Source: a phage
Assembly: GCA_025823825.1 (NCBI GenBank)
Contig: GCA_025823825.1_4720.1
DNA length: 64,000 nucleotides
Strand: one strand, 5' to 3'
Within the stretch, counting starts at the first letter, position 1. Each line of letters starts with the position of its first letter. Below the pieces are notes generated by a model that was given only the letters and a program-made list of their open reading frames with translations, did not search any database and was not told the origin of the DNA. Below, one piece after another: positions 1-64,000 of this stretch. The translations under genes and the position numbers were made by a program.

Positions 1-730
1 CGTTAATAACAGATTCTGGATTGACTAGATCGAAGAACAAGATACCGATTTCCAGCAGTACCCCGTTCTTTTCCAGACTGAGATTCTCCACATCCAGGCA
101 AAACGCAGGTTTCTCTACCGTTGAAAAATCAAAATATTCTTCGAGACGCGGCGTTGGTTCAGCAGCGAGAAACGTCTCATGAATGAACTGGGCGAATGTC
201 TTATTCATTGCTACTAAGTCAATACCCAATTTACTTAGCAGAGGTATAATTGCGGGGTCATTCTGCTGTATTACCACACACTCTTGGTTTTTGATACAAC
301 GACCAAGTGAGTAAAAAAGATGAACGATGTCTAACGGTTTGTACGGGGCCTCAAATGTTGTTCCCTGGAACGACTGAGCTAGCACTTTATGTGTTTCTTC
401 ACGATGATCTATCAGTTGGAAAATAGCACAGCGCAGATAATGCCGTAATGTTATCTCGTGAAGGTGTGATGTATCTTCCTGAAATAACGTCATGAAACCG
501 TGATACGTATAATACGCACCTCTTCGAATTTCTTCGAGGAGTTCTTTGTCCCCATTTGTTTCCTCCGATGTTATCGGTTCCATTTGATCGAGGATAGTGC
601 TGAGAAGGTCACTGCCGTGTACCTTAAACAGTTTTTCAACGTCAAGATTAGGTAATGTCGCGATTGCTGCGTACATTAATGTTTCTGCGGGATTAAGTTC
701 TTTATTGTCAATTGTGATGGTTAAAGCCAT
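1..730 (-). CDS. hypothetical protein, 3' end truncated by window edge
   Basis: Open minus-strand frame from ATG at 730..728 with GAGGT RBS, no stop before position 1; distal FCLDVENL...LEIGILFFD resembles a DnaQ-like Exo I motif (weak). Confidence 0.5.
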   Translation of the reverse strand, partial: MALTITIDNKELNPAETLMYAAIATLPNLDVEKLFKVHGSDLLSTILDQMEPITSEETNGDKELLEEIRRGAYYTYHGFMTLFQEDTSHLHEITLRHYLRCAIFQLIDHREETHKVLAQSFQGTTFEAPYKPLDIVHLFYSLGRCIKNQECVVIQQNDPAIIPLLSKLGIDLVAMNKTFAQFIHETFLAAEPTPRLEEYFDFSTVEKPAFCLDVENLSLEKNGVLLEIGILFFDLVNPESVIN

Positions 731-755
731 TTTATTATACCTCATCGAAATCAAA

Positions 756-1097
756 TTAGTTCAGTTCTGGTTTATCAGCAACCAGACCAAGTCCAGTCAA
801 TATCACGTAGTCGTACCAAGCTTTTACTTTTGCTTTCGCTTCACCTAAACTATCTGCGTTGATGTGCGAAAACTCATCGTTGACTGGGAAAGGTAAATCG
901 CAGTCATAGCTGGTATAATCCTTCCAACCTTTCCATTCGATAGTTAGAGAACCAAAAACGGTCTCAGCGACAACATGGTTATAGCGACAGTTTTCACATG
1001 GCGCGCGCTCTTCCGACCAAACAAGCTCGTGTTGCGCTAAAAGTTGTTGTACGACCGATAACGGCTGCTCTTCATTAAGTTCGATACTGTCTATCAT
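756..1097 (-). CDS. hypothetical protein
   Basis: 113-aa ORF, 4-nt overlap with upstream gene (operon-like packing). Confidence 0.5.
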   Translation of the reverse strand: MIDSIELNEEQPLSVVQQLLAQHELVWSEERAPCENCRYNHVVAETVFGSLTIEWKGWKDYTSYDCDLPFPVNDEFSHINADSLGEAKAKVKAWYDYVILTGLGLVADKPELN

Positions 1098-1690
1098 CGA
1101 ATACTCTCCTTTTCCTTATCGTAATCGCTGCAAATATTGACAAACGCCGTATTATCAGACAGCCTGCTGACCATCTGACGGATTGCGTCCAACGGTTCAA
1201 GTTTAGGATTGATTGATTCACCGGTCAACGCGCTTATTGCTCGTGTGATCTCAACCAAATCAACGTTCGGGTCGTTGTCATCAATAATGAGCAGACTCTT
1301 CGCCGGTTTCTGACGACGTTTGATAATTAACAAATACGTGATGAGGTTCTCACGCCAAGCATCAGAATCCAGATTGCGTATCAGGGTTAACGCACGACGC
1401 TCTTCCGCCCATGATGGTTTCTCACGGATAACAGGCATGTAAGATAATTGCTCAGCAAGCCCTTTCAAGCTGACACGGTTGGTGCCGCCAGGATGCTCGC
1501 TAATCCGCAACATCTCGGTTAACAGACGGACATAGGCGGCTGTTGTAGAAACACCCCTCAGCGGCAGGAACACATTATGTCCTGGAACCCCATCGTGACT
1601 CAGCGGTGCGATATACGCCATGAATTGCCGAATATCATCGTCGCTCTGTTCTCCAGCAACGAACTTAAACGCTTCACGTAAAACGCTCAC
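1094..1690 (-). CDS. hypothetical protein
   Basis: 198-aa ORF in same-strand gene array. Confidence 0.55.
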   Translation of the reverse strand: MSVLREAFKFVAGEQSDDDIRQFMAYIAPLSHDGVPGHNVFLPLRGVSTTAAYVRLLTEMLRISEHPGGTNRVSLKGLAEQLSYMPVIREKPSWAEERRALTLIRNLDSDAWRENLITYLLIIKRRQKPAKSLLIIDDNDPNVDLVEITRAISALTGESINPKLEPLDAIRQMVSRLSDNTAFVNICSDYDKEKESIR

Positions 1691-1976
1691 TATGACGTCT
1701 CCTTAATGTTTCTTGCATACGTAGTCTCTCCGGCAGGTACAGACGTTTGTATAGATCAATTAACAGATAACGCATAACGGAAGCAACCACCAGGTATTCA
1801 CCTTCAGCTTCCGAATAACGTATCATGTTAATTGGGTAGTTCAAATAAGAATAAGAAAAGAGATCATCGTTGGTAAGGTGATGATCTTCAAGATACTGAC
1901 GAAACAATTTTGCTAAGGCATCGTACTCCATTCCGTAGTAACACAACGACACCTGTCTTGCAGATAGTCGTTTCAT
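1674..1976 (-). CDS. hypothetical protein
   Basis: 100-aa ORF; start may be internal. Confidence 0.4.
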   Translation of the reverse strand: MKRLSARQVSLCYYGMEYDALAKLFRQYLEDHHLTNDDLFSYSYLNYPINMIRYSEAEGEYLVVASVMRYLLIDLYKRLYLPERLRMQETLRRRHSERFT

Positions 1977-2815
1977 GCTGGGTTACCTTTTAGTTTTCCA
2001 CGTATCATGTCGACAACGCGTGAGGGATCAGAAATAACATTGGCGATAAGATGATCGATAGGTAGGTCGAGAATGATATTCTTCAGCTGGAAAGCCGTAT
2101 CTTTACGACGCACGCCGTAGAACACGCCATCTTTAAACACAACCTCGTACGAAATGGGGAGCTGGCTAATAACCGTGTTAGCGTAATCACCCAACCACAT
2201 CGACCCCGCCATCAGATGCGCACAAACCGCATGACTAATACGCACATCTTTGTTCTTCCGGCTAACGTCTTTGGTTTTCGACATGGTAACCAGAAGCTCA
2301 CCGATCTTACTCAGCATATCGTCGTATACCCCAAAGAACTTAATCAGTTGTCGGGCACCTAACGATATATATGTTTCTCGTGGTAAGACACAACACACCT
2401 GCGGTAACGTTCCAACCCCATAGACACAACTGTGTGGTGATAATGGAAGCAAATCAGCAACCGCGTTCTTGATGTTGTTATACTCAACGATATCGTTGAA
2501 CGGTGAAAGACCTTTCGTAATCGGTTTATCAATCGCCACATCGAACTCCGCGAACGTCCATGCTGCTTTACGTGGTTCCCCTTTCTGGTACGGTGGAGCC
2601 AGTACCGCGACAACACGAAGTCGATGTTCATGGGTATCACGTAGCTTAAGTTGGATACCCTCACCATCACCCTCACGCACAAGTGAGTAGCGGCTTGCGC
2701 AGTCATCACATACCACCGTTGGTTCGTGTTGACCGTATGCTGCAAGCATCGGTTTACTAAGATCTTTATCACAGTGTTTACAGCGATGATCCTGTTCCTG
2801 ATAACTGATTTTCAC
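1973..2815 (-). CDS. hypothetical protein with N-terminal CxxC...CxxC zinc ribbon
   Basis: 280-aa ORF; CKHC...CDDC cysteine pairs near N-terminus. Confidence 0.55.
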   Translation of the reverse strand: MKISYQEQDHRCKHCDKDLSKPMLAAYGQHEPTVVCDDCASRYSLVREGDGEGIQLKLRDTHEHRLRVVAVLAPPYQKGEPRKAAWTFAEFDVAIDKPITKGLSPFNDIVEYNNIKNAVADLLPLSPHSCVYGVGTLPQVCCVLPRETYISLGARQLIKFFGVYDDMLSKIGELLVTMSKTKDVSRKNKDVRISHAVCAHLMAGSMWLGDYANTVISQLPISYEVVFKDGVFYGVRRKDTAFQLKNIILDLPIDHLIANVISDPSRVVDMIRGKLKGNPA

Positions 2816-2830
2816 ACCGAGACCCCTTTG

Positions 2831-3787
2831 TTAATGCAAGACACGATCTGCTGGAATTATCGAGGCATTGCTGTCGGACAGATCCGTCGCTTTACGATCA
2901 GGACTGAATCGACGCGCGTTCTCTTCATGGTGGTTGACGGGATTATCCTGTTTTAGCAGTTCCATTGCCTCATCAAACGTTAGTTCCCGAAATCCTCTTG
3001 GGTAGAGGAACAAGGGTTCATCAACATCCAACCCTTTAACAAACCCGTGCGACAACCAGACGCTGCCATCAGCACTGTAAAGAACCGGCTCAACGTCATA
3101 ATCCAAGACGTATTGATACCAATAATTAAACAGTTGAGCAATCCACCGATTACGTAATAAGTAATCGATCATAACCGCACTACGCACGCTGTGGCACCAG
3201 CCGATCTTACCATCAACTTTCTGCAACAACGTACCCTCATTTGCTTGATGAATAACCGCATTAAATAACCACGCAAGATCGGTTGCGAAAAGTGCTGCTT
3301 CTTGAATATCGCTAATGTAACGCACGGGTATCGTCAGATGCGTGCGGTAATGCGACATCGCCTCTTCGTAGTTGTCTCCTTCGATACAGAGAGTCCCGTT
3401 TGGTGACAGATGCCCCTGATTCAACGACTGACCAATATAAAGATCAGCGATCGCGTTAATATGTTCGACGGTACCCAAGGTTAACTCAGACATAAAACAA
3501 TCGACATCAACAGCCATCGATGTACTGGAAACAAACGGATTGGCTGGGCGAGTTGTATTAGAGAAAATAATCGACCAAATCGCTTCGTGTTTTTCATCCG
3601 ATGGCAAAAACGAAATATGGCGTTCTGCGCTATTATCGACAACAAATACCTTTACGGTTTTCAAACAGCTAGTACAAACATAGCAGGTGTTCGGCAGCGG
3701 CATATCCGAAAACATATCGTAACGAATCGATGCCAGCGAAATGTCATGTCCGCAATGAGGGCATGTCGTATCAATAAGCGTTTTCAT
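2831..3787 (-). CDS. hypothetical protein with N-terminal zinc ribbon
   Basis: 318-aa ORF; CPHC...CYVCTSC motif. Confidence 0.55.
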   Translation of the reverse strand: MKTLIDTTCPHCGHDISLASIRYDMFSDMPLPNTCYVCTSCLKTVKVFVVDNSAERHISFLPSDEKHEAIWSIIFSNTTRPANPFVSSTSMAVDVDCFMSELTLGTVEHINAIADLYIGQSLNQGHLSPNGTLCIEGDNYEEAMSHYRTHLTIPVRYISDIQEAALFATDLAWLFNAVIHQANEGTLLQKVDGKIGWCHSVRSAVMIDYLLRNRWIAQLFNYWYQYVLDYDVEPVLYSADGSVWLSHGFVKGLDVDEPLFLYPRGFRELTFDEAMELLKQDNPVNHHEENARRFSPDRKATDLSDSNASIIPADRVLH

Positions 3788-4017
3788 TATTGAATTCCTT
3801 TTGATAAGAATAACTGAATATCGGTAAACTGTTCTTCAGGAACATCGTCAGCGGCCGTTAGAACCTTAGGACCGTGTTCATTGAGGTAAGCTTCCCGTAG
3901 ACAATGATGACGTCGATTGGCTTCCTGGAACTCAGTGTCCGTCATGTAAACCAGCGTAAACTTCGAACGTTTATTCGGATTATATCTCTTATTACGTTTC
4001 TTTGGTTTCTTCGCCAT
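3787..4017 (-). CDS. small basic protein
   Basis: ORF track starts at 4050; ATG at 4017 (MAKKPKKRNKR...) is the more likely start; Lys/Arg-rich N-terminus. Confidence 0.45.
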   Translation of the reverse strand: MAKKPKKRNKRYNPNKRSKFTLVYMTDTEFQEANRRHHCLREAYLNEHGPKVLTAADDVPEEQFTDIQLFLSKGIQ

Positions 4018-4065
4018 AATAGCCTCGTGAAGGTGGATGGATACACCCATCCACCTTCCTCCATG

Positions 4066-4587
4066 TTAAAGTGTGTTCAATTCTTCAGGCGTACGTACAG
4101 TACGCGTGTTGGGATCAACCATTGCTGGCACGCCCGCTGGGCATTTACGGACATCAATCCGCATCTCCGGTTCGATCGGACGAACGCGATACGTTTTGCC
4201 ATCGTCGGTTAACACCGAAATGGTCAACGCCTGATTCAATTCACTAACGAAGTTCACCAAACGCTGTTGTCCACCCTTCGACCAGAAGTTAAGATCGGTT
4301 TCTCCATTGAAATAACTGATTCCATCAGCGGTTCCAATCGTGATTTTAACGATACCCGGATAGTCACGAAGAAGAGGTGCCTGATAACCTTCATCTTCCG
4401 TATCCAGTTTTACCCACGCGCCTCCCGTAGACAAACAGTTAACTTCCAAGGCGGTTGGTGCGCTGACTTCCGCCGATGACCAGGTATACATCGTGCCTAG
4501 TTTAGCGTGTCCGGTTTCCAGCTCGCTGTAATCCCAAGCATGTGCTGATGCCGTAATAAATAAAGCCGCAAGAAACAACTTTTTCAT
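4066..4587 (-). CDS. secreted or periplasmic protein with signal peptide
   Basis: N-terminus MKKLFLAALFITASAHA is a typical Sec signal peptide. Confidence 0.6.
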   Translation of the reverse strand: MKKLFLAALFITASAHAWDYSELETGHAKLGTMYTWSSAEVSAPTALEVNCLSTGGAWVKLDTEDEGYQAPLLRDYPGIVKITIGTADGISYFNGETDLNFWSKGGQQRLVNFVSELNQALTISVLTDDGKTYRVRPIEPEMRIDVRKCPAGVPAMVDPNTRTVRTPEELNTL

Positions 4588-4642
4588 TCTTTTCGATTCC
4601 TATTAAAAGTGACCGATTTCTGTGGTCGAGATTGCTAATAAA

Positions 4643-5104
4643 TTAATTCCGGTTTTGTTTCCGTATTGCACGGTTACGTTTACGTTCTTGGTCTTTGACT
4701 GCACCAAGAAACTTCTTTAATTCCGACGGTTCGAGCGTACCCTCACGTACCACACCGTTTTGTTCGATATGGTACGACCAATAACCAACTTCAGCCGTTA
4801 AGGATAACGTTGTCGGTTGCTCATCAGGTAACGATCGGGGTGAGAAAATAAAGAGTAATTCAAAAGGCGTTTCTCGGCTGATGGTGGGACGGATACTCAC
4901 GTCAAGCCCCTCCCATCGCTGAGGTTTAAATATTCCTCCAGCGGCGACGATTGTCTCCGAGCGCTGGTCTACAAGCTCGGCTAATTCACGATCGTCATTG
5001 AAATAAATATCGTGAAGGATATCCGTATCGATAAAAAACCCGCGATCCGAATCGTGACGAACAATGGAATTCTTCATTCTAACGCCTTTGTTGTTTGTTT
5101 TCAT
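4643..5104 (-). CDS. hypothetical protein
   Basis: 153-aa ORF. Confidence 0.5.
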   Translation of the reverse strand: MKTNNKGVRMKNSIVRHDSDRGFFIDTDILHDIYFNDDRELAELVDQRSETIVAAGGIFKPQRWEGLDVSIRPTISRETPFELLFIFSPRSLPDEQPTTLSLTAEVGYWSYHIEQNGVVREGTLEPSELKKFLGAVKDQERKRNRAIRKQNRN

Positions 5105-5153
5105 GTCCTATACGAACATGAAAAACCGTTAATTTTTACCATAGCCGCGTGCG

Positions 5154-5429
5154 TTAAAATTCCACACCGCGACCTGTCATCGACGAAGGAACCGCGCGAT
5201 AATAGAAGTAGATGTAATGGTCACGATGGCTAAAATAGTTTTTGCAAGCATAGAACTCTCCAGATCCAATGAATGATTTAATACGTGTAACTTGAGGGTG
5301 TCGTGCGATTAACGCCTGTATAACGATTTCCATTTGGTGTGCGCTCAAGCCTGGTCGAGCTGCAACATGATAATGAAGCTCCTTAAGAAATCGTTTCCAG
5401 GGGTCGTGGTGTGTCGATGATCGAGACAT
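5154..5429 (-). CDS. hypothetical protein
   Basis: 91-aa ORF with AAGGAG RBS upstream. Confidence 0.4.
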   Translation of the reverse strand: MSRSSTHHDPWKRFLKELHYHVAARPGLSAHQMEIVIQALIARHPQVTRIKSFIGSGEFYACKNYFSHRDHYIYFYYRAVPSSMTGRGVEF

Positions 5430-5495
5430 CTTTATCTCCTTAACGGGTGCTGGTAACGCAGCATAAACCCTCCCCGAAGGGAGGGCGGTTAACGT

Positions 5496-6053
5496 TCACT
5501 CCATCCATACTTCTTCGTCGTAATGATTTTCTATCGCATTACGCCAAAAACGTACGGTGTCCAAACTAATCGGTGCATAAAAATGCTGATCAACGCCTAC
5601 ATTAAGTCCGTTGGCTTTCGCTAACATACAGCGATGAATATGACCGAATAAATTAAAGTAGCCTGGGTTTCTTTCGCTGGGCTTATGGCATAGCCAGTAG
5701 GATTCGTCATTGCTAATCGGCAACACCAACGGATGTTCATAAACCGCAGCAAACCCCATACCGAGCAATTTATCACGCCACGCTTCAAAGCTTAATCCTG
5801 TCGCTTTGTATGCGTCCTCGTCCCAATTCCCCAATACCAATTGAACCTGGATATCAGAACGAATGGCTTCCACGAACTCGAACTTACCCCAATCACCTAA
5901 ATGCCACAACACACTGTTCTTTGGAAGCTTGTTGATGGCTTTCAGCATATGCTGGTTCATATCGGCGACGCTTGCGAACGGACGGCGTGAATACGTCCAC
6001 GTACGCTCGCTATCAAAATGGGTATCCGACATAAAGAAGATGGGTGGGGTCAT
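5496..6053 (-). CDS. calcineurin-like metallophosphoesterase
   Basis: Motifs SDTHF (DxH), GDWG (GD), GNWD (GNHD-like), GHIH (GHxH) in canonical order. Confidence 0.65.
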   Translation of the reverse strand: MTPPIFFMSDTHFDSERTWTYSRRPFASVADMNQHMLKAINKLPKNSVLWHLGDWGKFEFVEAIRSDIQVQLVLGNWDEDAYKATGLSFEAWRDKLLGMGFAAVYEHPLVLPISNDESYWLCHKPSERNPGYFNLFGHIHRCMLAKANGLNVGVDQHFYAPISLDTVRFWRNAIENHYDEEVWME

Positions 6054-6532
6054 TGATTTAATTGCTCCAGAAATGCACGACCTGATTTACTTGCTTTTAA
6101 ATGCTGTTCTGCGGAAGTAAGCAGAAGATCGGTTGGTGTGAACGCAGCGCTACCTTTCCACTCTGTTTTCAGTTTACCCTCTTCGATACTGAACTGAATC
6201 AGTTGTTGGGTGCCGAAGTTAAGCGTGTTCGTCGCGGCGCTAAATACACCACCCATCATGCTGTAACCAAAGACTTTCACGTTTTCCGTGTAGAAGTCAT
6301 TGTCGATCAATTTGTTCTGGAGCTCGAGTTGGTCGGACGGTAGCAATCCCCCATCAAAGACGCTTAAAATACCAGCCAGGCGATACATACTCACCTTTCC
6401 TGAAACACCCACCACGTAATTGCCGTACAGGGTTTCTTCCAGTTTAGCAACAACGGTGCGATCGTCGGAGGTTTTCATCGAAACCTCAATACCATCACCA
6501 ATTTCTGTTAACGTTAAATCAACGATGCTCAT
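6050..6532 (-). CDS. hypothetical protein
   Basis: 160-aa ORF, 4-nt overlap with upstream gene. Confidence 0.5.
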   Translation of the reverse strand: MSIVDLTLTEIGDGIEVSMKTSDDRTVVAKLEETLYGNYVVGVSGKVSMYRLAGILSVFDGGLLPSDQLELQNKLIDNDFYTENVKVFGYSMMGGVFSAATNTLNFGTQQLIQFSIEEGKLKTEWKGSAAFTPTDLLLTSAEQHLKASKSGRAFLEQLNQ

Positions 6533-6554
6533 TCATTATTCTCCGCTTTCATGT

Positions 6555-7241
6555 TTAACACATGATTTCACCATGTTTCTTTTCGACATACGTATAAACA
6601 TCATCCAAATAAGCAATGAGTTTATCACGATCCGCACAAAGCGATTTAATCGCCGCAATCTCTTTCATATAAAGCTGCTGACCTAACGCTGGATACGTAA
6701 TCCAAGCGTAGCCGTCAGGCGCAAATTTAGAAATAAGATAATCGGCGGTTTCCTGTAATGCGAACTCTTTGCTCATCTGACCGTAACGATGTTCGATTGC
6801 GCGGATACCAAAACGTTCGCTATCAAGACGACCCATATCCGCCAAACGAAGCACCTGAGAAGCAACCGAACTACGTGGACCAGAGTACGAGGCACGATGT
6901 TCGGCAATAAGTACGCGTATCTCTTCGATGTCTTCCGGTGTGAAAATATGCTGCTCGTTACGAAGCAGGATAACCGACGCACGAATACCCCCGATAAGGT
7001 GGTGGTAGGTTCTGTTTTCATGGCAAGCGATATCATGCATAAAAGCAGCTGTTAATAGACGGCGGCGTTCGGTAGGTCTAATAATCCCGACCACATCAGC
7101 AAGTTCATTTGCCAGTTCAACAACAGCAAGCACATGTTCTTCTTGATGTGCAAGATCGTTCTTCCGAATATTTTCAATTACTTCAGCGCGTGTTTCCTGA
7201 GATAAGAAATTTAAACAATCCAACGAATATAAAGATTTCAT
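6555..7241 (-). CDS. HD-domain phosphohydrolase-like protein
   Basis: HQEEH ... FMHDIACHE resembles the H...HD metal-binding motif; promoter-like motif 42 nt upstream. Confidence 0.5.
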   Translation of the reverse strand: MKSLYSLDCLNFLSQETRAEVIENIRKNDLAHQEEHVLAVVELANELADVVGIIRPTERRRLLTAAFMHDIACHENRTYHHLIGGIRASVILLRNEQHIFTPEDIEEIRVLIAEHRASYSGPRSSVASQVLRLADMGRLDSERFGIRAIEHRYGQMSKEFALQETADYLISKFAPDGYAWITYPALGQQLYMKEIAAIKSLCADRDKLIAYLDDVYTYVEKKHGEIMC

Positions 7242-7282
7242 CGCACGTACCTCTTTGAATCTATTAATAAATTTTCTTTACT

Positions 7283-7306
7283 CACGTAAGTAATATAGCC
7301 GTGAAA
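7283..7306 (-). promoter_or_regulatory. promoter-like motif (TATATTAC-containing), copy 1
   Basis: Plus strand CACGTAAGTAATATAGCCGTGAAA; minus strand TTTCACGGCTATATTACTTACGTG, 42 nt upstream of start codon at 7241. Confidence 0.5.
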
Positions 7307-7385
7307 GGATTTGTGTTGGCCCGTTTCGATGCCCATCGTATTTTATGGATTGTCGAATGACGTCATTTTAAGGGACATCCCCGGC

Positions 7386-7419
7386 CTCCTCCCCAGGAAA
7401 GGTGTGGGGAGGAGTTTTT
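7386..7419 (+). terminator. stem-loop plus T5 (intrinsic terminator-like)
   Basis: CCTCCTCCCC / GGGGAGGAG stem followed by TTTTT, just upstream of helicase start. Confidence 0.45.
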
Positions 7420-7449
7420 ATCATACATTCTATTAAATCGAGCGCGATT

Positions 7450-9531
7450 ATGTTGGATAGAATCAATCGTCTAATGAACCGAATAACGGTTAAAAATCAG
7501 AGTAACAATACCGTGCATATCGGGGGTATCGATGCCTGGCGTCTTTCAGATGACATTCAGCGAATATGGGGTACCTCCCGATTTATGAAACATATGTTTC
7601 GTAATTTCTCTTCTAGTGGACTCAGCCTCCACAACTTTTACCTCCCCGATTTCGTTTATATTCTCGAGACGATCATCGAAGCAAAGAATACCCGCAGTAA
7701 CAAACGCATGCTGAAACACCTTATTGAGGTACTGCTACAGGAAACCTGGTTGCAAAATACCACAATCGAGCAACCTGCAATCCTCGATAAAGCACGCATG
7801 AACAAAATGCTAACGCTCTCTTTGTTCGATTATCAAGATGAGTTTATCGACATCTATAACCGTAACGTACCTAAATACCGACTGAAAGGATACGTGTGTG
7901 CGATGGGTGCTGGTGCGGGTAAAACAATCACCGCACTGGCATTAAGCTCCGCAATGAACGTCGATGTATTTGTGGTCTGCTGTCCTAAGAACACCATGCG
8001 TTCAGCATGGCAATCCGATGTAAACAAAGCCATCGTTGACCCTGCAACAGAAACCGCGTTCTGGTCAGATACGATGCCACCATCACAGCTGCAGAAAAGC
8101 GATAAGTACTATTTTCTGCATTATGAATCGATGGGTTTATTAAACGATGTAATGATCAAGCATAAACGCACAGCGAAGCGCGTGTTGATCGTGGTTGATG
8201 AAAGCCATAACTTCAACGACAAGAACAGTCAACGTTCCCAACGACTGGTTGATCTCGTACAGACGATGCGTCAGACCATGAATGCGGATGTGCACGTCTT
8301 GTTTATGTCAGGTACACCTGTTAAACAAATGGGTTCTGAGATGATCCCATGTTTAGGTTGTATCGACCCGATGTTCCAAGGACAGGTGGTCGATAGCTTC
8401 AAAGCGATTTACGGTTTAACCAGCAGTCGCGCTAACGATATCCTCAGACATCGTCTTGGGTTCATGATGCATGTCGTACCTAAAGAGGCTTACCGTAAAA
8501 CCCGTCCGGAAGTTCAGGATGTTTACGTGAAGCTCCCTAACGGTAGCGATTATACCATCTCAAGTATCCGCGACGACATGGCGATATTTGTACGCGATCG
8601 GGCGAAGTATTACAAGGATAACTGGGGACACTACAGAAAGATTTTTGATGACGCCTTGGACTACTATCGTAAGACTATTCGTACCGACGGAGAACGTAAA
8701 GAGCTATCTCGATACGAATCGATTGTTGCTCGTTTCCAGAAAGGTTACGACCCCGTCAGAGACAAAGAAGATGCGATGTTCTGCAACGCGTTTGAAAAAC
8801 GTTCCATCATGCCGGTTCTTCCTTCTGATTTAAGGATTGCTTTCAAAGACGCTAAGAGTGTCATCAAGTACGTTGGGTTGAAAATTCAGGGTGAGGCGTT
8901 GGCCCGTGTTCTCGGTGCAGCCCGCATTCGGTGTCATGTCGATATGGTGGAGTACATCGACTTCGAAGGGTATATCAACAACGCTGAAGCCAAGGTGTTG
9001 ATCTTCACGTCGTACGTTCAGGTGGTTGAGCGTGTCGACAACATGCTTCGTGATGCGGGTTTCTTACCGGAACCCATTTACGGGAAGACCAACAAAAACA
9101 TCAACCAAATACTTGCTCGTTTACGCGACGATCCCGACAGCGGCCCCGCTATCGCAACATTTGATAGCTTAGCTGAAGGGGTTCCGATGTTGATGTGTAA
9201 CGTGGGTCTCTTCTTGAACAACCCATGGCGTTCATCCGATGAAATCCAAGCCATCAGCCGTCTCGATCGTGTAGGGCAAACGCAACCGGTTCGGATTTAT
9301 CGTTTCATGTTAGATACGGGAAGCGAGGGTAACGTTTCTACACGTAGCCACGAAATCATGGAGTTAAGTCGGCAGCTTGTTGAAGAAATCACGGGTGTCA
9401 AATACGTGGTGAACAAGCAAGACGATGTTAACTTGCAAGAAACGTTGGCGATGGAAGGATACGATCAATACGTTACCGTAAACACCACGGAATACGATAT
9501 TAAACCACGACCTGCGTTCTTGGAATGGTGA
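7450..9531 (+). CDS. SF2 (SNF2/DExH-like) helicase
   Basis: Walker A GAGAGKT and DExH box VVDESHNF; track start 7402 is a GTG inside a terminator hairpin, so ATG 7450 (MLDRINRL) is preferred. Confidence 0.7.
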   Translation: MLDRINRLMNRITVKNQSNNTVHIGGIDAWRLSDDIQRIWGTSRFMKHMFRNFSSSGLSLHNFYLPDFVYILETIIEAKNTRSNKRMLKHLIEVLLQETWLQNTTIEQPAILDKARMNKMLTLSLFDYQDEFIDIYNRNVPKYRLKGYVCAMGAGAGKTITALALSSAMNVDVFVVCCPKNTMRSAWQSDVNKAIVDPATETAFWSDTMPPSQLQKSDKYYFLHYESMGLLNDVMIKHKRTAKRVLIVVDESHNFNDKNSQRSQRLVDLVQTMRQTMNADVHVLFMSGTPVKQMGSEMIPCLGCIDPMFQGQVVDSFKAIYGLTSSRANDILRHRLGFMMHVVPKEAYRKTRPEVQDVYVKLPNGSDYTISSIRDDMAIFVRDRAKYYKDNWGHYRKIFDDALDYYRKTIRTDGERKELSRYESIVARFQKGYDPVRDKEDAMFCNAFEKRSIMPVLPSDLRIAFKDAKSVIKYVGLKIQGEALARVLGAARIRCHVDMVEYIDFEGYINNAEAKVLIFTSYVQVVERVDNMLRDAGFLPEPIYGKTNKNINQILARLRDDPDSGPAIATFDSLAEGVPMLMCNVGLFLNNPWRSSDEIQAISRLDRVGQTQPVRIYRFMLDTGSEGNVSTRSHEIMELSRQLVEEITGVKYVVNKQDDVNLQETLAMEGYDQYVTVNTTEYDIKPRPAFLEW

Positions 9532-9537
9532 TTAAGA

Positions 9538-9575
9538 AGCCCTGCCGTCAAGCAGGGCTTTATGCTGCGTTTGTT
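9538..9575 (+). terminator. intrinsic terminator-like hairpin after helicase gene
   Basis: AGCCCTGC-CGTCAA-GCAGGGCT followed by T-rich run. Confidence 0.5.
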
Positions 9576-9626
9576 GCAAGATCGTATGACGTATATGCGT
9601 TGTACTTATTTAAAAAGGCAGAATAA

Positions 9627-11081
9627 ATGAAACTCAAACAAAGCTGGAAAGACGAACTTCTCGCGTTAGTAAACAACAAAAACAGTTTACAGCTGACATT
9701 AGACGACGTAAAATTTGAACTAACTGAACCGGTAAGCGAAGTGCCCGGAACAGTCGTCGTTACGATCAAACCGAACGATGATAGCCGTTACTTTAACGAG
9801 CAGTCTCTGACCTACATCCGTCGAGACATCGCTAAAAACTTCACCGGGATCCCGTTACGTGTTATCGTTAAAAATGATACCGTCGTAAGGGATATCATCA
9901 ATACGATTGCTGAACGTTACGGATTGGTATTTGACACAACCGTTGACTTCCTCGAATCAGAGCTGAATAAGCAGATTACGTTCGAAGACACCGGTATTAA
10001 AGACATTACGGTTCCGGTTGCAAACACGTCTTATGTTTGGGCTGGTAATCTTCAGTTCAATATCGCTAACGATACGTTAAGCTTGATTACGATCATCAAG
10101 GAAACCAATCTTACGAATCTGGTTTATCTGGATGGCGTTGAAGCTGACACAACCGGATCGTTATTATTAGCAACGGCCTCGATTATCGACGATAACGGAA
10201 ATACCGAAACAACTGAAGGTGTCCTTGATGCCGAGTACTTCCAGAATGTCCTGAATGTCATGGTTCGTTATGGTGATATTACCAGCGAACAAATGCAACA
10301 AGCAATGCAGACAATTAACCAAAACGAAGACGTTCGTGAAGTGGAGGTTAAGTCATACGGCGACTCTGAGCTGTTGGTAACCACAAAGAAAGATTGGGCT
10401 ATCGGTAACCTTAAGGGCGCTATGGCAGTTGTTCGCAACGCTCAACCGAAACCAATTCAGTACATTCTCAAAACGAATGGCGGCTCCGTTACACTAGCAT
10501 TGGACGGTTGGACAAATATTTCCATCGATTGGGGTGATGGGAATAAAGCAACATTACCAGGCGGACAAACTCGCGGATTCCACGAATACAGTGACGGTAC
10601 AGAACGTACGATTGTAGCTACTGGTGTCCTCTCAAACCCTGAAGCACCAACACAGACACAAACCATCAGCGGCGATAACATCACTGAAATCGTTGACTGG
10701 AACAACGGATTACCGCAGGCTGTACAATTAACGGGATTAACCAGTTTGATTAAGGTTCCCGATTATATCCCGTCATACTGGACAACGTTGGAAAGTTTGT
10801 TCGAGAGCTGCTCATCGATAAACGACGTAAACATCACGAAATGGAATACCGGTAACGTCACATCAATGAAGAATTTGTTCTTTGGCTGTAACGTCTTCAA
10901 CCAACCGATCATCGTATGGGATGTTACCCATGTAACAAATATCGACAATATGTTCTCGGGATGTTCGGCGTTCAACCAGGATCTAAGGATGTGGTCATTC
11001 CCAGCGGATACTTCCCGCAACAACTACGATAACGGTGCTACAGCCTGGCGGTCAGAGTATCGTCCAAGCTTCGATTTGTAA
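9627..11081 (+). CDS. DUF285 (BspA-like) repeat protein, possible virion or adhesion protein
   Basis: C-terminal repeats FFGCNVFNQPIIVWDVTHVTNIDNMFSGCSAFNQDLRMW match the DUF285 repeat pattern. Confidence 0.5.
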   Translation: MKLKQSWKDELLALVNNKNSLQLTLDDVKFELTEPVSEVPGTVVVTIKPNDDSRYFNEQSLTYIRRDIAKNFTGIPLRVIVKNDTVVRDIINTIAERYGLVFDTTVDFLESELNKQITFEDTGIKDITVPVANTSYVWAGNLQFNIANDTLSLITIIKETNLTNLVYLDGVEADTTGSLLLATASIIDDNGNTETTEGVLDAEYFQNVLNVMVRYGDITSEQMQQAMQTINQNEDVREVEVKSYGDSELLVTTKKDWAIGNLKGAMAVVRNAQPKPIQYILKTNGGSVTLALDGWTNISIDWGDGNKATLPGGQTRGFHEYSDGTERTIVATGVLSNPEAPTQTQTISGDNITEIVDWNNGLPQAVQLTGLTSLIKVPDYIPSYWTTLESLFESCSSINDVNITKWNTGNVTSMKNLFFGCNVFNQPIIVWDVTHVTNIDNMFSGCSAFNQDLRMWSFPADTSRNNYDNGATAWRSEYRPSFDL

Positions 11082-11096
11082 AAAAAAAAAAAAAAA
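11080..11096. repeat. A17 homopolymer (T17 on minus strand)
   Basis: 17 consecutive A overlapping the TAA stop of the DUF285 gene. Confidence 0.9.
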
Positions 11097-11108
11097 TAGT
11101 TAGCATAT

Positions 11109-11146
11109 CTTCCTCCCTACCCATAACGGGCGGGGAGGAAGGTTTT
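11109..11146. terminator. bidirectional terminator-like hairpin
   Basis: CTTCCTCCCTACCC / GGGCGGGGAGGAAGG stem with TTTT on the plus side and the T17 run on the minus side, between convergent genes. Confidence 0.55.
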
Positions 11147-11159
11147 ATGGCGTTATAGC

Positions 11160-11498
11160 TTAGAACCAGAGTTCTTTCATGAGGTAGGCTTCCATATCGT
11201 AGATAAGCCACGCATCGGGGATTTCTAAAGGATCGTCTTCGGTTAAGGTCAGCATGTGCAGGGCGAACGCACGCTTGATATCTTCCAACAGCTTATCATC
11301 ACCGTAATCCTCGGGTAGTTTACGGTCAACCAGCTGGGTTTGTTTATAGACGTCGCGGAACGCTTCAGGGCTGTGTTTGTCCATCGGGAATTGTTCAGCA
11401 GCCTGAACCATCGTCAACGTCCAGCTTACAACATTGTAACGCTCACCGTTAATTTCACTGAACTGATCATCGATTAAACAGATTTGTTGTACGTTCAT
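11160..11498 (-). CDS. hypothetical acidic protein
   Basis: 112-aa ORF at end of a minus-strand operon. Confidence 0.5.
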   Translation of the reverse strand: MNVQQICLIDDQFSEINGERYNVVSWTLTMVQAAEQFPMDKHSPEAFRDVYKQTQLVDRKLPEDYGDDKLLEDIKRAFALHMLTLTEDDPLEIPDAWLIYDMEAYLMKELWF

Positions 11499-12388
11499 TC
11501 ATTTTCTCCATTCTTATCTTGGTCGCAATCACACTCTTCGACGTCTTTCTTACTTAAACGTAAGACACCTAGTGCAGCATGCTTGAGTTCTTGCAAAGCG
11601 CTTTTCAGCTGACCTTCTTCATCGAAATCAAAATACTTCTCGTTGTAGCTTAATGCCGGAATCATATTTACGAGAGGTTCGATGGCGGGCATCAGCATTT
11701 CAATGACGACCTTAGGATCGACAAAACGTTCAAACCCTTCAGGAAGTTTGCTCGCTACAACCTTATCGTTCTTGATGTAGAATTTGTTCTTGAATAGATC
11801 GTCAAGAATAGCATTCTCTTCATCCGTACGTTTTGCGTGAGGACGATCGATCATCTGCACAAACACACCACTCAACGCTTCAGGCAAAGTCGGATTTTCG
11901 CGAAGATAAGTTCCGGCCGGAATTTCAATGTCGATCTTCGTCCACTCAACAACCTGATGGTCTCGCGTATAGATGACGTCAACTTCCCATGCCAGACCAT
12001 CAGCGCTTTCTACGGTGTAACGTGTTTTCGCCTGGCCTTCAGGAGCCATACGTTCGATCGCATCAAACATCTCGACTGGGATTTCGACTTCGCTTTCCGT
12101 TGCATCGCCTGGACCGCGATACACCTTCGTGGTCATGATGTATTTCGGTTCTTCGTTATCGATCTGTATAGCTCGTGCTCGTACTTGACCTTTCACACCA
12201 CCAACGGCCGTGTTATCAAACAACCATTGATGTTGCACCATATGTTCGATTTTTGATGCGACTTGACGAAGACGTTCAACACCGTCTTCGGCCAGTTTAC
12301 CAAAGAAGACCAGCTCACGTTCCTGCTGTGTCTCACCACTTAACATCATTAAATTGGCGATTTGTTTCACGCCTCTTACTTTTGACAT
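11495..12388 (-). CDS. hypothetical protein
   Basis: 297-aa ORF, 4-nt overlap with downstream gene. Confidence 0.5.
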   Translation of the reverse strand: MSKVRGVKQIANLMMLSGETQQERELVFFGKLAEDGVERLRQVASKIEHMVQHQWLFDNTAVGGVKGQVRARAIQIDNEEPKYIMTTKVYRGPGDATESEVEIPVEMFDAIERMAPEGQAKTRYTVESADGLAWEVDVIYTRDHQVVEWTKIDIEIPAGTYLRENPTLPEALSGVFVQMIDRPHAKRTDEENAILDDLFKNKFYIKNDKVVASKLPEGFERFVDPKVVIEMLMPAIEPLVNMIPALSYNEKYFDFDEEGQLKSALQELKHAALGVLRLSKKDVEECDCDQDKNGENE

Positions 12389-12456
12389 ACATGCTCCGGT
12401 TATAAGGGCCTGCTTCGAGGCCCTTCATTGATTTTTGATTCCACCAAACGCTATCG

Positions 12457-14031
12457 TTACAATTCAAAATCTTCATCGATAACACGCTGGGTAAGCACTT
12501 TGTCGCTGAAGAACTCCACCTTGCGCTGATGGTATTTACGGTGCGCTTCGATAGAAGTACATACCAGATACCAGAACGTTGGCGTCATTCCTTCAAACTT
12601 TCCTTTCAGCTGACGCAGTCGTCCCAACACCTGAATGTTACCGGTTCGTGACCCCATCGCTAATGTCATGAACGTCATCACCAAGTCAGGAAGGTCGATA
12701 CCTGTACCTGCCGATTTCACCGTTGTAACGCTAATATCGTTATCCAGCAAGACCATGAAGTCTTCTTCAGCAGTATAAGGACCGATTTCTAACTCAGGGA
12801 TACGTTCACTGAGATAATGCGACAACGACTTACACATATCGACGGTTGCACAATACACCAGCATCTTCATACCTTCCTGATACTGGTTCATGAAACCCTT
12901 GATAATAACGGTATAGATGAAGTTAAAATACGCGAGTTTGAGTTGCTTGTTCTTCATGATAGACTGTTCGAATATCGTGTGCGAATAAGCTCCACCAAAC
13001 CCTTTGTATCTGACTTTATCTGTACTGCGTAGTCGGTACGTTACCGCATTTACCGCAATGTATTTCTTGTATTCGCCTTTCGCATAACGGGCTTCTTTCG
13101 GATACATCAAATACAGCATCTGTTCGATAAACGGATCATCGGATACCGCTGTTGCCGACAGATAAATGATTTCCGGAATATTGGCGTAACACTTGACCTT
13201 AAACAAGAAATGCAATGCTTCGTGACACTCGTCATGAATCAGCAAACCTATGCCGGTCTTTTCCCAAAACTCAGCGGGATGAAAGGCATATGGCGCAACG
13301 CAGTTATTCTTCTCGTAGTCCGCAATATAACGTTGGAACATGTTCAAGGAGAACAATGCGATTTTGAAGTCGAGTTCACCTTGTTCAACCAAGGTTTGAA
13401 ACTCCAACATACTGTAACGAGGAATGTCGGGATGCGGTGGATCCTCCTTAGCGTTCCCGCGTATCTCGATAACGTCCCCTGGTTCCATCCCGAAGAAGTT
13501 CAGCAGTGAGCTTCGCCAACCTGGCATGTATCTCGGCGACAGAATGATACCCGTCCGTACACCGCGTCGGAAGGTGATCTCCTGCGACATGGCCGTTTTT
13601 CCTGACCCCGTTTGAGCGGTGTTTAGGCTCATTCTGAAGGGGGTATCCTTACCCCCGTCCATGTACTCCAACCATTCTTGCTGATCTTGACGCCATGGAA
13701 ACTTCCATTTCTTTACGAACTCCACTTCTTTACCTGGTACCGGATCGTGATAGACGATTTCCAACCACTCTTTTCGTATCCCTCGGGAAAAGATAAAATC
13801 CAAAAACGATTTCAACTGTTCACGGAGTAAGTATACCTCGCTATAATCGCTTCTTGCCGCGGCATACGTGTTTATGGTATCGGTAACCATTCTCCGTGTA
13901 CGAGGGTCACGCCGTTTCCTCAGATGCAAACAACGGTCTCGAAGGTAATGGCCGATAAGATGGGCAAATCGAAGTCCGTATCCGCTCAGCCTCATGCCGT
14001 GCGAGAAGACGTCGATACGAGCTAACTTCAT
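12457..14031 (-). CDS. SF2 DEAD/DEAH-box helicase-like ATPase
   Basis: Walker A TGSGKT and DEAH-like HDECHE; ATGA start/stop overlap with upstream beta-prime-C gene. Confidence 0.6.
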   Translation of the reverse strand: MKLARIDVFSHGMRLSGYGLRFAHLIGHYLRDRCLHLRKRRDPRTRRMVTDTINTYAAARSDYSEVYLLREQLKSFLDFIFSRGIRKEWLEIVYHDPVPGKEVEFVKKWKFPWRQDQQEWLEYMDGGKDTPFRMSLNTAQTGSGKTAMSQEITFRRGVRTGIILSPRYMPGWRSSLLNFFGMEPGDVIEIRGNAKEDPPHPDIPRYSMLEFQTLVEQGELDFKIALFSLNMFQRYIADYEKNNCVAPYAFHPAEFWEKTGIGLLIHDECHEALHFLFKVKCYANIPEIIYLSATAVSDDPFIEQMLYLMYPKEARYAKGEYKKYIAVNAVTYRLRSTDKVRYKGFGGAYSHTIFEQSIMKNKQLKLAYFNFIYTVIIKGFMNQYQEGMKMLVYCATVDMCKSLSHYLSERIPELEIGPYTAEEDFMVLLDNDISVTTVKSAGTGIDLPDLVMTFMTLAMGSRTGNIQVLGRLRQLKGKFEGMTPTFWYLVCTSIEAHRKYHQRKVEFFSDKVLTQRVIDEDFEL

Positions 14032-16034
14032 AACGTGATTACATCCTCCGGTTTAGGTTCTTTACGCGGTAACAGCATGTAGTCGATCGGATGATCCGGC
14101 TTCATGGTTGGGATATAACTGTTCGGGTTTTGGAACGCATCCAGCTGCTCTTGGTGAGCGAACTTCATACTCAAGGAGCGCATGTTCATGTTCTTCTTGA
14201 AGGTACTGAAGTATCGTGTTGTTCCCTGTTTCGGCATGCGATAATCTTTCGTGTGCGGTGAACGAATCATGCTGGCGTAGAGAATAACATCGAGATGCGA
14301 AAGGTTCATTCGCAGACGCTGGGCACACAGACGATGCCAATAGTACAGCACGTTTGCAACTTCTTCCGGTGTTGCTTCGTCTTCCGAAAGGAATCCGGCA
14401 CTGAAAGAACCTTTCCCGAATTTGAATTCACGTTCGATTTCTTTTGCGTATTCCATCATGTTTTTGTGGATTAACGGCATCTGGAATAACGTACGTGAAT
14501 TGTCCCAATGTTTCAAGTCGAAAATCACAATCCCGTCAGACGTCACTTCCCAGCTATGGCGTTTAAGATAACGGATAAACGCTTTACTCGGTACAACAGG
14601 ACGTCCACAGAAATCGAAATTGACTTTGAGCTTACGATAGCTTTCATCTTTCCTGTCGTAAATCTCCATATCGCAAAGCGTCATGTTAAACAAGCGTTGC
14701 GGTATCAGCGAACTGATTTCTTCCGCTTCGGCTACGTCGTACAACATGTTCGCAAGACCTAACTTCATCTTAATCAGCACGTGTTTACCTTTCAGCTCAC
14801 GTGCGAGTTTGATGTCGTTCATGTTCTGGCTATAGCGAAGGATATGTTGATATTCCGGTGGGATTGGTGCTGTGGATACCGTTGACGAACCATCGTGGTG
14901 TTTGGTAGAAAGAATGTTCTGCGTCACCTGTTGCGAACAGGTACGCGCTGCGCCATCGCCGACATTATCAGTCAATGCGAAGTTATGACTTAATTCACCG
15001 TAACACGTTGTACATACCCCAGCAGGATCGGGATGATGACAATAGTTAACGGAGCGCATGCGTACCGTCGTGCCGATCAATTCTTTCATGTGTGGTTGTA
15101 TCGCTACCAACGAACCGTCATCACGAATAATGAATCGACCATGGAAGCCACGCAGGTCGGTCTCGTCGCGGATTGGCATCGGGATGGTCTCTTTACTACC
15201 ACAATCACCAGGATGGAGTCGTTGTACAACCGCTGTCGCTATCTGAAGTTCACGACCGAAATATTCAGACTTTTTAATCTGCTCTTTGTTGAACAGCAAC
15301 GATTTTGCCGCAGAACGACTTTCTTTCAAGCTGTCGGGAAGAGAGATCAAACCGGCTGCGTATGACCGCATTACTGGATCACGGAATATCTCGGAGTTAA
15401 TATCGGTCAAGAATCCACGCATCCCAATACACTGCAGCACCTGTCCAATCGAAACGTGTTCGGTTCTTACCGCACGTGCGATAGGGTTTGCATGTAACGT
15501 TTTATCGGTGCTCAGTACCTTTGTCAGTTTCTTGTATGCGCTTTCGATACCTTCACGGGTGGGTTCCGCTTCGGCGATGATTTTCTTAACTTCGGGATGT
15601 ACGGTAATCTGATAAAAATCGTCCGCGCAAATCGTTGTTACGTATTCCTCCAACGCATACGTAAAGAAGTTATATACGTTGTTGAACATATCGAACAGTG
15701 CTTTCCAGAGAACCTCACGATTCTCTTGTGGGTAAGCATACATGCATTGACGATACGCTGCGCTTTGCAACGCAACCGACGAACCAGCAGTAAACTTGCG
15801 TTTATCGACCAGGTTCTCTTTTGTCAATGGTGTCTCAGGATACATGCGATGCACAGACCAGTGCATGTAACTAAAGAAAATGCGTCGCGCACGCAATTCA
15901 TGAACGCCATCGTCCATCTCGATATATACACGGTCATTAGGCTGTGCCCACTCGAACACCTCATCAACCGGCCAATGCATAAGCTCGCGTGCCCTCACAC
16001 GACGTTTCGTGGTGGTCGTCTGTGTTATAGTCAT
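14028..16034 (-). CDS. multisubunit RNA polymerase beta-prime subunit, C-terminal piece
   Basis: RMRSVNYCHHPDPAGVCTTCYGELSH aligns with bacterial beta-prime [21 protein letters not shown] downstream of the bridge helix; trigger-loop-like TQNILSTKHHDGS. Confidence 0.6.
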   Translation of the reverse strand: MTITQTTTTKRRVRARELMHWPVDEVFEWAQPNDRVYIEMDDGVHELRARRIFFSYMHWSVHRMYPETPLTKENLVDKRKFTAGSSVALQSAAYRQCMYAYPQENREVLWKALFDMFNNVYNFFTYALEEYVTTICADDFYQITVHPEVKKIIAEAEPTREGIESAYKKLTKVLSTDKTLHANPIARAVRTEHVSIGQVLQCIGMRGFLTDINSEIFRDPVMRSYAAGLISLPDSLKESRSAAKSLLFNKEQIKKSEYFGRELQIATAVVQRLHPGDCGSKETIPMPIRDETDLRGFHGRFIIRDDGSLVAIQPHMKELIGTTVRMRSVNYCHHPDPAGVCTTCYGELSHNFALTDNVGDGAARTCSQQVTQNILSTKHHDGSSTVSTAPIPPEYQHILRYSQNMNDIKLARELKGKHVLIKMKLGLANMLYDVAEAEEISSLIPQRLFNMTLCDMEIYDRKDESYRKLKVNFDFCGRPVVPSKAFIRYLKRHSWEVTSDGIVIFDLKHWDNSRTLFQMPLIHKNMMEYAKEIEREFKFGKGSFSAGFLSEDEATPEEVANVLYYWHRLCAQRLRMNLSHLDVILYASMIRSPHTKDYRMPKQGTTRYFSTFKKNMNMRSLSMKFAHQEQLDAFQNPNSYIPTMKPDHPIDYMLLPRKEPKPEDVITL

Positions 16035-16179
16035 TATTGCTTTCCGATTTAAATGGTTTTATCATACGGTTTACCAAATCCGTTGGACTTTACTATCGTT
16101 GTGATAGCATCGGGAATCCCTTCCCTTAGGTTATGTAGGTGTTAATATATCTCCACTGCTGACCTTTATGTCGGCAGCA

Positions 16180-16665
16180 TTATCCAGCTTTCTGTTGTAA
16201 AGCGTATGGATCCATAGCGTCTGACATATCCGCAAAAACGGTGAGAATAAACCCCTTTATCTGTCTCACCTCGGTTACACGAAGCCCTTTATCATTGCGA
16301 TATACGTTTTCTTCACCGACTAACTTTGGTCGAATAACATAAACTCCATCAACAAGCGGGAATGTCGGATACGGATAAATACCAATACGAATGATGTTTG
16401 GGTGATCGCCTAGAAGGTCACGTCCAAACTTATCGACTCGACCATAAATCGCCCCATCCGCACCTTCCACTTCAATGAGATCATTTCGAATATCCTGAAA
16501 TAGTTGCTCTAACGTGTCGGCGGGATACGCATATGCGACGCCTAACGCCGGATCCTCGACGGTTTTGACACTGAATCCGTTAAGCCAAACAATCCGTTCA
16601 TCCGCCCATGTTTCTTCATATACCGTTAATCCATCGCCGTATATGTTGGCGTGTGCTATCTCCAT
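16180..16665 (-). CDS. hypothetical protein
   Basis: 161-aa ORF with AAGAGGAAA RBS. Confidence 0.5.
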   Translation of the reverse strand: MEIAHANIYGDGLTVYEETWADERIVWLNGFSVKTVEDPALGVAYAYPADTLEQLFQDIRNDLIEVEGADGAIYGRVDKFGRDLLGDHPNIIRIGIYPYPTFPLVDGVYVIRPKLVGEENVYRNDKGLRVTEVRQIKGFILTVFADMSDAMDPYALQQKAG

Positions 16666-16778
16666 AATCTCATTTCCTCTTATACGTTAGGATAGATGAC
16701 ATGTTGGATATACGTTGCCTTTGCATATATTGCTTTATTTCCGTCAGAAATAACGGAAAATAAAAACAACGACATAGT

Positions 16779-16809
16779 TCCCTCCCACCTCCACATGGGA
16801 GAGGGAGGG
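16779..16809 (-). terminator. stem-loop plus T-rich tract
   Basis: CCCTCCCACCTCC / GGGAGAGGGAGGG with T-rich sequence 3' on minus strand. Confidence 0.4.
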
Positions 16810-16822
16810 CTATTCGTGTTTA

Positions 16823-17185
16823 TTACTCTATGCTGTCTTCTTCAGCACAATCCTCTTCTGAACCGTCGAACGTTTTCTGCACTGCAGTGGTATCCCAGTT
16901 GGCAGCGTAATCAGCCATCGCTTCGCGCAGTGCTTCTTCACCAGCATCACCGGCCAGGTCAAGCACAACCAAACCTTGCGCGACGTTTTGAGCGACAGTA
17001 TCAATAACGGTCGCATCTTCTTCAAAACTACGTACCGGTTCAATGGTGCCTACATCAACAGCATAGTTCGTGGTCGCTGTAAGCACGGCGACTTGTAGCG
17101 CGTCGCTATCTTCATCATGCAATGCTGCTTCAATACCGATTGGACGGGCCAGTTCTTGCAGTGTTAATTTGCGAATTAAGTTCAT
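16823..17185 (-). CDS. hypothetical acidic protein
   Basis: 120-aa ORF followed by stem-loop plus T-tract. Confidence 0.45.
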   Translation of the reverse strand: MNLIRKLTLQELARPIGIEAALHDEDSDALQVAVLTATTNYAVDVGTIEPVRSFEEDATVIDTVAQNVAQGLVVLDLAGDAGEEALREAMADYAANWDTTAVQKTFDGSEEDCAEEDSIE

Positions 17186-17206
17186 TATATTTTCCTCAGG
17201 TGAATG

Positions 17207-17635
17207 TTAGCAATCGTTTAAAACTTTTTCGATACGATGGTTGACGAATTCATTGAACGACTCTTCGGCTTGTTCGATAATTTCATCAACGTCGATATCT
17301 AATTGTTGGGGTTGGATAACATGCTCTTTCATGGTTTCTAGCCAGTATTCGGCTTTAACCATAACGTTAGCGACATGTTCGACCTGACTGCGTATGTCGA
17401 CGATCTGGCAGTCAGGATTGTTAATATCGATGATGTGTCCGTGGTGGTTGATAAAACCTAGCTTATTTGATGCCCTTACCGCATCGCGGGTAAGTTCTTG
17501 CAAGATTAAATTATTGACGTAGTTCACTGCTACGGAACGATTTTCGTTATCACTCATACCAGGGATCCTCTTTAAGTCTTCACATTCTAGTGTTAAGCAG
17601 TTAAAATAAACCGTTCCTTTAATCAGCATAAACAT
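17207..17635 (-). CDS. hypothetical protein
   Basis: 142-aa ORF. Confidence 0.45.
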   Translation of the reverse strand: MFMLIKGTVYFNCLTLECEDLKRIPGMSDNENRSVAVNYVNNLILQELTRDAVRASNKLGFINHHGHIIDINNPDCQIVDIRSQVEHVANVMVKAEYWLETMKEHVIQPQQLDIDVDEIIEQAEESFNEFVNHRIEKVLNDC

Positions 17636-17675
17636 CCTCCTCCCACCACATGGGCAGGAGGAGGCGTAATATGCA

Positions 17676-18086
17676 TCAGAAAGGAGGACGATCTTTAAAT
17701 TCTAACAACGTGTCTTCGAAGCAAGCGATGAGTTCAGACTGCAATTCGGTACGGCCTTGTTCACCGAAGAGTTCCAGCAACATTAACCCCCGAGCGGTCT
17801 TCGTAGCAACCTCTTCGCAGATGCGGAGATCGTGAACTTCATCATCGTTGACATCTTTACGCAACTGTGCCGCAATGGGCTTAAGATTGCCGTTTTCATC
17901 GTGTTCGTCACGAAATGCATCATAAGCCGCATCGATGTTCGCGATCCGTGTCAATCCTTCAGAATCCCGCCAGTCTCGATATAATCCAAGCAGACGGTTA
18001 TGATTCTTCGTTTTGACGTTCGGTGCTGGAAGGTTGCGCAACAGATGTGGTGTAATCATTGCTATCACGCTATCCGAATGATCCAT
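17676..18086 (-). CDS. hypothetical protein
   Basis: 136-aa ORF. Confidence 0.45.
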   Translation of the reverse strand: MDHSDSVIAMITPHLLRNLPAPNVKTKNHNRLLGLYRDWRDSEGLTRIANIDAAYDAFRDEHDENGNLKPIAAQLRKDVNDDEVHDLRICEEVATKTARGLMLLELFGEQGRTELQSELIACFEDTLLEFKDRPPF

Positions 18087-18097
18087 CGTATACCTCG

Positions 18098-20268
18098 TTA
18101 GCTTTCGCAGTCATCTGCGTCGATGATTTGTCCGCCAGCAACGTTCAGTTGATGATACAGAATCCTCAACGCACGGTTGCCGCCAATGGGATATTTCTCG
18201 AAGTTGGTTGCAATAGGAATCGCTGACGGTTTATCGGTCGCATAGATGCTTTCGGTGATGCTATCCACCTGTTTTGGATTGTTCGCATAATCCATAAAGA
18301 CGCTTGCGAACCATCCGCCAGCAAAGGCGGTAACCTCACGATGTTCAGATTCGCCACAGTAACGAGTCGGTTGCTCTTTACCCGGAGAACTGTATTTATC
18401 GCTATTACTGAGTTTCGACGGTAATCCGTGCGCTTGCAATTTAGGGATACCCACCGCTGACCAATCGTTCGCCGTCTTCTCCAACATCATGATGTACGTG
18501 TCACCGATCGCAATATCGTTCTTGGTTGTCCGCCATTGCCCGGAACGCCCACGGTATCGTACAGGACCTTTCTTCAACGGGAACTCACGAATCAGATTCT
18601 CCATACGTTCTGAACCTGCTGCGATACTGTCCGTCGGGATATAAACTTCCGTACCGTGGCGTTGTACGTACCGTAAATGATCCCATTTATCCTCATCCGT
18701 GATACAGTATTTTTCAACAACCTGTTCCACGAACTCAGGACTGACGATATAGTAGTAGCGCATCAGTGTGTTCCAAGCGGTCTCCAGATCGCCTGCATCC
18801 ATCACCGGTTTCAGTTCACGCATGATCTGATCACCAACGCCGTTGATGTAAGGTGCGTTAACACGACTTAAACTCATCCTTTTGATTACCGTACTATCGT
18901 CGAACATGAAGTCCGCAACGTTACCCCATTGGTCGACCGGCATTTCATCGTCTTCCATGATGTCGGTTACGACGAATTTATCACCCGCCATACCGGTGAA
19001 TTTAAACCCGATACCTGGAACAACGTCGTACGTGTACGTGATGGTCACACGCCAATCATCGAGATTCTCTTTACGGTAATCGCGGGTTGGTAATACATGA
19101 CGTAGCTGTCCGTTGGGATTGCGGATATCAATACCATGTTCAGCATCAGCCAGGTTCAACCACCACATCACCGTTTGATGATGACGTATCGGCGTACCAA
19201 CGCGTTCACGTTCGTACTTACGAACAGCATCCTGAATTCGGGTGTAAAGCAAACCAATCGCGTTCTCGTATTTCAGGAATTGACGATACGGAGGACGCAT
19301 CTTCTCTTCCATCATAATCGCACGCTCGCGGGCTTGACGTCCAGAACGACGATGTCGGTCGCTGACAACATCGATATCCGTTACACGCGCATTCGGTTCC
19401 GCGTAAGTGAGATCATCGTAAACATAATCCACACGCTGAAGGTTACACGTCATCATGTCAACAACGCTGAGGATAGGATCGATTTCGCGTGTTGCTGCAA
19501 GTAACCCATCCTTACGAATACGCTCACCATTCTCGGGTATTGCTTGGTATACCTCGTCATCGCCGTAGAGATTGATTGGGTATCGTGATTTACCTGATGT
19601 GATCGTCCGCTTCTCAATGCCGGTACTGGTGAAATGCTTCAATACACCACGACGGGCAACACCACCATCCTCGATACACTGATAGAAGCTACCGAAACAC
19701 ACCTTGCAATCGCGACCGTAACCCCACTCGCGTGTTTCTTGATTGATCGCTGGGCTTTCCATCAAACGAGAATATCGCGGTACGATCTGGCCTCGACGGA
19801 GGGAATGGAACAAGTTGGTTGGTCGAAAACGGAAACCGTACTGCTGATGCATGATGTGATGCTCAGGCACTTCAAGCAAGCGTAGTTCGTGGCGGTTACC
19901 ATCCTCTTGGTTTTCGTACAGCACGTAATGCATCGTGTTTGTTTTGATGCTGTTTGCTGTATGCCCCGGTTGGAAACGTGGGATGATATCTATGATGCGA
20001 GATTCAACTGGAAACTCTACTGACCAAGTGTTCTGTCCGTACTGGTATTCGATCCCCGTCGTCAGTCGGGACGGTTTCGCATCTTTGATAACCAACGCTT
20101 GGCTAAGATGTCCGCCAAACATCGCAGCGCGCTGTGCTGAGTTATAATGCAATAGCCCGTTAAGTCCAGTCCCTACGCCAGTATACTCCTGTTTAATGGG
20201 AATGATTTTACCTTCAGCGATTGCCTGCTTCACAGATTCATAAAGAGGTTTTTCTTTATAATGCATAG
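18098..20268 (-). CDS. multisubunit RNA polymerase beta subunit, C-terminal piece
   Basis: AQRAAMFGGHLSQALVIKDAKP ~ beta [23 protein letters not shown]; GDK...DEMPVD...RMS ~ GDKMAGRHGNKG...DMPYD...SRMN; GDTYIMMLEK ~ GYMYMLKLNH. Track start 20431 is probably too long; ATG at 20268 (MHYKEKPLYE) has AGGAAG RBS. Confidence 0.7.
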
Positions 20269-20297
20269 GACTTCCTATTATCGAATTGAGGTACGTC

Positions 20298-20651
20298 ATG
20301 TCTAACACGCCCCTGAACGACTTTCTTAAGACAAACCCCGATGACCTCATCCACGATCTTGATTTCAGGAACGTTGTTGAGATGCATCTGGAATATTTCA
20401 AAAATGCCGGACTGGTCTCTACGATAGACATACCACCCGAACGTGCCTACGAATTCGATGGTAACTTTTATGGATTGTGTCGTGTTCTGCTCGGCGAGGG
20501 TAGCGAACCAATGCACTGGATAACCATGAGACTCAATGGTTATCGTGACCCTACGGAATACACCGCCGATGTTCTAACCATGAAGATTGTCGATACAAGC
20601 GCAATCAACACATTAAAACAACAGTACCGCACAATCCACTACAGCGCTTAA
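20298..20651 (+). CDS. hypothetical protein
   Basis: GAGGT RBS then ATG at 20298 (MSNTPLNDF); divergent from beta-C gene with about 30 nt between the two starts. Confidence 0.5.
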   Translation: MSNTPLNDFLKTNPDDLIHDLDFRNVVEMHLEYFKNAGLVSTIDIPPERAYEFDGNFYGLCRVLLGEGSEPMHWITMRLNGYRDPTEYTADVLTMKIVDTSAINTLKQQYRTIHYSA

Positions 20652-20716
20652 GATAACCCTCCCACAGCGTAAAGCGTAGGGAGGGCATTTATGCCGTCGT
20701 TCGATGACTTAACACA

Positions 20717-21997
20717 TCAGAAACGATTTACAGTACGTCCTGTCCACGCGCTCAGGATGTTGTTACGTTCCATCTCAGCACGACGACGTAAACCGTTTGG
20801 CGACTGCGGTGCTTGCGGCATCCCCCATCCAGCCGGTTGCATACCCATGCCCGGCCAAGCAGCGTTATTGAACATCGTACCGTTACGTTCCGCAACACGG
20901 TTCATCAGCGCATCAAACGTGCTATTACCTGCCGGTTGGTTACCACCACTTTCCCATTGATTAGGTTGGACAGGTGCGGTTTTACCTAACAGGTTATCGA
21001 TCACACTGCCTGTTGCAGCAGGACGCGGTTGCATACCTTCATGTGCGGCTGCCGATGGATTTGGCTTAACCGTCGGCTGTGGACGACTGTTCAGCGTTAC
21101 GCCCATGTTGTATTTCGCTGGCGGAATCTGACCACGATGTTGATTAATCGGTTCAAAATCCTCAACCCAGGTAACATCACAATAACCGTTCTCTTTACCG
21201 TCGTACTTATCACCAAACAGTTTGATGAGATTGTTCAGCGGTTCCATCAGCTTAGCGAAGCTGTGGATAAGACAATCGAAATACGGAGCATGGGGATCGC
21301 TTGACCCAGCGTTGTACGTTTCGCTTACTTCACCCGCGTGCGGGATAACGTACTCAACCAGGTTTCTCAGCATGTTAAGATCTTTCTTGGAAATCTCAAC
21401 ACCACACCAATACGTTTTCTTATCTTTCGTGCTGATGTGTTCTTCTTCCATGAACGGGAAAGTAACGACCGCAACGCGGGTCATCTTCTTACCCATGTAG
21501 GTTGCACCAGTACGACGAAGATAAATTTTGGACAGCGTATACGGCGTATCACGTTTCAGCCAAACGGTGACCAGTTTGCCCAGGGTCGTTAGTGTTTTAT
21601 CGCTGGCGTCCGCAAGGATGTTGAAGAACTCTTTTTGCTTCGGCCCGAAACGTTTTGCTTCTTTAGGATTGATTGCGGTTTCAACCATCCAAATCAGCAT
21701 GGAGCATAGCGTGGCATTAAAACGAACAACCATCGCGCGGCGCAGGAACTGAAGGACTTCCGATTCGCCGTTCATCACGTCTTCACTTAGCGGATGGAAC
21801 AGCACACGTTCAGCCAGCTGATTTCCGGTACGAACTTCAGAAACCGGCATCAGCAACGGCATGCTTTCCACGGTAGCGGCAACTGCAACAACTTTACCAT
21901 CCCCATCCGTAAAACGATATTCTAATTCGTGGGCGTCATTCTCAAAATAGTTAACGCTCTGTAGTGCTTTGCGATAAGCTTCGATAAGCTTCGACAT
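20717..21997 (-). CDS. hypothetical protein with Gln/Pro/Gly-rich low-complexity C-terminus
   Basis: 426-aa ORF with AAGGAAA RBS. Confidence 0.55.
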   Translation of the reverse strand: MSKLIEAYRKALQSVNYFENDAHELEYRFTDGDGKVVAVAATVESMPLLMPVSEVRTGNQLAERVLFHPLSEDVMNGESEVLQFLRRAMVVRFNATLCSMLIWMVETAINPKEAKRFGPKQKEFFNILADASDKTLTTLGKLVTVWLKRDTPYTLSKIYLRRTGATYMGKKMTRVAVVTFPFMEEEHISTKDKKTYWCGVEISKKDLNMLRNLVEYVIPHAGEVSETYNAGSSDPHAPYFDCLIHSFAKLMEPLNNLIKLFGDKYDGKENGYCDVTWVEDFEPINQHRGQIPPAKYNMGVTLNSRPQPTVKPNPSAAAHEGMQPRPAATGSVIDNLLGKTAPVQPNQWESGGNQPAGNSTFDALMNRVAERNGTMFNNAAWPGMGMQPAGWGMPQAPQSPNGLRRRAEMERNNILSAWTGRTVNRF

Positions 21998-22052
21998 ATT
22001 GTATTTCCTTTTCTTTACGTCAACGGTCCCCCTACAACAGGGGACCTATGGA

Positions 22053-23639
22053 TTAGAAGTTGCCTTTGGTAGTTACCGCATCCACCAGGTTAAACAAATC
22101 AACACTCAGCTTATACACCTCCTGCTGGCTACGGTTGAGCAGCGGGCTGTATGCGGATGGGTTGATGTTCGGCATGGTGTACGGAATCGGTGCAGAGCCG
22201 TCAACGCTGATCTTGAACTGGCTGTCCAGGAACAGGTTAATCGCGCCGCTCACCATAACCGCATTCGGGTTGTTACCCAACATGGAGGGTAGGATATTGG
22301 TAATCATGTCAGAACGCATTTGTTCAGCAGCACGGTTACAATCGTATCCTTTAATGAAAGGTACAGCGTCGGTAACCGCAACCGCCCACTGACCAGGCAT
22401 GATACCGAGTTCTGGGTGACCATGGTTGTCAGCAATAAAACGGAACGACTCCAACATGCGGTACGTCATCGCAGCAGGCATCATTGCAGCAAGCGATGAG
22501 CAATACAGCGTTGGATAATCGATCACGTCCCAGCTCTGGCTGTCGGTCGGCATCCAACCAAACTCGGTGGTTGCTGATGTACCGCGACGAGCTTCCACAT
22601 ACGGGAATAACGTTAAGACGTCACGGATATGTTCACCGAACATCCGTTTCATGTCAGCCCAACTCAGGCTACCGCTGAAAGCGAATCCTTCATCACGCAT
22701 AATCGCACCGAATACCGGATGCGCGACCAGCGGTTCTTCACGAACAGCTTGAGCGGCTTCTACGTAAATATCCTCGTTCTCTGCGCTACCTGGATGAGAC
22801 CCGCTTTCGTACGTCTGACGAATAGCCCCAACATTATCGAAGGCTTTTCTCAGATAGATGGTTGGGATGTTCGTATCGGCACTAGCTGGTTTGATTTTCT
22901 CTGTTGCGAAACACATTGCTGCTTCCACACCACGGAAAACCGGTTCCGGTTGCGGTGGGTAGGATGTACGATGAACCACGTCAGCGTAGGCGGGATCGAA
23001 CTGCTGCATTACGTTCTGCATGGCTGGGTCCATGAACTGGTTATCAAAACCACCATTGCCCACCCAACGTGCTGTCGATGCATAAGTCAGTGTATCCTGA
23101 ACACGAGTACTGAACTGAACATCGCGATTAACAGGGTCGTATGCACCGGTCAACAGGTTCGTTGCGTCCATCGGGGTTGCACGAACAATTTGCTTACCGA
23201 ACATATCTGTCGTGGTTGTTTCGGTTACCTGGATTACGTTCGTGAAGAAGAACACCAGTTCATTCGGCAGATCGATAGCACGCGTTGTAAACGCATCGAG
23301 GCTTACAGAATGGTCGGTGTATCCAGAAATGTAATGGACACGCTTGGTTCCTGGTGCAAGGGCCAAGGATTCTTCTACAGCCATCATGAAATGGAAACGA
23401 CGTGTGCCCCAACCATTCGCAATCTCCGAAACCCCCTCAGGTTCTGCAGACTGCTGCAACAAACCGGTTGCAAGCTTGTTGATTGCTGATGGTGTTGTTG
23501 CCGTACCGAACCGCGTCGTGTTAATAAAGTCTTCGATGCTACGCATGCTATCTGCGTGGAATCGTAGTGGACGACGTTGTACGTTGTTGTACGGTGCGGT
23601 TTCAACCATCAGTATTTCACGAACATTCATCGGGATCAT
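22053..23639 (-). CDS. hypothetical protein
   Basis: 528-aa ORF with AAGAGGAAA RBS. Confidence 0.55.
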   Translation of the reverse strand: MIPMNVREILMVETAPYNNVQRRPLRFHADSMRSIEDFINTTRFGTATTPSAINKLATGLLQQSAEPEGVSEIANGWGTRRFHFMMAVEESLALAPGTKRVHYISGYTDHSVSLDAFTTRAIDLPNELVFFFTNVIQVTETTTTDMFGKQIVRATPMDATNLLTGAYDPVNRDVQFSTRVQDTLTYASTARWVGNGGFDNQFMDPAMQNVMQQFDPAYADVVHRTSYPPQPEPVFRGVEAAMCFATEKIKPASADTNIPTIYLRKAFDNVGAIRQTYESGSHPGSAENEDIYVEAAQAVREEPLVAHPVFGAIMRDEGFAFSGSLSWADMKRMFGEHIRDVLTLFPYVEARRGTSATTEFGWMPTDSQSWDVIDYPTLYCSSLAAMMPAAMTYRMLESFRFIADNHGHPELGIMPGQWAVAVTDAVPFIKGYDCNRAAEQMRSDMITNILPSMLGNNPNAVMVSGAINLFLDSQFKISVDGSAPIPYTMPNINPSAYSPLLNRSQQEVYKLSVDLFNLVDAVTTKGNF

Positions 23640-23640
23640 T

Positions 23641-25229
23641 TTATTTTTTTCCTCTTAAATTTACTACGTGTTCATTTAATCGAACAACTAATTGCACAAG
23701 TTGCTGACGGATATCTGCTGGACAAAGCATCAATCCTTTACGATCAGCTGGGACTTTCTCAAGGATTTCCGGGCCTGCTGCTGAAACATCCCAGTCCCAT
23801 TCACAAAACGCATCGGCCACCATGTTAATACCGACAACCGGTAAAGTTGTACGTTCATCTTCATACATGGCGTGTGGATACAATTTATTGACAGTAATGA
23901 TCTCCTGTGGTTTTAATTGGTGGATAATCTGATAAACATCGTCGCGTTTAACCTGGATACCTACGGTCAGCGCTGCCAGTTGAGGAAAACCCCAATGGTC
24001 TAATAAGCAAGCTGCAATCGCTAACGCTTTTGCTTGATGCACGGCTTCAATCGGTGCCAGACTTCTCGCCGGAAGATGGCTATCAAGCAACCATTGTGCC
24101 AGTGCTCGGCATCCACGGTTGATTGGTTTTAACTCAACGCTGTCATCGTGCTTAGCGTACGTGTATCCGTCGTAACGTTTTGCGATACGCGCATACATGT
24201 CTTCAACTTTACCGTAAGGTGCCGTTTCGTCGACGTCGTGTAACACACGTTCCATCTGGGTAAGATACGCGATGTCAAGAATGAGTACACGCGGTGAACG
24301 TTTATCTTTCACCATCAACGCATCAATCACGCCTTGACTGTCTTCATCTTGCGCGTTCCCTCGTGGGGTTTTCTCACGAATCGGTCCGCTGAAACGTCGT
24401 TCCGTACAAAGGTTATTCACATAGCTAAAGATCAGTGTTACCAGATGCGTACAACTCACCAACACCCCATCTTTAACGACAGGCTGTACGGCTTGGTCCA
24501 AGTCGCGTACGGCGAGACGGCGGACGATGGCTTGTGAACGCAACCAGCCGGGCACTTTCTCCGTCGACATGTAATCCACGGTCATCGACAGCGTGATCTT
24601 TTTATCACCCGTCTGTGCGCGGATATAGTCTTCCAGTCGGTCGTAAGCGGCGATATCATGAATGCGTGTTTTATACATCAACGACATAGCCACTTCTTCT
24701 TTACGGACTGTCCCGTACGTTTTCCCTGCGTCAATCAGAAACTCTGCCCAAATCGGCACCATCAGACGGACATAGATCGCTAACGCTGTTAACTCAACGT
24801 AATCATTTCGTAAATAGGTTTTCTCGGGTATATCGTCCTCACCTAATGTTGTTTTCATGTCCGGTGGTAATTTTACCCAACCTGGGGTATTACACAACGC
24901 CAGAATCTCTTCATACACAACCGGTTTGTAAATCTCACCAACAGCGCGACTCAACTCCTCCATTTGTTGTTGTGGAGCAATGTAGTTATCCATCGCTTCA
25001 CGTGCTTTAACGAACCCTTCGAAGATGTCGTCAATTCGACGTGGGTTCTTTTGTTCTATCCAGGCGAGATACTTGTTAATCTCCCGCATCTGATTGCTAG
25101 CCATATCCCCATCAATCTTGATGTAACCCTGGCCTGAAAATTCCACAGTACGTCCATCACGATGTTTGATGAGATAGTGATCCAGCTTTTCTTTTCCTTG
25201 CGTCGTAATGACGGGCACTATGTGCATAA
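23641..25229 (-). CDS. hypothetical protein
   Basis: Track start 25362 lacks an RBS; ATG at 25229 (MHIVPVITT) has AGAGG RBS. Confidence 0.55.
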
Positions 25230-25431
25230 CAACCTCTTTTCGCGGTTCCCTGTTAAAACGTCTTCTGTGACGTCTACCACAAAGGTAATATAAGCGTGAA
25301 TAATTTTGGATTCCGGCTGAGTTATCGCTCAGCATGCAAGGCATCCCGCCGAAGCGAGACACCTTGCACTAACGGAAAATATTCGCGTTACCTTCTGAAT
25401 CGAAGACTCAGAATGCGATGCTAAAGCATTA

Positions 25432-26220
25432 TTAGAACGCTAAGCCATCAAAGGCTACGGACGGATCATCATCGTCATTTGCGCTTGGCGCATCCCAACG
25501 GGTATCAGGGGCCGCTGAAGCCGAACTTGATGCGTTAGAGTTACCGTTGTACTGGCCGTTACCAGCATTACGGTTACCGCCGCCGTTGTTATTGTTACGG
25601 TTATAGCTATTGTTGCCATTACTTACGCTACGGCTTTCACCGTCGAAATTGGTTGCGAGGATGCTCGGCAACACCGCACGATGAATACGTACAAATTCCA
25701 ACGCACAAAGCGGAGAAACAACCCCGATCTGTAAAGGTTGCCCAGACTCATCAACCAGAGCGTGGAAGCGCGGTGGCTTGAATACGAATTGGATGTTCGG
25801 TTTTTGGTACGCTGTTACGGCGATATATACCGAACCATCATCATTCTTACCAACCCATGTTGTACTTTCGGTAATCTGTTTCTTCTTACCTGGGTTATTG
25901 CGATCGTCAATAACCTTTTCGTTCTTCATCGCAAAGCGCTGACCTGGTTTACCCTTAGCAACCTGCTCGAGGATCGCAAGCAGGTTATAGAACGCGTATG
26001 AGCTCATGCGTGCCCAAATGCTTTCAGCGCGACCCTGCTGGTCTTTACGACCGGTGTAAACCGTGATACGCGGTTGATTCTTAGCAACGCTAATTTTCAA
26101 TGAGGGGATTGAATTACCGCCCTCAACCTTTTCGTCCGCCCACAGTTTCCAGTTGTTGTCGTCATACGCTGTAGGAATAATGTTTCCTTGTGGTTTACTG
26201 CCCGAATTCCAATTGCTCAT
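25432..26220 (-). CDS. hypothetical protein with SSB-like Asn/Gly-rich linker and acidic C-terminal tail
   Basis: C-terminus ...NGQYNGNSNASSS...SANDDDDPSVAFDGLAF resembles the disordered linker and acidic tip of single-stranded DNA-binding proteins. Confidence 0.5.
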   Translation of the reverse strand: MSNWNSGSKPQGNIIPTAYDDNNWKLWADEKVEGGNSIPSLKISVAKNQPRITVYTGRKDQQGRAESIWARMSSYAFYNLLAILEQVAKGKPGQRFAMKNEKVIDDRNNPGKKKQITESTTWVGKNDDGSVYIAVTAYQKPNIQFVFKPPRFHALVDESGQPLQIGVVSPLCALEFVRIHRAVLPSILATNFDGESRSVSNGNNSYNRNNNNGGGNRNAGNGQYNGNSNASSSASAAPDTRWDAPSANDDDDPSVAFDGLAF

Positions 26221-26293
26221 TTTCAGCCTCGTTACGTAGTGTGAATCAATTTCTGGTTCAGATGATAGTTAATATTAGTTAAAAATTACAGCC

Positions 26294-27091
26294 TCAGCGG
26301 AACATGTCCAACAGAAAACGTTTTGCGAAGGGGTCACGTAACTGGTTGACGCCAAAGCGCGTACGGTCTTCCGTTGTTAATGGATTCCACTGACTCTGTT
26401 TCGCAAGATCTAACAGCATCCTTTTTATTTTCACCGGCCCACTGTTAAACTGTACGGCTTGGTCACCGAACGTTCCCAATGTCATCTTTGTAAATGGAAG
26501 ATTCGCAACCTCTGGACGATCCCCACCAGTAAGTTTAGTCGACCACTGATGTTTTCGTTTCAAGGTTCCGGTATGGCTCTCCACCAAAATAAGTTCACCA
26601 AAACCGGTTCTTGCCAACAAGTCAGAAACATAGTGCGTGGTGATATACGATGTCTTGGTTATCGTGGGTAATTTACAATCCATCGATTCGATATTAGGGA
26701 GTCGATCTACAGACGCCATCAACCCACGATAAAGTGTAGCGAGTCCTTTTTGTTTTTCGGTGTGTGGCTCCTTATGTATAGCGTGCGGATAAACACGCTT
26801 TATTGACGCATAGGTTGGCGCATATATCCGCAAACGAATATGGGGAACGAGTTCATTCACCAGCTGCCTTAGCTGCAGTAACTCGTTTTGAAAATCCCCT
26901 GTTATCATCGATAACGGTAATTTATGTTGTTCAACGTCTTCAAAGCTTTCAACGAAATTGCGTGCTAAAGTACGCAGGTTGAACAACCAATCCATCGGTG
27001 TTTCTGGCTGTTGCTGCACGGCTGATAATGTTGCTGACGTCCCTACCGATAAAGGATAATCACCTAACGTGCGGGCGTACATATTGCTCAT
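26294..27091 (-). CDS. hypothetical protein
   Basis: ATG at 27091 (MSNMYARTLG) preceded by AAGGAG RBS; track start 27127 overlaps upstream gene. Confidence 0.5.
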   Translation of the reverse strand: MSNMYARTLGDYPLSVGTSATLSAVQQQPETPMDWLFNLRTLARNFVESFEDVEQHKLPLSMITGDFQNELLQLRQLVNELVPHIRLRIYAPTYASIKRVYPHAIHKEPHTEKQKGLATLYRGLMASVDRLPNIESMDCKLPTITKTSYITTHYVSDLLARTGFGELILVESHTGTLKRKHQWSTKLTGGDRPEVANLPFTKMTLGTFGDQAVQFNSGPVKIKRMLLDLAKQSQWNPLTTEDRTRFGVNQLRDPFAKRFLLDMFR

Positions 27092-27110
27092 ACCCCACAA
27101 CTCCTTCTTA

Positions 27111-28253
27111 TCATGGCAACGTATCAAGCCAAGCAGAAACCTTTAAGGCATCAACGTTCGGGTATTTATTACGAATGCGTTCGACCAACAAACGCTTAAC
27201 GTTGTCCTTTGTCAAGTCTCCACCTTTCTCGATAACGTTATTGACAAAACTGTTCTTTAATAGCGACTGGTTGTTCTTGGCATCCGTTTTAATTGACCAG
27301 ACAAAACCTGGATACAAAGAAGGGATAGAACGAAACGTTTTCGCCGCATCGTCTTCCTTATCGCAGCGTATTCGAATATGATCGCCCTTCTTCAATGGAG
27401 CCAATTCCCGTTCCAACACACGGACAATTTCATCTCCAACAAGACCATGCAGTTTTATCGTCTTATAGACATCTGCTTTCTTGTTCTCAACAAATTCCCA
27501 CTGGTCGTTAAACGATTCTGTTAACGTATAACGGAGATACCCCTTTGGACCTTCTTCGCCGTGCGCCAAGCGACCGAACGAACCGCCAACCATGATACGT
27601 CCTTTCTGGGATTGTAAGTGAATATGTCCGCTCACGATCCATCCCTGGGTCTTCTCCACCATTGCGTTATACGCATCGCTGCTATGAACACATGTCGCTT
27701 TTAACGCTTCTGGTGGAAGCTGATATTCGAACGCACCGTGCATCAGAATGAAGTCCGGCGATCCCTTCTCATCAATAAGTCGGTTCACGGCCGACAACGT
27801 CACATCCGGATCGTGGCTGTAGTTATCTGGAAGATAAAGCACTTTTAAACCAAAGTCTTCATCAACCATGCAGAGGTCATCGTAATAACGAACTTTCGCT
27901 CCTATCTCCATGACCTCGTTCTGTTCAACGAACCACTGACTTTGCTTCTGGTCGTGTAAATTGGTACCCTCAAGAAAGATCAACGTAATATCATGTTTTC
28001 TCGCATACCGTAACAACCAGGTACCCCAGGCACGAACAGCAACCACATCACTCGTCACAAATGTCGTAATGCGATCGAAGACATCGCCACTGAACGTAAT
28101 CACATCAAGCAGCGCAGGATCTTCTTTTGTAATGTAATAACGCAGTTGGCTAATCAGGTTTACTGTCGGTGTTTGACGATGGATAAAGTGAATATCCGAC
28201 AAATTGATTCCACGTAATACCCCAGGCGTTTTATTTCGACTGAAGTCTCGCAT
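27111..28253 (-). CDS. metallophosphoesterase, possibly SbcD/Mre11-like nuclease
   Basis: Ordered motifs SGDVFD, GTNLHD (GNHD-like), MHGAFEY, SGHIHL (GHxH). Confidence 0.6.
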   Translation of the reverse strand: MRDFSRNKTPGVLRGINLSDIHFIHRQTPTVNLISQLRYYITKEDPALLDVITFSGDVFDRITTFVTSDVVAVRAWGTWLLRYARKHDITLIFLEGTNLHDQKQSQWFVEQNEVMEIGAKVRYYDDLCMVDEDFGLKVLYLPDNYSHDPDVTLSAVNRLIDEKGSPDFILMHGAFEYQLPPEALKATCVHSSDAYNAMVEKTQGWIVSGHIHLQSQKGRIMVGGSFGRLAHGEEGPKGYLRYTLTESFNDQWEFVENKKADVYKTIKLHGLVGDEIVRVLERELAPLKKGDHIRIRCDKEDDAAKTFRSIPSLYPGFVWSIKTDAKNNQSLLKNSFVNNVIEKGGDLTKDNVKRLLVERIRNKYPNVDALKVSAWLDTLP

Positions 28254-29035
28254 CAGAATTCCTCTAGGTTGCTGCTGCTAATAGTCCCCGTCGTAGACGG
28301 CATGTTTCTACTGCTCGCCGACGCTGTTGTTGAAGAAGTTCTGGCTAGATTCAATCCGTTTAATAACCCACGCTCTTTTACCGTACGACGTGAACCATCA
28401 CGAACGTCGTAAAGGGGTACGTTATAATGGTCAAAAATCCGAAGCCATTGCACGTAATCAGCAACAACATGGTCTTTGCTTTCATTCGGGGCAAAGCGAT
28501 CAAGCTGATGGTCGACGTAAGCTTTAGCGCTTTCAGGATTGAAGTTATACTGTCGACGTGCTTTGTCCACCATCGCGAGGAAACATGTGTTGGGGTCACG
28601 ATTGATGTATGAACGTGTCCGGATAAAGATAGCCGGTACCGTAAACAGAACCTTGTTGTTATTCCCATCAGCAACGATGTTAACCGCACGATGTGGTTGG
28701 CCTGCTATCTTGCACCAATCGTGAACAATGGTGCTATTACTCAGCATCTCCGCGTATTCAGGATCCTGCGAAAACATTCCTGCGAACGGATACAAGAAAT
28801 GTTTAACAAACAGCGACTCAGGCAGGATGTTGGGACGCGTCATCTCCTGTAAACCTTTTCGTAGAAGCTCGCTGTTGTCTACCAGCTCCTGCCACATGTC
28901 CGGTCGTGTTTTCGGGATGGACGGATCCTGAGCGCGGCGAATGCGCTCTTCCTCATTTACAACCACTACCCCAGCCGGATACCCCAATAAATCCGTTCCT
29001 TCGCTAACGTTGCTGTTAGTTTGGCGCGCCTTCAT
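28253..29035 (-). CDS. hypothetical protein
   Basis: 260-aa ORF. Confidence 0.5.
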   Translation of the reverse strand: MKARQTNSNVSEGTDLLGYPAGVVVVNEEERIRRAQDPSIPKTRPDMWQELVDNSELLRKGLQEMTRPNILPESLFVKHFLYPFAGMFSQDPEYAEMLSNSTIVHDWCKIAGQPHRAVNIVADGNNNKVLFTVPAIFIRTRSYINRDPNTCFLAMVDKARRQYNFNPESAKAYVDHQLDRFAPNESKDHVVADYVQWLRIFDHYNVPLYDVRDGSRRTVKERGLLNGLNLARTSSTTASASSRNMPSTTGTISSSNLEEF

Positions 29036-29423
29036 TTACTTCCTCCTGCCACTTGATAAAATTACCACGCTCGGATCGCAGAACACCGCCCAAATCGTAC
29101 GATATACCTTTCTCTGTGACAATCCCACCAATCTGGAGATCAACACGTTCCGTCGTCGGATCGATATACTTGACACGGACTTTCAATTCCACGCGATCGT
29201 AATAACGCATTAAATAATCATACAACATCCGGTATGTCGCATCTTCCAATTTGGGTGCGCTATACTGCGATGTTGCAATGAGGTACGGTAGTGAAACGAT
29301 GGAACCTTGATAGCAATACGACTGGGAATAATTCGATATTGCAAAATTGGTCATTAACCCATCCAGCTTTTTTCCCGACGCGGTTAAAAAGCTCGACAGT
29401 CCCGGTAACGGATTCGATGCCAT
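29016..29423 (-). CDS. hypothetical protein
   Basis: 135-aa ORF with strong AAAGAGGAG RBS. Confidence 0.5.
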   Translation of the reverse strand: MASNPLPGLSSFLTASGKKLDGLMTNFAISNYSQSYCYQGSIVSLPYLIATSQYSAPKLEDATYRMLYDYLMRYYDRVELKVRVKYIDPTTERVDLQIGGIVTEKGISYDLGGVLRSERGNFIKWQEEVNEGAPN

Positions 29424-29436
29424 GAGGAACTCCTCT

Positions 29437-29910
29437 TTAAGCGTAATTCATTCCAACCAATCTATCGTAGTTAGGCATATGCCCTAACTCCAGTTCGACA
29501 GGCATGGATACATTGGTGCGCGGCGCGTAAAATGTTCGCGTATGCATATCGATATACCCGCAGTCCAAATAAACAATATCGGACAACTCCACCGGATGTT
29601 TAGGTGCGGGAATCTTTAGTCGGTTATAACACTCAAGCTGCCACCAGGCATGAAAAAAGTTATTGTAAGCGTACGATTTACTGTTAGCAATTTTAAGACC
29701 GTAGATCACCCATAACGCCGCCATGAAGTTGGTCGCGTTAATTCGCATCGGTTGTTCATTATTGAGCATGTACGTGTAGGTAAACAACGGTGTGTTACCA
29801 TCACCGAAACGTCCAACCAAGGTATTGTTTGTGCGTTCGACCTCAAAGGAAAAATGCTGGCTGCTATTGCCATCAAAATGGATCATTCCGTTCTCCTCAA
29901 GCTTTTTCAT
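29437..29910 (-). CDS. hypothetical protein
   Basis: Track start 29976 lies in a GC-rich hairpin; internal ATG near 29910 (MKKLEENGM) more plausible. Confidence 0.45.
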   Translation of the reverse strand: MKKLEENGMIHFDGNSSQHFSFEVERTNNTLVGRFGDGNTPLFTYTYMLNNEQPMRINATNFMAALWVIYGLKIANSKSYAYNNFFHAWWQLECYNRLKIPAPKHPVELSDIVYLDCGYIDMHTRTFYAPRTNVSMPVELELGHMPNYDRLVGMNYA

Positions 29911-30005
29911 TTCATAGAGTGGTGGAAATTCGTAGAAAGTTACAAAAATAAAAAAGAATGGGCAGCCCCTCCCCACCCGAAGGTAGGGAGAGACCGCAAA
30001 TATAC

Positions 30006-30491
30006 TTAAACCAATGCTGCGATAACGTCGTTAACATTACGGCCTCGCAACTCTGCCGCTAAACGAATAACTTCATCCAGGGAACGGGTTGTACGAATCT
30101 TGGCCACTTTCCAATTTTCAGGATACTGTTCGAAGTTAAGCAACCAAGTCATTACCTTTGCTTGTTCCATACCGTTGAGTTTGATTGTCGTGCGCGGATT
30201 GGCTTTGAACCACTTCTTGCTCAGCTGCGCCATACGGCGAACAGGGTAAGCGTAAGCGCGAGTCCAGTCTTTGGACAGATTGTCGAGTAATTCACAGTAG
30301 CTGTTGTCGTAGTCTTTGTTGATACGACGTAATAACCAGTTGGCGGTCATCTGATAAAGTTTATCATCTTCACGTAACCGCATACCCGCTACTGCTAAAT
30401 AAATGATAAGACCTGCGCCCAGGATGAGAGACAGGATAAACAGGATTTGGGTTTCTTGTGCTAAAGTCATTTTACTATCCTCGGATTTCAT
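30006..30491 (-). CDS. membrane protein
   Basis: Hydrophobic segment ILFILSLILGAGLIIYLAVAG near N-terminus; promoter-like motif 66 nt upstream. Confidence 0.55.
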   Translation of the reverse strand: MKSEDSKMTLAQETQILFILSLILGAGLIIYLAVAGMRLREDDKLYQMTANWLLRRINKDYDNSYCELLDNLSKDWTRAYAYPVRRMAQLSKKWFKANPRTTIKLNGMEQAKVMTWLLNFEQYPENWKVAKIRTTRSLDEVIRLAAELRGRNVNDVIAALV

Positions 30492-30556
30492 TAGGATTTA
30501 ATTTCCAATATAAGGGCAATGTGATATGCCTTATACAGTCGATTGATGTTGTACAT

Positions 30557-30580
30557 CACCTAAGTAATATAGCCGTGAAA
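30557..30580 (-). promoter_or_regulatory. promoter-like motif, copy 2
   Basis: Plus strand CACCTAAGTAATATAGCCGTGAAA; 66 nt upstream of minus-strand start at 30491. Confidence 0.5.
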
Positions 30581-30589
30581 AATGTTGGA

Positions 30590-31387
30590 TTAACGTGTTC
30601 TCCTATCACGATGCGTATACGACTGAAGACCGATGTCCATATGCGGTAACGTCAGCGTCTGCCAGATCTGTCGTGCATAGCGATCGAGCGTATGATCGTC
30701 AGTAACACAATCGACGGGTTCGATGAGGTGAGTCGTATACTGGCTTTTCTCAGAGAAAGGTTCGATGTTAGCTGTATCTCCTAATCCGCTTTTCACCGTG
30801 AAGACAAGACGTGTGACTATCATCGCCTTATGTTGCTGTTCGTTATAACGAAGGCTGCGGTATACGGCATAGCTTCCTCCTTTTAGGCTTCGGGTATAAC
30901 GAAGGTCGGAGGTCGTCTCGGAAATCTGATACAGCATCCAGTCCAACGTATCGCGCCAGTACGCATCATCCACATCAGGAACTGTAATACCATATCGCGT
31001 AGGCAGCAGTTCTAAAAGCAATTTATAAAGTCCGCGACGCAAGCCATGCTCTTCTGTTTCCGATAAACCGTTTCCAACATAACGTGAAATACGCGTACGT
31101 AAATACGTACGGATGAACATATTCGCCATCAGTGTTTTCACTCTGCTACTTGTATCCTCAAAGCGATCAACGCTGAAACTCGTTTCAATCAGCCGTCCAT
31201 TAAAATACAATGCGGCAACATACATCGCATTACTGCTATCACGTTCAATGTTTAAACGACCGCAGATATTGGCTGCGTCGTTCATGGTAAATTCTAATTT
31301 ATCGTGTTCGATACGATAGATAATATCCTCTTGGGTTGCTAGGCTCGCAATACGACGATAGCCCGGAGAAGTACGTTTTACACTCAT
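30590..31387 (-). CDS. hypothetical protein
   Basis: ATG at 31387 (MSVKRTSPGYRR) with GAGGA RBS preferred over track start 31426. Confidence 0.5.
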   Translation of the reverse strand: MSVKRTSPGYRRIASLATQEDIIYRIEHDKLEFTMNDAANICGRLNIERDSSNAMYVAALYFNGRLIETSFSVDRFEDTSSRVKTLMANMFIRTYLRTRISRYVGNGLSETEEHGLRRGLYKLLLELLPTRYGITVPDVDDAYWRDTLDWMLYQISETTSDLRYTRSLKGGSYAVYRSLRYNEQQHKAMIVTRLVFTVKSGLGDTANIEPFSEKSQYTTHLIEPVDCVTDDHTLDRYARQIWQTLTLPHMDIGLQSYTHRDRRTR

Positions 31388-31469
31388 GATTGTCCTCGTT
31401 TTCAATTTTAAGATTGCATGCGGCATAAACCCTCCCCGCCTTGTGCAGGGAGGGTAGCCATTAAATGGA

Positions 31470-32108
31470 TTAACCTAATTTACCACCGGCGATGTTGGTG
31501 AAGTCTTCGCCGTCAGGAACTTGCAGTAGGATACGTGCCATGTCCCAGTTAGTTAATGTGATTGCTTTATCATCGATACTCAGTTCTGGTAGGTCGAGTT
31601 CATGATCATCAAACTCGTAGGAAATACTCCACGTTTCGTCTGTTTTAGGATCGGTTATCAACACACCGTCTGTTACACGCATGTAGTCCGGATGCAGTTC
31701 ATTACTGAATGTGCTGAACGGATCGGTGTAACATTCAGCATACCCCTCGATCTGCTGACGCTGTGCCTTCGTACGTAAATCAGGGCACGCCATGATCAGT
31801 TGTCGAGATATGCCGTTTGCAGCTCGGAAATCCTCCACGGTGTTACATGGCATAACCACATCGTCGTGGAAGATGTTCTCCGATTGTCTCAACAGCGTCT
31901 TACGGAGTTCAGCATAGTTTATCTGATTGAATGCATCAAACGTTGCTAACGATTCAGCGTAAAAATGCTTTACGTGTTCGCTTGCGCCGCCGAGACTATT
32001 CATCAACTTGTGCCCGTACTCCATGAAACTTTTATCGAGACCGGAGGACATTTCTCCGAACCTCAGTGCACGATAACTGTCTCGTCCACCTGTAAATATT
32101 TGCGCCAT
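31470..32108 (-). CDS. hypothetical protein
   Basis: 212-aa ORF with AAGGAGG RBS immediately after the beta-prime-N stop; N-terminal RFGEM-like string noted but not relied on. Confidence 0.5.
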   Translation of the reverse strand: MAQIFTGGRDSYRALRFGEMSSGLDKSFMEYGHKLMNSLGGASEHVKHFYAESLATFDAFNQINYAELRKTLLRQSENIFHDDVVMPCNTVEDFRAANGISRQLIMACPDLRTKAQRQQIEGYAECYTDPFSTFSNELHPDYMRVTDGVLITDPKTDETWSISYEFDDHELDLPELSIDDKAITLTNWDMARILLQVPDGEDFTNIAGGKLG

Positions 32109-32123
32109 TACAGGCGTCCTCCT

Positions 32124-32348
32124 TTAGCAATGGTTGTTAGTTGCTTCTATTTCGTCAAGATAAGGTTCTACGTCATCGCCCTCCACGAATTCGTTGAACC
32201 AGCAGTCAATGGTAGAAATAACCGGTGACTGGTGTTCACATTTCTTAGATACCTTAAAAGGTACGTTATTATCCATCATACCGAGTTCGGGTCGAAAACG
32301 CCCGAAATGTTTCGCAGTCCAAATGTCTGGGACGATATGGTTGTTCAT
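32124..32348 (-). CDS. beta-prime-N exon 4
   Basis: Begins AUG AAC AAC CAU AUC GUC CCA (MNNHIVP, ~ MAVHVP / MNLHVP after DFDGD); a stop 3 codons upstream of the track start 32363 rules out a simple upstream extension. Confidence 0.5.
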   Translation of the reverse strand: [74 protein letters not shown]

Positions 32349-34714
32349 CGTAGCGTTCAGCATGAGTCGCTACCTCATGCCCGCAGCTTTACCTGCAGCT
32401 TCCGGTGTTACCGGAATGTCCAGAATACATCTTATCCATATTCCAAATGGAACGTAGGACTTCCGCGCTGGATCTCGCTTGAGACCACGTATTCGTTGAA
32501 CGTTCTCCTGAACGGAGCTTCGCTGCTGATCGAACATTGTCATGTACGGTAGGCGTCCCCGAAGGGATTGTCATTGAAGCCGCGTACATCCGCTACCTTG
32601 TTTCTACCTTATCGGTTCCTCTTACGAGGCGTAGCGGCCTTAGCCCTTCCCAGCAATTCACGGAATCCAAGCTCTTCCTTTCGGAAGGCAGGGCCTATGA
32701 TTAAGCATCCCCGTCGCTGTTATCGACTATATCTTCATCCTCGTTGCGAGGAGTCTCCCGTTTTGGTCTGTGTTTAACAGAGCCTACTCTACTCGACATC
32801 GCGTCTTTCGATAGTCTGTGAGCACACATCTTAACGAACATTCGTGGATTCCTAAACAGGTGAACGTTCTTGTTGAGATGCTTCGCTGCGGATTATTCCC
32901 GTCCTACCTCTTTTACCCTACCCAGTTCATTACGCTGGCCCTCATCTGTGTCACCACGATGAGTTGGTGTGTAGTCCGATTACAGAAACTTCCCGTCAAT
33001 TAGAGAGTTTTAACTACGTTCCTGTTACCAGAAACCAGATCCCGACGGTATCAATAAATCAACGTAAGTTATTGATTTAATTGAAAAAACTGAAATCTGC
33101 ATTATCTTAATCTTCAGTATGGTTCGCTACTCCATACCCGTACGTCATGTACTGCTTACGTCTTTCACGTAAGAAGAGACTATATCTTTCACCCTCAGCA
33201 TTATCTGGTCGGGGCTCCCATTTCGGCGGTCAGATGACCGGTGGTTTCCCACGCCGCTTGGCCCTAACGCCCGTAAGCGATAGTCGTTGAGCGCATCTCC
33301 GTTCTGGAGACTTCGCTGCGGATTCCCCAATCCTTGCCGCTTTTACCATACCTGAATGATTAGTTCAGCCCCACGCTCTGTTCCCAGGCGTGGTTGGTGG
33401 ACAAGGCTCTAAGTAGGTTCCCGCATTAGAGAGTTCTGCGTGACAACATTTCTGCGTTACTGGGCCTAACGACCCTTTCAAGATCATCACGCTTAACCCG
33501 ATGGTGTTATCCTGCGGATCGCGTTTAACCTTGGTGATTTCAAGACATTGGTTACTGCTTCGGTCAAGTGATGGGTTTCGAACAAAGCCACACACAATCC
33601 CATCGAACGGTGTATCAGCAATAAGCTCATCGTGCAGCTCGCTCATCATTGGATGATAATTACGGACATGTTCCGCAACGAACGCACGTGCTGCTCTCGG
33701 TGAATAACCACGATGGAATAACTTGGATTGGATATGTTCTTTATTGGTTAAAGTAAATGGTGCGTATGGGAAATGCAGATGATAATAACGATGGTTCGCT
33801 GTTATCGAACTGATTACGGTACGCGTGGTGAATGGATGTAATGTACCTAATATGTTTTTACGTGTGATACCTTTCTTCTTACCAATGAACTCATCGAAAA
33901 TTGCTGCGTGGTATTGCAGTAGCTTCAATTGCACTTTCGCCATCCAGTTTTCTTTCTTTCTGGCGCTCAAAGGTGTTGTTGGGTGATAGATACTGTTCAA
34001 CGTACCAATAGCATCGATCGCACCTTCCATTTTGCTATCTGCATAACGACCGGTTGGCGTATTCTCGATAACGAACATCATGGCCGCAGGAAAGCTGATA
34101 TACTGGCTGAAGAACTTATCACGATGGATACGGATGAATTCTCGTAGCGTGTCAACTTTCTCCGTGTTCTTCGGTCCACGTAACGTAGGTCCTTTATACA
34201 AGATCTCCATTATGCGATCGAAGTTCTGTATAAAGCTATTTACGCCGCGACGTATCCCGAATACATCGAATTGCTGCTCCAGATAGTTCTTGAGTTCGAT
34301 GGGTCGTTTTACATTTGGACGGTAACTGGCATCAATGAGCCACGTCATCGTTTCAAAGCTTTTGATATTCAACTCGCTTGCCAGCACGAGATGGACCAAC
34401 GGGTTAATGAACGCATCAATTCCTTCAGGAACACGCGCCCAAACCGTCGAACGAATCTCCTGTTCTGCCGGGTAGGTCACGACCGTTTTACAGTTTGGAC
34501 ACACCGTGCCGAGTAGCTCACCACGATTGTAGAAACCACAACCACATTGTGGTGTGATATCCAACGTATCGCTGGAGTAAACACGGGTGATAAAACTGTT
34601 TAATTTCTTCTTCTCTTCGACGACTTTTGTATCGTAATCATTCAACAAAATCGGCGTAAAAGGAAGTTCTGCGAGCTGTCTATCGAAACTCACGATATCG
34701 AGCATGATGGCCAT
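32124..34714 (-). CDS. RNA polymerase beta-prime subunit, N-terminal piece, interrupted by three group I introns; predicted mRNA join 34714..33472, 33105..33093, 32716..32704, 32348..32124
   Basis: Zinc finger CGCGFYNRGELLGTVCPNC (CxC-x13-CxxC), RNPSLDR ~ [15 protein letters not shown] ~ IQLHPLVC. Unspliced ORF ends in junk without the catalytic motif; the join restores [21 protein letters not shown] in frame (1494 nt, 497 aa). Confidence 0.6.
32349..32703 (-). ncRNA. group I intron 3 (ORF-less, 355 nt, divergent P7)
   Basis: Third copy: GGUAGAAACAAGGUAGCGG, CAGCAGCGAAG, P7 5' strand GAAUA (32494..32490) with complementary 3' strand UAUUC (32427..32423), two P9-like hairpins, terminal G at 32349. 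Confidence 0.45.
32704..32716 (-). CDS. beta-prime-N micro-exon 3 (13 nt, CGACGGGGAUGCU)
   Basis: Completes F then encodes D-G-D-A; ends in U; a UAA follows in frame if unspliced. Confidence 0.45.
32717..33092 (-). ncRNA. group I intron 2 (ORF-less, 376 nt)
   Basis: Second copy of the same core: GGGUAGGGUAAAAGAGG...AAUCCGCAGCGAAG (32923..32881), CACAGACUAUCG with GACUA at 32816..32812, GAAGAUAUAGUCG (32736..32724), terminal G at 32717. Confidence 0.5.
33093..33105 (-). CDS. beta-prime-N micro-exon 2 (13 nt, AUAAUGCAGAUUU)
   Basis: With the preceding U encodes Y-N-A-D and first two bases of F; ends in U. Confidence 0.5.
33106..33471 (-). ncRNA. group I intron 1 (ORF-less, 366 nt)
   Basis: Tetrahymena-type core elements on the minus strand: GGUAUGGUAAAAGCGG...AAUCCGCAGCGAAGUC (33352..33311), P7 5' strand GACUA (33285..33281), J8/7-P7 3' strand AGAUAUAGUC (33187..33178), P9-like hairpins, terminal G at 33106. 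Confidence 0.6.
33472..34714 (-). CDS. beta-prime-N exon 1
   Basis: AGGAG RBS and ATG at 34714; exon ends ...AAA GGG U with U at 33472 as first base of the Tyr codon. Confidence 0.55.
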
Positions 34715-34756
34715 GGGGTATCTCCTACAAATGAAAAAGAACGTTAGGACGTATAA

Positions 34757-34780
34757 GGGAGGGAGGTTGCCCTCCCTCCC
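34757..34780 (-). terminator. GC-rich stem-loop between chimallin candidate and beta-prime-N
   Basis: GGGAGGGAGG-TTGC-CCTCCCTCCC perfect 10-bp stem; T-rich sequence follows after a short gap on the minus strand. Confidence 0.4.
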
Positions 34781-34806
34781 GTCAGATTACATCGAACGTT
34801 CTTCCA

Positions 34807-36702
34807 TTAGAACAGGTTGAATGCCCCACCCATGTTGTTAACGCCAACATTCGGACGATCGCTACGTGCGTAGATGTTACCGGAGATGTTACCCAGACCA
34901 CGAGCACGTGCTGCCATGTTACCACGAACAGCGGTACCTGCCAGATGCTGGATGTTCTCAGGACGGATGGTGAAGCCAGCATCAGCAGCAGCTTCGATCA
35001 GCGCCTGCAGTGCTAACGGATCGAAGTCGTAACGCATTGCCCAGCCGGTTTGTTCCCAGCTACCAGACAGAACACGATCGATGATTTCGTGACGAGCGAC
35101 AACACGCTGAGACATCGTCATATCGGTACGGTCGAAGCTGTCTTCCCAAGCTTCTACGGTATCCGGGTTAGTGATGTTCATCATGTACAGATCGTCCATA
35201 TCACGAATATCGTGACGGTGACCATCCTGGTGGTTGTAGTGACCCAGCGGGATACGGTTACCGGTAGCGTAGACCAGCGGTAAGCCGTATTGATATTTCT
35301 TGCTGAAGCAACCCAGGGTAACATCATCGAAGGCACGGTAGAGTGCTTTGTAACCTTCAGAGACTTCCCGAACATCAGCCTCAACATTACCCGTATAGAT
35401 CTTCTCAGCCGCCGGGATCATACGCAGCAGCCAGCTGTATTCGCCTTCTTCCGGTACGTCGATAGAAATCAGCAGGGACGGATACAGTACCTGTTGCAGG
35501 AACTTGTAAATCTGCTCATTGGTTTGAGTAGACAGATCCAGCGGTGCGGTAACTTCCGGATCCAGCACCATCGCCAGAGCACCCGGGTTATGCGGACCGA
35601 TACCACGAGCAGCGTTGCTGATTAAAGACTGCGCCCATGCCATGCCGCTGTTCAGCGTAGCGATGGTGCCAATCAGACCCAACACGAAAGTGTTCGGTGT
35701 GAACGCATCCAGCTCCAGCGGGTAAGCGCTGGTCATCACGTAACGCGGCTGGTATTGTACAGTCGGCGGTACCGGATAACCGTTAACCAGAACAGGGCCT
35801 TGGTTGAAGGTCGGGTTCTGCGGGCTGTAAGTCAGGTCAATGTAACCGGTGGTGGCGACCAGACGCTGTTGACTATCGTAATCGCTCATCGCTTGACGGA
35901 TGCGGTTAGAGATAGTTACAGTGATGTCAGAACGCACAGGGTTACCAACAATATCGCTGTCCTGCATACCGCTGGTGTTGTACTGAACGCTGCTGATTGG
36001 CTGATCGCTTGCCATCATGCCCAGGTTGAACTGCGGCAGACCCAGTTTATCACCGAGACGGATTTCGATTGCGGTCTGGATTGCGTTATCTGCAGCAGAC
36101 AGCAGGGTGGTCGCCAGATGCGCAGATTCAGCGGTGATTTCATTGGTCACCACAGCCAGACCAGCGATACGAGCAGTACCATTAGACTTACCGCCAATAG
36201 CTGCATACATTGCCGCCATGACTTCGTTGATGAACGTACCGTTCAGGTTATCAACCCAGGTACGCGGTACCAGAATGTTACCATGCGGACCTTGTTCTTC
36301 ACGACGCGGCAGCGGAGCCAAACCGGCAACCAGCGGAAGCACATAACCGAAGAAGTGGTTATGATCACCAACTTTTGCACCACTCATAACGACCAGGGTC
36401 GGATACGGTACGCTGTACTGGTTCGGGTCAACCGCAACAAAGATGAAGTCGTCTTTGAACTGGGTATCTTCCAGATATTTCTCCATCAGACGACGGAGAT
36501 TCAGTACCTGCTCGGAGCCGGTATTACGGCTGATACGACGGCTCAGTGTACGGTTGATCGTACGCATCGTATGAGTTACTTTAGGACGGTCGGCAAAATC
36601 TGCAGCGGTTTCCAGCGCCTCATCAGCACGTTGTGCGGTGCGGGTTTCAGCTGCACGAATTTCTACATTATCGTTACCGTTATTACGTACGTCTAAGCCC
36701 AT
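34807..36702 (-). CDS. chmA: candidate chimallin (phage-nucleus shell protein)
   Basis: 631-aa ORF with AAGAGGAA RBS directly upstream of beta-prime-N, as I recall for phiKZ gp54-gp55; size matches described chimallins; promoter-like motif 66 nt upstream. No sequence comparison possible here. Confidence 0.45.
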   Translation of the reverse strand: MGLDVRNNGNDNVEIRAAETRTAQRADEALETAADFADRPKVTHTMRTINRTLSRRISRNTGSEQVLNLRRLMEKYLEDTQFKDDFIFVAVDPNQYSVPYPTLVVMSGAKVGDHNHFFGYVLPLVAGLAPLPRREEQGPHGNILVPRTWVDNLNGTFINEVMAAMYAAIGGKSNGTARIAGLAVVTNEITAESAHLATTLLSAADNAIQTAIEIRLGDKLGLPQFNLGMMASDQPISSVQYNTSGMQDSDIVGNPVRSDITVTISNRIRQAMSDYDSQQRLVATTGYIDLTYSPQNPTFNQGPVLVNGYPVPPTVQYQPRYVMTSAYPLELDAFTPNTFVLGLIGTIATLNSGMAWAQSLISNAARGIGPHNPGALAMVLDPEVTAPLDLSTQTNEQIYKFLQQVLYPSLLISIDVPEEGEYSWLLRMIPAAEKIYTGNVEADVREVSEGYKALYRAFDDVTLGCFSKKYQYGLPLVYATGNRIPLGHYNHQDGHRHDIRDMDDLYMMNITNPDTVEAWEDSFDRTDMTMSQRVVARHEIIDRVLSGSWEQTGWAMRYDFDPLALQALIEAAADAGFTIRPENIQHLAGTAVRGNMAARARGLGNISGNIYARSDRPNVGVNNMGGAFNLF

Positions 36703-36767
36703 TTGGGATTCCTCTTTTCTTAAACTTTATTAAATGACGTCATTGAATCAGCTTCTACTCGCTCATT

Positions 36768-36791
36768 CACCTAGGTAATATAACCCTGAAA
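36768..36791 (-). promoter_or_regulatory. promoter-like motif, copy 3 (upstream of chimallin candidate)
   Basis: Plus strand CACCTAGGTAATATAACCCTGAAA; 66 nt upstream of minus-strand start at 36702. Confidence 0.5.
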
Positions 36792-36956
36792 TTTTTTTCA
36801 ATATTGGTGTAACCACATTGAACGATATAAACCCCTAGGCGAACGCTGCCGAGAAGCAACATTCTTTCTACATATAATCAGGATATGTCTGTAAACTTTT
36901 ACTTCTCTTATTGAGAGTAATGTCATATCCGTTTACTACCTTCTTACGGAGTTCGT

Positions 36957-38051
36957 ATGTTTCGTGTTTTAAATAACCTCCCGCGAACATCATCGGGTGT
37001 GCAACCCGTCCCTCAGAAAGACTATCTAATACGCGAAGTTCAAAGAAACCTACAGACAATCCAGAACCACTATCAAGGTTTTACCTTCGCGGTTCAGAGC
37101 GATCACATCCTTGCGTTGCTGCTCGCACAGCTCCCTATGAGATACGACATCTCAGTACAAACTTACTACGACATGATTCTCGATCTTACGCCAGAATTGG
37201 GTAATCGTGTTAAGTTGACAACATCAAGATACGCGGGTAAGTTATTCGACGGTGCTTTCTATCCGGGATTGCACGAAGCTATTATCGCAACCGGTGAAAG
37301 TCGTCTTATTTCACGTGACGTTCTTGACAACTGGCGTAATTGGTCGCCGGTTAGAATCGTGACGCACCCATACGCAAATCTTCGTTACATTCCTCTTCAC
37401 CAAAAGCAGGTTGAAGAAGGACGAGGTTTTGCGGTCATTATGGTTGATGTACCTTTATTAGCATTACAGTATCGAATGTGGTCTTTGGTCATGGGTCATA
37501 ACGTCGACGGTAAATGGGTGGTTAAAGAACCGGTTACAAGCTTCCTTGCGAGTTTTCCGTTGGTTAACGCATTATACTCACACAACGATGTTGTTATACG
37601 CAATCGTTGTTTGTGGGTATCTCCGGCTAAGAATCCACTCAAATCACCCATTTACGTTAACGACCTTGATAACGTATTCAGCCAAGTCGTTCTGTCCGTA
37701 CAGCATCATTTATTACGAAGAAGACGAAGCTACACCGACATGCTTAAACAGATACCGAGTTTATACGGAGATCAGTACCAAGCAACCCGAATGGGTTACA
37801 CCGTCGATCTTCGACAAACCCGATGGGCAAGGGATCTGGGCTGTCTGTCGTTATGGCAACAACTCGTCACACTACAAAACGTATCTGAAAGCGTCGGGTT
37901 CAGCAGCCAAATCGATAACGACCTGTATCGTGCCGCCGACCGTAGTCTAAAAGAAGGTAACTGGGAGTCCTCTCCATTACCTGGCGATTTAAGACGTGAA
38001 GTTATTGCACAGGTTGCCGACCTCTTAAAAATTCTTCCCGCCGGTGCATAA
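36957..38051 (+). CDS. hypothetical protein
   Basis: 364-aa plus-strand ORF divergent from the chimallin candidate. Confidence 0.55.
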   Translation: MFRVLNNLPRTSSGVQPVPQKDYLIREVQRNLQTIQNHYQGFTFAVQSDHILALLLAQLPMRYDISVQTYYDMILDLTPELGNRVKLTTSRYAGKLFDGAFYPGLHEAIIATGESRLISRDVLDNWRNWSPVRIVTHPYANLRYIPLHQKQVEEGRGFAVIMVDVPLLALQYRMWSLVMGHNVDGKWVVKEPVTSFLASFPLVNALYSHNDVVIRNRCLWVSPAKNPLKSPIYVNDLDNVFSQVVLSVQHHLLRRRRSYTDMLKQIPSLYGDQYQATRMGYTVDLRQTRWARDLGCLSLWQQLVTLQNVSESVGFSSQIDNDLYRAADRSLKEGNWESSPLPGDLRREVIAQVADLLKILPAGA

Positions 38052-38117
38052 TCACCTCCCTCTTCCCTTGCATCCTCCCAACCCGTAAGGGAAGGGAGGA
38101 TGGGGTGGCGGGTTATG

Positions 38118-40271
38118 TTATTCTGCGGTTTCTTGCTTCGGTAAATAACTTGCTGCAATGTCTTGGGCTAACAATGTATTGTTTTTATTCGAGATGAAAA
38201 TACCGTAACTTTCCATTAACGCGTAATACGAACGAACGAGCGTAGAGATCAATCGACGAATATCCATACCTTGAATAAAGATATCAGGAAGCCCGGAGGC
38301 TTCGATCACCGGTAATGGTATCGTTAAGTTGCTTATCGTTTTCTTATCGTTACGTACAATCCAATCACGGAAACGTTGTTGTAACCCTTTATCCTCCCAT
38401 GAATCAATCCAATCGTTAAGAAGCGTTTTGTTCTTCGTCGCCAACGGCACACGCACCCCAACATAGGGCGGTTCGGGGCAATGACCGTACGATTGAGCAA
38501 ACACCTCTTCCCACATATCGTAAGACTGTTTCGTTACTGCAACATGCGGCTTCACTTTAACACGCGTTAAGAAATCGGGATCACCACGTTTCATTGACTC
38601 AACGATTTCGTTTTCTAACGAGATAATATCATCAAGAACCAATCGAATGCTGATCTTCTCATTACGTAACAGCTTATCCATGATACCACACATCATGCGT
38701 TCAACACGTTTGACGATCATTTTTGGTGCTGACGCGTCACGCATAACCGGACCTTTCAATTCCAGCTTCGGTGGATTGATAGGAACCCCTTCACGCATGG
38801 TCATGTACCCGTAATAGTTTTTACCCATCGAGGTTAACGACAGAATCAAGAACATATATTCGTTCTTCATTTCCATTACGTACATATGCTCTTTCGCTAC
38901 ACCGATATTACCAGAACACATCGCCATCAGATGAACCGTAATCTGCGTAACCAGATAGATAAGCGTATTTGCTAAGCGCGTCGAAATTGGATTGATCTCC
39001 ATATTTCCAAATCGCCACTGAACCCACTCCTGGCAGGTAAACACCGTCGAGTCGGTATCAGACAACACACCCACTTCACGGATTGCTGATGGGAAAGCAT
39101 AAACGCCAGCCGGTTGGTTCTCGGTACGCCAGAACGCCATAATCAAATCTGCGTAGCTTTGAATACGCTGTAACATCAATTTTGTCGTTGCTGCAGTAAG
39201 ACGATAACCAAGTTCATTTCCTTTTTCTAGCGCTACGTAAATCGCTTCCCCGTTCAAGAACTCCGTGCATTGTGCTGTAATCCAAGCGACCGTGTTGTTA
39301 TCCATGGAAGCAATAATGGCTTTAGCCTCTTCCATCGTTTCAACAGGTTCGGCTGCCAGTTCACATAACGAGTCAAGAAAATCTCGAACAAATTCAGGAT
39401 TAAGCTCACGTAACGAGTACAGGTTATTGCTGTACATGTAGCAGGCGCGTTCCAGTGGGGTTAAACCGGTAATTAACTCCCGGATAGTCAGTTCTTTCTC
39501 CGGGTCGAAAGTATATCGATGCAAACATTTCGATACGTTAGCCCAAACCTCTTCCGGCGTAGGGTAATGCAGTTTGTATTTTACCATTACCTGTTCAATG
39601 GCGTTACGATCGCTGTTGCGGACAATACTTACGATGTTTTCAATTGCAATATCACAATCGTAATAATGGAAATTGCCCGCAAGGAAACGTTCGTTGTTCG
39701 CATTGGCTGAACCTGAGGCACAGCGACACGTTGTCGTTAAACTTGGATGCGCGATCGGATTATAAAAAGGGTTAAACTTGGACGCCTGGGTTCCTGACAA
39801 ACTGTTATTATCTAACTTGGTGTTGGTCTGTCGTTTATCGTGTAACTCAGCTTCATCTTTACGTCCGTGTGCTTGTGCTATCGACATTTGTTTCTTTTGT
39901 TTCTTACGCAACTTACCGTTTTCAACCGCAAAGTCGCTTAGCACACTGGAACGTGTTTCACGTGGATAACAGTTAGCCCATACCGGCGTGATAATTAAAT
40001 TATTTTCTTTAATATCATTGAAGTATTGGCTGAACTTGATGACTTCTTTTTCTCGATTTCCTTCGGTACGCTGTGTTAATACAAGACAGTCGGGATCAAC
40101 CATCCCGTATTTTCCACCGGGACGAACCGTATCAAGGACAAACTGCAACGCTTCCTGCTGTGATATCCCACGCATGCGCATTAAGAACAGGGTATAATCC
40201 TGTACCGCTTCTTTGGTCATATCCAACGTACGACCATATCCGTTTTCATCGTAAAAGAACGGATTTTCCAT
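38118..40271 (-). CDS. possible RNA polymerase beta subunit N-terminal piece
   Basis: 717-aa ORF; QSYGHCPEPPYVGV near C-terminus resembles beta fork-loop HYGRVCPIETPEGPNIG; also contains a DTDS string. Assignment is weak. Confidence 0.4.
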   Translation of the reverse strand: MENPFFYDENGYGRTLDMTKEAVQDYTLFLMRMRGISQQEALQFVLDTVRPGGKYGMVDPDCLVLTQRTEGNREKEVIKFSQYFNDIKENNLIITPVWANCYPRETRSSVLSDFAVENGKLRKKQKKQMSIAQAHGRKDEAELHDKRQTNTKLDNNSLSGTQASKFNPFYNPIAHPSLTTTCRCASGSANANNERFLAGNFHYYDCDIAIENIVSIVRNSDRNAIEQVMVKYKLHYPTPEEVWANVSKCLHRYTFDPEKELTIRELITGLTPLERACYMYSNNLYSLRELNPEFVRDFLDSLCELAAEPVETMEEAKAIIASMDNNTVAWITAQCTEFLNGEAIYVALEKGNELGYRLTAATTKLMLQRIQSYADLIMAFWRTENQPAGVYAFPSAIREVGVLSDTDSTVFTCQEWVQWRFGNMEINPISTRLANTLIYLVTQITVHLMAMCSGNIGVAKEHMYVMEMKNEYMFLILSLTSMGKNYYGYMTMREGVPINPPKLELKGPVMRDASAPKMIVKRVERMMCGIMDKLLRNEKISIRLVLDDIISLENEIVESMKRGDPDFLTRVKVKPHVAVTKQSYDMWEEVFAQSYGHCPEPPYVGVRVPLATKNKTLLNDWIDSWEDKGLQQRFRDWIVRNDKKTISNLTIPLPVIEASGLPDIFIQGMDIRRLISTLVRSYYALMESYGIFISNKNNTLLAQDIAASYLPKQETAE

Positions 40272-40338
40272 AAATCCTCCAAAAGTTATTTAGTCTGTCT
40301 ACATCATCTCGTATATCTGTTAAAAAAGAAGGACGGCA

Positions 40339-40374
40339 TAAAAAAGAACCGATCCAGCCGAAGCCAGATCGGTT
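40339..40374 (-). terminator. intrinsic terminator-like hairpin
   Basis: AACCGATC / GATCGGTT 8-bp stem directly followed by T6 on minus strand. Confidence 0.5.
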
Positions 40375-40569
40375 AAAAAGGATAATAACTGACAGAAAGA
40401 TATCGATGATGTTCGTGAAACAAGATCTTCTCTCGTGTACAATGATGCTAGATCAGAGGGAGGTTGTAACACGAGAGGTGGTCCGCCAAAGAAGGAATAA
40501 AAACACGAACCTATCTTATTTCACTGATGGCACTAACCACTCAAAATATATAGTACTGTATGTAAAAGT

Positions 40570-40983
40570 TTACTGATTAATCAAGTCGTTAGCAACAATC
40601 TTGGTGTAGCCTGCCTGATTAAGAATTTGATTAATTTTCGTCACGTCGGTCGCATCCTCAATAACGATGCTGGGTTTATAGATCAGCGTCTTGGTAACGA
40701 CGATTGTACTCTCCTTAATCCAAGGAATCCCTAGAATCACATACTCACCATCGGCTGTAATGACCTCGACGTAATTGTATTTCGTCGGATCGTTCGGTAC
40801 ACTAGACGGGAGCCGGGAATAAATCTGTTGGTGAATGGCGTCTACATCACGACCGTTACGTACAGCTGTGCGATAATTGTACACAGCGCTAATTTCTACT
40901 CCGTTGAAGTTAACCCCAAGTTCTGGGGCGTACACATCAAAACTCACAACAGAGCCAATCTTTTCTAAATCAGAAGCTGGCAT
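40570..40983 (-). CDS. hypothetical protein
   Basis: 137-aa ORF followed by stem-loop plus T-tract. Confidence 0.5.
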   Translation of the reverse strand: MPASDLEKIGSVVSFDVYAPELGVNFNGVEISAVYNYRTAVRNGRDVDAIHQQIYSRLPSSVPNDPTKYNYVEVITADGEYVILGIPWIKESTIVVTKTLIYKPSIVIEDATDVTKINQILNQAGYTKIVANDLINQ

Positions 40984-40994
40984 AATAGCATCCT

Positions 40995-41396
40995 TTATTT
41001 AAAAATGTATTCATATCCGAAAGTCGTCGCTGACCAGACCCGGATAGATGATAGTGTTCCGCCACGATAAAACGTTTTTGTAAACTCCATATCCTGGACA
41101 ACACGATAATAAACACGTCCGATAATACGCACGATAAGGTTTCGTGATAACGATCTCTCCTCGCAGTATTCATCGATAAAGTCATCGTCGATATCCGATA
41201 AGACAACATCCGCAATTTCTTGCAGTAGATTCCTCATCAGCATCTGCCTTCCTTCGGTACCCCACCCAGACAAACAGTAATCGTCTTCTGCCTGACTATA
41301 GATGTCGTTAACCGCCTGTTCGAGCAGTTGCTCAAGATAGTAGTCATCGCGTTTTATAACGTGGCGACGGCGCTCAGTGGCGTATTTTTCCATCCT
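40995..41396 (-). CDS. hypothetical protein
   Basis: Track ORF 40995..41516 overlaps upstream gene; internal start near 41396 (MEKYATERRR) assumed. Confidence 0.4.
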   Translation of the reverse strand, partial: RMEKYATERRRHVIKRDDYYLEQLLEQAVNDIYSQAEDDYCLSGWGTEGRQMLMRNLLQEIADVVLSDIDDDFIDEYCEERSLSRNLIVRIIGRVYYRVVQDMEFTKTFYRGGTLSSIRVWSATTFGYEYIFK

Positions 41397-41842
41397 GTGT
41401 TTCTCTTGTTCGGCGTATGTATTAACGACGCCACAGTCTTTTCTGGATCGTCCCACAATGCGCGACGAAAACTGGATACTACCATAACGGTAGGATAGAT
41501 TTGTACAACCTCCCATCCGTAACGATGTGCGTTAGTCGTACGTCCGACATTGAACAGACATAACTGATTTAAGAAACAGAGCTGCATCTTCGTAAACAAC
41601 ACCATGTCTTCACGTTTAACGTATCCGAGGATATACGCATTCTCGAACGCCTCGCGTGACAAGACGGGACGATTAAGATACCGCAACGACAGTACCAACA
41701 ACGTTGTTATGCGCAACGGATCTTCTGGGTCATTCATGGTGCTCAGCTCTGCTTGTAACCAGTCAGGGATAGTAACCGTCAGACGATAGGTATCTGTTCC
41801 ACGATCAACCACATTCAATGTTGAAAAAGGCAACATATCCAT
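41354..41842 (-). CDS. hypothetical protein
   Basis: 162-aa ORF. Confidence 0.45.
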   Translation of the reverse strand: MDMLPFSTLNVVDRGTDTYRLTVTIPDWLQAELSTMNDPEDPLRITTLLVLSLRYLNRPVLSREAFENAYILGYVKREDMVLFTKMQLCFLNQLCLFNVGRTTNAHRYGWEVVQIYPTVMVVSSFRRALWDDPEKTVASLIHTPNKRNTGWKNTPLSAVATL

Positions 41843-42299
41843 GAATTCCTTCTAGCTCGAGGTTGTTCTCGCCGGTCTTCGGTAATAACCCACTGGCCGT
41901 TAACATCTGTGTCATCGAGTAGTCAAAGCACGGAAATATCAGGTTAACGGTTTCCTGGATCGCGTCAACATAACTATAAATGGCTTCATAATACTCACCG
42001 TCATGATCCACGCTAACCAGTTCCTGACACAGTTCTTCGCTTATCATTTCATATACCGGCGGATACCACGATTGAAATGGTCGCTGCATACGTAACGACC
42101 AGTACTCGTACGTCGTATACTGAAGCACGTCATAAGCCGATACATTAATGCGGTCGAAGAAAGCATACTTGTCCATATGCTGATACAACATCGCCAGTAC
42201 GGTTTCCAAGCACACCGATATCCGCACGCCATCATCTTTCCCGTTAAGAAAATTAGGTTTCTGCCGATAACGCACAAATGCCGACGGCTTTGATTGCAT
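41805..42299 (-). CDS. hypothetical protein
   Basis: ATG at 42299 (MQSKPSAF) overlaps the upstream stop as TAATG. Confidence 0.45.
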   Translation of the reverse strand: MQSKPSAFVRYRQKPNFLNGKDDGVRISVCLETVLAMLYQHMDKYAFFDRINVSAYDVLQYTTYEYWSLRMQRPFQSWYPPVYEMISEELCQELVSVDHDGEYYEAIYSYVDAIQETVNLIFPCFDYSMTQMLTASGLLPKTGENNLELEGIHGYVAFFNIECG

Positions 42300-42784
42300 T
42301 ATTCCACCACCAACCATAACGTCATACTCGTATCTAACGTAAAATTGAAATGCCACCAATCTTCTACACGTGGAATCCACGTACGAAGGATTTGGTTAAC
42401 TTCGCTTCGCATCACCGATAAACGACAACGAAAGTCGAACTTCTCATCATGGCCATAGTCTTCATGCATGAAAACTTCATCCAAAACGAACTCAAGTTGC
42501 ATGTCGACATCACGGCCAGAGATATTCCGTTTGTACAAATACAACTCAATCGTGTCGTAAAGCAACGTGTGAATATCATAATTTCCGTTCGGTGAGAAAT
42601 AAGGTAATCGCTCATCGAGCATCGTAAACAGATATTCGCTGTAGTTTAATAACGGGATGATGTACCGACGCCCTGTCTGTGGTGTGCGAATATGTATCGA
42701 AACCTGACTTGGGCGCGGAATAACCGACGGCTTAGAATCGTCTCTCTGAAATTGCTCTAAAGATCGCAACAAAGGTGGCCGCAT
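42299..42784 (-). CDS. hypothetical protein
   Basis: N-terminal about 65 aa of track ORF 42299..42982 look non-protein-like; internal start near 42784 assumed. Confidence 0.4.
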   Translation of the reverse strand: MRPPLLRSLEQFQRDDSKPSVIPRPSQVSIHIRTPQTGRRYIIPLLNYSEYLFTMLDERLPYFSPNGNYDIHTLLYDTIELYLYKRNISGRDVDMQLEFVLDEVFMHEDYGHDEKFDFRCRLSVMRSEVNQILRTWIPRVEDWWHFNFTLDTSMTLWLVVE

Positions 42785-43361
42785 TGTAACTCTCCAACGC
42801 CCAATTGTAAGGCCCTTCCAACATGTGTTCCCATACGTGAATAAACTCACTACCGAAGACAGGCTCCAGCGCCATGGTGAGATTCGTAAGTTCTGACGCA
42901 GCCGCATGGTAAGCATCAACATGTCTTTCCATTGACGGATCGTCTTCATTGAAAATACGTTCTGTGTCGCCAGCCCGTTCAATAAGTTCGGTAATGAGAT
43001 CTGTCCATGTCTCGTGACACGTCATCATTTCCTGTTCTCGACTTAGTATGCCGATGTCTGCGTGGACGCTGGACTCGAACCGGTCTAAAAGGACCCGAAG
43101 AACGTGCACCTTGTCGATGTATTTCACCGTTATCCAAGAAAGCGGTTGCCATCGACTCAGCATCCATCCGGTACTCGGGAACCCCAAACTCATATAGTAC
43201 GGGTTGCACGGGACCGAAGACGGAGCGGCGTTGTTTAAATCGTTCCTTAAGGGCAAGGCCTTGTTTAATGTAAATGGGTTCATTGGCGAGTTGTTTCGCT
43301 TTTCGTTTCGCGTGAGCCAATCGAAGTTCTTCCAATTGCCCAAGCCATTCAAATTGTTCAT
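42732..43361 (-). CDS. hypothetical protein, possibly the 3' part of a frameshifted gene
   Basis: First about 80 aa look non-protein-like, remainder protein-like; see finding. Confidence 0.4.
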   Translation of the reverse strand: MNNLNGLGNWKNFDWLTRNEKRNNSPMNPFTLNKALPLRNDLNNAAPSSVPCNPYYMSLGFPSTGWMLSRWQPLSWITVKYIDKVHVLRVLLDRFESSVHADIGILSREQEMMTCHETWTDLITELIERAGDTERIFNEDDPSMERHVDAYHAAASELTNLTMALEPVFGSEFIHVWEHMLEGPYNWALESYNAATFVAIFRAISERRF

Positions 43362-43956
43362 CTGTTAGCTCCTGGGGACGTTCAACAATCGCGCCAGATG
43401 GGCAGACATTGATCGTGATGTTAATTGATGGCATCGCCATCACTTGAGGGTTACTATTACGTACGCGGACAACATGTTCGGTTGCTGACTTACGATCAAC
43501 GCAATACTCTGTTTCTTGGAACTCAAATGCTTTTAACGGCGTTGGTTTTGTTTGACGTTTAGGAACGCGGCCAAGATCAACAATATAGGCATAATCGCAC
43601 ACACGTTCTATTCCGTAAATACGGTTATCCGACCAGTTCTTACCAAACAGCTTGTTGTGATGATAAGACAGATATTCGGTTACCATACCCTGGACAACAT
43701 CGAAGTCTTCTCGAAATTCAGGTTGGTACCAAATCGGGCCGAGAATATCTGCGAACGATTCATGGCGATATCGAGGATCATGTCGAGTCCATGTCATTCT
43801 CTGATTAAGATCGAAATCCACCAACAACTCGGTTAATTGCAATTTTTCCTTCGGAGAAAGCTGGCGTTGATGATGCAAACTCAGACAATCGATAAGCGGT
43901 AATGAAACCCACGATGCTAATGTGTACAAATCGATCCTGGCTAATCTCTTGGTCAT
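42979..43956 (-). CDS. hypothetical protein, possibly the 5' part of a frameshifted gene
   Basis: Protein-like for about 280 aa, then Arg/Pro-rich junk in the overlap with the next ORF. Confidence 0.4.
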   Translation of the reverse strand: MTKRLARIDLYTLASWVSLPLIDCLSLHHQRQLSPKEKLQLTELLVDFDLNQRMTWTRHDPRYRHESFADILGPIWYQPEFREDFDVVQGMVTEYLSYHHNKLFGKNWSDNRIYGIERVCDYAYIVDLGRVPKRQTKPTPLKAFEFQETEYCVDRKSATEHVVRVRNSNPQVMAMPSINITINVCPSGAIVERPQELTDEQFEWLGQLEELRLAHAKRKAKQLANEPIYIKQGLALKERFKQRRSVFGPVQPVLYEFGVPEYRMDAESMATAFLDNGEIHRQGARSSGPFRPVRVQRPRRHRHTKSRTGNDDVSRDMDRSHYRTY

Positions 43957-44047
43957 ACTCTTTTCCTAAGTCCCCATTGTTTATACACACGATATCTGGG
44001 AATAGTTAAAATATACGGCGTAAAACGAAGCAGGAGAGTTTCTGACG

Positions 44048-44368
44048 TCATTTTCTCCCTCTTCGAATACCACCGATACCTCTTTCGTCTAAGACGTCCC
44101 AAGCACGCTTTATTTCATCCTCCGTTGCTCTGGTATCTGAAGGGACAACCATAACACAGTCGTGGAATGGCCAATGTGTAGGTCTGGGGTCAGCGAACAA
44201 ATCATCCCATTCAAATGTCCATTCTTTCTTTGAGCGGTTGTAGTAGAGCGTAAGATACGTATTGGTGTATGCTGGATAACCGTGCATAACCTCAATATTC
44301 TTACGATCCAGCCGTTCCTGATTCCAATCGTTAAACCGCTTTCTTATTTTCTCCCACCATTTTCCCAT
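44048..44368 (-). CDS. hypothetical protein
   Basis: 106-aa ORF. Confidence 0.5.
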   Translation of the reverse strand: MGKWWEKIRKRFNDWNQERLDRKNIEVMHGYPAYTNTYLTLYYNRSKKEWTFEWDDLFADPRPTHWPFHDCVMVVPSDTRATEDEIKRAWDVLDERGIGGIRRGRK

Positions 44369-44421
44369 GCTTTCTCCTACGCGGCATAAAAGCCTGCCCC
44401 GAAGGACAGGCTCGATAGAAC

Positions 44422-44622
44422 TTAATAACCATCCAATTTCAATGAAGGATGGTTGACGATATGTGCGTGTTTTGCTGGGTCATATAGCTGATATGGAAAA
44501 TAGCCATGCCATTGACGACCTTGGCATTTCGTACACAAGAACTGACCAACACCTTGTCGATTCTCGTAAGCGAGTTCGGTACTATCAACATGACCGCAAC
44601 GTTCGCAAATAAACAGCGACAT
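44422..44622 (-). CDS. small zinc-ribbon protein
   Basis: 66-aa ORF with CERCGH...CTKC. Confidence 0.45.
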   Translation of the reverse strand: MSLFICERCGHVDSTELAYENRQGVGQFLCTKCQGRQWHGYFPYQLYDPAKHAHIVNHPSLKLDGY

Positions 44623-44660
44623 AGCGCATCCCCATTCACTTGAACTTTTTTGGTTCGGTG

Positions 44661-45641
44661 TTAGAAAAGCAAGAAACCGCTGTTCTTCGCTTCTGCTACA
44701 GTTTCATCACCAACTTTCGGTGCTTGTTGACGTGCGTTACGATGTTCGATGTAACGTTTCGCTTCGTCAGCGATTTGTTTGATAATACCCCCTAAACGAT
44801 CGGTACTTAAAACAAACGACGTCGCTTCACGAATCGGACTGCTTTCAGGCACAAAACCATCACAGCTGTAAATAGCGCTAACACCCATGACTTTTGTCGC
44901 GTCTTTCGGATAAAGCGTACAGAAAGCAATCGGGCTATCGTTCTCTTTCGTCCAATCGTATCCCATGAACGTATTCAGTTCGGTAATCGTTGGTTCCAAA
45001 CCGGTAACACGTGGATGGTTTAAGAAGTTTTCCAGGTCGGCGCTGTCAAGACGGCGGTTCTCGCCAGAAAACAGAACACAAAGCTGGCTAATAACAACCT
45101 GGACGTCCAGGTTGACATCCTGCTCCGATTTCCCATTTTCGCCATTCATGTGATAGCTAACAATCACCGGACGTTTCAATCCTTCTGCAGCTGCCATCAG
45201 TCCTTTAAAGGTACGATCGGCGTTGATCGTTTGACGCTCATCATCGAACGAGGCAACGATGCAACATACCACACGTTCACCACGTTCCAGCAGGTTAGCA
45301 ACCAACGCAGGACCGGCAACAGAACCTGAACCACCGCTCAAACTAAAGACCACGATATTAAATTTACCTGGCGTATGCTTATTGAGAATACCTGGGATTT
45401 GCGAGCAGATCAGTTCAGCGTTCTCGTCGCGCTTCTTACCAGAACCGTCTAACTCACGACCGGCCGCATCTTTAAAGATGTAAATATGATCGTCGTCCAG
45501 TGTGCTATCGCGTAGGTTAGCGCGGCTGGTATCAACATACGTCATGCTGTGTAATCCTTTCGCGACTTCGCCTTCAAATGCTGAGCCGATTTCGCCACCA
45601 CAACCACCGACAGCCCAAATATGTACTTGGTTCTCTTGCAT
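44661..45641 (-). CDS. phuZ: tubulin/FtsZ-like GTPase PhuZ
   Basis: AVGGCGGEIG near N-terminus and tubulin signature FSLSGGSGSVAGP (~ PhuZ GGGSGSVLGP); 326 aa with C-terminal tail; AGGAG RBS. Confidence 0.8.
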   Translation of the reverse strand: MQENQVHIWAVGGCGGEIGSAFEGEVAKGLHSMTYVDTSRANLRDSTLDDDHIYIFKDAAGRELDGSGKKRDENAELICSQIPGILNKHTPGKFNIVVFSLSGGSGSVAGPALVANLLERGERVVCCIVASFDDERQTINADRTFKGLMAAAEGLKRPVIVSYHMNGENGKSEQDVNLDVQVVISQLCVLFSGENRRLDSADLENFLNHPRVTGLEPTITELNTFMGYDWTKENDSPIAFCTLYPKDATKVMGVSAIYSCDGFVPESSPIREATSFVLSTDRLGGIIKQIADEAKRYIEHRNARQQAPKVGDETVAEAKNSGFLLF

Positions 45642-45705
45642 GTGAACTCCTAACTTAATATGTATTTAACGCACAATGAATCTTTCTTTGCTAAAGGGGT
45701 GACCC

Positions 45706-46548
45706 ATGGGTGCTATTGACTACAGTGTAGATCGTATCTGTCGTACAATACCGGCAGATATCCTACAGTATTGCTATATCGATCGTTACGACTGGCGTAA
45801 TCGCTATCCTCGTTCCGTAGAAGACATCATTACCGATTGGGTAATCCGTAAACGGGTTATCGGTGACATCGATATCTACGGGGGACTACAAACCGTTATT
45901 CCCCTTGACGATGCAGGTGTCACTATCGAAGAAGTCACCATTAACTGTTATGTTTTCCATATTCCGTTGGAAGCCACGCAGGGACGTTACATCACGTCCG
46001 CATTATCCATTATCTCAGGAAGCGTGAACAACTACGGAATAAACTATAACGGTCAATGGGGCGCTTTCAACCAAACCCAGTTTCAACGTCAGCTTTGTGG
46101 GTGGAACCCTGCAAGCAACACGTTACAGCAAGGGATGAACGCGTTCGGTCCCATGAACGTTCTTAGTACAGCCAACGTCGACATCATCGCCCCTAACACC
46201 ATCATGGTGAACAACGTCACGCCTGTACAATTTCCCCTGAGCCTACGCTGTTTCCTTGCCCACGATCCAGAACTCACCAACCTCAGCATGGAGGTTTGGA
46301 ACGACTTCTACAAACTCTGTTTATACGCCACACAAAGTGACATCTACAACAGAACCGTTATCCGTCTCGATAGAGGTGTTACAGCACAAGGACAAGAAGT
46401 CGGTGCATTCAAGGAATACATCGATCGCTTTGCTGATGCTGAAAACACGTACCAAGAATTCCTGAACGAAACGTGGGCGGGCGTTGCTGCCTGGAACGAT
46501 CCACAAACTAAACGTCGTGCTATTCGACTACAAACCGGTTACTTCTGA
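45706..46548 (+). CDS. hypothetical protein
   Basis: 280-aa plus-strand ORF followed by a stem-loop terminator. Confidence 0.55.
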   Translation: MGAIDYSVDRICRTIPADILQYCYIDRYDWRNRYPRSVEDIITDWVIRKRVIGDIDIYGGLQTVIPLDDAGVTIEEVTINCYVFHIPLEATQGRYITSALSIISGSVNNYGINYNGQWGAFNQTQFQRQLCGWNPASNTLQQGMNAFGPMNVLSTANVDIIAPNTIMVNNVTPVQFPLSLRCFLAHDPELTNLSMEVWNDFYKLCLYATQSDIYNRTVIRLDRGVTAQGQEVGAFKEYIDRFADAENTYQEFLNETWAGVAAWNDPQTKRRAIRLQTGYF

Positions 46549-47075
46549 TTAACGACAGCTTCCTCCCTCGGTGTTTTCGAGGGAGGTATTTGCCGTTTGA
46601 AGACTTTCAGTACGTTCGCAAATTCAGCAGCAATAATACAGGCCGAGGTTGATAGCTTATTACTGAAAATGAGATCGTCCGGTAAACAATCGAACTGAAT
46701 ACCGTATTGCGTCTTTGTCTCATCAACGATCAATGACGGTGTCGATCTTGTCTTCGCGATGTCGGTGATATACAAACGTAAAAATAATTCACCGTCTTCG
46801 CTATCCATAAAACGATAGGCGTTACCAGAAAACGCAACACATGGCGTAACGATAAATTGAACACGATCGTCGGTCGGATGGATATTTAACCAACGTTCGA
46901 TATCACTGCTACTCACATTTTGCATATTTACTACGGTAAAAGCAAATAGCGTATCATGATGTTTGGAATAATGCAGCACATACGCCGCACCTTTCTTTTT
47001 GTGAATCCCTTCAATGTATTCTATTGTCGTATAGCCGGATTTATATAGCTTTGCTTTCGGTTTCTCACTCATCAT
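46539..47075 (-). CDS. hypothetical protein
   Basis: Start near 47075 (MMSEKPK) assumed; 3' end converges on the plus gene and runs through the shared hairpin. Confidence 0.45.
   Translation of the reverse strand: MMSEKPKAKLYKSGYTTIEYIEGIHKKKGAAYVLHYSKHHDTLFAFTVVNMQNVSSSDIERWLNIHPTDDRVQFIVTPCVAFSGNAYRFMDSEDGELFLRLYITDIAKTRSTPSLIVDETKTQYGIQFDCLPDDLIFSNKLSTSACIIAAEFANVLKVFKRQIPPSKTPREEAVVNQK
46562..46598 (+). terminator. terminator-like hairpin at convergent gene junction
   Basis: CCTCCCTCG-GTGTTT-CGAGGGAGG followed by T-rich TATTTGCCGTTT. Confidence 0.5.
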
Positions 47076-47371
47076 AACAACCCTTCCCGTTTCATCGCAG
47101 CACGCATACTTGCGTAAAGCGCATTCTTCATTGCACCTGGACGCAACGGATAACAAATCTCATATCGACGTCCTTGTTTTACAGCAATTTTCCTTCCGTT
47201 CAGAAACAACGTGCCATTATCTAGCAACAACTCACCTTGTAGTACCATGAGTCCTGCTTTAACATGACGTCCTTCTTCTTTCGTTAAGACCTTATAGCCG
47301 TGTTTATCCAATAACCACAATTCGTAGATACCACGCGCAGCCTTCGGCATTACTTTCTTCTTCGTCGTCAT
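47072..47371 (-). CDS. hypothetical protein
   Basis: 99-aa ORF. Confidence 0.45.
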   Translation of the reverse strand: MTTKKKVMPKAARGIYELWLLDKHGYKVLTKEEGRHVKAGLMVLQGELLLDNGTLFLNGRKIAVKQGRRYEICYPLRPGAMKNALYASMRAAMKREGLL

Positions 47372-47383
47372 GGAAGATCCTCC

Positions 47384-47758
47384 TTAAACTCCTTGTCGGA
47401 TCATCACCAACCGGAGCATGTTGTATTCCAATGTAGCGCTTTCTAATTCGAATTCATATCGATACCAGAAATTCGGCTCTAATTGACCTACAACACATTT
47501 ACGAACATCTGTCTGCACCTTCCTCGACAGCACCTGTAACAGTTGTGTTATCTCCGGCTTGAAGTAATGCGCCAAACCTAACTGATCAGAATAAAACAGG
47601 CCACAATCAAAGATGGCCTGTAAAATAACATATTCAACCATCAGGTGACGCGCATCGGGGTCAGGGAATGGCGAACGTAAAGCGAGGTCTAACACATCGA
47701 CAATTGGGCCGACATAAATGGCGGCACGGTACTCACGAATAACGCTGATGTTATCCAT
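47384..47758 (-). CDS. hypothetical protein
   Basis: 124-aa ORF. Confidence 0.5.
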   Translation of the reverse strand: MDNISVIREYRAAIYVGPIVDVLDLALRSPFPDPDARHLMVEYVILQAIFDCGLFYSDQLGLAHYFKPEITQLLQVLSRKVQTDVRKCVVGQLEPNFWYRYEFELESATLEYNMLRLVMIRQGV

Positions 47759-47771
47759 GATAACCTATTCG

Positions 47772-48596
47772 TTAACTATCGCTTTCTGATGTATCGACGT
47801 AGTTGAAAATACGATCCCGTAAGCACTCGTAACGAGGCAATGCGCTAAGAATGATCATCTTCAACTGCATCGCGATCGATACGCGTTCTTCATCCGATGC
47901 ATCGTCTCCCCATTTACCAGGCTTAACCTGAATGGGTTCGTGCGGATCCTGCGGGAATATAAAACTTAACAACAGATAATCCGTACGGAACTCCCATACT
48001 TCTCGACCGTCGTTATCGGTTTCTTTACGCAACGTGAAGAGTTGACGTTCGGTGGTTGGATCCAGCATCAGCGGTCGACCACGAACAATCTCCAGTTTAC
48101 GTGGACTGACGAACGTCGTACGTTCAGGAAGGTATTTTTCAACATCATCCGTATCCAACAAGAACAAAATGATGTCGTCGAAATACTTCGGTGCGTACGT
48201 GTGTATCGGTTCACCGTCGCTATACGAAGAGATCTCTTGAAGTATTGGTGTCTTACACGAAAAGTTCTGGCACGAACCACGGGTGATCGGTAAGGTGGTC
48301 CATTGATGTTCTGTAGACAATTCAACAGGCACCAACGGATAATCATCGATGAAGACCACACACGTTGTACTAATGGGTATTCTTCCATCATTACCTGGCT
48401 CAAAAACCAAACGTATCTTACCAGTAATCAACGCCATCTCATCTGGCATTAAATGGCTTGCTGAACGAGCAAGTCTGAAACCGCTCGCCTGTTTATAAGG
48501 TTCGGGTTTATAGCCACGGACAATAAGAGAGACATCCGCAAGTTCAACGCTCACAAATACATCTTTGGTGTCTTCATTGTTCGTCGTTAACGTCAT
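47772..48596 (-). CDS. hypothetical protein
   Basis: 274-aa ORF. Confidence 0.5.
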   Translation of the reverse strand: MTLTTNNEDTKDVFVSVELADVSLIVRGYKPEPYKQASGFRLARSASHLMPDEMALITGKIRLVFEPGNDGRIPISTTCVVFIDDYPLVPVELSTEHQWTTLPITRGSCQNFSCKTPILQEISSYSDGEPIHTYAPKYFDDIILFLLDTDDVEKYLPERTTFVSPRKLEIVRGRPLMLDPTTERQLFTLRKETDNDGREVWEFRTDYLLLSFIFPQDPHEPIQVKPGKWGDDASDEERVSIAMQLKMIILSALPRYECLRDRIFNYVDTSESDS

Positions 48597-49611
48597 TGTT
48601 CATTTTCTCCATTGCAACAAATCGTTCAAGCTCGCGTAATAAACGCTCTTTTAACGCAGGATCAACTTCCGGAGCATGTTTATCACGATACCACTCTGTC
48701 CCGTTGTATTGCAGGCTAACGTGCCATGTTCCTAAAGGGCTTTCCTCTGCAGCAGCAATGAAATTCTTAACGCCGGTTTTGGTAGGATACTCCATGATAG
48801 GAACAGCCTGCTTCAGATCCATCACGGTAAGATCCTGGAAGTTATAATCCAGGAGCGTTAACGCACGTTTGTCACGTAGCAGTAACCCGCAATCCAAAAT
48901 GGTGAAATCGATACCCCAAAATTGTAGCTTACCGCCCGTACTGATAGGAATATGACCGCGATAGACCGCGAGATAGATCTCCCCCTTATCGGTTTCTTTA
49001 TTGTATCCTGCGATGAATGCTGCGGTAATTAACGGCTGATCACCTTTCGCAAAGAAAACAGGATGCGTACGATAAAGCCAATCATTACGGATTAAATCTG
49101 ATACCTGGCCTAAACGTGCCGTGGGCACCATTGTCGAGCCTAAGTCACTATTACTAACTTCGAATTGGTAATATTCAAACAGAACACCGTCGACTTCTTC
49201 TTTAGCGTATGGCTCACGAGCCGGATTAGCGAGTAGGTAACGTAACTTGTTATCGATTTCGGCTACGCGTTCCTCATGGGTATCCATACGACTAGCGATG
49301 ACGAAAGCAGCCAGATTACGTACGCTAAGGAACACGTCATCTTTCTCTTGGTCACTTAGTCCTTCTTCATCTGCTAGCGTTGTCCAATGCAGTGGCCCCT
49401 CCACCATCTTTAACCATTTGTCTTCACGCTCTGGGTAAACAAAGGGTTTATGCACAGGAACATTGGTATGCTGAACGCGCAATAGTAACGAACAAGGGGA
49501 TTGCATTATCGACTCCCATGGCACTATACCACTCGTGACAGCGATGACGTGACGATTAAGAACAAGAGAAGCTGAATAGGTGATGTTATCTAATCCTGGT
49601 AATTGATCCAT
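48574..49611 (-). CDS. hypothetical protein
   Basis: 345-aa ORF preceded by a 300-nt AT-rich intergenic region. Confidence 0.5.
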   Translation of the reverse strand: MDQLPGLDNITYSASLVLNRHVIAVTSGIVPWESIMQSPCSLLLRVQHTNVPVHKPFVYPEREDKWLKMVEGPLHWTTLADEEGLSDQEKDDVFLSVRNLAAFVIASRMDTHEERVAEIDNKLRYLLANPAREPYAKEEVDGVLFEYYQFEVSNSDLGSTMVPTARLGQVSDLIRNDWLYRTHPVFFAKGDQPLITAAFIAGYNKETDKGEIYLAVYRGHIPISTGGKLQFWGIDFTILDCGLLLRDKRALTLLDYNFQDLTVMDLKQAVPIMEYPTKTGVKNFIAAAEESPLGTWHVSLQYNGTEWYRDKHAPEVDPALKERLLRELERFVAMEKMNNDVNDEQ

Positions 49612-49866
49612 GATAGGAATCCTTAGTATGTTTGATATGTTGTTTAATTGACATATTAAGTTTAAAAGAGGTTATGTTTTACGTAATGTTAATAACGTAT
49701 TCTTATCTCTATTAAGTTATGTTCTATCTAAAGATAGTAAACAGATATAATGCTCCCCACCTCCCCATTCTCCCAAGTAATACTGGCCTACCGGCCCTCT
49801 CCTTTTTAAGGGAGAGAGTAAGCATTCAGTATTGCTCAAATGAATAAGCAAAACAGTATAAACTTA

Positions 49867-49890
49867 CCGTCTCGAGACAACTCGAGACGG
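49867..49890 (-). terminator. perfect palindrome hairpin
   Basis: CCGTCTCGAG-ACAA-CTCGAGACGG, 30 nt downstream of minus-strand gene end. Confidence 0.45.
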
Positions 49891-49919
49891 CGTAGTAGTA
49901 TCTGTTTATCTCTTTTATG

Positions 49920-50357
49920 TTAACAGCCTATTTCTGCATGAACCTTTAACGATTCGAATACATCTTCCTTCTTTATCATCGTCTTGTATAAACGTGATTG
50001 AGCGATGATCTTTATCCATTGTTGCGGATCGTGTAAGTTCACATTTTCAAAACAGGGTGGGGTATTATCTCCGTCGAGTCGGATATACCCCAAGAGCAAT
50101 CCTTCATGATCTCCTCGACGGATTTCGATATGCGGTTTGAAAAAGATGCGGTTATCTGGTGGATACCAGCTTACGGTGTAGTAATGGTTTCCTGAAACAA
50201 CGATTTCGTGAACGGTTTTTGTCTCATCATCGATAACCGCGTTTACGCTGGGAATCATTAATTTTTGAAGCACGGGACATAAACCTCCATCAACATCGCA
50301 TAAAGCGCACCAAGCCCGTGCAGGACTAGGTCGGGTGCAAAGGTCGGTGTGTAACAT
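49920..50357 (-). CDS. hypothetical protein
   Basis: 145-aa ORF followed by perfect palindrome hairpin. Confidence 0.5.
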   Translation of the reverse strand: MLHTDLCTRPSPARAWCALCDVDGGLCPVLQKLMIPSVNAVIDDETKTVHEIVVSGNHYYTVSWYPPDNRIFFKPHIEIRRGDHEGLLLGYIRLDGDNTPPCFENVNLHDPQQWIKIIAQSRLYKTMIKKEDVFESLKVHAEIGC

Positions 50358-50857
50358 ACTTGTTCGGTTGGTGCTTGTTGACGTAAGTCTAACGGATCTC
50401 CGTTGATAAGCATCTGCAGGAGATCAGCGTCATCTTGCAATGTGTCTTCATCGATATACGCATCGACACAAAGCAGTCGGTGTAACTGTTCTGGTTTAAT
50501 TGAAATACCTACAACCATGCAGTTGTTGTAGGTGGCGTTATCCAGAAAGAAGTGAATGACGCCCGCTTGAGGATCGCCACCGTAGTGGAGCCAGCGCGTA
50601 AAACCAGCCGACATCATCCATAGCGGATTGTGTTGTAACGCACTGACGACGCGGGTCTCGAAATCCAAACCGAACTTCTGGAAGATTGCGCCCATCTGGA
50701 AACGATCTTCATCGAGACGGTAACGGAATATACAAGCATCCGATCCCGTTGAGTTATCATACACCGAAAGATACCCGCGATGGATTTCCACGGTAACATT
50801 GTTGTCGTCAAGCGTAGCGCTCGCAACGCCGTTAGAAAAGGTTGGAACAAAGCTCAT
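50258..50857 (-). CDS. hypothetical protein
   Basis: 199-aa ORF; overlaps the downstream ORF, start uncertain. Confidence 0.45.
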   Translation of the reverse strand: MSFVPTFSNGVASATLDDNNVTVEIHRGYLSVYDNSTGSDACIFRYRLDEDRFQMGAIFQKFGLDFETRVVSALQHNPLWMMSAGFTRWLHYGGDPQAGVIHFFLDNATYNNCMVVGISIKPEQLHRLLCVDAYIDEDTLQDDADLLQMLINGDPLDLRQQAPTEQVCYTPTFAPDLVLHGLGALYAMLMEVYVPCFKN

Positions 50858-51405
50858 CTTGTAATCCTTAATTTACCTGAATGAATTATCGTTGACGGGT
50901 CCACGACGCGACCGTATTTCGCGTTACGTAATACACGATGCCCGAAGAAGTCGGCGGTTTCCAAAACAACTGTATAACAACCCAGCTGATGTTGGTGTCC
51001 CCAAAACCGTTCAATGGGGATCCAGCATGGCGACATGCCTTTGTGTCGCCAATCCGTAACACAGCCGAATTCAGCAAACTGTTCAGTAAACCACTCGTCA
51101 ATGTCGGTATCCGTAAAGAGAAATACATGGTTTTTAACCAGATAAGCGAACCCAGGATAAAAAAGCTGGGGGTCATCTGGGTCACGAAGATAAACGCGAA
51201 GTTTGTCGAGGGTACCCTCGACAACGATCGTGTCGGGTAATCCCGGTGGCGTGAAACGAAGTTGAAAGTTATCCTCGTTTGCCGAGGCGTTAACCAAATA
51301 CCCCAATTGAAGGGGCCGATGTAATTCGAAAAGGTTGAACGTTAATGCATATTCGATATACTCTAATCCTATATTCATGTCTGACCTATGTGGTATGGAC
51401 GGCAT
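50854..51405 (-). CDS. hypothetical protein
   Basis: 183-aa ORF. Confidence 0.5.
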   Translation of the reverse strand: MPSIPHRSDMNIGLEYIEYALTFNLFELHRPLQLGYLVNASANEDNFQLRFTPPGLPDTIVVEGTLDKLRVYLRDPDDPQLFYPGFAYLVKNHVFLFTDTDIDEWFTEQFAEFGCVTDWRHKGMSPCWIPIERFWGHQHQLGCYTVVLETADFFGHRVLRNAKYGRVVDPSTIIHSGKLRITR

Positions 51406-51510
51406 TGCATTGCCTTCCGCGAGTGCAATCAGGAAGGTAATGTAGGTTTATTTTAATCTCCATTTCGCGATGATATGACAGTCTTTATTACGTTTACCAT
51501 CTGAGGGAGC

Positions 51511-52755
51511 ATGCTCATGTCTTCTATTTTACAGGTGTTTAATGCGCATGCGGAAGGCATTGACATCGACGAGTATTTTGTTAATCAGGTTATCCGTTAC
51601 GCGACACGCTTCCGTACGCAAGACCAAGAACACATGCGTTTTTTCGGTGGGGTTCTGTTAGGCGTACAGAAAATCCGATTCACAACAAGACATAACGATA
51701 TGTGGTTTTCCGACGTCTTGATGATGGATGAAGAAAGCTTACGTCGCGATTTGAGTAAACTACCCTTTTACAATACGCAGACCAACCGTGTCGCCTCAAA
51801 CGCATTTAACCTAAGTTGCTGTTGGTTGCTTTATGCGATATTCCATAGCAAACAAATCAAAAAAGAAAAGGTTCGTGAGGCCGGGATGCTTGCTGCAATG
51901 CAAGTCCTTCATTATAAATTCATTTGCGGTCTGGTAGCACGACGTTATCCTTATAACGCTGATCCGGCTATCGCCATTAAGGCGTACGATGAGTTAACCC
52001 TCAAATCAGGCATCAAGCGCATGAACAGCTGGAATGAGTACATCGACGAACGCTGTAATGCCATCATTGCGCGTAATAGTACACATTTCAGTCGCTGGTC
52101 AACCCTGGAACCTGATAGCGTCGCCGAACGTTTTGTGCGTGATGTGAATACCGGAATCCGTAAGGTTATCAACCGTATCACCGATACGTACTACGCGATG
52201 TACGAAGAAGGTAAGAAGATAGGCACGTCTTCTCAAACTGTAGAGTTAGACGATGGTCTCGCTGTCCGCGATATTAAACGCAACGAAACCACTTATCGTC
52301 AATATCTGTTCGAAATCGCTTATGACCGAACGAGTTTCGTTAAACGTGAACTCATGGTCGTCATCCTTGACGTGCATCATACTACCAATCTTTTATCCCT
52401 TGAGCGAGCGTTAAGCTATATCAGCGCTAACGTAGAACGACCGACAAGAGACGGAAAACAGGTCTCTCAGATGTTGCGGCTTGTAATGGAGCATGCTATC
52501 GAGTATATCATCTTGAATAAGGTCGATATGCGCGATCTTACGTTCTTATTCTACATGCGTAACGTGTACACGTCTAACCGCACTAGCAACCCGAAACTGT
52601 TAGAACTGCGTAAAATTGGCTCTGAAGTCATTAAGAAAGCAACCAATGCGAGAAACGACGCTGAGGCTGCAGCGACACGCACCGGTGTCTTTCTGTATAT
52701 CCTGCTTCGTGTGTTTAGCCGTAACTATTACGTTCGACGTGCGATGTCACGTTAA
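51511..52755 (+). CDS. hypothetical protein
   Basis: 414-aa plus-strand ORF. Confidence 0.55.
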   Translation: MLMSSILQVFNAHAEGIDIDEYFVNQVIRYATRFRTQDQEHMRFFGGVLLGVQKIRFTTRHNDMWFSDVLMMDEESLRRDLSKLPFYNTQTNRVASNAFNLSCCWLLYAIFHSKQIKKEKVREAGMLAAMQVLHYKFICGLVARRYPYNADPAIAIKAYDELTLKSGIKRMNSWNEYIDERCNAIIARNSTHFSRWSTLEPDSVAERFVRDVNTGIRKVINRITDTYYAMYEEGKKIGTSSQTVELDDGLAVRDIKRNETTYRQYLFEIAYDRTSFVKRELMVVILDVHHTTNLLSLERALSYISANVERPTRDGKQVSQMLRLVMEHAIEYIILNKVDMRDLTFLFYMRNVYTSNRTSNPKLLELRKIGSEVIKKATNARNDAEAAATRTGVFLYILLRVFSRNYYVRRAMSR

Positions 52756-52948
52756 CAATGTGGCGGTAAAACTTTACTGACGTTGGTTATTATTTGAAGC
52801 ATAGGGCTTCACCCAGGAGTACCATCCCTTTAAGTCGTTTGTCCTCTCCTGGTTAACTGTCGTTCTCTCACAGTGCTCGACAGACCAAAAATGCTCAGGC
52901 CTCATAGCCTCCTCTGGGAATGGAACCCAGAGGAGGACTATGTTTGCC

Positions 52949-53269
52949 TTAAAATTCAATGCGACCTTTTGTCGTAAACAATACACCTCTTTGCCAACAG
53001 AAAAGATCCTCCGATTGAGCGCAAACACGAATACCCGCATCGAATAGATGTTTTGTTCTAGCGCTTAAACAATCAGGATCTTCTACATACAACAGAAGAC
53101 GTTGGCATTTATTTTGAATGCGTTCGACAAGGATGTTCTTATCGCTTAAAATAAAATGCGCGTTATCTGTTAAGTTATCGTCGGTTTCCAGCTGACCGAC
53201 AAGTTTGATTAAAATACGTAATTGCTCAAGTGTGTCATGATCAAGTGAATCGCCCATGGCGTACCTCAA
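52949..53269 (-). CDS. hypothetical protein
   Basis: 106-aa ORF followed by an 11-bp stem hairpin. Confidence 0.4.
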   Translation of the reverse strand: MRYAMGDSLDHDTLEQLRILIKLVGQLETDDNLTDNAHFILSDKNILVERIQNKCQRLLLYVEDPDCLSARTKHLFDAGIRVCAQSEDLFCWQRGVLFTTKGRIEF

Positions 53270-53342
53270 CGTTATACGTCGTTTGTATTATAATACGCTA
53301 TCGTCTCCCCGCCTGTATTAACGGGGAGTCTGCAAACTACTC

Positions 53343-55574
53343 TTAGAAAAAACCGCCCGGACGGTATTGACCCATCGTCATCCACGCATTACGAGAAATA
53401 TTCCGTTCATTCGAAGAGCGGCTTATTTGACGATAAGTATTCGCTCGTTCCTCCCTTGCTTTCGTGATCATCGCATCAATAGAAACAGCCGCTGAATCTT
53501 CCCCACGTATTTTTCCTTTATACGTAAGAAGCTCTGCCTCCAATCGATCCAAGATAAGGCCGTTGGTTTCGGTCTTAAGCAACTCATAGATTTCAGCAAC
53601 GCGTTGACGAAGCTTCGCCTGCTGTTGGTTAAGATAAGCTTCATACGGATCGATTTCACCCGTCACAGATGCCGGTAAACGACTCATGACTTTAAGTGGA
53701 TCGATACCGTAATGAATCTGTTTCTTAGCGCGCTTGATGAACCACATCGCTAACATCCAGGCGAACGTCATGTCGTCGTGCATTCCATCCTGGTGGTCGA
53801 CACGCCCATCTTTGATAACCAATCCAAGGATCTCGGAACACAACATCTTATCACGTAATTGCCCGCGGGTTTCTACAATACCTTCCATCAAGATGTCGGA
53901 ATACAACTCCATGCGTTTGCGTGCATCCGTTGTGAAGCCCAAATGCCGTTTACGTTGAGCGTACCAACTTTCATCACGCATGCTCAATGGTAATTTCAGG
54001 TCTTCGAACATCGCTGGGTTATCAGCATGTCTGTCCACAATGGTGTTGTATACACGTTTGAACACGTCGATGCCTGCTTGTCTCAGGAACTCTTCAATTG
54101 CGTCTAACAACATGATTGCGCTGCTTTTACGTTCAGGAATCAACGTAACGTTCTTAAAACGCATCATGAAGTTGGCCATCCAACGAGCAAAAGAAAGCAG
54201 GCTCAGTTTATTAAAACGTCCTGTCGCAACAACTTCTGCTGTTTCTACATCCACCATCACCAAACCGATAGCGTCACGACCTATCGCATCGCTGGTGTCT
54301 AAACCAGCAACCACCTTATTGTTCTGCATGTATGTCTCGATTTTACCTCGAGGTATATACCAGTTAATGCAGTAGCCTTCAGGTGAGATCTCGATATGGT
54401 CGATTTCACGTTGTCCTGCCATGATCATCTCAACCATCTCAGCGGTTAACGGGCTTTCTGCTGAACCGTTGGTCCAGATGTTCATGTAGTCGCGGTCTTT
54501 CTGAAGTTTATCACCTTCCGTTTCGTTCATGGTTTTTGCTAACCATTCATCACTGAATCCCAACTGAGCATGGTTCCATTGTGCCCCGATCCTGACGGTC
54601 GCCTTGCTAAGTTCACACGGTACGTTGTTCAATACCGTCTGATGGAGATGCTTTTCGTTACGGCAGTCAAAGAAACTTTCAGAGAACGGCGCTGAACGCA
54701 TGAAAACTTCATAGGCCCATTTGCCTTCACGTTTATCCAATTCACCTGCTGTTGTCGTATAGATGATACTTGTCAGGTCGCCGTTGCTTAATGCTTCATC
54801 GCGTGCCGCACCCATCGCACCGATACCAGCAGGAACAATAATTTCGATGTATTTCGTAAACGCGGTTTCGTCGCTATGGAATAGCGGGGTTGTTAGACCA
54901 CGACCGATGTTCGTTGCTTGTTTCTTATCCGAACGTGGAATCTTTACCGATAACTTGTTCTTGAAACGCGTGTAGGTTACGTTCTCTTTGTTCGATGAAT
55001 CCCGACTATCCAGCGTCCAGAGATACGCAGGTAACAGATCGCGTATACTACGCACGTCTTCTACCGTTTTCGTACGGGCGTCACCGTCTTTTGTTAACTG
55101 AATAACCTCGGTGTTTCGACTACGAACATAGGTTAGATAACAAAACAATCCTAACATGGTCATGGATTTACCGGTCTGACGTATCTGTATCTGATACCAG
55201 TTCGTTCGGGTAAATATCCCCCAGAGCATCGGAATGTTACCGCGGTTAGCACGGAATGAAATTTTGTTATCACCCGCTTTAGCCGGAACACGCATCACTT
55301 CACGGAAGAAGTACCATGGATTAAGATAGCATTCCGCACTGATCATCTGAATCTGTTCTGACGTCAAATTCGGTGCGTGAGGATCAACACCAATCAGTCT
55401 TGGGTTTAATAACGCCATGAAAAACGCAGAGTTCCGGACACCGAATTCACGACGATACAAGATCGCTAAATCACGCCAACTTGTGTTTGTTGTTTCCCAG
55501 TGTGGAACAGCCTGAGGAAAATAATCCCAATCTTCCTCAAACAGGATGATTTTCTTCGGATCGACAATCGACAT
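53343..55574 (-). CDS. terL: terminase large subunit (ATPase-nuclease)
   Basis: Deviant Walker A QIRQTGKS resembles T4 gp17 SRQLGKT; HSDETAF as Walker B candidate; Asp-rich C-terminal half consistent with RNase H-like nuclease; GGAGGAG RBS. Confidence 0.6.
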   Translation of the reverse strand: MSIVDPKKIILFEEDWDYFPQAVPHWETTNTSWRDLAILYRREFGVRNSAFFMALLNPRLIGVDPHAPNLTSEQIQMISAECYLNPWYFFREVMRVPAKAGDNKISFRANRGNIPMLWGIFTRTNWYQIQIRQTGKSMTMLGLFCYLTYVRSRNTEVIQLTKDGDARTKTVEDVRSIRDLLPAYLWTLDSRDSSNKENVTYTRFKNKLSVKIPRSDKKQATNIGRGLTTPLFHSDETAFTKYIEIIVPAGIGAMGAARDEALSNGDLTSIIYTTTAGELDKREGKWAYEVFMRSAPFSESFFDCRNEKHLHQTVLNNVPCELSKATVRIGAQWNHAQLGFSDEWLAKTMNETEGDKLQKDRDYMNIWTNGSAESPLTAEMVEMIMAGQREIDHIEISPEGYCINWYIPRGKIETYMQNNKVVAGLDTSDAIGRDAIGLVMVDVETAEVVATGRFNKLSLLSFARWMANFMMRFKNVTLIPERKSSAIMLLDAIEEFLRQAGIDVFKRVYNTIVDRHADNPAMFEDLKLPLSMRDESWYAQRKRHLGFTTDARKRMELYSDILMEGIVETRGQLRDKMLCSEILGLVIKDGRVDHQDGMHDDMTFAWMLAMWFIKRAKKQIHYGIDPLKVMSRLPASVTGEIDPYEAYLNQQQAKLRQRVAEIYELLKTETNGLILDRLEAELLTYKGKIRGEDSAAVSIDAMITKAREERANTYRQISRSSNERNISRNAWMTMGQYRPGGFF

Positions 55575-55624
55575 ATAAACTCCTCCGATGGAGGGTGCCG
55601 AGCACCCTCCATCGTTGTATTACT

Positions 55625-57364
55625 TTATGCGACTTTACTAATAACGACTGCGGTGATACCGAGATGTAGGTCGACGCCATTCTGTACTTTAATCCAGCGG
55701 ATATACAGGTTAGCGTTATCCTGTCCCGTACCACCTGGGACGTTATTGTTCCTATTCCATTGCGAGATTTCGAAACGTTTCTGCACGTTAGGACCAATCA
55801 TGATTTCAAAGTGGGTCGGTTCTGGTGCTTTCGATTCCGTCTTCTCAAGATAGAGCGGATGCGTCGGGTAGTAAAGCTGCTTCAACCATTCACCCAGATC
55901 TGAGTGTTTGTTCGTCAAGTCAACATACGCGTTACCAGCAACATCGTAAGTAAACAACGCTTTCGTGTTACGACCGTACACATCCGTTGTCGTCGGCGTT
56001 GTTTGCGAACTGAACGTTACTGTCCAGTAATCACCGGATGTTGCCGAACCTGCTTGCAATAGCGTCATTCGAATAGTCTGCGTATGACGTACGCGTTTGT
56101 AAACGGTAGGATCGACTTCATCTAACCAGATGTTGTACGCAAATTCCTGAGGTTGTCCGTATTTCTTCGGATTAAACTCAGGGCTGTTCAGTGCCAATTG
56201 TACTTTATCGGTTACGTTGTAGTAACGTTCACGGTCGACGTTGTACAACCAGAACACCAGCTCGTAACCCACAGCATCAGATACCCATTGTGGATAGCAG
56301 AACAGTTTAACACTGTAAGCCCCTTTCGCTTCTTTAGAAACGACGGTATAAGGCACACTGATGTGTTTCACTGCTCCAGGTAACGCATAGGACGTGTCCT
56401 CATCGTCGTCCAGGTAGTAGTGTAATGCCAGCGGGTGTTTGCTGTTGATGACCTGGGACGTGAAGACGTTAAGGCCATCCAACACAACCTTGTTACCAGT
56501 AACCGGCCATTGTTTAATGGAGCCATCACTGTAGGTGACTTCAGCTTGAAGGTCAACGGAATCCAGGTTGACGTTGATCGGCAACTCAAGCAGTTTGGTA
56601 TCGCTGCTGTTCAGCCACGTTGATTTCAGTCGTACCCCGTCTTCCAGAATATATTTAATACCCTGGTCTGGTGTGCGTACATAGTCGGTGATACGAACGA
56701 TCATACGTTTCATGGATAGCGGCTGTGGACCATCACCATAACCTACCACCATCACCTGCTCAAAATCTTCGACAGGCTTAATGCAGTAACCTTCGCGGGG
56801 TGCCCAGATGGCTTTATTCGTTCCGTCTTTGTAAGCGATAAGCTGACATGGAATGAAATCACTGATCTTATTCCCACTGTTGTCATACATCGCACTGATG
56901 ATTTCGCCTTTGGCGCTGATATCAGAACCGCGGAACACAGCGATACGTCGAATATCCGAGCCGTGCAGATGGAAACGACGATCGATGTTCATTGTAGCAG
57001 GGATCGTGTTCGTATTAATCAATACGCGCCATGTATCGTACGACCACGTCGGATCAATACCCTCAAAGGTTGTCGTCCCATCACCCTGGCCATCGAACGG
57101 AGCAGAAAGCTGACCGATAAGTTTAAGGGTACTTAGTTTTGTGCGATCGTCTACGGCGATAACACGGTACACCGCATTCGTATCCCAGTCTTCAACTTTA
57201 TCATCCACGTTGGGAACGTAAAGTTTCCAGTCTTCTTCAACGCCATTATAGATCTCTTTATACGCATAGGTGGTATAGCGTCTGTCGAGATCCTGAATAG
57301 CGAGTTTATCCGGATGCTGTTGTGCATAAAGCACCGGATTGGTAATCTCTCTTCCCATTATCAC
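55625..57364 (-). CDS. hypothetical protein, possibly virion structural
   Basis: 579-aa ORF in operon with the 864-aa and 315-aa ORFs, divergent from the candidate sheath gene. Confidence 0.45.
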   Translation of the reverse strand: MIMGREITNPVLYAQQHPDKLAIQDLDRRYTTYAYKEIYNGVEEDWKLYVPNVDDKVEDWDTNAVYRVIAVDDRTKLSTLKLIGQLSAPFDGQGDGTTTFEGIDPTWSYDTWRVLINTNTIPATMNIDRRFHLHGSDIRRIAVFRGSDISAKGEIISAMYDNSGNKISDFIPCQLIAYKDGTNKAIWAPREGYCIKPVEDFEQVMVVGYGDGPQPLSMKRMIVRITDYVRTPDQGIKYILEDGVRLKSTWLNSSDTKLLELPINVNLDSVDLQAEVTYSDGSIKQWPVTGNKVVLDGLNVFTSQVINSKHPLALHYYLDDDEDTSYALPGAVKHISVPYTVVSKEAKGAYSVKLFCYPQWVSDAVGYELVFWLYNVDRERYYNVTDKVQLALNSPEFNPKKYGQPQEFAYNIWLDEVDPTVYKRVRHTQTIRMTLLQAGSATSGDYWTVTFSSQTTPTTTDVYGRNTKALFTYDVAGNAYVDLTNKHSDLGEWLKQLYYPTHPLYLEKTESKAPEPTHFEIMIGPNVQKRFEISQWNRNNNVPGGTGQDNANLYIRWIKVQNGVDLHLGITAVVISKVA

Positions 57365-59955
57365 TCACCTTTGATTGTGTAAAACTTCGTGAAGTCCACG
57401 CGATCTTTCAAGAACTCACGACTGACACGTTCTAAGAACCGCAGTTGTTTAACCGTAACTTCAAGCGGCGTCCAACTGTCGTGTGGATGAATAGAGACCA
57501 TCCGCCAATCGTAATTACGTAACGCAGGATCGTAATCATAGAACCATTTATACGGCTCCATGAAATCCATCAGTTTAACATCCTGCATATCGGGATCGGG
57601 ATCGATAACACCATTGATAAGATCGTACGTTACAGCCATCAACGTTGGGCTGATAAGCTGGTATTTGTTTTCAATCGTTACCGGCGTATCGTACTTCACA
57701 CGAGGGAAATACAAGGACATATAGTCTTCAACGCGTTTATCGGTTTCAAGACTCTTGTCGCGCAGATAATACGTGTCCGTGTTAACGAGACCACGGATAG
57801 GAGCAATAACGTGGTAGATCGCATAAGGCACCCCATCGTTGACTTTGATGTCGGCAGGGTATTGCGTGTCCTCAGCTGTAACCACTTCGCTACGATCGTA
57901 AATGCGTCCACCAACCACAATACGAACAACATGATCGTCACGAACATTGAACACATCGTCGTAAGAAAGCTGATTATGCATCGTCCAACCGGTATCGTAA
58001 ACGGTTTCACCGGTTAAGTCCGTGCGTGGAAAACCAGTACATCTCACGGTAACCGTGTGCGTGTTCCCCTCACCGAAATAACGTTTCGCGTTGATCACGA
58101 TCGTTGGCCATTTTACGATATAATCGATATCGCGTACCAAGCTGTAGCTTTTGGTTGCTTGCTCGTCACCTAACCATACTTCGATTTGACCGGGTTCGAA
58201 AGGCAGCGGATATTCAACATCAATACCCGTCGTAACATCCAACCACACGGTGTGATTACGATGTTGTATCGTGGTCTTATACGCTAAGAAGTAGGTGTCG
58301 AACAACACTAAACCGGTTTGCTTTCTTCCATCCAGCGACCATTTTATTACCCCGTTCTCTTCCGTTACCACAGAAGCATCGTCGGTAACATCCTTCCAGG
58401 TGTTCGCAACAGGTTGTCCGTTACGAAGGTTTACGCTATAACAGCGGTAACTCGCCCATTCACGGATTGGGACGTCGGCAACACCCATTACGTAATCAAG
58501 CGTTCTCCCACCAACACCCGATCGACCCTCAACGTAAGACGTTGTTTCATATTGCGGATAAAAAAGTCTACCCGCTGGATGTTGCGTGATGCCCAATAAT
58601 AGACCGTTACTGTCGTACTCGAAGAACGTCGCATTCGCACGCAAACCCCATGGTACTTCAGCAGTAGGTGTACCCATATCGTCAGTAACGCGTTGTGGGC
58701 TATCTGCAACCAGTTTTGCCATCGCGTTATACCCGTAAGCGGAGGTCACCATGTCGATCGTGATATTGCTTTCCTTATTACGCATGATGCGTGTATAATC
58801 ACTGGCTTCAAGGGTACGTGCAAAGAACTCAGGTATATTAGCGTTCTGTTCTAACATTGCACCGACGATGACGTCGTCTGGAAGTTTATACAATTCGTGG
58901 ATGCGGTTATGTTCGAAGGTTAACTGCGTTTTCAAACCGCTATCACGGACAACCACTTCCAGGGTTAAATCACGAAGCGATTCTGCTCCATCAACCCGTT
59001 CGACGAAGTAACTGACATAATCAACAGGAATCCCGTAATCACGATGCGTGAGCATGCGGATACTATTTTCCTGGTTGGTGTGGTAATAACGCCCTTTTCC
59101 GTTAGGCCCTTTCACGTAGATATCAACGTCATCACGATACCGGATTTTAGTATCCGCTTCATCTTTCGGTGGATGAATAAGATACTTCACTTTTTTGTCC
59201 AGATCGCTGTTGTACGTTTTAAGATCTTCTACACGGAAGCTGTACCGATGAACAACTGTGCCATCATAGATGACCTGAATGCTATCGCCGATCTTAAAAC
59301 TTGACGGTGGAATATCTTCAACCGCTTCACCATTGATACTGCAGTGCGTCCAGCCGATTCCGGTTTCCTGGATCTTTTTACGCCATGCGTATAGCTGACG
59401 CTGCCACTGCAGAACCTGTGTCGAGCTGGTTACGATCCCACCAAGGACATGCACCTCACGTCCCGTCGGTTTCGTGTATGACGGATACCCTTCCGCGAAG
59501 TCAGCATTGAGATAGGTGCGCCAGTAATAATCGCCAACGCCAAGGTCGGCGATATTCGGTTGGTCTAGCACACAGACCAGCATCGTTTCGTTTTCCAGAT
59601 TACCCGTCCACGTTAATGTCAACGGGAATTCTTTACCGTCCTCGGTGTAGATGTTGTAATACGATCCCTTCACCTCACAGAACTTGCTGAGTTCTCGCCA
59701 CCACAACCGACCAGCCCCGACATTAAAATCCTCTCCCATATGTCGTCCAATAACAAACACATGGAACGTATTCGTATCGTCAGGAAGATTGAATGTACGA
59801 TGCCAAGCCGTAAAGTTTTTTACTGCGCCGGTCTTTCCGGTAATACGACGCATCTTGATACGATGCTGGTTGTCCATTAATGGACGGCAGTTCACATTCA
59901 GCGCAGCATGATTTATCAAGTATTGCGCTGTAGGATTAGAAGCGTTCAACACCAC
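57361..59955 (-). CDS. hypothetical large protein, possibly virion structural
   Basis: 864-aa ORF, ATGA overlap with downstream gene. Confidence 0.5.
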   Translation of the reverse strand: MVLNASNPTAQYLINHAALNVNCRPLMDNQHRIKMRRITGKTGAVKNFTAWHRTFNLPDDTNTFHVFVIGRHMGEDFNVGAGRLWWRELSKFCEVKGSYYNIYTEDGKEFPLTLTWTGNLENETMLVCVLDQPNIADLGVGDYYWRTYLNADFAEGYPSYTKPTGREVHVLGGIVTSSTQVLQWQRQLYAWRKKIQETGIGWTHCSINGEAVEDIPPSSFKIGDSIQVIYDGTVVHRYSFRVEDLKTYNSDLDKKVKYLIHPPKDEADTKIRYRDDVDIYVKGPNGKGRYYHTNQENSIRMLTHRDYGIPVDYVSYFVERVDGAESLRDLTLEVVVRDSGLKTQLTFEHNRIHELYKLPDDVIVGAMLEQNANIPEFFARTLEASDYTRIMRNKESNITIDMVTSAYGYNAMAKLVADSPQRVTDDMGTPTAEVPWGLRANATFFEYDSNGLLLGITQHPAGRLFYPQYETTSYVEGRSGVGGRTLDYVMGVADVPIREWASYRCYSVNLRNGQPVANTWKDVTDDASVVTEENGVIKWSLDGRKQTGLVLFDTYFLAYKTTIQHRNHTVWLDVTTGIDVEYPLPFEPGQIEVWLGDEQATKSYSLVRDIDYIVKWPTIVINAKRYFGEGNTHTVTVRCTGFPRTDLTGETVYDTGWTMHNQLSYDDVFNVRDDHVVRIVVGGRIYDRSEVVTAEDTQYPADIKVNDGVPYAIYHVIAPIRGLVNTDTYYLRDKSLETDKRVEDYMSLYFPRVKYDTPVTIENKYQLISPTLMAVTYDLINGVIDPDPDMQDVKLMDFMEPYKWFYDYDPALRNYDWRMVSIHPHDSWTPLEVTVKQLRFLERVSREFLKDRVDFTKFYTIKGE

Positions 59956-60883
59956 GGCATGCCTCCAGGAGGTATTTCATGTTGGCTTGGAAATCATTGA
60001 CGTCACGCGCCATACGACGCTGATCTGCCATGAGACGAGCCAACACGGTATCACGGTAACCACGATCGTGGTCGGCAGCAGAGCATAAAAGAATAAATGT
60101 TGGTGGATGCTCTAAAGCAATCCCGGCAACTTCTTTACTATAACCCCCAACCCAGCTGTAAGCGGTGATTTCAAACAACAACGCCTGGGTTAACGTGTTC
60201 AAACGGGGACTAATATTACTTTCTTTTAACGCTGTTACGAAAGCTGCCATGTTAGGGATATAACCCAGGTTTTCGGTTACGATACCGATGCTCGCAAAAT
60301 CATAACGAAGCGTTGTCTGGATGGTGCGCACCATAGTTAGTCTTTCATTATTTGTAAGGCTATCTTTAAACAAGCAAAGATAATACCATGCTGTTATGAT
60401 GGCAACATCACGACGTTGTTGAAGGTCCAGCCCTAAACGCTGTGTGATTTGTCCGCTAATCCAATCACAAAAGACACGCATCGGGATAGGGCCAAGACGT
60501 TCAAAAGGGCGTGTGCCCAAGGATTCCCATCCTACCTGAAGATACGCACGTGATTGAAGAAAGTTATATTCACGTTCGTTAACAACGGTAGTACGCGATC
60601 CTGGGCGTGAAGTATCTGTTGGGGTGCGCGCGTAAGCGCGTTGGTCGATAACAACGCGCTGTCCGTCCATCACTGTTTTAATGACCAACGGATGACCAAA
60701 AGAAGGTATATCGTCCAACGTATTTTTGTTGCCGATGACTTCGAGAACGGGAGTGTTTACGCCACTTTCTTCACCGGGTGCACTTAACAATCCGCCGACG
60801 TAAGCAACTTCGATAGCGGTTCGGATACGGTCAATGCCTTTTAGTTTTGTTCCAACAGTTGTGTCGTAAGGAGAGATGAACAT
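59936..60883 (-). CDS. hypothetical protein
   Basis: 315-aa ORF. Confidence 0.5.
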   Translation of the reverse strand: MFISPYDTTVGTKLKGIDRIRTAIEVAYVGGLLSAPGEESGVNTPVLEVIGNKNTLDDIPSFGHPLVIKTVMDGQRVVIDQRAYARTPTDTSRPGSRTTVVNEREYNFLQSRAYLQVGWESLGTRPFERLGPIPMRVFCDWISGQITQRLGLDLQQRRDVAIITAWYYLCLFKDSLTNNERLTMVRTIQTTLRYDFASIGIVTENLGYIPNMAAFVTALKESNISPRLNTLTQALLFEITAYSWVGGYSKEVAGIALEHPPTFILLCSAADHDRGYRDTVLARLMADQRRMARDVNDFQANMKYLLEACRGVERF

Positions 60884-61026
60884 ATGTAATTCCTTTATTA
60901 CGGCATATAAGAAAACGGGTTAAGCACACAGATTTACGCATAATTGTAATATTTTACGTTATGCCTATGACATTGTGTCACGTGTGCAATTATGTCATAC
61001 AATTTCCTTAAATTAAGGAGAGTTCC

Positions 61027-63099
61027 ATGAGGCTTAAGAATAGCACGCCTCGCGCGATTTTTACGGGCTTTAAAGAGGGTCTTACCACGGATCCGGTTAC
61101 AGCCCCAGAGATCACGCCCATTCACCTCCCGTATGTTTTCATTCAGGGTGGTCGTGGTAAAGAGGACACCTTGCTGTTAACAGGGGACGCCCTGTCTACA
61201 GTCTACGGTGAAGATATGCTGAACTACCGCAGTAAGTACGCTTCTCCAGCAACACTGATTGCTCGCCAGGCTGCTTCTACAGGTAGCGCGATCTTCACAA
61301 AACGTTTGGTTGCGCCGGATGCAACGGCAGCACGCATCCGTATCGGTGTTGAAGTGGTCGCCGATAAACTGGTCGTTTACCAGCGTAACGCTGACGGGTC
61401 TTTCAAAAAGGACACCGACGGCAACAAAATCCCTGACGGCGATAAAACCGTTGACGGGTTGAAAATGCGTTGGGTTGTTAACCACGACAAAGATGCCGAA
61501 ACACCTAATGCTTTCGGTAAAGATGAAGTGGTTCTCGGACAACTGACTGCAACAGGTGGTGCCCAGAGCAACTACTATCCTATTCTGGATGGATTGGTGA
61601 GCTGGCGTGGTGCTGACGGGGACAACATCGGCTTACGTCTGGAAGCACCGACCGCGCTGAGCAGTAACCCTACCCGTACCGATATTATCGAACGCATCGG
61701 TGCTTTCCTGTACCGCATTCAGTTCGTGGAACGCAAGTCTTCACGTACTGCGCCGACGGTCATTCGTACGATCAGCGGTATGGAACAAGAAACCTTCGCG
61801 TTGCAGGAAGGTGTTATCCAGCCTGATGACGAAACCGATCTGTCCTTCGGTAAAGTGGTCGTTGATGCCTACGAGTATAATGAAACGGGTAACACCCCAA
61901 TCTTTGCTCCAATGGATCAGATGCATCTTTATCAGAAGAACATCGATGACGTCGTCAAGATGCTGTACGAATCTGAAAGCAAAGTTAACAACGATCTGTT
62001 AACCGACGTCGAATTCGTCGAAGGTCAGATGAACATCTTCACCGGTGTCGATTACAACGGCATTCCGTATCAAACCATCGAAGTTCTCGATGCGGATCAG
62101 GGCGGTGCTATCTTCGACGGTACCAGCACCTTCTACGCGATCGATGGTAGCGACGGCGACGTCAGCTGGGATACCTTCGATGCGTTAGCGAAGCAGCAGT
62201 TCGAATCGTTCGGCAACATGGGCGAAGATCTGGAAGACATGGCTTTCTATCCGTTCTCTATCGTGTATGACATTGGTTACAAAGTCGACACGAAGAAAGC
62301 GATGGCAAACGTCTTGTCTCTGCGTCCGGATGTCATGATCATTGCGTCAACCCATACCTGGAAGGGTGTGGAACTGAATGTCGATGAAGAAAGCTCCATG
62401 GGCGCGATGCTGCGTAACTACTACCGTCTGCATCCAGAAAGCGTGCTTTACAATACCCCAGCCTGTCGTGCTGCCGTATTCATGCAATACGGGGAGAGCA
62501 TCGAAGCGCCAAGCCTGGGTAAAGTTCCGTTGACGCTGGAAGTTGCTAATAAACTCGCAACTTACATGGGTGCTTCGGATGGTGTTATCCGTGGTACTCG
62601 CATCGATAACAACCCTGGTAACGTTGTCACAACGATGCGTAAAATCAACAAAACGTATCGTAACGCAACGGTCCGCGATCGTGATTGGGAAAACGGCTTG
62701 AACTATGTTCAGACCTACAACCGTAATTCCAACTTCTTCCCGGCTTGGGGCACGATCTACAATAACGACCGTTCGGTATGGCGTTCGTTGATCAACGTGA
62801 TCATCGGTTGCGATCTGACTCGCGTGTGCTATCGTCTCTGGGCAGAAACCACCGGTACTACAGGAATGGATGAAACCCTGTTCCTGAAACTGATGGGCGA
62901 ACGCTTCCTGGAATACACCACGGGCCGTTACAACGACCATGTGACTGTTAAGGGACGTTTCTACCTGGATAAAGAAGACGGTTATAACGGCTTCAGCTAT
63001 CACGGCGATATCAGCCTGATCGGCGATCCGGGCATGACCGTGGGTACGTTTACCATCACCGGGCTGCGTCGTAACACCGAAGCAGCAGAAGCGGCGTAA
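61027..63099 (+). CDS. candidate tail sheath protein
   Basis: 690 aa (close to the about 695 aa I recall for phiKZ sheath gp29), AAGGAGAG RBS, strongly biased codon usage, upstream of PhuZ in phiKZ-like order. Confidence 0.45.
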   Translation: MRLKNSTPRAIFTGFKEGLTTDPVTAPEITPIHLPYVFIQGGRGKEDTLLLTGDALSTVYGEDMLNYRSKYASPATLIARQAASTGSAIFTKRLVAPDATAARIRIGVEVVADKLVVYQRNADGSFKKDTDGNKIPDGDKTVDGLKMRWVVNHDKDAETPNAFGKDEVVLGQLTATGGAQSNYYPILDGLVSWRGADGDNIGLRLEAPTALSSNPTRTDIIERIGAFLYRIQFVERKSSRTAPTVIRTISGMEQETFALQEGVIQPDDETDLSFGKVVVDAYEYNETGNTPIFAPMDQMHLYQKNIDDVVKMLYESESKVNNDLLTDVEFVEGQMNIFTGVDYNGIPYQTIEVLDADQGGAIFDGTSTFYAIDGSDGDVSWDTFDALAKQQFESFGNMGEDLEDMAFYPFSIVYDIGYKVDTKKAMANVLSLRPDVMIIASTHTWKGVELNVDEESSMGAMLRNYYRLHPESVLYNTPACRAAVFMQYGESIEAPSLGKVPLTLEVANKLATYMGASDGVIRGTRIDNNPGNVVTTMRKINKTYRNATVRDRDWENGLNYVQTYNRNSNFFPAWGTIYNNDRSVWRSLINVIIGCDLTRVCYRLWAETTGTTGMDETLFLKLMGERFLEYTTGRYNDHVTVKGRFYLDKEDGYNGFSYHGDISLIGDPGMTVGTFTITGLRRNTEAAEAA

Positions 63100-63115
63100 T
63101 GAGAGGAGTCCATAA

Positions 63116-64000
63116 TGCGTCCTGATAATACCCTACTCGGTGAACAGGGTGTTGGTGCTCTTAGCAACGCGGCTATGGTCGATATTCGTGCAGGTGCCCA
63201 AAACGGGTACATCAGCAATATCGGTACGTACGTTGCTAACGCCAACTACATTCCGAACCAAATGTTCTGTCTCCTGCTGGAGGCACCGCGTGGTTTCAAC
63301 TATCTACCTAACCCGGATGTACAGATTGGTTATCTGAAGGCGCTGGTAGAAGAGGTTGCGCATTCGATTACCGGTCTGCAACGCGGATTGGAAGTTGAAT
63401 TCGTTAGCGTCCCGGTTTCTGGTTCCGGTGAAATCCAGGAAGAAGTTTCTGACGTTAAACGTCCTCGCTCTAACCCGACTTTCGGGATCTATGAGAAAGA
63501 AGGTCGTTCCGTTAGTTACTTCCTGGAACAATGGATCACGTATCTGTTGATGGATCCGGATGCCAAATACCCGATGTTGTCGTCTATCGTATCCACTGGT
63601 GGTCCAACCGACCTGCTGGCGGATTATCGTAGCGCAACGATGCTGTTCGTTGAGCCAGACCGTCAACACAAGAAAGTGGTTAACGCCTGGCTGTGCACGA
63701 ACATGATGCCTCACGGTACCGGTGACTGGACATCACGTCGTAACAAGAACGATGCGCCAAATGTGGTAGAATTGAGCATTCAGTTCACAGCGTTAACACA
63801 GACCAACTACGGTGTGCGTGCTTTTGCACAACGTCTGCTGGATAAGATGAACCTGCTCAAAGTGAACCCGGATTTCCGCCCGGCTTATCTGAGCGACATC
63901 GATCCGGCTGTGGCAGCGCAGAAGGTTGGCTATACCTTCGACTTTGATAACAACGATACCTTTGAGGTACCGAATACTTATCAAAACGTAACACCTCGCG
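63116..64000 (+). CDS. hypothetical virion-associated protein, 3' end truncated by window edge
   Basis: GAGAGGAG RBS and ATG at 63116 (MRPDNTLLGE); open frame to window end. Confidence 0.5.

Follow-up and report, generated by a model that had tools for sequence, protein, structure and literature searches.

A probable non-virion RNA polymerase gene block in a Goslar-like jumbo phage and three predicted group I introns in its beta'-N gene

The 64,000-nt phage sequence analyzed here (the window; GCA_025823825.1) very probably carries, in one conserved block, the genes for four of the five non-virion RNA polymerase (nvRNAP) subunits: beta'-N, a gp68-like fifth subunit, beta-C and beta'-C. In this reading beta-N lies elsewhere, a 717-aa ORF previously considered for that role is a DNA polymerase, and beta'-N requires the splicing of three group I introns. 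The nvRNAP is an enzyme already known and its detection is ordinary; the packing of three introns into the catalytic-motif codons is a modest novelty.

The window has 98.2% nucleotide identity to Escherichia phage Goslar (vB_EcoM_Goslar, NC_048170.1) across the region, shares its gene order, and corresponds to about 135.5-200 kb of the Goslar record. Its source is a Goslar-like nucleus-forming E. coli jumbo phage (Chimalliviridae). Fifteen consecutive minus-strand genes at 12457-36702 are collinear with phiKZ gp75..gp54. This interval is the conserved chimallin-to-helicase block of the Chimalliviridae, which has equivalents in PhiPA3 (PMC11077065) and RAY (PMC10299810), and the RNAP genes of the window occupy their place in the chimallin, ChmC, nvRNAP and helicase arrangement by synteny with phiKZ gp54-gp75.

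Polymerase subunits encoded in the block

An earlier note had listed four pieces of a split RNA polymerase in this DNA. All four ORFs exist, all are on the minus strand and all carry the strings quoted for them. Three sets of coordinates were exact (14028..16034, 32124..34714 and 38118..40271) and one, 18098..20268, was off by 2 nt; its 2171 nt do not divide into whole codons, and it does not translate. Matches to PDB 7OGP place three of the products as beta'-C, beta-C and beta'-N, and the fourth, the 717-aa protein, belongs to a DNA polymerase family.

The 668-aa protein encoded at 14028..16034 (minus strand) is nvRNAP beta'-C, as had been proposed, and is the homologue of phiKZ gp74 and Goslar gp165. 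A phmmer search aligned its residues 11-654 with residues 4-671 of 7ogp_D (PHIKZ074) at E 1.3e-86, with weaker matches to bacterial beta' residues 733-947 and a PHROG match to phrog_3015 (E 5e-170). GVCTTCYG is found at residues 339-346. Cysteines of the strings HPGDC, NYC and GVCTTC correspond in the alignment to C288, C341, C350 and C353 of phiKZ, which form a zinc site in the phiKZ enzyme (PMC8287921), and all four are kept. This separate polypeptide carries the predicted bridge-helix and trigger region together with the Cys4 zinc site.

The beta-C gene (18098..20266, minus strand) is an uninterrupted ORF of 722 aa with AGGAAG standing 7 nt upstream of its ATG, and is homologous to phiKZ gp71-73 and Goslar gp171. 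The E value of 6e-86 against 7ogp_C bears out the earlier assignment; the protein also matches phrog_3295 (E 1.5e-180) and E. coli beta residues 1063-1241 (E 0.006). The motifs AQRAAMFGG (residues 44-52), KDAKP (61-65) and GDK (428-430) are present. The string GFKFTGMAGDK contains K422 and K430, the aligned counterparts of the phiKZ catalytic-centre lysines K386 and K394 (PMC8287921). A single ORF in the window spans both phiKZ gp71 and gp73, whereas the phiKZ gene is interrupted (gp71, gp72 ORF, gp73).

The phage-specific fifth subunit is a 528-aa protein encoded at 23641..25227 (minus strand), homologous to phiKZ gp68 and Goslar gp175. It aligns with residues 20-517 of 521 in 7ogp_B and 9rjs_B (PHIKZ068) at E 3e-27, with phiKZ gp68 at E 5e-32 in a local phmmer search, and with phrog_3209 at E 4e-68. 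Its gene occupies the position syntenic with phiKZ, and its product is the gp68-like subunit without sequence similarity to beta or beta' that characterizes a phiKZ-type nvRNAP. The earlier list of polymerase pieces did not include this gene.

The 717-aa ORF (38118..40271, minus strand; Goslar gp244) encodes a divergent family B DNA polymerase and not an RNAP subunit. Residues 9-705 (697 of 717) match profile positions 3-704 of 705 in PF20286 (divDNApol) at E 4.2e-204, scoring 680 bits against a cut-off of 25.7, and the PHROG match is to phrog_2927 DNA polymerase at E 5.6e-206. DTDS, polymerase motif C, is at residues 405-408. No match was found in the PDB, and none to a phiKZ RNAP subunit, including gp123, at E<=10. 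The ORF was therefore rejected as beta-N on its full-length PF20286 match and its lack of similarity to gp123; a match to an unrelated family is what the earlier note had said beforehand would overturn its suggestion.

The same note had suggested that the 668-aa, 722-aa and split beta'-N proteins together with the 717-aa protein as beta-N make a complete beta/beta' core within 27 kb. The four large minus-strand ORFs do lie close together and the 717-aa protein contains the short string YGHCPEPP (residues 595-602), but this model has almost no chance of being right given an end-to-end DNA polymerase match (E 4e-204 and 6e-206), the DTDS motif and the absence of similarity to gp123 or any RNAP chain. 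No ORF in the window matches gp123 at E<0.01. The true gp123 homologue is found in Goslar at record positions 39951-41621 (E 4e-49), about 94 kb past the left edge of the window. On the evidence of this 98%-identical reference, beta-N is probably encoded elsewhere in the genome. Since the 717-aa ORF is a DNA polymerase and the window has no gp123 match, there is no complete core in the 27 kb.

Homology also separates the virion from the non-virion enzyme, a distinction that had been thought undecidable from sequence. The sole phiKZ matches of beta'-C, beta-C, beta'-N and the gp68-like protein are non-virion subunits. Against the virion subunits gp80, gp149, gp178 and gp180 these proteins give no match at E<=10, nor was a homologue of those four found among the window ORFs at E<=1. 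Together with the synteny to gp54-gp75, these matches indicate that the RNAP pieces in the window all belong to the nvRNAP. A mixture of virion-packaged and non-virion subunits would be conceivable since chimalliviruses encode both sets, split in similar ways (PMC7598289), and beta'-C has a weak secondary match to a second RNAP PHROG (phrog_2962, E 3e-10). Exclusively non-virion phiKZ matches and a gene order that is that of the phiKZ nvRNAP block make such a mixture very improbable. By orthology, the nvRNAP of the window would be unpackaged, made after infection, and responsible for transcribing middle and late genes. The text of the Goslar paper gives 10 structural-protein genes as identified and makes no mention of RNA polymerase.

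Exons and predicted introns of beta'-N

The split beta'-N gene extends from the first ATG to the last stop over 32124..34714 (minus strand). Exon 1 (33472..34714, 1243 nt) contains codons 1-414 and the first base of Tyr415, and encodes the zinc ribbon CGCG...CPNC and most of the double-psi beta-barrel. Its product matches 7ogp_A (PHIKZ055/056.1) at E 1.3e-59 and positions 1-413 of the 478 in phrog_2987 at E 2e-113, and residues 1-414 have 100% amino-acid identity with Goslar. The match to phiKZ gp55 confirms the subunit as beta'-N. Two micro-exons of 13 nt follow on the same strand. Micro-exon 2 (33093..33105, ATAATGCAGATTT) supplies the rest of Tyr415, N416, A417, D418 and the start of Phe419, and micro-exon 3 (32704..32716, CGACGGGGATGCT) supplies the rest of Phe419, D420, G421, D422 and A423. 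Exon 4 (32124..32348, 225 nt including the stop) encodes residues 424-497 and matches phiKZ gp56.1.

An intact DFDGD is absent from all six frames of the window. Predicted splicing gives a 1494-nt ORF of 497 aa in which YNADFDGDAM is restored. NADFDGD at residues 416-422 (DFDGD, 418-422) is collinear with phiKZ 415-421, and the C-terminal region is collinear with 7ogp_A residues 363-495 (E 7e-26). The distance from DGD to the next conserved D is exactly 8 residues in the spliced protein and in five uninterrupted or experimentally solved homologues. With the three predicted introns removed, beta'-N has the zinc ribbon and DxDGD barrel of an nvRNAP. The earlier note had spoken of a "reconstructed" DFDGD and of introns in the plural, and both were right because the motif appears only after three introns are removed. 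Its view that only beta'-N is intron-invaded also holds; beta-C is a continuous ORF.

The three predicted group I introns lie within 26 coding nt and leave the two micro-exons between them. Intron A (33106..33471, minus strand, 366 nt) interrupts the Tyr415 codon (GGG U^AU; ^ marks the splice site) and matches RF00028 with 32 bits (E 6e-6). Intron B (32717..33092, minus strand, 376 nt) interrupts the Phe419 codon (UU^C) and matches with 46.9 bits (E 2e-10), the match ending exactly at 32717. Intron C (32349..32703, minus strand, 355 nt) lies between the Ala423 and Met424 codons (GCU^AUG) and gives a partial core match of 16.7 bits (E 0.23). All three scores are below the gathering score of 50 set by Rfam for RF00028, and a search at that threshold gave no hit. 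None of the introns has an ORF, and no endonuclease ORF was found within 32349-33471. Other phage group I introns match intron A only partially, at about 70% in the core. Compared with shuffled sequence, folding energies show only a modest advantage (z -1.3 to -2.6).

Inspection and a pairing check showed the same splice-site architecture in all three: each 5' exon ends in a U paired with G in P1, the guide pairs with the 3' exon in P10, and the intron ends in G. Intron A has P1 = GGGU^C-GUUA-GGCCC with U.G at the splice site and P10 = UAAU/GUUA. Intron B has a contiguous guide, 5'-GUCG/GGAUCU-3', that forms P10 with the 3' exon CGAC and P1 with the 5' exon AGAUUU. The Goslar counterpart combines exon CGACUU with guide GAGUCG, giving two fully compensatory pairs in P1 relative to the window; the guide changes match exon differences that are synonymous. 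Over the first 373 aligned nt the two copies of intron B differ at only 5 positions, 3 of them within the 6-nt guide, and a sixth mismatch falls among the final 3 nt, past the HEG insertion point. Intron C has P1 = GCU^U-AAUCAU-AGGC with U.G at the splice site and an adjoining P10 = AUGA/UCAU. Introns A, B and C are predicted to undergo guanosine-dependent self-splicing.

The 3' splice site of intron C was chosen by homologue spacing and by the identity of the spliced protein across intron sets. An intron C ending 12 nt earlier (after CAUG, 32361), with exon 4 from 32360 and a product of 501 aa, DFDGDALNATMNNH, is an unlikely alternative. It would provide an in-frame junction following a G, and its "ALN" resembles the DGD-x-LN of phiKZ, RAY and Xoo-sp14. 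This end, however, places 12 residues before the conserved Asp against the invariant 8 of the family, the four extra being LNAT, and its P10 is poorer (CUGA/UCAU with a mismatch versus AUGA/UCAU without). Related introns have sequence homologous to these 12 nt in their 3' tails, no equivalent site exists in the related genome L007, which otherwise encodes the same protein, and an added Goslar difference, A426T, would fall inside the 12 nt. The 497-aa product remains the preferred model.

Proposed expression and comparison with known systems

By homology with phiKZ, the virion-delivered RNA polymerase would transcribe the nvRNAP genes early, and their products would be translated in the cytoplasm and then imported into the phage nucleus. 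The beta'-N transcript would lose its three self-splicing group I introns, spaced 13 nt apart in the YNADFDGDA codons, joining exon 1, the two 13-nt micro-exons and exon 4 into the 497-aa ORF. A functional beta'-N is predicted to need this splicing. The enzyme assembled in the phage nucleus would have five subunits without alpha and omega and would transcribe middle and late genes. To catalysis beta'-N would contribute its Mg-binding DFDGD loop and beta-C its two lysines, with beta'-C supplying the bridge helix, trigger loop and zinc site and the gp68-like protein acting as an integral, sigma-like promoter-binding subunit.

The closest solved enzyme is the phiKZ nvRNAP (gp55, gp68, gp71-73, gp74 and gp123; PDB 7OGP; PMC8287921), which by homology has the same five-subunit composition. 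The split points, the conserved catalytic residues and the gp54-gp75 block are common to both phages, and the proteins are about 25-35% identical. phiKZ gp55 has a single interruption with an HNH gene just before ADFDGD, whereas beta'-N in the window has three ORF-less introns. Against the nvRNAP of Bacillus phage AR9 (PDB 7S00, 7S01), the matches of beta'-N, beta'-C and beta-C are weaker but still significant, with E values from 1e-7 to 2e-17; this enzyme has the same split architecture and a fifth promoter-specificity subunit (PMC7598289). AR9 is much more distant; its genome contains uracil, it is not nucleus-forming, and it has DYDGD in place of DFDGD.

Jumbo-phage RNAP-gene introns such as that of PhiPA3 resemble those in the window in being group I introns in conserved codons of essential RNAP genes. 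The mobile PhiPA3 intron encodes the endonuclease gp210 (PMC11620839); the three window introns contain no endonuclease ORF. The PhiPA3 endonuclease nicks the phiKZ vRNAP gene (PMC12908238), whereas the target in the window is the catalytic loop of nvRNAP beta'. In having more than one group I intron, the beta'-N gene resembles orf142 of Staphylococcus phage Twort, which reportedly contains three that are self-splicing (Landthaler & Shub 1999); in the window, three fall within 26 coding nt.

Intron layouts in related genomes

Four genomes that are 94-98% identical were compared, and they have three intron layouts and four insertion sites in all. The window and the IMG/VR contig L008 have introns A, B and C. 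In Goslar, introns B and C sit where they do in the window, and intron B holds an insert of 1064 nt, missing from the window copy, that carries gp186, an HNH endonuclease gene; the site of the extra intron A is uninterrupted in Goslar (GGT TAT AAT). L007 has, besides intron C, a C-like intron inserted at the fourth site. Intron C is 99% identical between the window and Goslar. The spliced beta'-N is identical (497 aa) in the window, L007 and L008, and Goslar differs by one residue. Around the splice sites, seven synonymous changes relative to Goslar are clustered in a stretch of 56 nt (Fisher p 9e-5).

These data bear on whether beta'-N is a decaying pseudogene broken by non-splicing insertions, with polymerase function supplied otherwise. 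Its intact motif is found in no frame, its introns score under the Rfam gathering threshold, and RefSeq annotates only fragments; the Goslar exons (gp247 and gp185) are unjoined, and exon 4 is the "hypothetical protein" gp185, its start placed 15 nt farther upstream. A pseudogene is nevertheless hard to credit when four genomes keep the 497-aa product unchanged or almost so across three intron layouts, every exon difference close to a junction is synonymous and the intron B guide co-varies with its exon. Goslar, which shares two of the introns, is a viable, well-studied phage, and the gp55 gene of phiKZ has an interruption close to this motif, with the joined product in the solved enzyme. A beta'-N gene expressed by splicing is the favored reading.

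We tentatively propose, at slightly less than even confidence, that the 26 nt of YNADFDGDA codons in nvRNAP beta' form a hotspot for intron insertion at which introns are actively turning over. Literature searches found no description of such a hotspot in nvRNAP beta'. If the proposal is correct, each micro-exon would serve as the P10 partner of the upstream intron and the P1 partner of the downstream intron, and the four genomes would document, in nature and in an essential gene, how introns are gained and spread ectopically, how they lose endonucleases and how target sites escape. This turnover may be connected with the interference competition between phages that has been demonstrated for PhiPA3 gp210. 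The gp186 insert in Goslar is flanked by a perfect 14-nt inverted repeat.

RNA polymerase genes and the enzyme they belong to

Comparison with proteins of solved structure was used to assign the RNA polymerase (RNAP) genes. The 668-aa beta'-C ORF (14028-16034) matches PHIKZ074 with E 1.3e-86, the 722-aa beta-C ORF (18098-20266) matches PHIKZ071-73 with E 6e-86, and exon 1 of the beta'-N gene (33472-34714) matches PHIKZ055/056.1 with E 1.3e-59. All three matched proteins are chains of the non-virion RNA polymerase of phiKZ (nvRNAP; PDB 7OGP). The same three products also match, less strongly, the AR9 enzyme and the regions expected for each piece in the bacterial subunits (beta' residues 733-947 and beta residues 1063-1241), and PHROG families concur with the assignments. 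The identification of these three as RNAP pieces in the earlier note is thus confirmed by the 7OGP matches, and all motifs quoted there were found in its four ORFs. Three of its coordinate pairs are exact; the beta-C gene starts at 20266 and not at 20268, a start that gives a range not divisible by three, which cannot be translated.

A comparison of the remaining large ORFs with the PDB yielded a further subunit that had been overlooked. The 528-aa product of 23641-25227 (Goslar gp175) is a nearly full-length homologue of phiKZ gp68 (E 3e-27), the fifth, sigma-like subunit, which is needed for activity and promoter binding (PMC8287921, PMC7598289). The window contains no homologue of the beta-N subunit gp123. 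As a positive control, a tblastn search with gp123 recovered a Goslar gene at 39951-41621 (E 4e-49, 96% coverage), and this homologue lies about 94 kb from the left edge of the window. Therefore, four of the five subunits are present here, beta-N being the missing one, and not the complete core within 27 kb that had been considered.

The 717-aa ORF that had been proposed as beta-N belongs to an unrelated family. It matches Pfam PF20286, 'divergent family B DNA polymerase', from end to end (E 4e-204) and the DNA polymerase family phrog_2927 (E 6e-206), contains a DTDS motif, and shares nothing with any RNAP chain. The ORF has no sequence relative in the PDB, and phiKZ gp82 (annotated as DNA polymerase) matched no window ORF at E<=1, so the call is based on the Pfam and PHROG matches and on how Goslar is annotated. 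By these matches the 717-aa gene neighbouring the block is identified as a DNA polymerase gene, and the earlier note's reading of it is refuted on the ground set out there, a match to an unrelated family.

The biochemically defined phiKZ subunits, taken from the phiKZ record according to published virion and non-virion lists (PMC8287921), were compared locally with the window proteins. Every window RNAP protein matches its non-virion counterpart only. The virion subunits gp80, gp149, gp178 and gp180 have no match to the window RNAP proteins at E<=10, and no virion-set homologue was detected anywhere in the window at E<=1. Gene order across 12457-36702 follows that of phiKZ from gp75 (helicase) to gp54 (chimallin), in inverted orientation, and the segment includes homologues of gp70, gp69, gp68, gp67 (ChmC), gp66, gp65 (SbcD-like) and gp59. 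The same conserved chimallivirus block is known in PhiPA3 (PMC11077065) and RAY (PMC10299810). The polymerase set, held earlier to be undecidable from sequence, can be decided because of the non-virion-only matches and this conserved block, and all RNAP pieces in the window are accordingly assigned to one enzyme, the nvRNAP.

By homology with phiKZ, the enzyme would be a five-subunit polymerase lacking alpha and omega (PMC8287921; bioRxiv 10.64898/2026.09.21.753271). It would be synthesised once infection has begun and brought into the phage nucleus, where it would transcribe middle and late genes. Beta'-N would supply the Mg-binding DFDGD loop, beta-C the residues K422 and K430, and beta'-C a Cys4 zinc site as well as the bridge helix and trigger loop, with the gp68-like protein acting as a sigma-like subunit integral to the enzyme. 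Alignment with phiKZ confirmed the conserved residues, and we infer assembly, timing, import and non-virion status by homology. The phiKZ beta-C gene (18275-21595 of the phiKZ sequence) is broken by the gp72 ORF directly after FKMTDFHG, inside the G-D-K stretch that holds the catalytic-centre lysine K394. Active-site motifs are interrupted in both barrel subunits of phiKZ, but in this phage in beta' only.

Megablast with 14028-34714 identified Escherichia phage vB_EcoM_Goslar (98.2% identity, 98% query coverage) and no other close relative; on the 237-kb genome of Goslar the window spans roughly 135.5-200 kb. Goslar RefSeq labels gp165, gp171 and gp247 'RNA polymerase beta subunit' and gp244 'DNA polymerase'; among these genes are the nuclear shell protein and an HNH endonuclease adjoining an 'Intron_gpI' feature. 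The RNAP gene set is already known and annotated in Goslar, and the chimallivirus nvRNAP is known biology in phiKZ, PhiPA3, RAY and Goslar. The finding as originally written is ordinary and partly wrong; its value is the corrected annotation, with four of five genes, one of them overlooked, and the 717-aa gene assigned as the DNA polymerase.

Further hallmark chimallivirus genes in the window, all on the minus strand, are the homologue of phiKZ gp67 and PhiPA3 ChmC (RNA-binding, nucleus-associated; 25432-26220), chimallin (34807-36702; Pfam PF25677, E 2e-25) and PhuZ tubulin (44661-45641, by position relative to Goslar gp234). The beta'-C and beta-C genes are adjacent in phiKZ, whereas here they are separated by five small minus-strand ORFs (16180-18086; Goslar gp166-gp170, all hypothetical). 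Plus-strand ORFs at 22629-23489 (286 aa) and 35755-36696 (313 aa) are fully antisense to the gp69-like gene and chimallin, respectively, and are most likely non-coding shadow ORFs.

Exon and intron model of the beta'-N gene

The DFDGD motif is absent from all frames of the window. An Rfam search of the whole window at the gathering threshold gave no match; with E-value reporting, three tandem group I intron matches surfaced on the minus strand. The exon/intron model was derived by comparing the window sequence with Goslar, and all elements are on the minus strand. Exon 1 (34714-33472, 1243 nt) is followed by intron A (33471-33106, 366 nt), micro-exon 2 (33105-33093, 13 nt), intron B (33092-32717, 376 nt), micro-exon 3 (32716-32704, 13 nt), intron C (32703-32349, 355 nt) and exon 4 (32348-32124, 225 nt including the stop). 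The predicted spliced ORF has 1494 nt and encodes 497 aa reading ...SVMILKGYNADFDGDAMNNHIVPD.... To give a correct beta'-N product, two introns in Goslar and three in this phage are predicted to need removal from within the Mg-binding motif; Goslar RefSeq annotates beta'-N as unconnected fragments. The corrected gene model is the added value of this analysis and is modestly interesting.

Guide sequences were found by inspection in place of the 5' ends of the Rfam alignments. The 'P1' hairpins at those ends were rejected, as they entail an in-frame stop in the exon for intron B and a splice site on the wrong strand for intron A. In all three introns, the 5' exon ends in a U paired with G in the P1 helix and the last intron base is G. 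The P10 and P1 guide segments are adjacent: GUUA then GGCCC for intron A, GUCG then GGAUCU for intron B, and UCAU(A)GGC for intron C. The intron B exon and guide are CGACUU and GAGUCG in Goslar versus AGAUUU and GGAUCU in the window, with two fully compensatory changes. Three of the five mismatches to Goslar in the first 373 aligned nucleotides of intron B sit in the guide hexamer; a sixth is within the last 3 nt, beyond the endonuclease gene (HEG) insertion point. The intron B pairing is supported by this covariation with the exon. MFE folding z-scores of the introns are unimpressive (-1.3 to -2.6), by a method that cannot represent the pseudoknotted core.

The intron C 3' splice site was placed by weighing two models 12 nt apart. 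A 501-aa model ('ALNAT') keeps CTGAACGCTACG as coding and ends intron C 12 nt upstream. The junction tryptic peptide is predicted as GYNADFDGDAMNNHIVPDIWTAK by the 497-aa model versus ...GDALNATMNNH... by the 501-aa model. Exactly eight residues separate DGD from the next conserved Asp in the uninterrupted proteins of RAY, PhiPA3, Xoo-sp14 and SPFM16 and in the solved phiKZ protein, a spacing that the 497-aa model fits and the 501-aa model breaks. Related introns have 3' tails homologous to the extra 12 nt, P10 pairs better at the downstream site, and genomes with differing intron layouts yield the same protein under the 497-aa model only. The 501-aa model was dropped on this comparison with homologues and L007, a Goslar-like IMG/VR contig.

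In the preferred 497-aa model, the last 12 nt of intron C (CTGAACGCTACG, 32349-32360) would read Leu-Asn-Ala-Thr in frame, and because of this RefSeq gp185 starts at an upstream Met. The reading is similar to the DGD-x-LN-x-x stretch in beta' of other chimalliviruses and in part duplicates ATGAACAACCAT, which comes next. These 12 nt may be left over from the 3' exon of a donor gene and have arrived together with intron C.

Intron layouts in related genomes

A protein-seeded scan of IMG/VR recovered Goslar itself and two more Goslar-like contigs, L007 and L008; a 30-mer running from the last bases of intron A through micro-exon 2 into intron B had no exact IMG/VR match. The window's three introns all recur in L008, with lengths of 365, 376 and 355 nt. 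L007 carries just two introns (350 and 357 nt): one occupies the intron C site and the other, C-like, lies at a fourth site between Ala417 and Asp418 that leaves an 18-nt micro-exon. Goslar has intron C and an intron B with a 1064-nt HNH-gene insert. When spliced according to the 497-aa model, L007, L008 and the window all give one and the same protein, from which that of Goslar departs at a single residue. The same predicted protein from differing intron layouts is the strongest evidence for the exon model.

The window intron B (32717-33092) lacks the 1064-nt insert, so gain or loss of the endonuclease gene is independent of that of the intron. The Goslar insert (within 33216-34655 of that genome) sits between intron B nucleotides 373 and 374, with a perfect 14-nt inverted repeat at its ends (TTACGTGCACCGAC / GTCGGTGCACGTAA). 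In L007 (IMGVR_UViG_3300011560_000001, 5240-5975), a C-like intron with an intron-A-like 3' tail precedes the 18-nt micro-exon and the intron C orthologue. A 3' hairpin with a GUAGCGA loop is common to intron A, intron C and the two introns of L007, suggesting that a single intron family has been moving into nearby sites.

Exon substitutions between the window and Goslar cluster at the junctions, with 7 of 31 falling within 56 nt (Fisher p 9e-5), all seven synonymous. The enrichment is about 8-fold (33440-33500 and 32340-32720, CDS positions 1233-1265). These clustered synonymous differences would fit either co-conversion tracts left by intron homing or evasion of an endonuclease at its target site.

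That jumbo-phage RNAP genes harbour mobile introns is well established (PMC11620839, PMC12908238). A layout of three ORF-less group I introns in 26 coding nt, polymorphic in near-identical genomes, is undescribed in the literature searched. If splicing occurs as predicted, the locus would be a compact natural test of how tightly group I introns can pack, and would bear on intron and homing endonuclease turnover at an essential active site in near-identical phages.

No close relative of intron A was found in the phage collection. An 88-nt stretch (33237-33324) has 85.6% identity to positions 65-152 of Escherichia phage Av-05, and nucleotides 182-359 (~33113-33290) have ~69% identity to a different Av-05 locus by an HNH endonuclease and DNA polymerase gene.

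phiKZ gp55 has an HNH-gene insert a few nucleotides away, before ADFDGD, and the alignments of many jumbo-phage homologues end at query residues 416-424 (spread sample, 60 of 307 records). On these observations, the DFDGD motif region may be a general insertion hotspot.

Follow-up and report, generated by a model that had tools for sequence, protein, structure and literature searches.

Goslar gp176, PhiPA3 gp61, and phiKZ gp67 were grouped by Enustun et al. (NAR 2024; PMC11077065) as Chimallin C (ChmC), a protein of Whirly/PUR fold, with PhiPA3 gp61 shown by SEC-MALS to form a homotetramer that binds ssRNA with a Kd of 58 nM and ssDNA with a Kd of 184 nM. The C-terminal disordered region of ChmC, in which ~40 N/G-rich residues precede ~15 that are S/D/E-rich, is required for condensates, and its S/D/E-rich end has been proposed to act as an electronegative cluster (PMC11077065). 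Among non-structural proteins, ChmC ranks second in abundance; it cross-links to phage mRNAs during infection and, in Goslar, localises to the phage nucleus and forms puncta at the shell (PMC11077065). When Goslar gp176 is knocked down by dCas13d, plaquing falls to ~4%, the phage nucleus is stunted with mRNAs trapped inside, and phage protein levels drop, with the titre rescued by neither the arginine patch mutant (Rmut) nor the deltaC form of ChmC; Goslar ChmC-deltaC supports growth of the nucleus, but not phage production (PMC11077065). The tetramer, RNA binding, and condensates were measured on PhiPA3 ChmC, and localisation, knock-down, and rescue on the Goslar protein. ChmC has been placed as an essential factor that connects transcription, which takes place within the phage nucleus, with translation beyond its shell, the mechanism of mRNA export drawn from knock-down phenotypes, which could be indirect. 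As the published deltaC constructs remove linker and tip together (PMC11077065), the attribution of the late defect of deltaC to a loss of condensates is not proven.

The same protein is known in phiKZ as Imp6 (gp67), which binds Imp1/PicA (gp69) directly, the two purifying together in a stable ~120 kDa complex, with genetic selections for import-defective phages not recovering imp6 (bioRxiv 10.1101/2024.03.27.586873). The interaction with Imp1 suggests a second or different role for ChmC. Both Tn-seq and an antisense-oligomer screen found phiKZ orf67 to be essential.

Bacterial SSB (E. coli SSB, PF00436) is, as are the ChmC proteins, a tetrameric single-strand binder. In both, an extended disordered linker with much Gly and Asn or Gln leads to an acidic C-terminal tip whose last residue is aromatic, and in many ChmC relatives the tip reads exactly DDDIPF. 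A tail logic like that of ChmC is also found in T4 gp32 and T7 gp2.5, in which a basic binding core is followed by an acidic tail with a hydrophobic or aromatic end that recruits replication partners; unlike ChmC, both are OB-fold binders of ssDNA at the replication fork. In E. coli SSB, T4 gp32, and T7 gp2.5, the acidic tail is a competitor of DNA at the binding surface. DDDIPF is the SSB-Ct hexapeptide through which E. coli SSB docks its partner proteins (PMC5872125), and tail-dependent condensates have been reported for both SSB (bioRxiv 10.1101/2022.01.17.476650) and ChmC (PMC11077065). ChmC differs from SSB in having a Whirly/PUR fold where SSB has an OB fold, in preferring RNA to DNA, in a domain whose sequence homology to that of SSB is undetectable, and, in Goslar, in a tip (DDDDPSVAFDGLAF) that lacks I-P-F.

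Identity of the window gene and its family

The gene considered here lies in a window (the whole stretch of phage DNA that was analysed, 64,000 nucleotides in length), and is very probably the chmC (imp6) gene of a jumbo phage of the Chimalliviridae that resembles Goslar and forms a nucleus, with the published role outlined above. The reading frame runs on the minus strand from an ATG at 26220 to a stop at 25432–25434, with the plus strand across 25432–26220 full of stops, and the encoded protein is identical to Goslar gp176 (Table 1), which is annotated in the Goslar record as a ‘hypothetical protein’. The 6-kb stretch around chmC shares 98.8% DNA identity with Escherichia phage vB_EcoM_Goslar, and the genome around the gene differs from the Goslar record by ~1–4% at the DNA level, with otherwise nothing of substance different between the two. 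The presence of chmA, 8.6 kb from chmC, marks this as a nucleus-forming phage. With ChmC characterised in Goslar itself, the window gene is already known and as a gene adds nothing new.

Weaker homologues are revealed by tblastn in 67 other jumbo phages, with 27–34% identity over residues ~20–200, and include phiKZ PHIKZ067, PhiPA3 gp61, and 201phi2-1 gp123. BLASTP of the window protein against PhiPA3 gp61 gives an E of 2e-15 and 28% identity over the domain, and the window protein also matches phrog_3284 (E 1e-35). The Chimallin C/Imp6 proteins (Goslar gp176, PhiPA3 gp61, phiKZ gp67, and 201phi2-1 gp123) have in common with the window protein their fold, tail architecture, gene neighbourhood, and phage family. 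Whilst a word-indexed homologue search returned 8 matches only, an exhaustive HMM search was needed to reveal the family, with a profile built from the domain alone and searched against 1.84 billion representative proteins recovering 1187 representative clusters at E ≤ 1e-3 and 237 at E ≤ 1e-30.

Table 1. Features of chmC and its surroundings in the window.
Feature	Coordinates	Strand	Basis or comment
chmC / imp6 CDS	25432..26220	minus	262 aa plus stop; protein 100% identical to Goslar gp176 (Goslar_00176, QBO63969.1)
Predicted Whirly/PUR-like nucleic-acid-binding domain, residues ~20–188	25657..26163	minus	AlphaFold2, Foldseek
Predicted disordered linker rich in Asn, Ser, Gly, Ala, residues 189–247	25480..25656	minus	pLDDT <50; composition
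Acidic tip NDDDDPSVAFDGLAF, residues 248–262	25435..25479	minus	Goslar-clade form of the family-wide SSB-Ct-like tip
Highly structured 204-nt intergenic RNA region, chmC to next gene	25228..25431	minus	MFE vs shuffles
phiKZ gp68 homologue, nvRNAP subunit, directly downstream of chmC	23641..25227	minus	BLASTP E 7e-34; phrog_3209
phiKZ gp69 (Imp1/PicA) homologue, nuclear import factor	22053..23639	minus	BLASTP E 2e-14; phrog_3141
phiKZ gp66 homologue, directly upstream of chmC	26294..27127	minus	BLASTP E 6e-24; phrog_3229
SbcD-like nuclease, phiKZ gp65 homologue, first gene of conserved block	27111..28253	minus	phrog_100 E 2e-40; synteny
Chimallin ChmA, major phage nuclear shell protein, 631 aa	34807..36702	minus	phrog_4795 ‘nuclear shell protein’ E 1e-51; corresponds to Goslar_00189

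Predicted fold and disordered tail

The AlphaFold2 monomer model of ChmC, built from a 9-sequence alignment, is a doubled β-β-β-β-α unit, with strands at residues 24–26, 39–45, 48–58, and 64–70 leading to a helix at 73–88, and strands at 94–104, 112–124, 130–136, and 139–145 leading to a second helix at 164–186; block-mean pLDDT is 80–96 across residues 21–180. The best Foldseek matches in the PDB are T. brucei MRP1/MRP2 (2gid, 2gia, 2gje) and human PURA (8cht), with probabilities of 0.96–1.0 and E of about 1e-3, and the top matches in BFVD are uncharacterised jumbo-phage orthologues (lowest E 1e-15), with Klebsiella phages Eowyn and Miami and Pseudomonas phage EL among their sources. No OB-fold SSB is present among the Foldseek PDB matches, and a Pfam scan returned no family at E ≤ 1, with Whirly (PF08536), PUR (PF04845), and SSB (PF00436) included. 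The OB fold that a reading of the sequence alone (hereafter the sequence-only reading) had proposed to look for in the N-terminal 200 aa is thus found by none of Pfam, AlphaFold2, and Foldseek, with a Whirly/PUR fold predicted instead. Judged from the model, the likeness of ChmC to Whirly/PUR proteins is structural only, with no match at the level of sequence; a PDB sequence search likewise gave no relevant match, the WD40 matches to the N-terminal 28 residues (E 0.2–0.6) being spurious.

The Whirly, PUR, and MRP proteins (plant Whirly, human PURA, and T. brucei MRP1/MRP2) have in common with ChmC a repeated sheet-plus-helix fold, the binding of single-stranded nucleic acid on the face of the sheet, and tetrameric assembly, with the setting of ChmC differing in being viral. 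An SSB-like acidic tip is not known from these families. Residues 1–192 of window ChmC carry a net charge of +8, and K42, R51, and R71 align with PhiPA3 R35, R44, and R63, which belong to the six basic positions changed in the published RNA-binding mutant Rmut; at the other three of these positions, no basic residue of window ChmC is aligned. The ssDNA binding that the sequence-only reading implied holds for the orthologue PhiPA3 gp61 (Kd 184 nM), with ssRNA the more tightly bound ligand (58 nM; PMC11077065).

The C-terminal end of window ChmC, ...SANDDDDPSVAFDGLAF, is exactly as that earlier reading quoted it, and its description of the C-terminus as rich in Asn and Gly is borne out by the composition of residues 193–247 (N 25%, S 18%, G 15%, A 13%), in which Ser and Ala are enriched too. 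Asn and Gly make up 22 of these 55 residues, compared with a background of 10.5% over the 91 window ORFs that reach 100 aa (binomial p = 1.1e-8), and no other 55-aa stretch in the window is as N/G-rich. AlphaFold2 assigns pLDDT <50 to residues 189–261, predicting a disordered tail, which in the monomer model is not confidently docked onto the domain (pLDDT 30–36 throughout the tail). The linker carries a net charge of 0 and the last 15 residues a net charge of −5. Within the linker lies a conserved motif, ...YNRNNNNGGGNR..., and residues G201, N208, G212, G213, and R216 are invariant in our alignment A1. A search for tandem repeats in the tail-coding DNA found a weak 6-bp pattern only, and the tail is therefore not a recent repeat expansion. 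An aromatic-basic ‘sticker’, [YW][NQ][RK], was considered as a family feature and set aside, being present in the linker of only 43 of 157 members.

In the Goslar clade the tip follows the pattern D(4-9)-[PA]-x-x-A-F-[DQ]-G-L-[AP]-[FL], which persists despite a domain identity of only 64% and varying linker lengths. The window tip, DDDDPSVAFDGLAF, has an acidic run and a terminal Phe, without Φ-P-F.

The C-terminal tip across the ChmC family

Inspection of the C-termini of 157 ChmC family members yields the tip consensus F-D-D-D-[ILF]-P-[FWM]. The commonest residues, counted over all 157, are F at position −7 (33), D at −6 (77), −5 (99), and −4 (118), I (70), L (43), and F (23) at −3, P at −2 (124), and F (97), W (22), and M (21) at −1, the last position being aromatic or Met in 140 members. 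An ending of the form [DE][ILMVF]P[FWMYLIV] ([DE]-Φ-P-Φ) is found in 108 members, the stricter [DE][DE][ILMVF]P[FWM] in 88, and exactly DDDIPF in 17. The motif is anchored to the C-terminus, with basic residues at 0.4% over the last nine positions compared with 9.6% in the linker, and among 1076 ORFs of related loci the motif occurs in ChmC ORFs only (15 of 15 matches). The two-domain family member P0056 ends in PPMDFDDSIPF, compared with PPMDFDDDIPF in E. coli SSB, the sequence of which was confirmed against PDB 1eqq/4mz9. In phiKZ (FDEDMPSF) and PhiPA3 (FDDEIPNF) an extra residue lies ahead of the terminal Phe.

Judged by these alignments, the comparison with SSB rests on a real, selected feature of the ChmC family, with the SSB-like tail being far more striking in the relatives of ChmC than in the window copy, and the Goslar clade holding the most divergent form of the tip in the family. 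The SSB-like disordered linker and acidic tip proposed from the sequence alone therefore stand, given the tail pLDDT of <50, the tip charge of −5, and the family-wide SSB-Ct motif. Simple mimicry of host SSB by Goslar ChmC was considered and judged unlikely, as the Goslar tip does not match DDDIPF, the end of E. coli SSB. SSB goes unmentioned in the ChmC paper (PMC11077065), and our search of the literature found neither SSB nor DDDIPF linked to ChmC, to the phage nucleus, or to jumbo phages; the family-wide SSB-Ct-type tip of ChmC seems to be undescribed.

Positions 1–234,499 of the 237,307 in the Goslar record contain no feature annotated as an ssDNA-binding protein, and the Chimalliviridae core-genome paper mentions neither SSB nor ssDNA. 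A phmmer search of 1025 Goslar ORFs with E. coli SSB and T4 gp32, a search of low sensitivity, gave nothing significant (best E values of 0.1–0.8), and E. coli SSB against window ChmC gave E = 2.3. These phages only appear to be without a recognisable SSB, as a divergent OB-fold protein would escape such searches, and the results leave room for ChmC to serve in part as the phage's single-strand-binding hub.

Candidate roles of ChmC and its gene neighbourhood

In the explanation that we favour, the N-terminal ~190 residues would form a Whirly/PUR-type domain that assembles, as in the orthologues, into a tetramer with a basic surface, binding ssRNA on its basic β-sheet faces and ssDNA more weakly. 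ChmC is made early and in large amounts, and its tetramers would bind nascent phage mRNA in and at the chimallin shell, with the N/G-rich tails providing multivalent weak contacts that give rise to condensates or puncta. The protein is needed for the exit of mRNA from the phage nucleus, which we infer to proceed by chaperoning of mRNA through or at the shell, and for a late step in virion production, and, as in phiKZ, would also contact Imp1/PicA, encoded two genes downstream.

Adding to this RNA-chaperone role rather than excluding it, ChmC may be a Whirly-fold functional analogue of bacterial SSB that acts as a hub, with the tip an SSB-Ct-type docking peptide, a proposal that we regard as possible but doubtful. 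The tip would then bring partners to single-stranded RNA or DNA that is coated with ChmC, within the phage nucleus or at it, again tentatively; such partners might be phage enzymes of replication, repair, or transcription, or else SSB-interacting proteins imported from the host, and the Goslar tip, DDDDPSVAFDGLAF, would be a divergent variant that has co-evolved with its partner. Docking is favoured by the family endings (108, 88, and 17 of 157 for the three patterns above), by the identity of DDDIPF with the E. coli SSB-Ct (PMC5872125), by the near-identical end of P0056, and by the anchoring of the motif to the C-terminus and its confinement to ChmC among the 1076 ORFs. It is also consistent with the tetramer, ssDNA binding, G/N/Q-rich linker, and tail-dependent condensates that ChmC has in common with SSB (PMC11077065), with the absence of an annotated SSB in the Goslar record covered and of a phmmer match to E. 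coli SSB or T4 gp32, with the silence of the Chimalliviridae core-genome paper on SSB, and with the growth of a nucleus without phage production in Goslar ChmC-deltaC (PMC11077065). As deltaC removes linker and tip together, the late-infection defect now ascribed to condensate loss could instead be the loss of a specific docking interaction. If docking holds, an SSB-analogue ChmC could fill the role of the SSB that such phages appear to be without, and the function of the tip might explain how phages that form a nucleus do without an SSB that can be recognised. However, the Goslar tip lacks Φ-P-F though the SSB of its host ends in DDDIPF, which argues against simple mimicry, the tips of the cultured phages phiKZ and PhiPA3 are imperfect, and the preference of ChmC is for RNA, with cross-linking to mRNAs seen in cells (PMC11077065). 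Furthermore, no partner of the tip is known, the Goslar SSB search was of low sensitivity, and the resemblance could have arisen by convergence on a generic autoinhibitory tail of acidic character. A related reading, likewise compatible with the RNA-chaperone role and held with similar reserve, confines the tip to contacts in cis or from one subunit to another. As an electronegative cluster with no separate protein partner, it would fold back onto the basic RNA-binding face, where it would suppress non-specific binding and tune condensate formation. The charges fit (domain +8, tip −5), the competing acidic tails of E. coli SSB, T4 gp32, and T7 gp2.5 provide a precedent, and an electronegative-cluster role has been proposed for the S/D/E-rich end (PMC11077065); pure electrostatics, however, leaves Pro at −2 (124/157) and an aromatic residue or Met at −1 (140/157) unexplained, and the AlphaFold2 docking of the tail onto the domain is not confident (pLDDT 30–36).

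Two further readings concern the protein as a whole. It is rather unlikely, though compatible with the RNA-chaperone role, that ChmC serves mainly as Imp6, a structural subunit of the Imp1/PicA import complex at the nuclear shell with RNA binding secondary. The stable ~120 kDa complex of phiKZ gp67 with Imp1 (bioRxiv 10.1101/2024.03.27.586873), the synteny of the chmC and Imp1 genes in every locus examined, and the puncta of Goslar ChmC at the shell (PMC11077065) would suit such a subunit, but selections for import defects did not yield imp6 (bioRxiv 10.1101/2024.03.27.586873), the Goslar knock-down phenotype is the retention of mRNA in the nucleus (PMC11077065), and the abundance of ChmC is far beyond that needed for a stoichiometric pore subunit. 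An OB-fold, SSB-type scaffold for replication or recombination, as the sequence-only reading suggested, is highly improbable: whilst the linker and tip resemble those of SSB, an SbcD-like nuclease gene lies nearby, and the orthologue binds ssDNA (PMC11077065), Pfam, AlphaFold2, and Foldseek show no OB fold, RNA is the preferred ligand and mRNA is bound in vivo (PMC11077065), and the flanking genes are mostly those of transcription and nuclear transport. With phage mRNA binding and export, and association with Imp1/PicA, as the published role, the replication or recombination scaffold is probably wrong. The earlier reading was right in seeing a single-strand binder with an SSB-style tail, and mistaken in the fold and probably in the process it serves.

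The block SbcD–gp66–ChmC–gp68–Imp1–gp70 is intact in the window and in all 22 of the related loci that extend far enough, a 200-kb Bacillus phage among them; it is flanked by nvRNAP subunits and a DNA polymerase. Within the block, phiKZ gp68 is a non-virion RNA polymerase subunit, listed as a ‘sigma factor’ in the ASO screen table. For the gp66-like gene, the Goslar annotation has a start that falls inside the window ORF. A promoter and terminator scan around chmC found no sigma-70-like promoter and no minus-strand terminator, and an Rfam scan of the whole window at the gathering threshold returned nothing. The 204-nt intergenic region that follows chmC has an MFE of −74.5 kcal/mol, compared with −51.6 ± 4.3 kcal/mol for shuffled sequences (z = −5.4), and this structured region may or may not belong to the chmC system. 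The region is identical in Goslar, and carries a 38-bp insertion in the related locus L008.

Tandem-domain members of the ChmC family and possible fold relatives

Five metagenomic members of the family of ChmC, the Whirly/PUR-domain protein with a disordered linker and acidic tip, contain two tandem ChmC domains per chain (P0018, P0056, P0092, P0100, and P0111; 404–466 aa), with only one linker and one tip, positioned after both domains. Tips of the D-x-D-I-P-F type are present in four of the five, e.g. ...QPPMDFDDSIPF and ...EPPLDFDTDIPF, and closely resemble the tails of gammaproteobacterial SSBs, with the remaining member, P0111, terminating in ...VENDIF.

A Foldseek search of BFVD with the ChmC model matched small uncharacterised phage proteins of 123–176 aa (Foldseek probability 0.97–1.0), from Aeromonas phage phiAS5 (E1A1Y1), Escherichia phage ukendt (A0A6B9WJZ1), and Bacillus phage BPS10C (W5QUN3), all three phages lying outside the set with ChmC homologues identified in this analysis. 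Whirly/PUR-like single-strand binders may be commoner among phages than annotation indicates.

The chmC/gp68-like spacer and the interrupted nvRNAP beta' gene

Folding of the spacer that separates chmC from the gp68-like nvRNAP gene predicts five or six hairpins (MFE −74.5 versus −51.6 ± 4.3 for shuffled sequences, z = −5.4). These include a perfect 14-bp stem ending in a UUCG tetraloop, with no U-tract behind this stem. The Goslar copy of the spacer is identical, and a 38-bp insertion is found in the related phage locus L008. The spacer could be a processing site, a terminator for the nvRNAP, or a small RNA.

The interruption pattern of the nvRNAP beta' gene in the window is unlike that of Goslar. 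Goslar_00186, which encodes a NUMOD1/HNH homing endonuclease, is missing, with the junction at 32718/32720, and the group I intron adjoining its position is retained (RF00028, 46.9 bits, E = 2.5e-10, slightly below the gathering score of 50). Another match resembling a group I intron (32 bits, E = 7e-6) lies within an insertion of ~368 bp that Goslar lacks. The RNAP profile match of the upstream exon ORF stops at residue 414, after which the reading frame enters the insertion.

Coordinates of the features discussed (window positions unless another sequence is named)
Feature	Coordinates	Strand	Remark
gp70-like gene	20717–21997		N/G-rich at residues ~350–405
chmC/gp68-like spacer	25228–25431	minus	204 nt
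Interrupted nvRNAP beta' region	32717–33492	minus	compared with Goslar 168216–169668
Insertion in nvRNAP beta' region	33106–33473		
Upstream exon ORF	33365–34714		
ChmA gene	34807–36702		N/G-rich at C-terminal end, residues ~575–631
Chimalliviridae block, Bacillus phage vB_BspM_AgentSmith (L005)	MW749006, 127493–140059		

Occurrence of ChmC and N/G-rich stretches

The SbcD-gp66-ChmC-gp68-Imp1-gp70 block is also present in the 200-kb Bacillus phage vB_BspM_AgentSmith, suggesting that the nucleus-associated gene set reaches a phage with a Gram-positive host. In this phage an ORF on the opposite strand separates gp66 from ChmC, which has a short linker lacking N/G richness and ends in ...DSFDTDVPM.

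A 99%-identical ChmC of 263 aa (P0001) lies on a 241-kb contig whose NCBI source is a Salmonella enterica serovar Schwarzengrund assembly; this isolate assembly therefore contains a Goslar-like phage genome, whether as a carrier state, as a contaminant, or through a wider host range.

Window-wide, the N/G-richest 55-aa stretches after ChmC reach 16–17 of 55 residues, and include those of ChmA and the gp70 homologue, both nucleus-associated proteins.

Follow-up and report, generated by a model that had tools for sequence, protein, structure and literature searches.

A Goslar-like stretch of jumbo phage DNA encoding chimallin, PhuZ and a non-virion RNA polymerase gene with predicted group I introns

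Introduction

The closest described relative of the DNA analysed here is Goslar (Escherichia phage vB_EcoM_Goslar, NC_048170 / MK327938). Phages of this type have been the subject of cryo-EM, tomography and genetic work, and the phage nucleus, the chimallin shell and the PhuZ vortex of Goslar have been demonstrated experimentally (PMC9891218, PMC9365700). In infected cells, Goslar gp189 encloses the phage DNA in a shell (PMC9891218), the lattice of which has been solved in situ and in vitro; chimallin protomers are joined by an N-terminal segment and by the C-terminal segments CTS1 and CTS2 (PMC9365700). In Goslar, the nucleus is turned by a vortex of PhuZ filaments (PMC9891218, PMC9365700). 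Residue D202 of Goslar PhuZ is catalytic for GTP hydrolysis and the phenotype of D202A has been described (PMC9891218). No ChmB has been identified in Goslar-type phages (PMC10643120).

Here we examine a 64-kb stretch of phage DNA, called the window throughout. Judged by its sequence, it almost certainly belongs to a Goslar-like, nucleus-forming E. coli jumbo phage of the Chimalliviridae, encoding chimallin, PhuZ and the beta-prime-N subunit of the non-virion RNA polymerase (nvRNAP). The flagged chimallin, PhuZ and nvRNAP genes are already known biology, to which the window adds a sequence variant. The practical value lies in annotation, as identities are fixed for the window and for about a dozen neighbouring genes. 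Of more use is a by-product, the correction of exons and introns in the nvRNAP beta-prime-N gene of Goslar-type phages.

Relation to Goslar

The window is colinear with Goslar over positions 12-64000, with 96.2-97.7% nucleotide identity and only two large indels in the BLAST comparison. Gene order and strands agree, and the structural differences are confined to the beta-prime-N gene. The 15 proteins compared are 97.5-100% identical, and the ChmC, nvRNAP subunit and DNA polymerase sequences reach 99-100%. A first-pass annotation had placed the DNA in a nucleus-forming jumbo phage; its 96-98% identity to a phage with an experimentally shown nucleus bears this out. Evidence contradicting the chimallin, PhuZ or beta-prime-N identifications was not found. 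The features are collected in Table 1.

Table 1. Coordinates of genes, predicted introns and regulatory elements in the window
Feature	Position	Strand	Basis or remark
nvRNAP beta-prime C-terminal subunit (phiKZ gp74 homologue)	14028..16034	minus	PDB 7ogp_D, E 1.3e-86
nvRNAP beta N-terminal subunit (phiKZ gp71-73 homologue)	18098..20266	minus	PDB 7ogp_C, E 6.1e-86
PhiPA3 gp63 / phiKZ NP_803635 homologue, nucleus-associated	22053..23639	minus	100% identical to Goslar YP_009820859.1
nvRNAP fifth subunit (phiKZ gp68 homologue)	23641..25227	minus	PDB 7ogp_B (PHIKZ068), E 8.6e-28
Early-promoter motif copy of the fifth-subunit gene	25277-25300	minus	Motif scan
ChmC, nucleus-associated RNA-binding protein (Goslar gp176)	25432..26220	minus	100% identical to Goslar YP_009820861.1
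Beta-prime-N exon 4, predicted (MNNHIVPDIW...NNHC, stop included)	32124..32348	minus	Most of the Goslar "gp185" ORF
Group I intron C, predicted, 355 nt	32349..32703	minus	Partial Rfam match, 16.7 bits; not annotated in Goslar
Micro-exon 3, predicted, CGACGGGGATGCT, 13 nt	32704..32716	minus	Third base of the F codon plus D G D A; restores NADF-DGD
Group I intron B, predicted, 376 nt	32717..33092	minus	Rfam Intron_gpI, 46.9 bits, E 2.7e-10, ends at 32717
Micro-exon 2, predicted, ATAATGCAGATTT, 13 nt	33093..33105	minus	Rest of the Y codon, N A D, first two bases of the F codon
Group I intron A, predicted, 366 nt	33106..33471	minus	Rfam Intron_gpI full-length, 32 bits, E 7.6e-6; absent from Goslar
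nvRNAP beta-prime-N exon 1	33472..34714	minus	Ends ...SVMILKG plus first base of the Tyr codon
Chimallin / ChmA, major phage-nucleus shell protein, 631 aa	34807..36702	minus	ORF list (ATG), Pfam, PHROG, PDB
phiKZ-type early-promoter motif TTCAGGGTTATATTACCTAGGTGA, 24 nt	36767..36790	minus	64 nt before the chimallin ATG
Conserved 364-aa protein, oriented divergently to chimallin	36957..38051	plus	PHROG 3938, E 4e-53; PHROG 14481 (virion structural), E 6e-11
Divergent family B DNA polymerase, 717 aa	38118..40271	minus	Pfam PF20286, E 4e-204; 99.4% identical to Goslar
Terminator-like hairpin, 12-bp stem and T-tract	40347-40374		Hairpin scan; between PhuZ and chimallin
PhuZ, phage tubulin, 326 aa	44661..45641	minus	ORF list (ATG), PHROG 4733, PDB

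The name ChmC follows 10.1101/2023.09.22.559000, and Goslar YP_009820859.1 is listed as a PhiPA3 gp63 homologue in PMC10643120.

The nuclear shell protein

The 631-aa ORF had been proposed as a chimallin candidate, and its coordinates were confirmed. Its match to Pfam PF25677 (Chimallin_Phikzvirus; E 2.1e-25, 89.4 bits for a cut-off of 27 bits) spans residues 19-595 and profile positions 10-591 of 627. PHROG 4795, a nuclear shell protein family, is matched with E 1.1e-51. The cryo-EM structure of Goslar chimallin (PDB 7sqt) aligns end to end over residues 1-631 with 1420 bits, and Goslar gp189 (YP_009820873) is 98.9% identical with seven substitutions. A hand count on the PDB alignment locates these at residues 37, 38, 81, 441, 444, 445 and 449. 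As none lies beyond residue 449, the C-terminal third, which bears the tails in solved homologues, is unchanged.

The first-pass annotation had also considered that the protein might match a capsid or another structural family. No such match was obtained: Pfam, PHROG and PDB returned only chimallin, and none of these searches supports a virion structural role. The protein is 98.9% identical to one whose shell lattice is solved (PMC9365700), and we give virtually no credence to a capsid protein or other virion component in place of the nuclear shell. From the identity to Goslar gp189 we infer that the window chimallin forms a shell around the phage DNA. Since the two proteins are near-identical, ChmA would self-assemble as tetramers, linked by the N- and C-terminal segments, in a flexible square lattice around the phage DNA as it replicates.

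Promoter motif and transcription

The early-type motif upstream of chimallin is preceded by an A-rich tract. It agrees with the predicted, not mapped, promoters published for phiKZ (TATATTAC) and 201phi2-1 (consensus ...TTTRARR_BTATATTACDWHDGTG; PMC7058600 Table 2). With at most three mismatches, TTCACGGYTATATTACYTWGGTGA occurs four times in the window and never in 100 shuffles. All four copies are on the minus strand, each upstream of minus-strand genes. The promoter-like motif previously associated with the 631-aa ORF is real, with four copies for none expected. Sigma-70-like sites are not enriched in the window (17 observed, 23 expected).

The injected virion polymerase would read this phiKZ-type early promoter, driving chimallin. 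A gap of 92 nt separates chimallin from the beta-prime-N ORF, and the hairpin scan detected no terminator-like hairpin in it. For this reason, which is the sole basis, beta-prime-N is probably co-transcribed with chimallin. The intron-bearing polymerase gene may be an early one, judging solely from the early-type motif upstream and the lack of an intervening terminator.

PhuZ and the question of a module

The 326-aa protein carrying GGSGSV had been taken for PhuZ, and the database matches agree. PHROG 4733 (tubulin PhuZ) is matched over its full length (1-323 of 323, E 2.4e-68). In the PDB, the 328-aa chain 9pm9, described in its entry as a tubulin/FtsZ GTPase-domain protein, scores 729 bits; it is Goslar gp201, 99.4% identical with two substitutions. 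The PhuZ structures of phiKZ (3zbp, E 1.1e-29) and 201phi2-1 (3r4v and 3j5v, E about 6e-15) follow. Two GTPase motifs are present, the G-rich T1 loop GGCGGEIG at residues 12-19 and the T4 signature GGSGSV at 103-108. Residues 199-205 read DSADLEN, with Asp 202 as the counterpart of the catalytic Goslar D202. The generic Pfam Tubulin profile scores 30.4 bits, under its 33-bit gathering cut-off, so that the assignment rests on PHROG and PDB; such a sub-threshold score is expected for a divergent phage tubulin. We identify the protein as PhuZ, a tubulin that hydrolyses GTP.

Chimallin, beta-prime-N and PhuZ had been described as a module in one window. All three genes are indeed present, but their linkage was overstated: PhuZ lies about 8 kb off. 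Between chimallin and PhuZ come the DNA polymerase gene, some dozen small genes and at least one terminator-like hairpin, a strong one at 40347-40374, and the two are not one transcription unit. A single co-regulated, operon-like functional module might be read from the shared minus strand of the three genes, all within 12.3 kb, and from the conservation of the block between Goslar and the window. We consider it very unlikely, given the intervening genes and hairpin. In addition, Goslar has a second annotated terminator (180588-180607) immediately past the small ORF next downstream of PhuZ, and the motif scan found no early-promoter motif upstream of PhuZ. PhuZ is moreover dispensable in the family, as Erwinia phage Asesino lacks it (PMC11724907).

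On the other side of chimallin's promoter lies the plus-strand gene 36957..38051. Its match to PHROG 14481 is the sole structural-type match nearby.

The non-virion RNA polymerase subunit

The 631-aa ORF had been placed directly upstream of beta-prime-N, and the two genes are indeed adjacent on the minus strand. The second is identified by its best PDB match, 7ogp_A (phiKZ gp55/56.1 of the nvRNAP; E 1.4e-59, residues 21-414), and it also matches PHROG 2987 (E 2e-113). Residues 1-414 are 100% identical to Goslar. The open frame covers 33365..34714, of which 33472..34714 is the true exon 1.

A split beta-prime subunit is common to the virion and the non-virion polymerase, and the RefSeq product name, "RNA polymerase beta subunit", fits either of them. 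It is nevertheless highly improbable that the chimallin-adjacent gene belongs to the virion-packaged polymerase, since its best solved relative, phiKZ gp55, is a chain of the purified nvRNAP and occupies the same chimallin-adjacent position. Furthermore, tblastn matches fall at 307 places in 305 records, essentially one for each genome, and a virion paralogue is thus too distant to be confused with beta-prime-N. We retain the non-virion assignment.

Three predicted group I introns in the beta-prime-N gene

The catalytic NADFDGD frame is intact only after the conceptual removal of three predicted group I introns (366, 376 and 355 nt), which lie within the YNADFDGDA coding sequence and are separated by two 13-nt micro-exons. 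The spliced product (...LKGYNADFDGDAMNNHIVPD...) has 497 aa and aligns without gaps across the junctions with intronless homologues. The functional subunit would be translated only after the mRNA has lost all three introns by self-splicing.

At the gathering threshold the Rfam scan gave no group I intron match; the matches were seen with E-value thresholds. The 50-bit threshold of RF00028 is missed by B (46.9 bits), A (32 bits) and C (16.7 bits) alike. At all three junctions, a U closes the 5′ exon, a G closes the intron, and YNADFDGDA is restored. For P1/P10, the guide pairings are those seen by eye in the sequence; in intron B, the guide CCGUCG-GGAUCUG pairs with CGACGG of the 3′ exon and CAGAUUU of the 5′ exon. 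In the family formed by A, C and a further intron C′ (see below), 43 of 86 RNAalifold pairs show compensatory changes among seven sequences, few of which are independent, and the 5′ half of intron A is poorly aligned.

Intron A is the sole insertion of the window relative to Goslar (BLAST breakpoints 33106-33473) and thus a presence/absence polymorphism. It is also found in the IMG/VR relative L011 (UViG_3300045988_173921). Micro-exon 2, which is contiguous with exon 1 in Goslar, is needed to restore YNADF. Intron B is the counterpart of the annotated Goslar intron without its HNH endonuclease gene. The 3′ end of intron C was set by comparison with A and C′, whose own 3′ boundaries are fixed by restoration of the reading frame and, in the case of A, by the lack of this intron in Goslar as well.

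Intron C invites a different reading, in which beta-prime-N stops at the in-frame TAA that follows exon 3 (...NADFDGDA) and the gp185 ORF is a separate beta-prime split. It would start at ATG 32363 with GAGG, 8 nt upstream, as ribosome-binding site. RefSeq annotates gp185 as a separate ORF, a GAGGT does stand 8 nt before its ATG, RNA polymerase genes of such phages are split elsewhere, and the Rfam match of intron C in the window is partial. We nonetheless hold this reading to be unlikely. The ATG, GAGG and TAG all lie within a 7-bp hairpin, and a second relative, L010 (UViG_3300011560_000001), preserves its pairing through compensatory changes: GCAUGAG/CUCAUGC becomes AUACGAA/UUCGUAU, with loss of the ATG. 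This hairpin also stands at the end of introns A and C′, with some 11 nt and a final G after it. The L010 orthologue of intron C matches Intron_gpI over its full length (28 bits, E 5.7e-5; the two L010 introns score 28 and 26.4 bits). Finally, if splicing occurs after GCU and after the G that precedes AUG, the product aligns without gaps to intronless homologues, which cross the exon 4 sequence as one tblastn piece.

With intron C accepted as the preferred reading, the beta-prime-N gene of Goslar-type phages is probably a group I intron hot spot, with four insertion sites within 26 nt of the YNADFDGDA codons. As part of that same probable reading, the Goslar annotation misses intron C, and the hypothetical gp185 would really be the last beta-prime-N exon. 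If true, middle and late transcription of the phage would depend on three successive self-splicing events. Each 13-nt micro-exon between ribozymes would then be the 3′ exon of one intron and the 5′ exon of the next.

Intron variation between near-identical phages

Intron and endonuclease content of beta-prime-N differs between near-identical isolates. In a set of four phages with identities of 95% or more, introns A, B and C occur together in the window and L011, Goslar has C and the HNH-bearing form of B, and L010 has C′ and C. Goslar lacks intron A, and its intron B contains an extra 1065 bp (168217-169281) with the HNH gene gp186, both lacking in the window. Near the intron sites, 7 of 39 exon bases differ between Goslar and the window, all synonymously, compared with about 2% elsewhere. 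L011 shares the endonuclease-free, three-intron arrangement of the window. L010 is without A and B; its C′ is 71% identical to C and occupies a fourth site, between AACGCU and GACUUU. The predicted spliced beta-prime-N of L010 is identical to that of the window around the active site. In both relatives, chimallin is 97% identical to that of the window and the gene block is the same.

The corrected gene structure matters for expression or knock-down of the polymerase subunit, and it bears on intron-endonuclease competition between co-infecting chimalliviruses.

Comparison with known systems

The arrangement cited for phiKZ in the first-pass annotation, chimallin next to an nvRNAP gene, proved accurate: gp54 is followed by gp55, gp56 and gp56.1. 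As in the window, these are preceded by a DNA polymerase-sized gene and by gp52, which lies on the opposite strand and corresponds in position and strand to the 364-aa gene. The set of polymerase subunits (7ogp chains) and the promoter core TATATTAC are also common to both, and PhuZ of phiKZ is gp39. In contrast, the phiKZ chimallin gp54 is only about 25% identical to that of the window. The order chimallin then beta-prime-N is annotated in Erwinia phage Simmy50 and agrees with the coordinates of gp053/gp054 in PhiPA3, and in Pseudomonas phage D6 an unannotated ORF of 631-aa size lies ahead of beta-prime-N.

In phiKZ, beta-prime-N is interrupted near the NADFDGD codons by one intron-sized gap with the gp56 ORF (intron HNH), compared with three interruptions in the window. 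In PhiPA3, also a chimallivirus, the intron endonuclease gp210 lies in an RNA polymerase gene. Several introns in one gene are found in Staphylococcus phage Twort, where orf142 has three group I introns, and phage introns are also known from td, nrdB and sunY of T4. The placement of group I introns at the catalytic site of essential phage genes has been reviewed as a general principle (PMC12908238). The window and other multi-intron phage genes have in common group I introns, in the window predicted to be self-splicing, in conserved catalytic-site codons of essential genes, homing endonucleases that are variably present, and flanking exons with synonymous divergence resembling co-conversion. 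The window differs in that its three predicted introns are only 13 nt apart, with four sites in 26 nt across four near-identical phages.

An interrupted polymerase gene next to chimallin

We consider it likely that the polymerase gene adjacent to chimallin contains an intron hot spot in its catalytic-loop codons, with 13-nt micro-exons and a terminal exon that is mis-annotated in the reference genome, Escherichia phage vB_EcoM_Goslar. As the first-pass annotation had placed it, the N-terminal beta-prime gene (beta-prime-N) of the non-virion RNA polymerase (nvRNAP) lies directly downstream of the 631-aa gene: a gap of 92 nt, in which no terminator-like hairpin was found, precedes a 449-aa open frame (33365..34714, minus strand). 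This frame matches phage RNA polymerase beta/beta-prime proteins (PHROG 2987, E 2e-113), and among solved structures beta-prime-N is closest to the phiKZ nvRNAP chain A, labelled PHIKZ055 and PHIKZ056.1 (7ogp, E 1.4e-59). By sequence, the gene downstream of chimallin is assigned as nvRNAP beta-prime-N.

At the Rfam gathering threshold, no match was obtained in the whole window; the introns were detected in Rfam solely under E-value thresholds. Three stretches then aligned to Intron_gpI: 33083..32717 with 46.9 bits (E 2.7e-10), 33492..33156 with 32 bits (E 7.6e-6) and, as a partial match, 32665..32461 with 16.7 bits. The exon–intron structure was derived from junction sequences and comprises four exons and three predicted group I introns, A, B and C (see the table). 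All three lie inside the YNADFDGDA codons, with the two micro-exons between them. Throughout, the terminal base of the 5′ exon is U and that of the intron is G. The guide of intron B (CCGUCG-GGAUCUG) pairs with both flanking exons, as judged by eye. Introns A and C share their 3′ end with C′, a further intron found in the IMG/VR relative UViG_3300011560_000001 (L010): a 7-bp hairpin around GUAGCGA is followed by ~11 nt and then G. The 3′ end of intron C was set on the basis of this likeness. Its hairpin covaries (GCAUGAG/CUCAUGC versus AUACGAA/UUCGUAU), and in an RNAalifold analysis of seven A, C and C′ sequences, 43 of the 86 pairs showed compensatory changes. Taken singly, intron C has an MFE z-score of -2.26 and intron A one of -1.26, values too weak to count as evidence.

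In the three-intron model, the splice junctions would read GGGU-AUAAUGCAGAUUU-CGACGGGGAUGCU-AUGAAC, with GYNADFDGDAMNNHIVPDIWTAK as the junction-spanning peptide. The conceptually spliced product has 497 aa, reads ...LKGYNADFDGDAMNNHIVPDIWTAK... and aligns gap-free with the intronless homologues of Simmy50, PhiPA3, D6 and KpSz_1. More than 200 phage genomes carry this beta-prime-N region as one piece.

Features of the window discussed in the text (window coordinates; introns and exons as predicted)
Feature	Position	Strand	Remark
nvRNAP beta-prime-C	14028..16034	-	
nvRNAP beta-N	18098..20266	-	
PhiPA3 gp64 homologue	20717..21997		
PhiPA3 gp63 homologue	22053..23639	-	
phiKZ gp68-like polymerase subunit	23641..25227	-	
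ChmC	25432..26220	-	
beta-prime-N exon 4	32348..32124	-	stop included
Intron C	32703..32349	-	355 nt
Exon 3 (micro-exon)	32716..32704	-	CGACGGGGAUGCU, 13 nt
Intron B	33092..32717	-	376 nt
Exon 2 (micro-exon)	33105..33093	-	AUAAUGCAGAUUU, 13 nt
Intron A	33471..33106	-	366 nt
Exon 1	34714..33472	-	end ...AAAGGGU
Chimallin	34807..36702	-	631 aa
Terminator-like hairpin	40347-40374		12-bp; between PhuZ and chimallin
PhuZ	44661..45641	-	326 aa
24-nt motif	7282-7305	-	upstream of HD-domain protein gene
24-nt motif	25277-25300	-	upstream of gp68-like polymerase subunit
24-nt motif	30556-30579	-	upstream of small ORF
24-nt motif	36767-36790	-	upstream of chimallin

The gene end and Goslar gp185

The last part of the gene corresponds to Goslar gp185, annotated as hypothetical (window 32124-32363; Goslar NC_048170 167622-167861), which we predict to be the terminal exon of beta-prime-N. 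Alternatively, beta-prime could be split further at this point, with the gp185 ORF separate instead of spliced. Indeed, gp185 resembles a separate gene because an ATG, an upstream GAGG and an in-frame TAG are present, but all three fall within the 3′-terminal covarying hairpin of intron C. Exon 4 proper begins at 32348, 15 nt past the annotated ATG, and in L010 the corresponding hairpin is missing this ATG. A separate gp185 is in our view unlikely, and the spliced reading is preferred.

Several other gene ends were considered and rejected. A pseudo-exon, ...ILDIPVTPEAAGKAAGMR followed by a stop, resembles the bacterial VHVPLTLEA segment and falls inside intron C (P8, J8/7, P7′ and P9 hairpins). 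An insertion of 3-6 residues versus homologues results from the acceptor G/CGACUC (DGD-RLMLNAT; slash, splice site), from CAUG/CUG (DGD-LNAT or DGDA-LNAT) and from the annotated gp185 ATG. These three acceptor choices were overturned by the comparison with L010 and by the 3′ end that introns A, C and C′ have in common.

Intron content among near-identical phages

The window and a second IMG/VR relative, UViG_3300045988_173921 (L011), carry introns A, B and C without HNH gene; Goslar carries B with an HNH gene, plus C; L010 carries C′ and C. Intron content thus varies among near-identical phages. The window departs from Goslar by just two large indels, both immediately 3′ of beta-prime-N exon 1. 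The window has ~366 extra bases at beta-prime-N, and intron A is present there and absent in Goslar, which reads AAAGGU-UAUAAUGCC uninterrupted. Conversely, Goslar 168217-169281 (1065 bp, HNH homing endonuclease gp186) has no counterpart in the window (32717-32720). This insert is flanked by a 14-nt inverted repeat (TTACGTGCACCGAC / GTCGGTGCACGTAA), and intron B of the window and L011 shows a clean absence of gp186.

In L010 (237.5 kb; region 9240-9964), introns A and B are missing. A fourth site, AACGCU/GACUUU, is occupied by C′, a 350-nt intron with 71% identity to C; next comes a copy of intron C whose 5′ splice site is preceded by the base C, not U. Each of the two introns gives a full-length match to Intron_gpI (28 bits for C, 26.4 bits for C′), and the differently interrupted gene splices conceptually to an identical C-terminal sequence over the stretch compared, including the active site. 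The exact 5′ junction of intron A had no match in IMG/VR because L011 has SNPs there.

Around the intron sites (32704-33490, exons only), 7 of 39 exon bases differ between the window and Goslar, all synonymously, a divergence of ~18% versus ~2% for the remaining window. This pattern suggests co-conversion in the course of homing, or selection for targets that resist the endonuclease. When introns A and C were compared with phage genomes by BLAST, just short core-motif matches (~70-90%) to unrelated phage introns were obtained, so that their donor was not found. A segment of intron A (33238-33325) shares 85.6% identity with positions 65-152 of Escherichia phage Av-05; a second segment resembles the intron region of that phage's DNA polymerase gene (~69% identity).

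Chimallin and PhuZ

Both ORFs flagged by the first-pass annotation are present at the positions given and, like the majority of window genes, lie on the minus strand. The identification of the 631-aa protein as chimallin is borne out by Pfam (Chimallin_Phikzvirus, 89.4 bits; cut-off 27), by PHROG ("nuclear shell protein", E 1e-51) and by PDB 7sqt, the Goslar chimallin structure, to which it aligns end to end (1420 bits). More distant matches include the chimallins of PhiPA3 (E 2e-20) and 201phi2-1 (E 4.5e-10).

The 326-aa protein has GGSGSV, the proposed tubulin signature, at residues 103-108, and at 12-19 the glycine-rich stretch GGCGGEIG; Asp202 is part of DSADLEN. The protein is PhuZ, as matches to PHROG "tubulin PhuZ" (E 2.4e-68, full length), PDB 9pm9 (729 bits), phiKZ PhuZ (3zbp, E 1e-29) and 201phi2-1 PhuZ (E 6e-15) agree; the generic Pfam Tubulin model scores 30.4 bits, under its 33-bit cut-off.

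Chimallin (34807-34830, ...GGAFNLF) and PhuZ (44661-44690, ...NSGFLLF) both end in a G-x-F-x-LF tail, and in both proteins C-terminal tails dock onto adjacent subunits. The common tail is probably a coincidence.

Promoter motif and transcription

Promoters of the phiKZ-type class are read early in infection by the injected virion polymerase. The minus strand upstream of chimallin reads gaaaaaaaTTTCAGGGTTATATTACCTAGGTGA. By itself, TATATTAC is unenriched in the window (4 sites versus 2.4 expected); significance is reached by the extended motif only, a 24-nt consensus TTCACGGYTATATTACYTWGGTGA common to the four sites, with 4 occurrences versus 0 in shuffles. All four copies are on the minus strand, each upstream of a minus-strand gene. 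The promoter-like motif claimed upstream of chimallin is thus upheld, and the consensus matches the predicted promoters of phiKZ (TATATTAC) and 201phi2-1 (PMC7058600 Table 2). A predicted early-promoter motif at this position would fit with chimallin being needed first. PhuZ has no copy of the 24-nt motif. Sigma-70-like promoter matches are not enriched within 32000-46000 (17 found versus 23 expected from shuffles), which is consistent with transcription independent of the host polymerase.

Comparison with known phages

The phiKZ layout of chimallin and nvRNAP proposed at first was confirmed. In phiKZ the order is gp50 (a large gene), gp52 (opposite strand), gp54 chimallin, gp55, gp56 and gp56.1. 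The Simmy50 annotation places chimallin immediately upstream of beta-prime-N as in the window, PhiPA3 gp053/gp054 follow the matching order, and D6 has a chimallin-sized ORF upstream of beta-prime-N. The proposed phage-nucleus "module" holds as a conserved synteny block and not as an operon: PhuZ and chimallin are ~8 kb apart, and between them lie a DNA polymerase (PF20286, E 4e-204), ~12 small ORFs and the terminator-like hairpin. The window contains more nucleus and transcription genes than were first listed.

Megablast of 33000-46000 returned Goslar as the sole match (97.8% identity), and complete E. coli genomes yielded no match when searched for the exact source. In local BLAST against Goslar 130000-210000, the window is colinear from 12 to 64000 at 96.2-97.7%, and 15 Goslar proteins map onto it at 97.5-100% identity. 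Identity is 98.9% for chimallin (ChmA, 7 substitutions), 99.4% for PhuZ (2 substitutions), 99.4% for the DNA polymerase and 100% for ChmC, gp174 and two polymerase subunits. Among phage records, no other has a chimallin at 60%-95% identity; IMG/VR adds two relatives with chimallin 97% identical. Together, these comparisons mark the window as a Goslar-like chimallivirus, and the two phages probably belong to the same species.

The window was correctly placed in a nucleus-forming jumbo phage; this conclusion is grounded in published experiments on the near-identical Goslar. There, GFP-gp189 (chimallin) makes a shell around phage DNA, gp201 (PhuZ) forms a filament vortex, and rotation of the nucleus is impaired by the D202A mutant (PMC9891218). 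Structures of Goslar chimallin are available at 2.3-2.6 Å and also in situ; its tetramers assemble into a flexible square lattice, linked via an N-terminal and two C-terminal segments (PMC9365700). A further report describes Goslar ChmA as essential (PMC10541120). The phage is a chimallivirus of the Goslar type, and both flagged proteins have solved structures at ~99% identity.

Follow-up and report, generated by a model that had tools for sequence, protein, structure and literature searches.

An unusually long and well-conserved out-of-frame overlap between two hypothetical genes of a Goslar-like phage

Long out-of-frame overlaps between genes are known to arise through overprinting, as in genes A/B/K and D/E of phage phiX174 and in the overprinted ORFs of RNA viruses, and the younger overprinted frame typically encodes a disordered, compositionally biased peptide. 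A 0/+1 relationship between two frames is also found in programmed +1 frameshifting, which in the Escherichia coli prfB gene takes place at CUU UGA C with the help of an upstream Shine-Dalgarno-like stimulator; +1 shifts have likewise been reported for the capsid and tail genes of Listeria phage PSA.

The adjacent genes gp237 and gp238 of Escherichia phage vB_EcoM_Goslar and its relatives can be compared with both kinds of system. Like the phiX174-type overlaps, they have one DNA read in two frames with synonymous variation suppressed in both, and one of the encoded segments is disordered and biased, here the basic tail of gp237; the extent of the gp237/gp238 overlap is lineage-dependent. Unlike them, the extension is a C-terminal one lying on the N-terminal third of gp238 rather than a whole nested gene, and both proteins are hypothetical. 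With prfB and phage PSA the locus shares the 0/+1 relationship and a downstream ORF without a strong ribosome-binding site. In contrast to those systems, its re-pairing sites are neither accompanied by an in-frame stop or hungry codon nor conserved between lineages, a stimulator is lacking, gp238 has a start codon of its own, and the position of the gp237 stop varies widely among relatives. It is very likely that gp237 and gp238 are two independently translated neighboring genes that overlap out of frame by about 185 nt, an ordinary, though unusually long and well-conserved, out-of-frame overlap of two hypothetical genes.

The gp237-gp238 locus and its relatives

The DNA analyzed here, referred to as the window, is a 64,000-nt stretch of a phage contig (GCA_025823825.1_4720.1). 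Over the positions compared (41000-46000), it is 97.8% identical to Goslar, a nucleus-forming E. coli jumbo phage of the Chimalliviridae. The minus strand carries every gene around 42732-43956, and along this strand the order is the tubulin PhuZ (44661..45641), two small genes, gp237, gp238, gp239, gp240-242, an SH3-like protein, and a divergent DNA polymerase. The Goslar reference (NC_048170 / MK327938) matches the window in the genes gp237, gp238 and gp239, their order, their frames, and their stops. The frames of gp237, gp238 and gp239 are called A, B and C below, as are the genes.

42979..43956, minus strand: gene A, homologue of Goslar gp237 and annotated there at the same place; hypothetical protein, 325 aa plus stop
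43361..42732, minus strand: maximal frame-B ORF, 209 aa, of which the Goslar annotation takes only the final 98 codons
42732..43163, minus strand: gene B, homologue of Goslar gp238, taken from ATG 43163; 143 aa plus stop
42299..42784, minus strand: gene C, homologue of Goslar gp239, 161 aa, with its ATG embedded in B
42979..43116, minus strand: Arg/Pro-rich C-terminal tail of A (RQGARSSGPFRPVRVQRPRRHRHTKSRTGN...), encoded wholly within gene B but in the alternative frame

The first-pass annotation of the window had described two overlapping ORFs of 325 and 209 aa, and this description is confirmed: they lie on the minus strand at 43956..42979 and 43361..42732, respectively, with frame B being the +1 frame of A (43956-43361 = 595 = 3n+1). 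It had also noticed that the longer ORF turns Arg/Pro-rich late, and the onset of the tail indeed falls at residue 281 (codon 43116..43114). Its view that the shorter ORF has a junk-like start was borne out as well: the first ~50 frame-B codons vary freely among relatives without amino acid constraint, and nearly every substitution there that is synonymous in A alters the frame-B residue, so these upstream codons are not coding.

Two sets of relatives were available for comparison. The Goslar-clade set comprises 15 independent assemblies, among them the genome of the Goslar isolate and 13 further ones (L002-L006, L010-L017) at 88-98% identity. The deep lineages are represented by four assemblies, namely L007, L019 and L020, which form one lineage (L020 being a fragment), and L008. 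The syntenic contigs L007 and L008 carry PhuZ, DUF7484, SH3DP and the divergent polymerase, and the A homologues of the deep lineages are 28-33% identical to A at the amino acid level (33% in L007, 30% in L008). Two proteins, P0007 and P0008, are distant homologues of A. A tblastn search of 50,697 phage records matched Goslar alone, and scans of IMG/VR and metagenomes added only members of the Goslar clade. No family for A, B or C was found in Pfam or PHROGs. The papers checked in a literature search did not mention Goslar gp237 or gp238, or a frameshift, and the two proteins were not found in the available text and supplements of a Goslar virion mass-spectrometry preprint.

Gene A is supported by the pattern of third-position substitutions in 15 relatives. 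In its protein, approximately residues 1-277 are folded, and residues 281-325 form a basic, disordered tail. The AlphaFold2 model is confident for only about the first 130 residues and predicts residues 278-325 to be disordered (pLDDT 31-42). A Foldseek search of the model against BFVD returned only weak matches (E of at least 0.01) to uncharacterized proteins, many of them from jumbo phages. The tail is conserved to about residue 310 (down to 43028), and its last 16 codons (43027..42982) are free to vary in frame A. A core motif, RPVRxQRR, is common to the window and the L007 lineage (RPVRVQRPRR and RPVRRQRR in the window and L007/L019), and exchanges between AGA and CGA, silent in A and B alike, keep the arginines there. 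The C-terminal end is labile: the tail is three codons shorter in L014, eight codons longer in L019 than in L007, and absent in L008. Relative to the reference position b0 in B, defined as the GTG codon at 43127 of the window, gene A stops at:

b+49: window
b+37: L019
b+29: L007
b+4: L008, with a double stop, TAA TAA

A thus ends at four different places with B intact, which argues for two genes rather than one recoded gene. A paralogy of the C-terminal part of A with B, prompted by a shared VFG...EF...ES motif, was rejected when BLASTP gave no alignment.

Conservation of the shared DNA and the start of gp238

The DNA shared by the two genes is unusually invariant, as would follow from purifying selection on both of its readings. 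The region concerned extends somewhat beyond the overlap itself:

43028..43212, minus strand: conserved block 1, made up of the A/B overlap and about 49 nt ahead of ATG 43163

Between the window and L002, 5 of the 185 positions of block 1 differ (2.7%); the figure is 15.7% where only A is encoded and 23.4% where only B is. Within the Goslar clade, variable sites make up 8% of 43212..43128 and 7% of 43127..43028, as compared with 24% of A-only and 29% of B-only sequence. In the same clade, third positions of A vary in 3 of 28 codons across 43212..43128 versus 119 of 248 A-only codons (Fisher p=9e-5), and third positions of B vary in 6 of 33 codons across 43127..43028 versus 31 of 41 B-only codons (Fisher p=1.5e-6). 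Because the synonymous sites of one frame in a +1 overlap are first or second positions of the other, such a joint depletion is expected under selection on both proteins. The L007 clade has a matching conserved block (5% and 12% divergence versus 31% and 20%), and between L007 and L019 the stretch b-13..b+28 holds 10 synonymous and 5 nonsynonymous differences in B, and 3 and 12, respectively, in A. L007, L019 and L020 all have the overlap; its length is 185 nt in the window, 128 nt in a second lineage, and at most 47 nt in L008.

The pattern points to genuine dual coding, in which the N-terminus of B would be overprinted by the basic, disordered tail of A. Low diversity in the Goslar clade could in principle reflect recombination tracts in part, rather than constraint, especially at a second conserved block near the end of B (0 differences; see below). 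L002 is deep, however, and yet shows so few differences in block 1 compared with 16-23% outside it, so that block 1 is not simply a recent recombination tract. The roughly 40-50 nt upstream of the proposed B start are also invariant in both clades, and coding gives no explanation for this. An antisense ORF of 88 aa (43007..43273, plus strand) was considered as a cause of the conservation and discarded: its ATG is lost in L002, L006, L014 and L016, a stop is gained in L002 and L016, and the frame is broken in L007.

The length of the overlap depends on where B begins, for which the window offers these candidates:

43193, minus strand: ATG, giving 153 aa
43163, minus strand: ATG, giving 143 aa
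43127, minus strand: GTG, giving 131 aa
43028/43025, minus strand: ATGATG, giving 98/97 aa, the start annotated in Goslar

Every lineage has a start codon in frame B within a window of three codons, this being ATG at b-12 in the window (43163), ATG at b-13 in L007, L019 and L020, and TTG at b-11 in L008. In L005 and L011, the codon at b-12 is ACG; these two must therefore use ATG 43193 or GTG 43127, and the start may differ between strains. Frame-B residues upstream of ATGATG are conserved across the three lineages (MLSRWQPLSWITVKYIDKVHVLRVLLDRF in the window, MVIRSFQAISWMTMKYVKPVNIIRLLLDRF in L007 and (L)NQWQPLCWVTVSYVNKLMVLRF in L008). Between lineages, third positions of A, which are second positions of B, differ in 52-74% of codons from b-40 to b-14 versus 23-31% from b-13 to b-1, and the pattern of differences by codon position turns to that of frame B at about b-13. 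The serine at b-4 is encoded by TCT in the window and by AGC in L007. The onset of the signal at b-13, the two serine codons, and the excess of synonymous differences in B within the L007 clade place the start near b-12. Frame-B conservation runs from about 43163 onward, and B looks protein-like from about 43163-43127. The first-pass annotation had the protein-like parts of the two ORFs meeting at 43110-43130, which is about right, although frame B appears to be coding some 35-65 nt further upstream.

On these grounds, the start of B is most likely ATG 43163, with ATG 43193 or GTG 43127 possible; we infer both this choice of codon and initiation at it with no good Shine-Dalgarno sequence. The upstream starts have weak, GGA-type Shine-Dalgarno sequences, the best being TGGAT, 6 nt upstream of GTG 43127. 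None is comparable to those of the neighboring genes, which have AGGA, GGAG or AAGG at -12..-7. The overlap amounts to 185 nt from ATG 43163 and to 149-215 nt from the other upstream starts, in agreement with the suggestion, one of three in the first-pass annotation, that two genes overlap here by more than 100 nt.

The Goslar annotation instead starts gp238 at ATGATG, which yields 98 aa and a 50-nt overlap, as compared with the 131-153 aa suggested by the present comparison. If that annotation were correct, the overlap would be about 50 nt, and the conservation upstream would have to have a cause other than the coding of B, such as a regulatory element or selection acting on the A tail. This start is preceded by AGGAA, the best Shine-Dalgarno sequence among all candidates, conserved block 1 ends exactly at 43028, and L007 has a methionine at the homologous position. 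However, ATGATG is replaced by ACA CTG in L002-L004 and L016, and the methionine is absent in L019, L020 and L008. Downstream B remains under purifying selection even where ATGATG is lost, with nearly all changes falling at B third positions, and the upstream frame-B residues (KYIDKVHVLRVLLDRF...) are conserved in all lineages with synonymous differences. We therefore consider it unlikely that the two genes are arranged as annotated in Goslar; the annotated gp238 start probably lies too far downstream, by 100-165 nt, as judged from the aligned relatives. A short gp238 isoform initiated at ATGATG may nonetheless coexist with the long one.

Sequence error, frameshifting and the search for recoding signals

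The abutting of protein-like parts in two frames is the usual signature of an indel, and the first-pass annotation had raised this possibility. It would mean that one gene is broken by a 1-nt insertion, introduced through an error of sequencing or assembly or through a recent inactivating frameshift mutation. Against this, alignment of the window with Goslar showed no indel in 3.2 kb, and the 15 independent Goslar-clade assemblies, including the isolate genome, showed none over 1.8 kb. In all 14 full-length Goslar-clade sequences, A reads through to 42979 and B to 42732 without interruption, and the stops of A and B are the same in every junction-covering sequence of the clade, L014, in which A is three codons shorter, being the exception. 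The same 0/+1 layout is kept in L007/L019/L020 and L008 at only about 30% amino acid identity, with a B homologue in the +1 frame after A in all four. Purifying selection is seen in both frames, and in a pseudogene test the downstream frame B was not relaxed (31 of 36 variable sites were third positions). These comparative data refute an indel, to which we attach next to no probability.

A programmed frameshift, also put forward in the first-pass annotation and here in the +1 direction, deserves somewhat more consideration. In such a case, a shift within 43212..43165, for example at GGG G (43185) or CCC G (43212, 43203, 43179), would yield an A-B fusion of about 400 aa beside the 325-aa product. 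Frame B does lie at +1 of A, the candidate B starts lack a good Shine-Dalgarno sequence, neither clade varies in the 40-50 nt that precede the first conserved B codons, and the GGG G and CCC G sequences in the window are competent for re-pairing. In each of the three lineages, frame B also happens to contain no stop over the preceding 60-79 codons, though selection for such an open frame was not significant by synonymous resampling (p = 0.05, 0.16, 0.26). Yet no shift-prone site occurs at homologous positions across the three lineages: GGG G and CCC G are missing at the corresponding positions of L007 and L008, and in the window they are followed by GTT, GTG, GTA or GAG, none of which is a stop or consistently rare. 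Another sequence, TTT AGA at 43089, reads TTT CGA in L002-L004, L006 and L016. Each lineage has a frame-B start codon between b-11 and b-13 (with ACG at b-12 in L005 and L011), and the stop of A is mobile. In L008, the double stop of A only four codons past b0 makes a classic short gene overlap; A ends there in ...GDRQLR followed by the two stops, with B as a separate ORF. Such homologues, in the form of two separate proteins, were named in advance as evidence against a frameshift.

A fused product was likewise missing from the protein databases. When 1.84 billion representative proteins were searched exhaustively with HMMER, the conceptual A+B fusion matched only five of them; the A-type matches stayed within residues 1-278 of the query (ending at 252-278), and a single B-type match covered 310-407. 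No protein spanning A and B was found in this set or in the phage and contig collections searched, and two further profile searches again gave no A-B fused protein. The fused translation, whose alignment to homologues had been proposed at the outset, therefore has no counterpart matching both of its parts.

Signals of other kinds of recoding were also looked for. As already remarked in the first-pass annotation, there is no classical slippery heptamer; none stands in a useful phase within 43260..42979. B is at +1 (equivalent to -2) of A, and the two candidates for a -1 shift, TTTAAAC at 43239 and TTTGGGG at 43188, are both in phase 0, which is not the phase required. No run of about eight or more A or T residues that could support transcriptional slippage was found, the longest runs in 43260..42979 being GGGG and TTTT. 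No stable RNA structure was predicted in 43220..43020 or 42870..42725, where the minimum free energy was no better than that of shuffled sequences (z = +0.50 and +1.44), and the only Rfam match, snoZ30a, was not credible, scoring 18 bits versus a gathering score of 80 bits. With these findings, we regard programmed +1 frameshifting at this locus as improbable, more so than the annotated Goslar start.

A bolder proposal is that gp238 lacks a functional ribosome-binding site and can be made only through a +1 frame change in 43212..43165 or some other hand-over from gp237, with the conserved Arg-rich tail (RPVRxQRR) being a new functional module, for example in RNA binding or targeting. If this were true, and if the invariant stretch before gp239 acted alike, recoding or coupling would occur as a cascade from gp237 to gp239 in this operon of nucleus-forming phages. 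We think this has only a slim chance of being correct. Independently of this proposal, the ORF structure, the conservation, the start codons and the lack of shift signals are observed, and that the A tail has a function is something that we infer.

Origin of the tail and the gp238-gp239 junction

Returning to two independently translated genes, B would start at an internal +1-frame start codon within the 3' part of A, and A would continue for about 60 codons over the N-terminal coding region of B to form its basic, disordered tail. The tail probably arose by overprinting, as a C-terminal extension into the frame of its neighbor after loss of a stop, with both readings of the shared DNA now under purifying selection. 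The differing tail lengths and the freedom of the last 16 codons fit a run-on extension whose proximal part has since become constrained. Should this be so, gp237 would offer a small, clean example of overprinting, in which read-through into a neighbor gave a basic, disordered tail whose length differs in three lineages.

The same design recurs at the next junction, the start of the following gene being buried 40-130 nt inside the previous one, in the +1 frame, in three deep lineages. Gene gp239 begins at ATG 42784, within gp238 and in its +1 frame, sharing 53 nt with it; a GGAGAG Shine-Dalgarno sequence precedes this ATG. The codon falls at a homologous pair of B codons in all three lineages (AAT GCG, GAT GTC and AAT GAC), where the overlaps measure 53, 83 and 41 nt. 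This conserved +1 ATG with its GGAG Shine-Dalgarno sequence suggests that long overlaps are the norm in the operon. Here, too, the DNA is highly conserved:

42737..42854, minus strand: conserved block 2, which takes in the last part of B and the beginning of gp239 together with the 70 nt preceding it

Over its 118 nt, block 2 is identical between the window and L002, and no identical run in the 12-kb alignment of the two is longer; within the block, B third positions vary in 5 of 23 and 0 of 16 codons versus 31 of 41 (p=5e-5 and 9e-8). An extension of frame C from GTG 42850, considered as an explanation for the conservation of 42854..42785, was rejected because a stop breaks the frame in L015. 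A third such stretch precedes gp237, where the 73 nt before the start are likewise invariant. We read the invariant stretches before the gp237, gp238 and gp239 starts as translation-initiation or regulatory regions that lie within the preceding gene. A promoter-like motif upstream of gp237 (TGTATAAACAATGGGGA) was examined for recurrence and dropped, there being no other copy within the window.

These results remove a false frameshift or indel flag from gp237/gp238. They are also of practical importance, as the conserved dual-coding segment matters for any engineering or knockdown of the two genes, and synonymous recoding or truncation of the 3' end of gp237 would affect gp238. Goslar is a model nucleus-forming phage and a target of CRISPRi-ART and antisense-oligomer methods.

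One further similarity between the two overlaps was seen in the heptamer TGAGTTT, which precedes GTG 43127 and ATG 42784 by exactly 65 nt in each case. It was set aside as a shared signal because it is not enriched (14 occurrences in the window versus 10 expected); at both sites it encodes Glu-Phe.

The 5′ end of gp238 and its overlaps with neighbouring genes

The Goslar reference genome (NC_048170) gives gp238 as a protein of 98 amino acids starting at ATGATG (window 43025..43028). This pair of codons is replaced by ACA CTG in the Goslar-clade assemblies L002-L004 and L016 and by ACG ATG in L006, L014, and L015 of the same clade. Conserved coding in frame B, the frame of gp238, reaches 100-165 nt beyond ATGATG in the upstream direction, so the annotated reference gene probably lacks part of its 5′ end. 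Toward the other end of gp238 lies a 70-nt stretch immediately upstream of the gp239 start codon (42785..42854) that is almost without synonymous variation (5/23 codons vs 31/41). Within it, the gp239 frame (frame C) contains a stop codon upstream of 42784 in L015, another Goslar-clade assembly, and no unusual RNA structure was found there (z = +1.4).

Most neighbours in the downstream gp239-gp242 chain (40995..42784) are likewise joined by out-of-frame overlaps. In Goslar and its relatives these measure 1 or 19, 32, and 40 nt, compared with 185 nt for gp237/238 and 53 nt for gp238/239. Several starts in this chain differ between gene callers; gp240, for example, is called as 164 or 170 aa.

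Conserved segments and termini of gp237

A third zone low in synonymous variation was found in the interior of gp237, at residues ~186-212 (IVERPQELTDEQFEWLGQLEEL; window 43320..43400). It matches the position of LTDEQFEW, the gp237 motif best conserved across lineages, and no gene junction coincides with it. At the C-terminus, the tail is 3 codons shorter in L014, and the stop of the homologue in the deep-lineage assemblies L019 and L020 lies 8 codons later than in L007, which belongs to that same deep lineage; as judged from these natural variants, the moved stops show the extreme C-terminus of the tail to be dispensable.

Upstream, a 105-nt stretch (43925..44029) comprising 73 nt before the gp237 ATG and gp237 codons 1-10 is 100% identical to L002, against a regional average of ~15% divergence. 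L007 has a comparable TGTGTAT...AATGGGG string upstream of the probable gp237 start, and a 17-mer from the stretch had no second copy across the window. The conserved stretch may be a promoter or 5′-UTR element. The gene-called start of the L007 homologue gives 22 extra N-terminal residues (MPVCLYIRKVLCVLLMGERDII; L007 6001..6066), also carried by the called start of P0009, a gp237-homologue protein, and without counterpart in the window or in the deep lineage L008. Since this addition overlaps the AT-rich promoter-like string, the true start is probably the Met aligned with window M1.

Gene neighbourhood in deep lineages

Two genes adjoin the gp237/gp238 region:

44661..45641, minus strand, PhuZ tubulin gene, 326 aa
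~45700..46550, divergently oriented, DUF7484 gene

The gene order from PhuZ to a divergent DNA polymerase is kept in all three deep lineages. These were found only in Logan/SRA assemblies and look like undescribed Goslar-related chimalliviruses.
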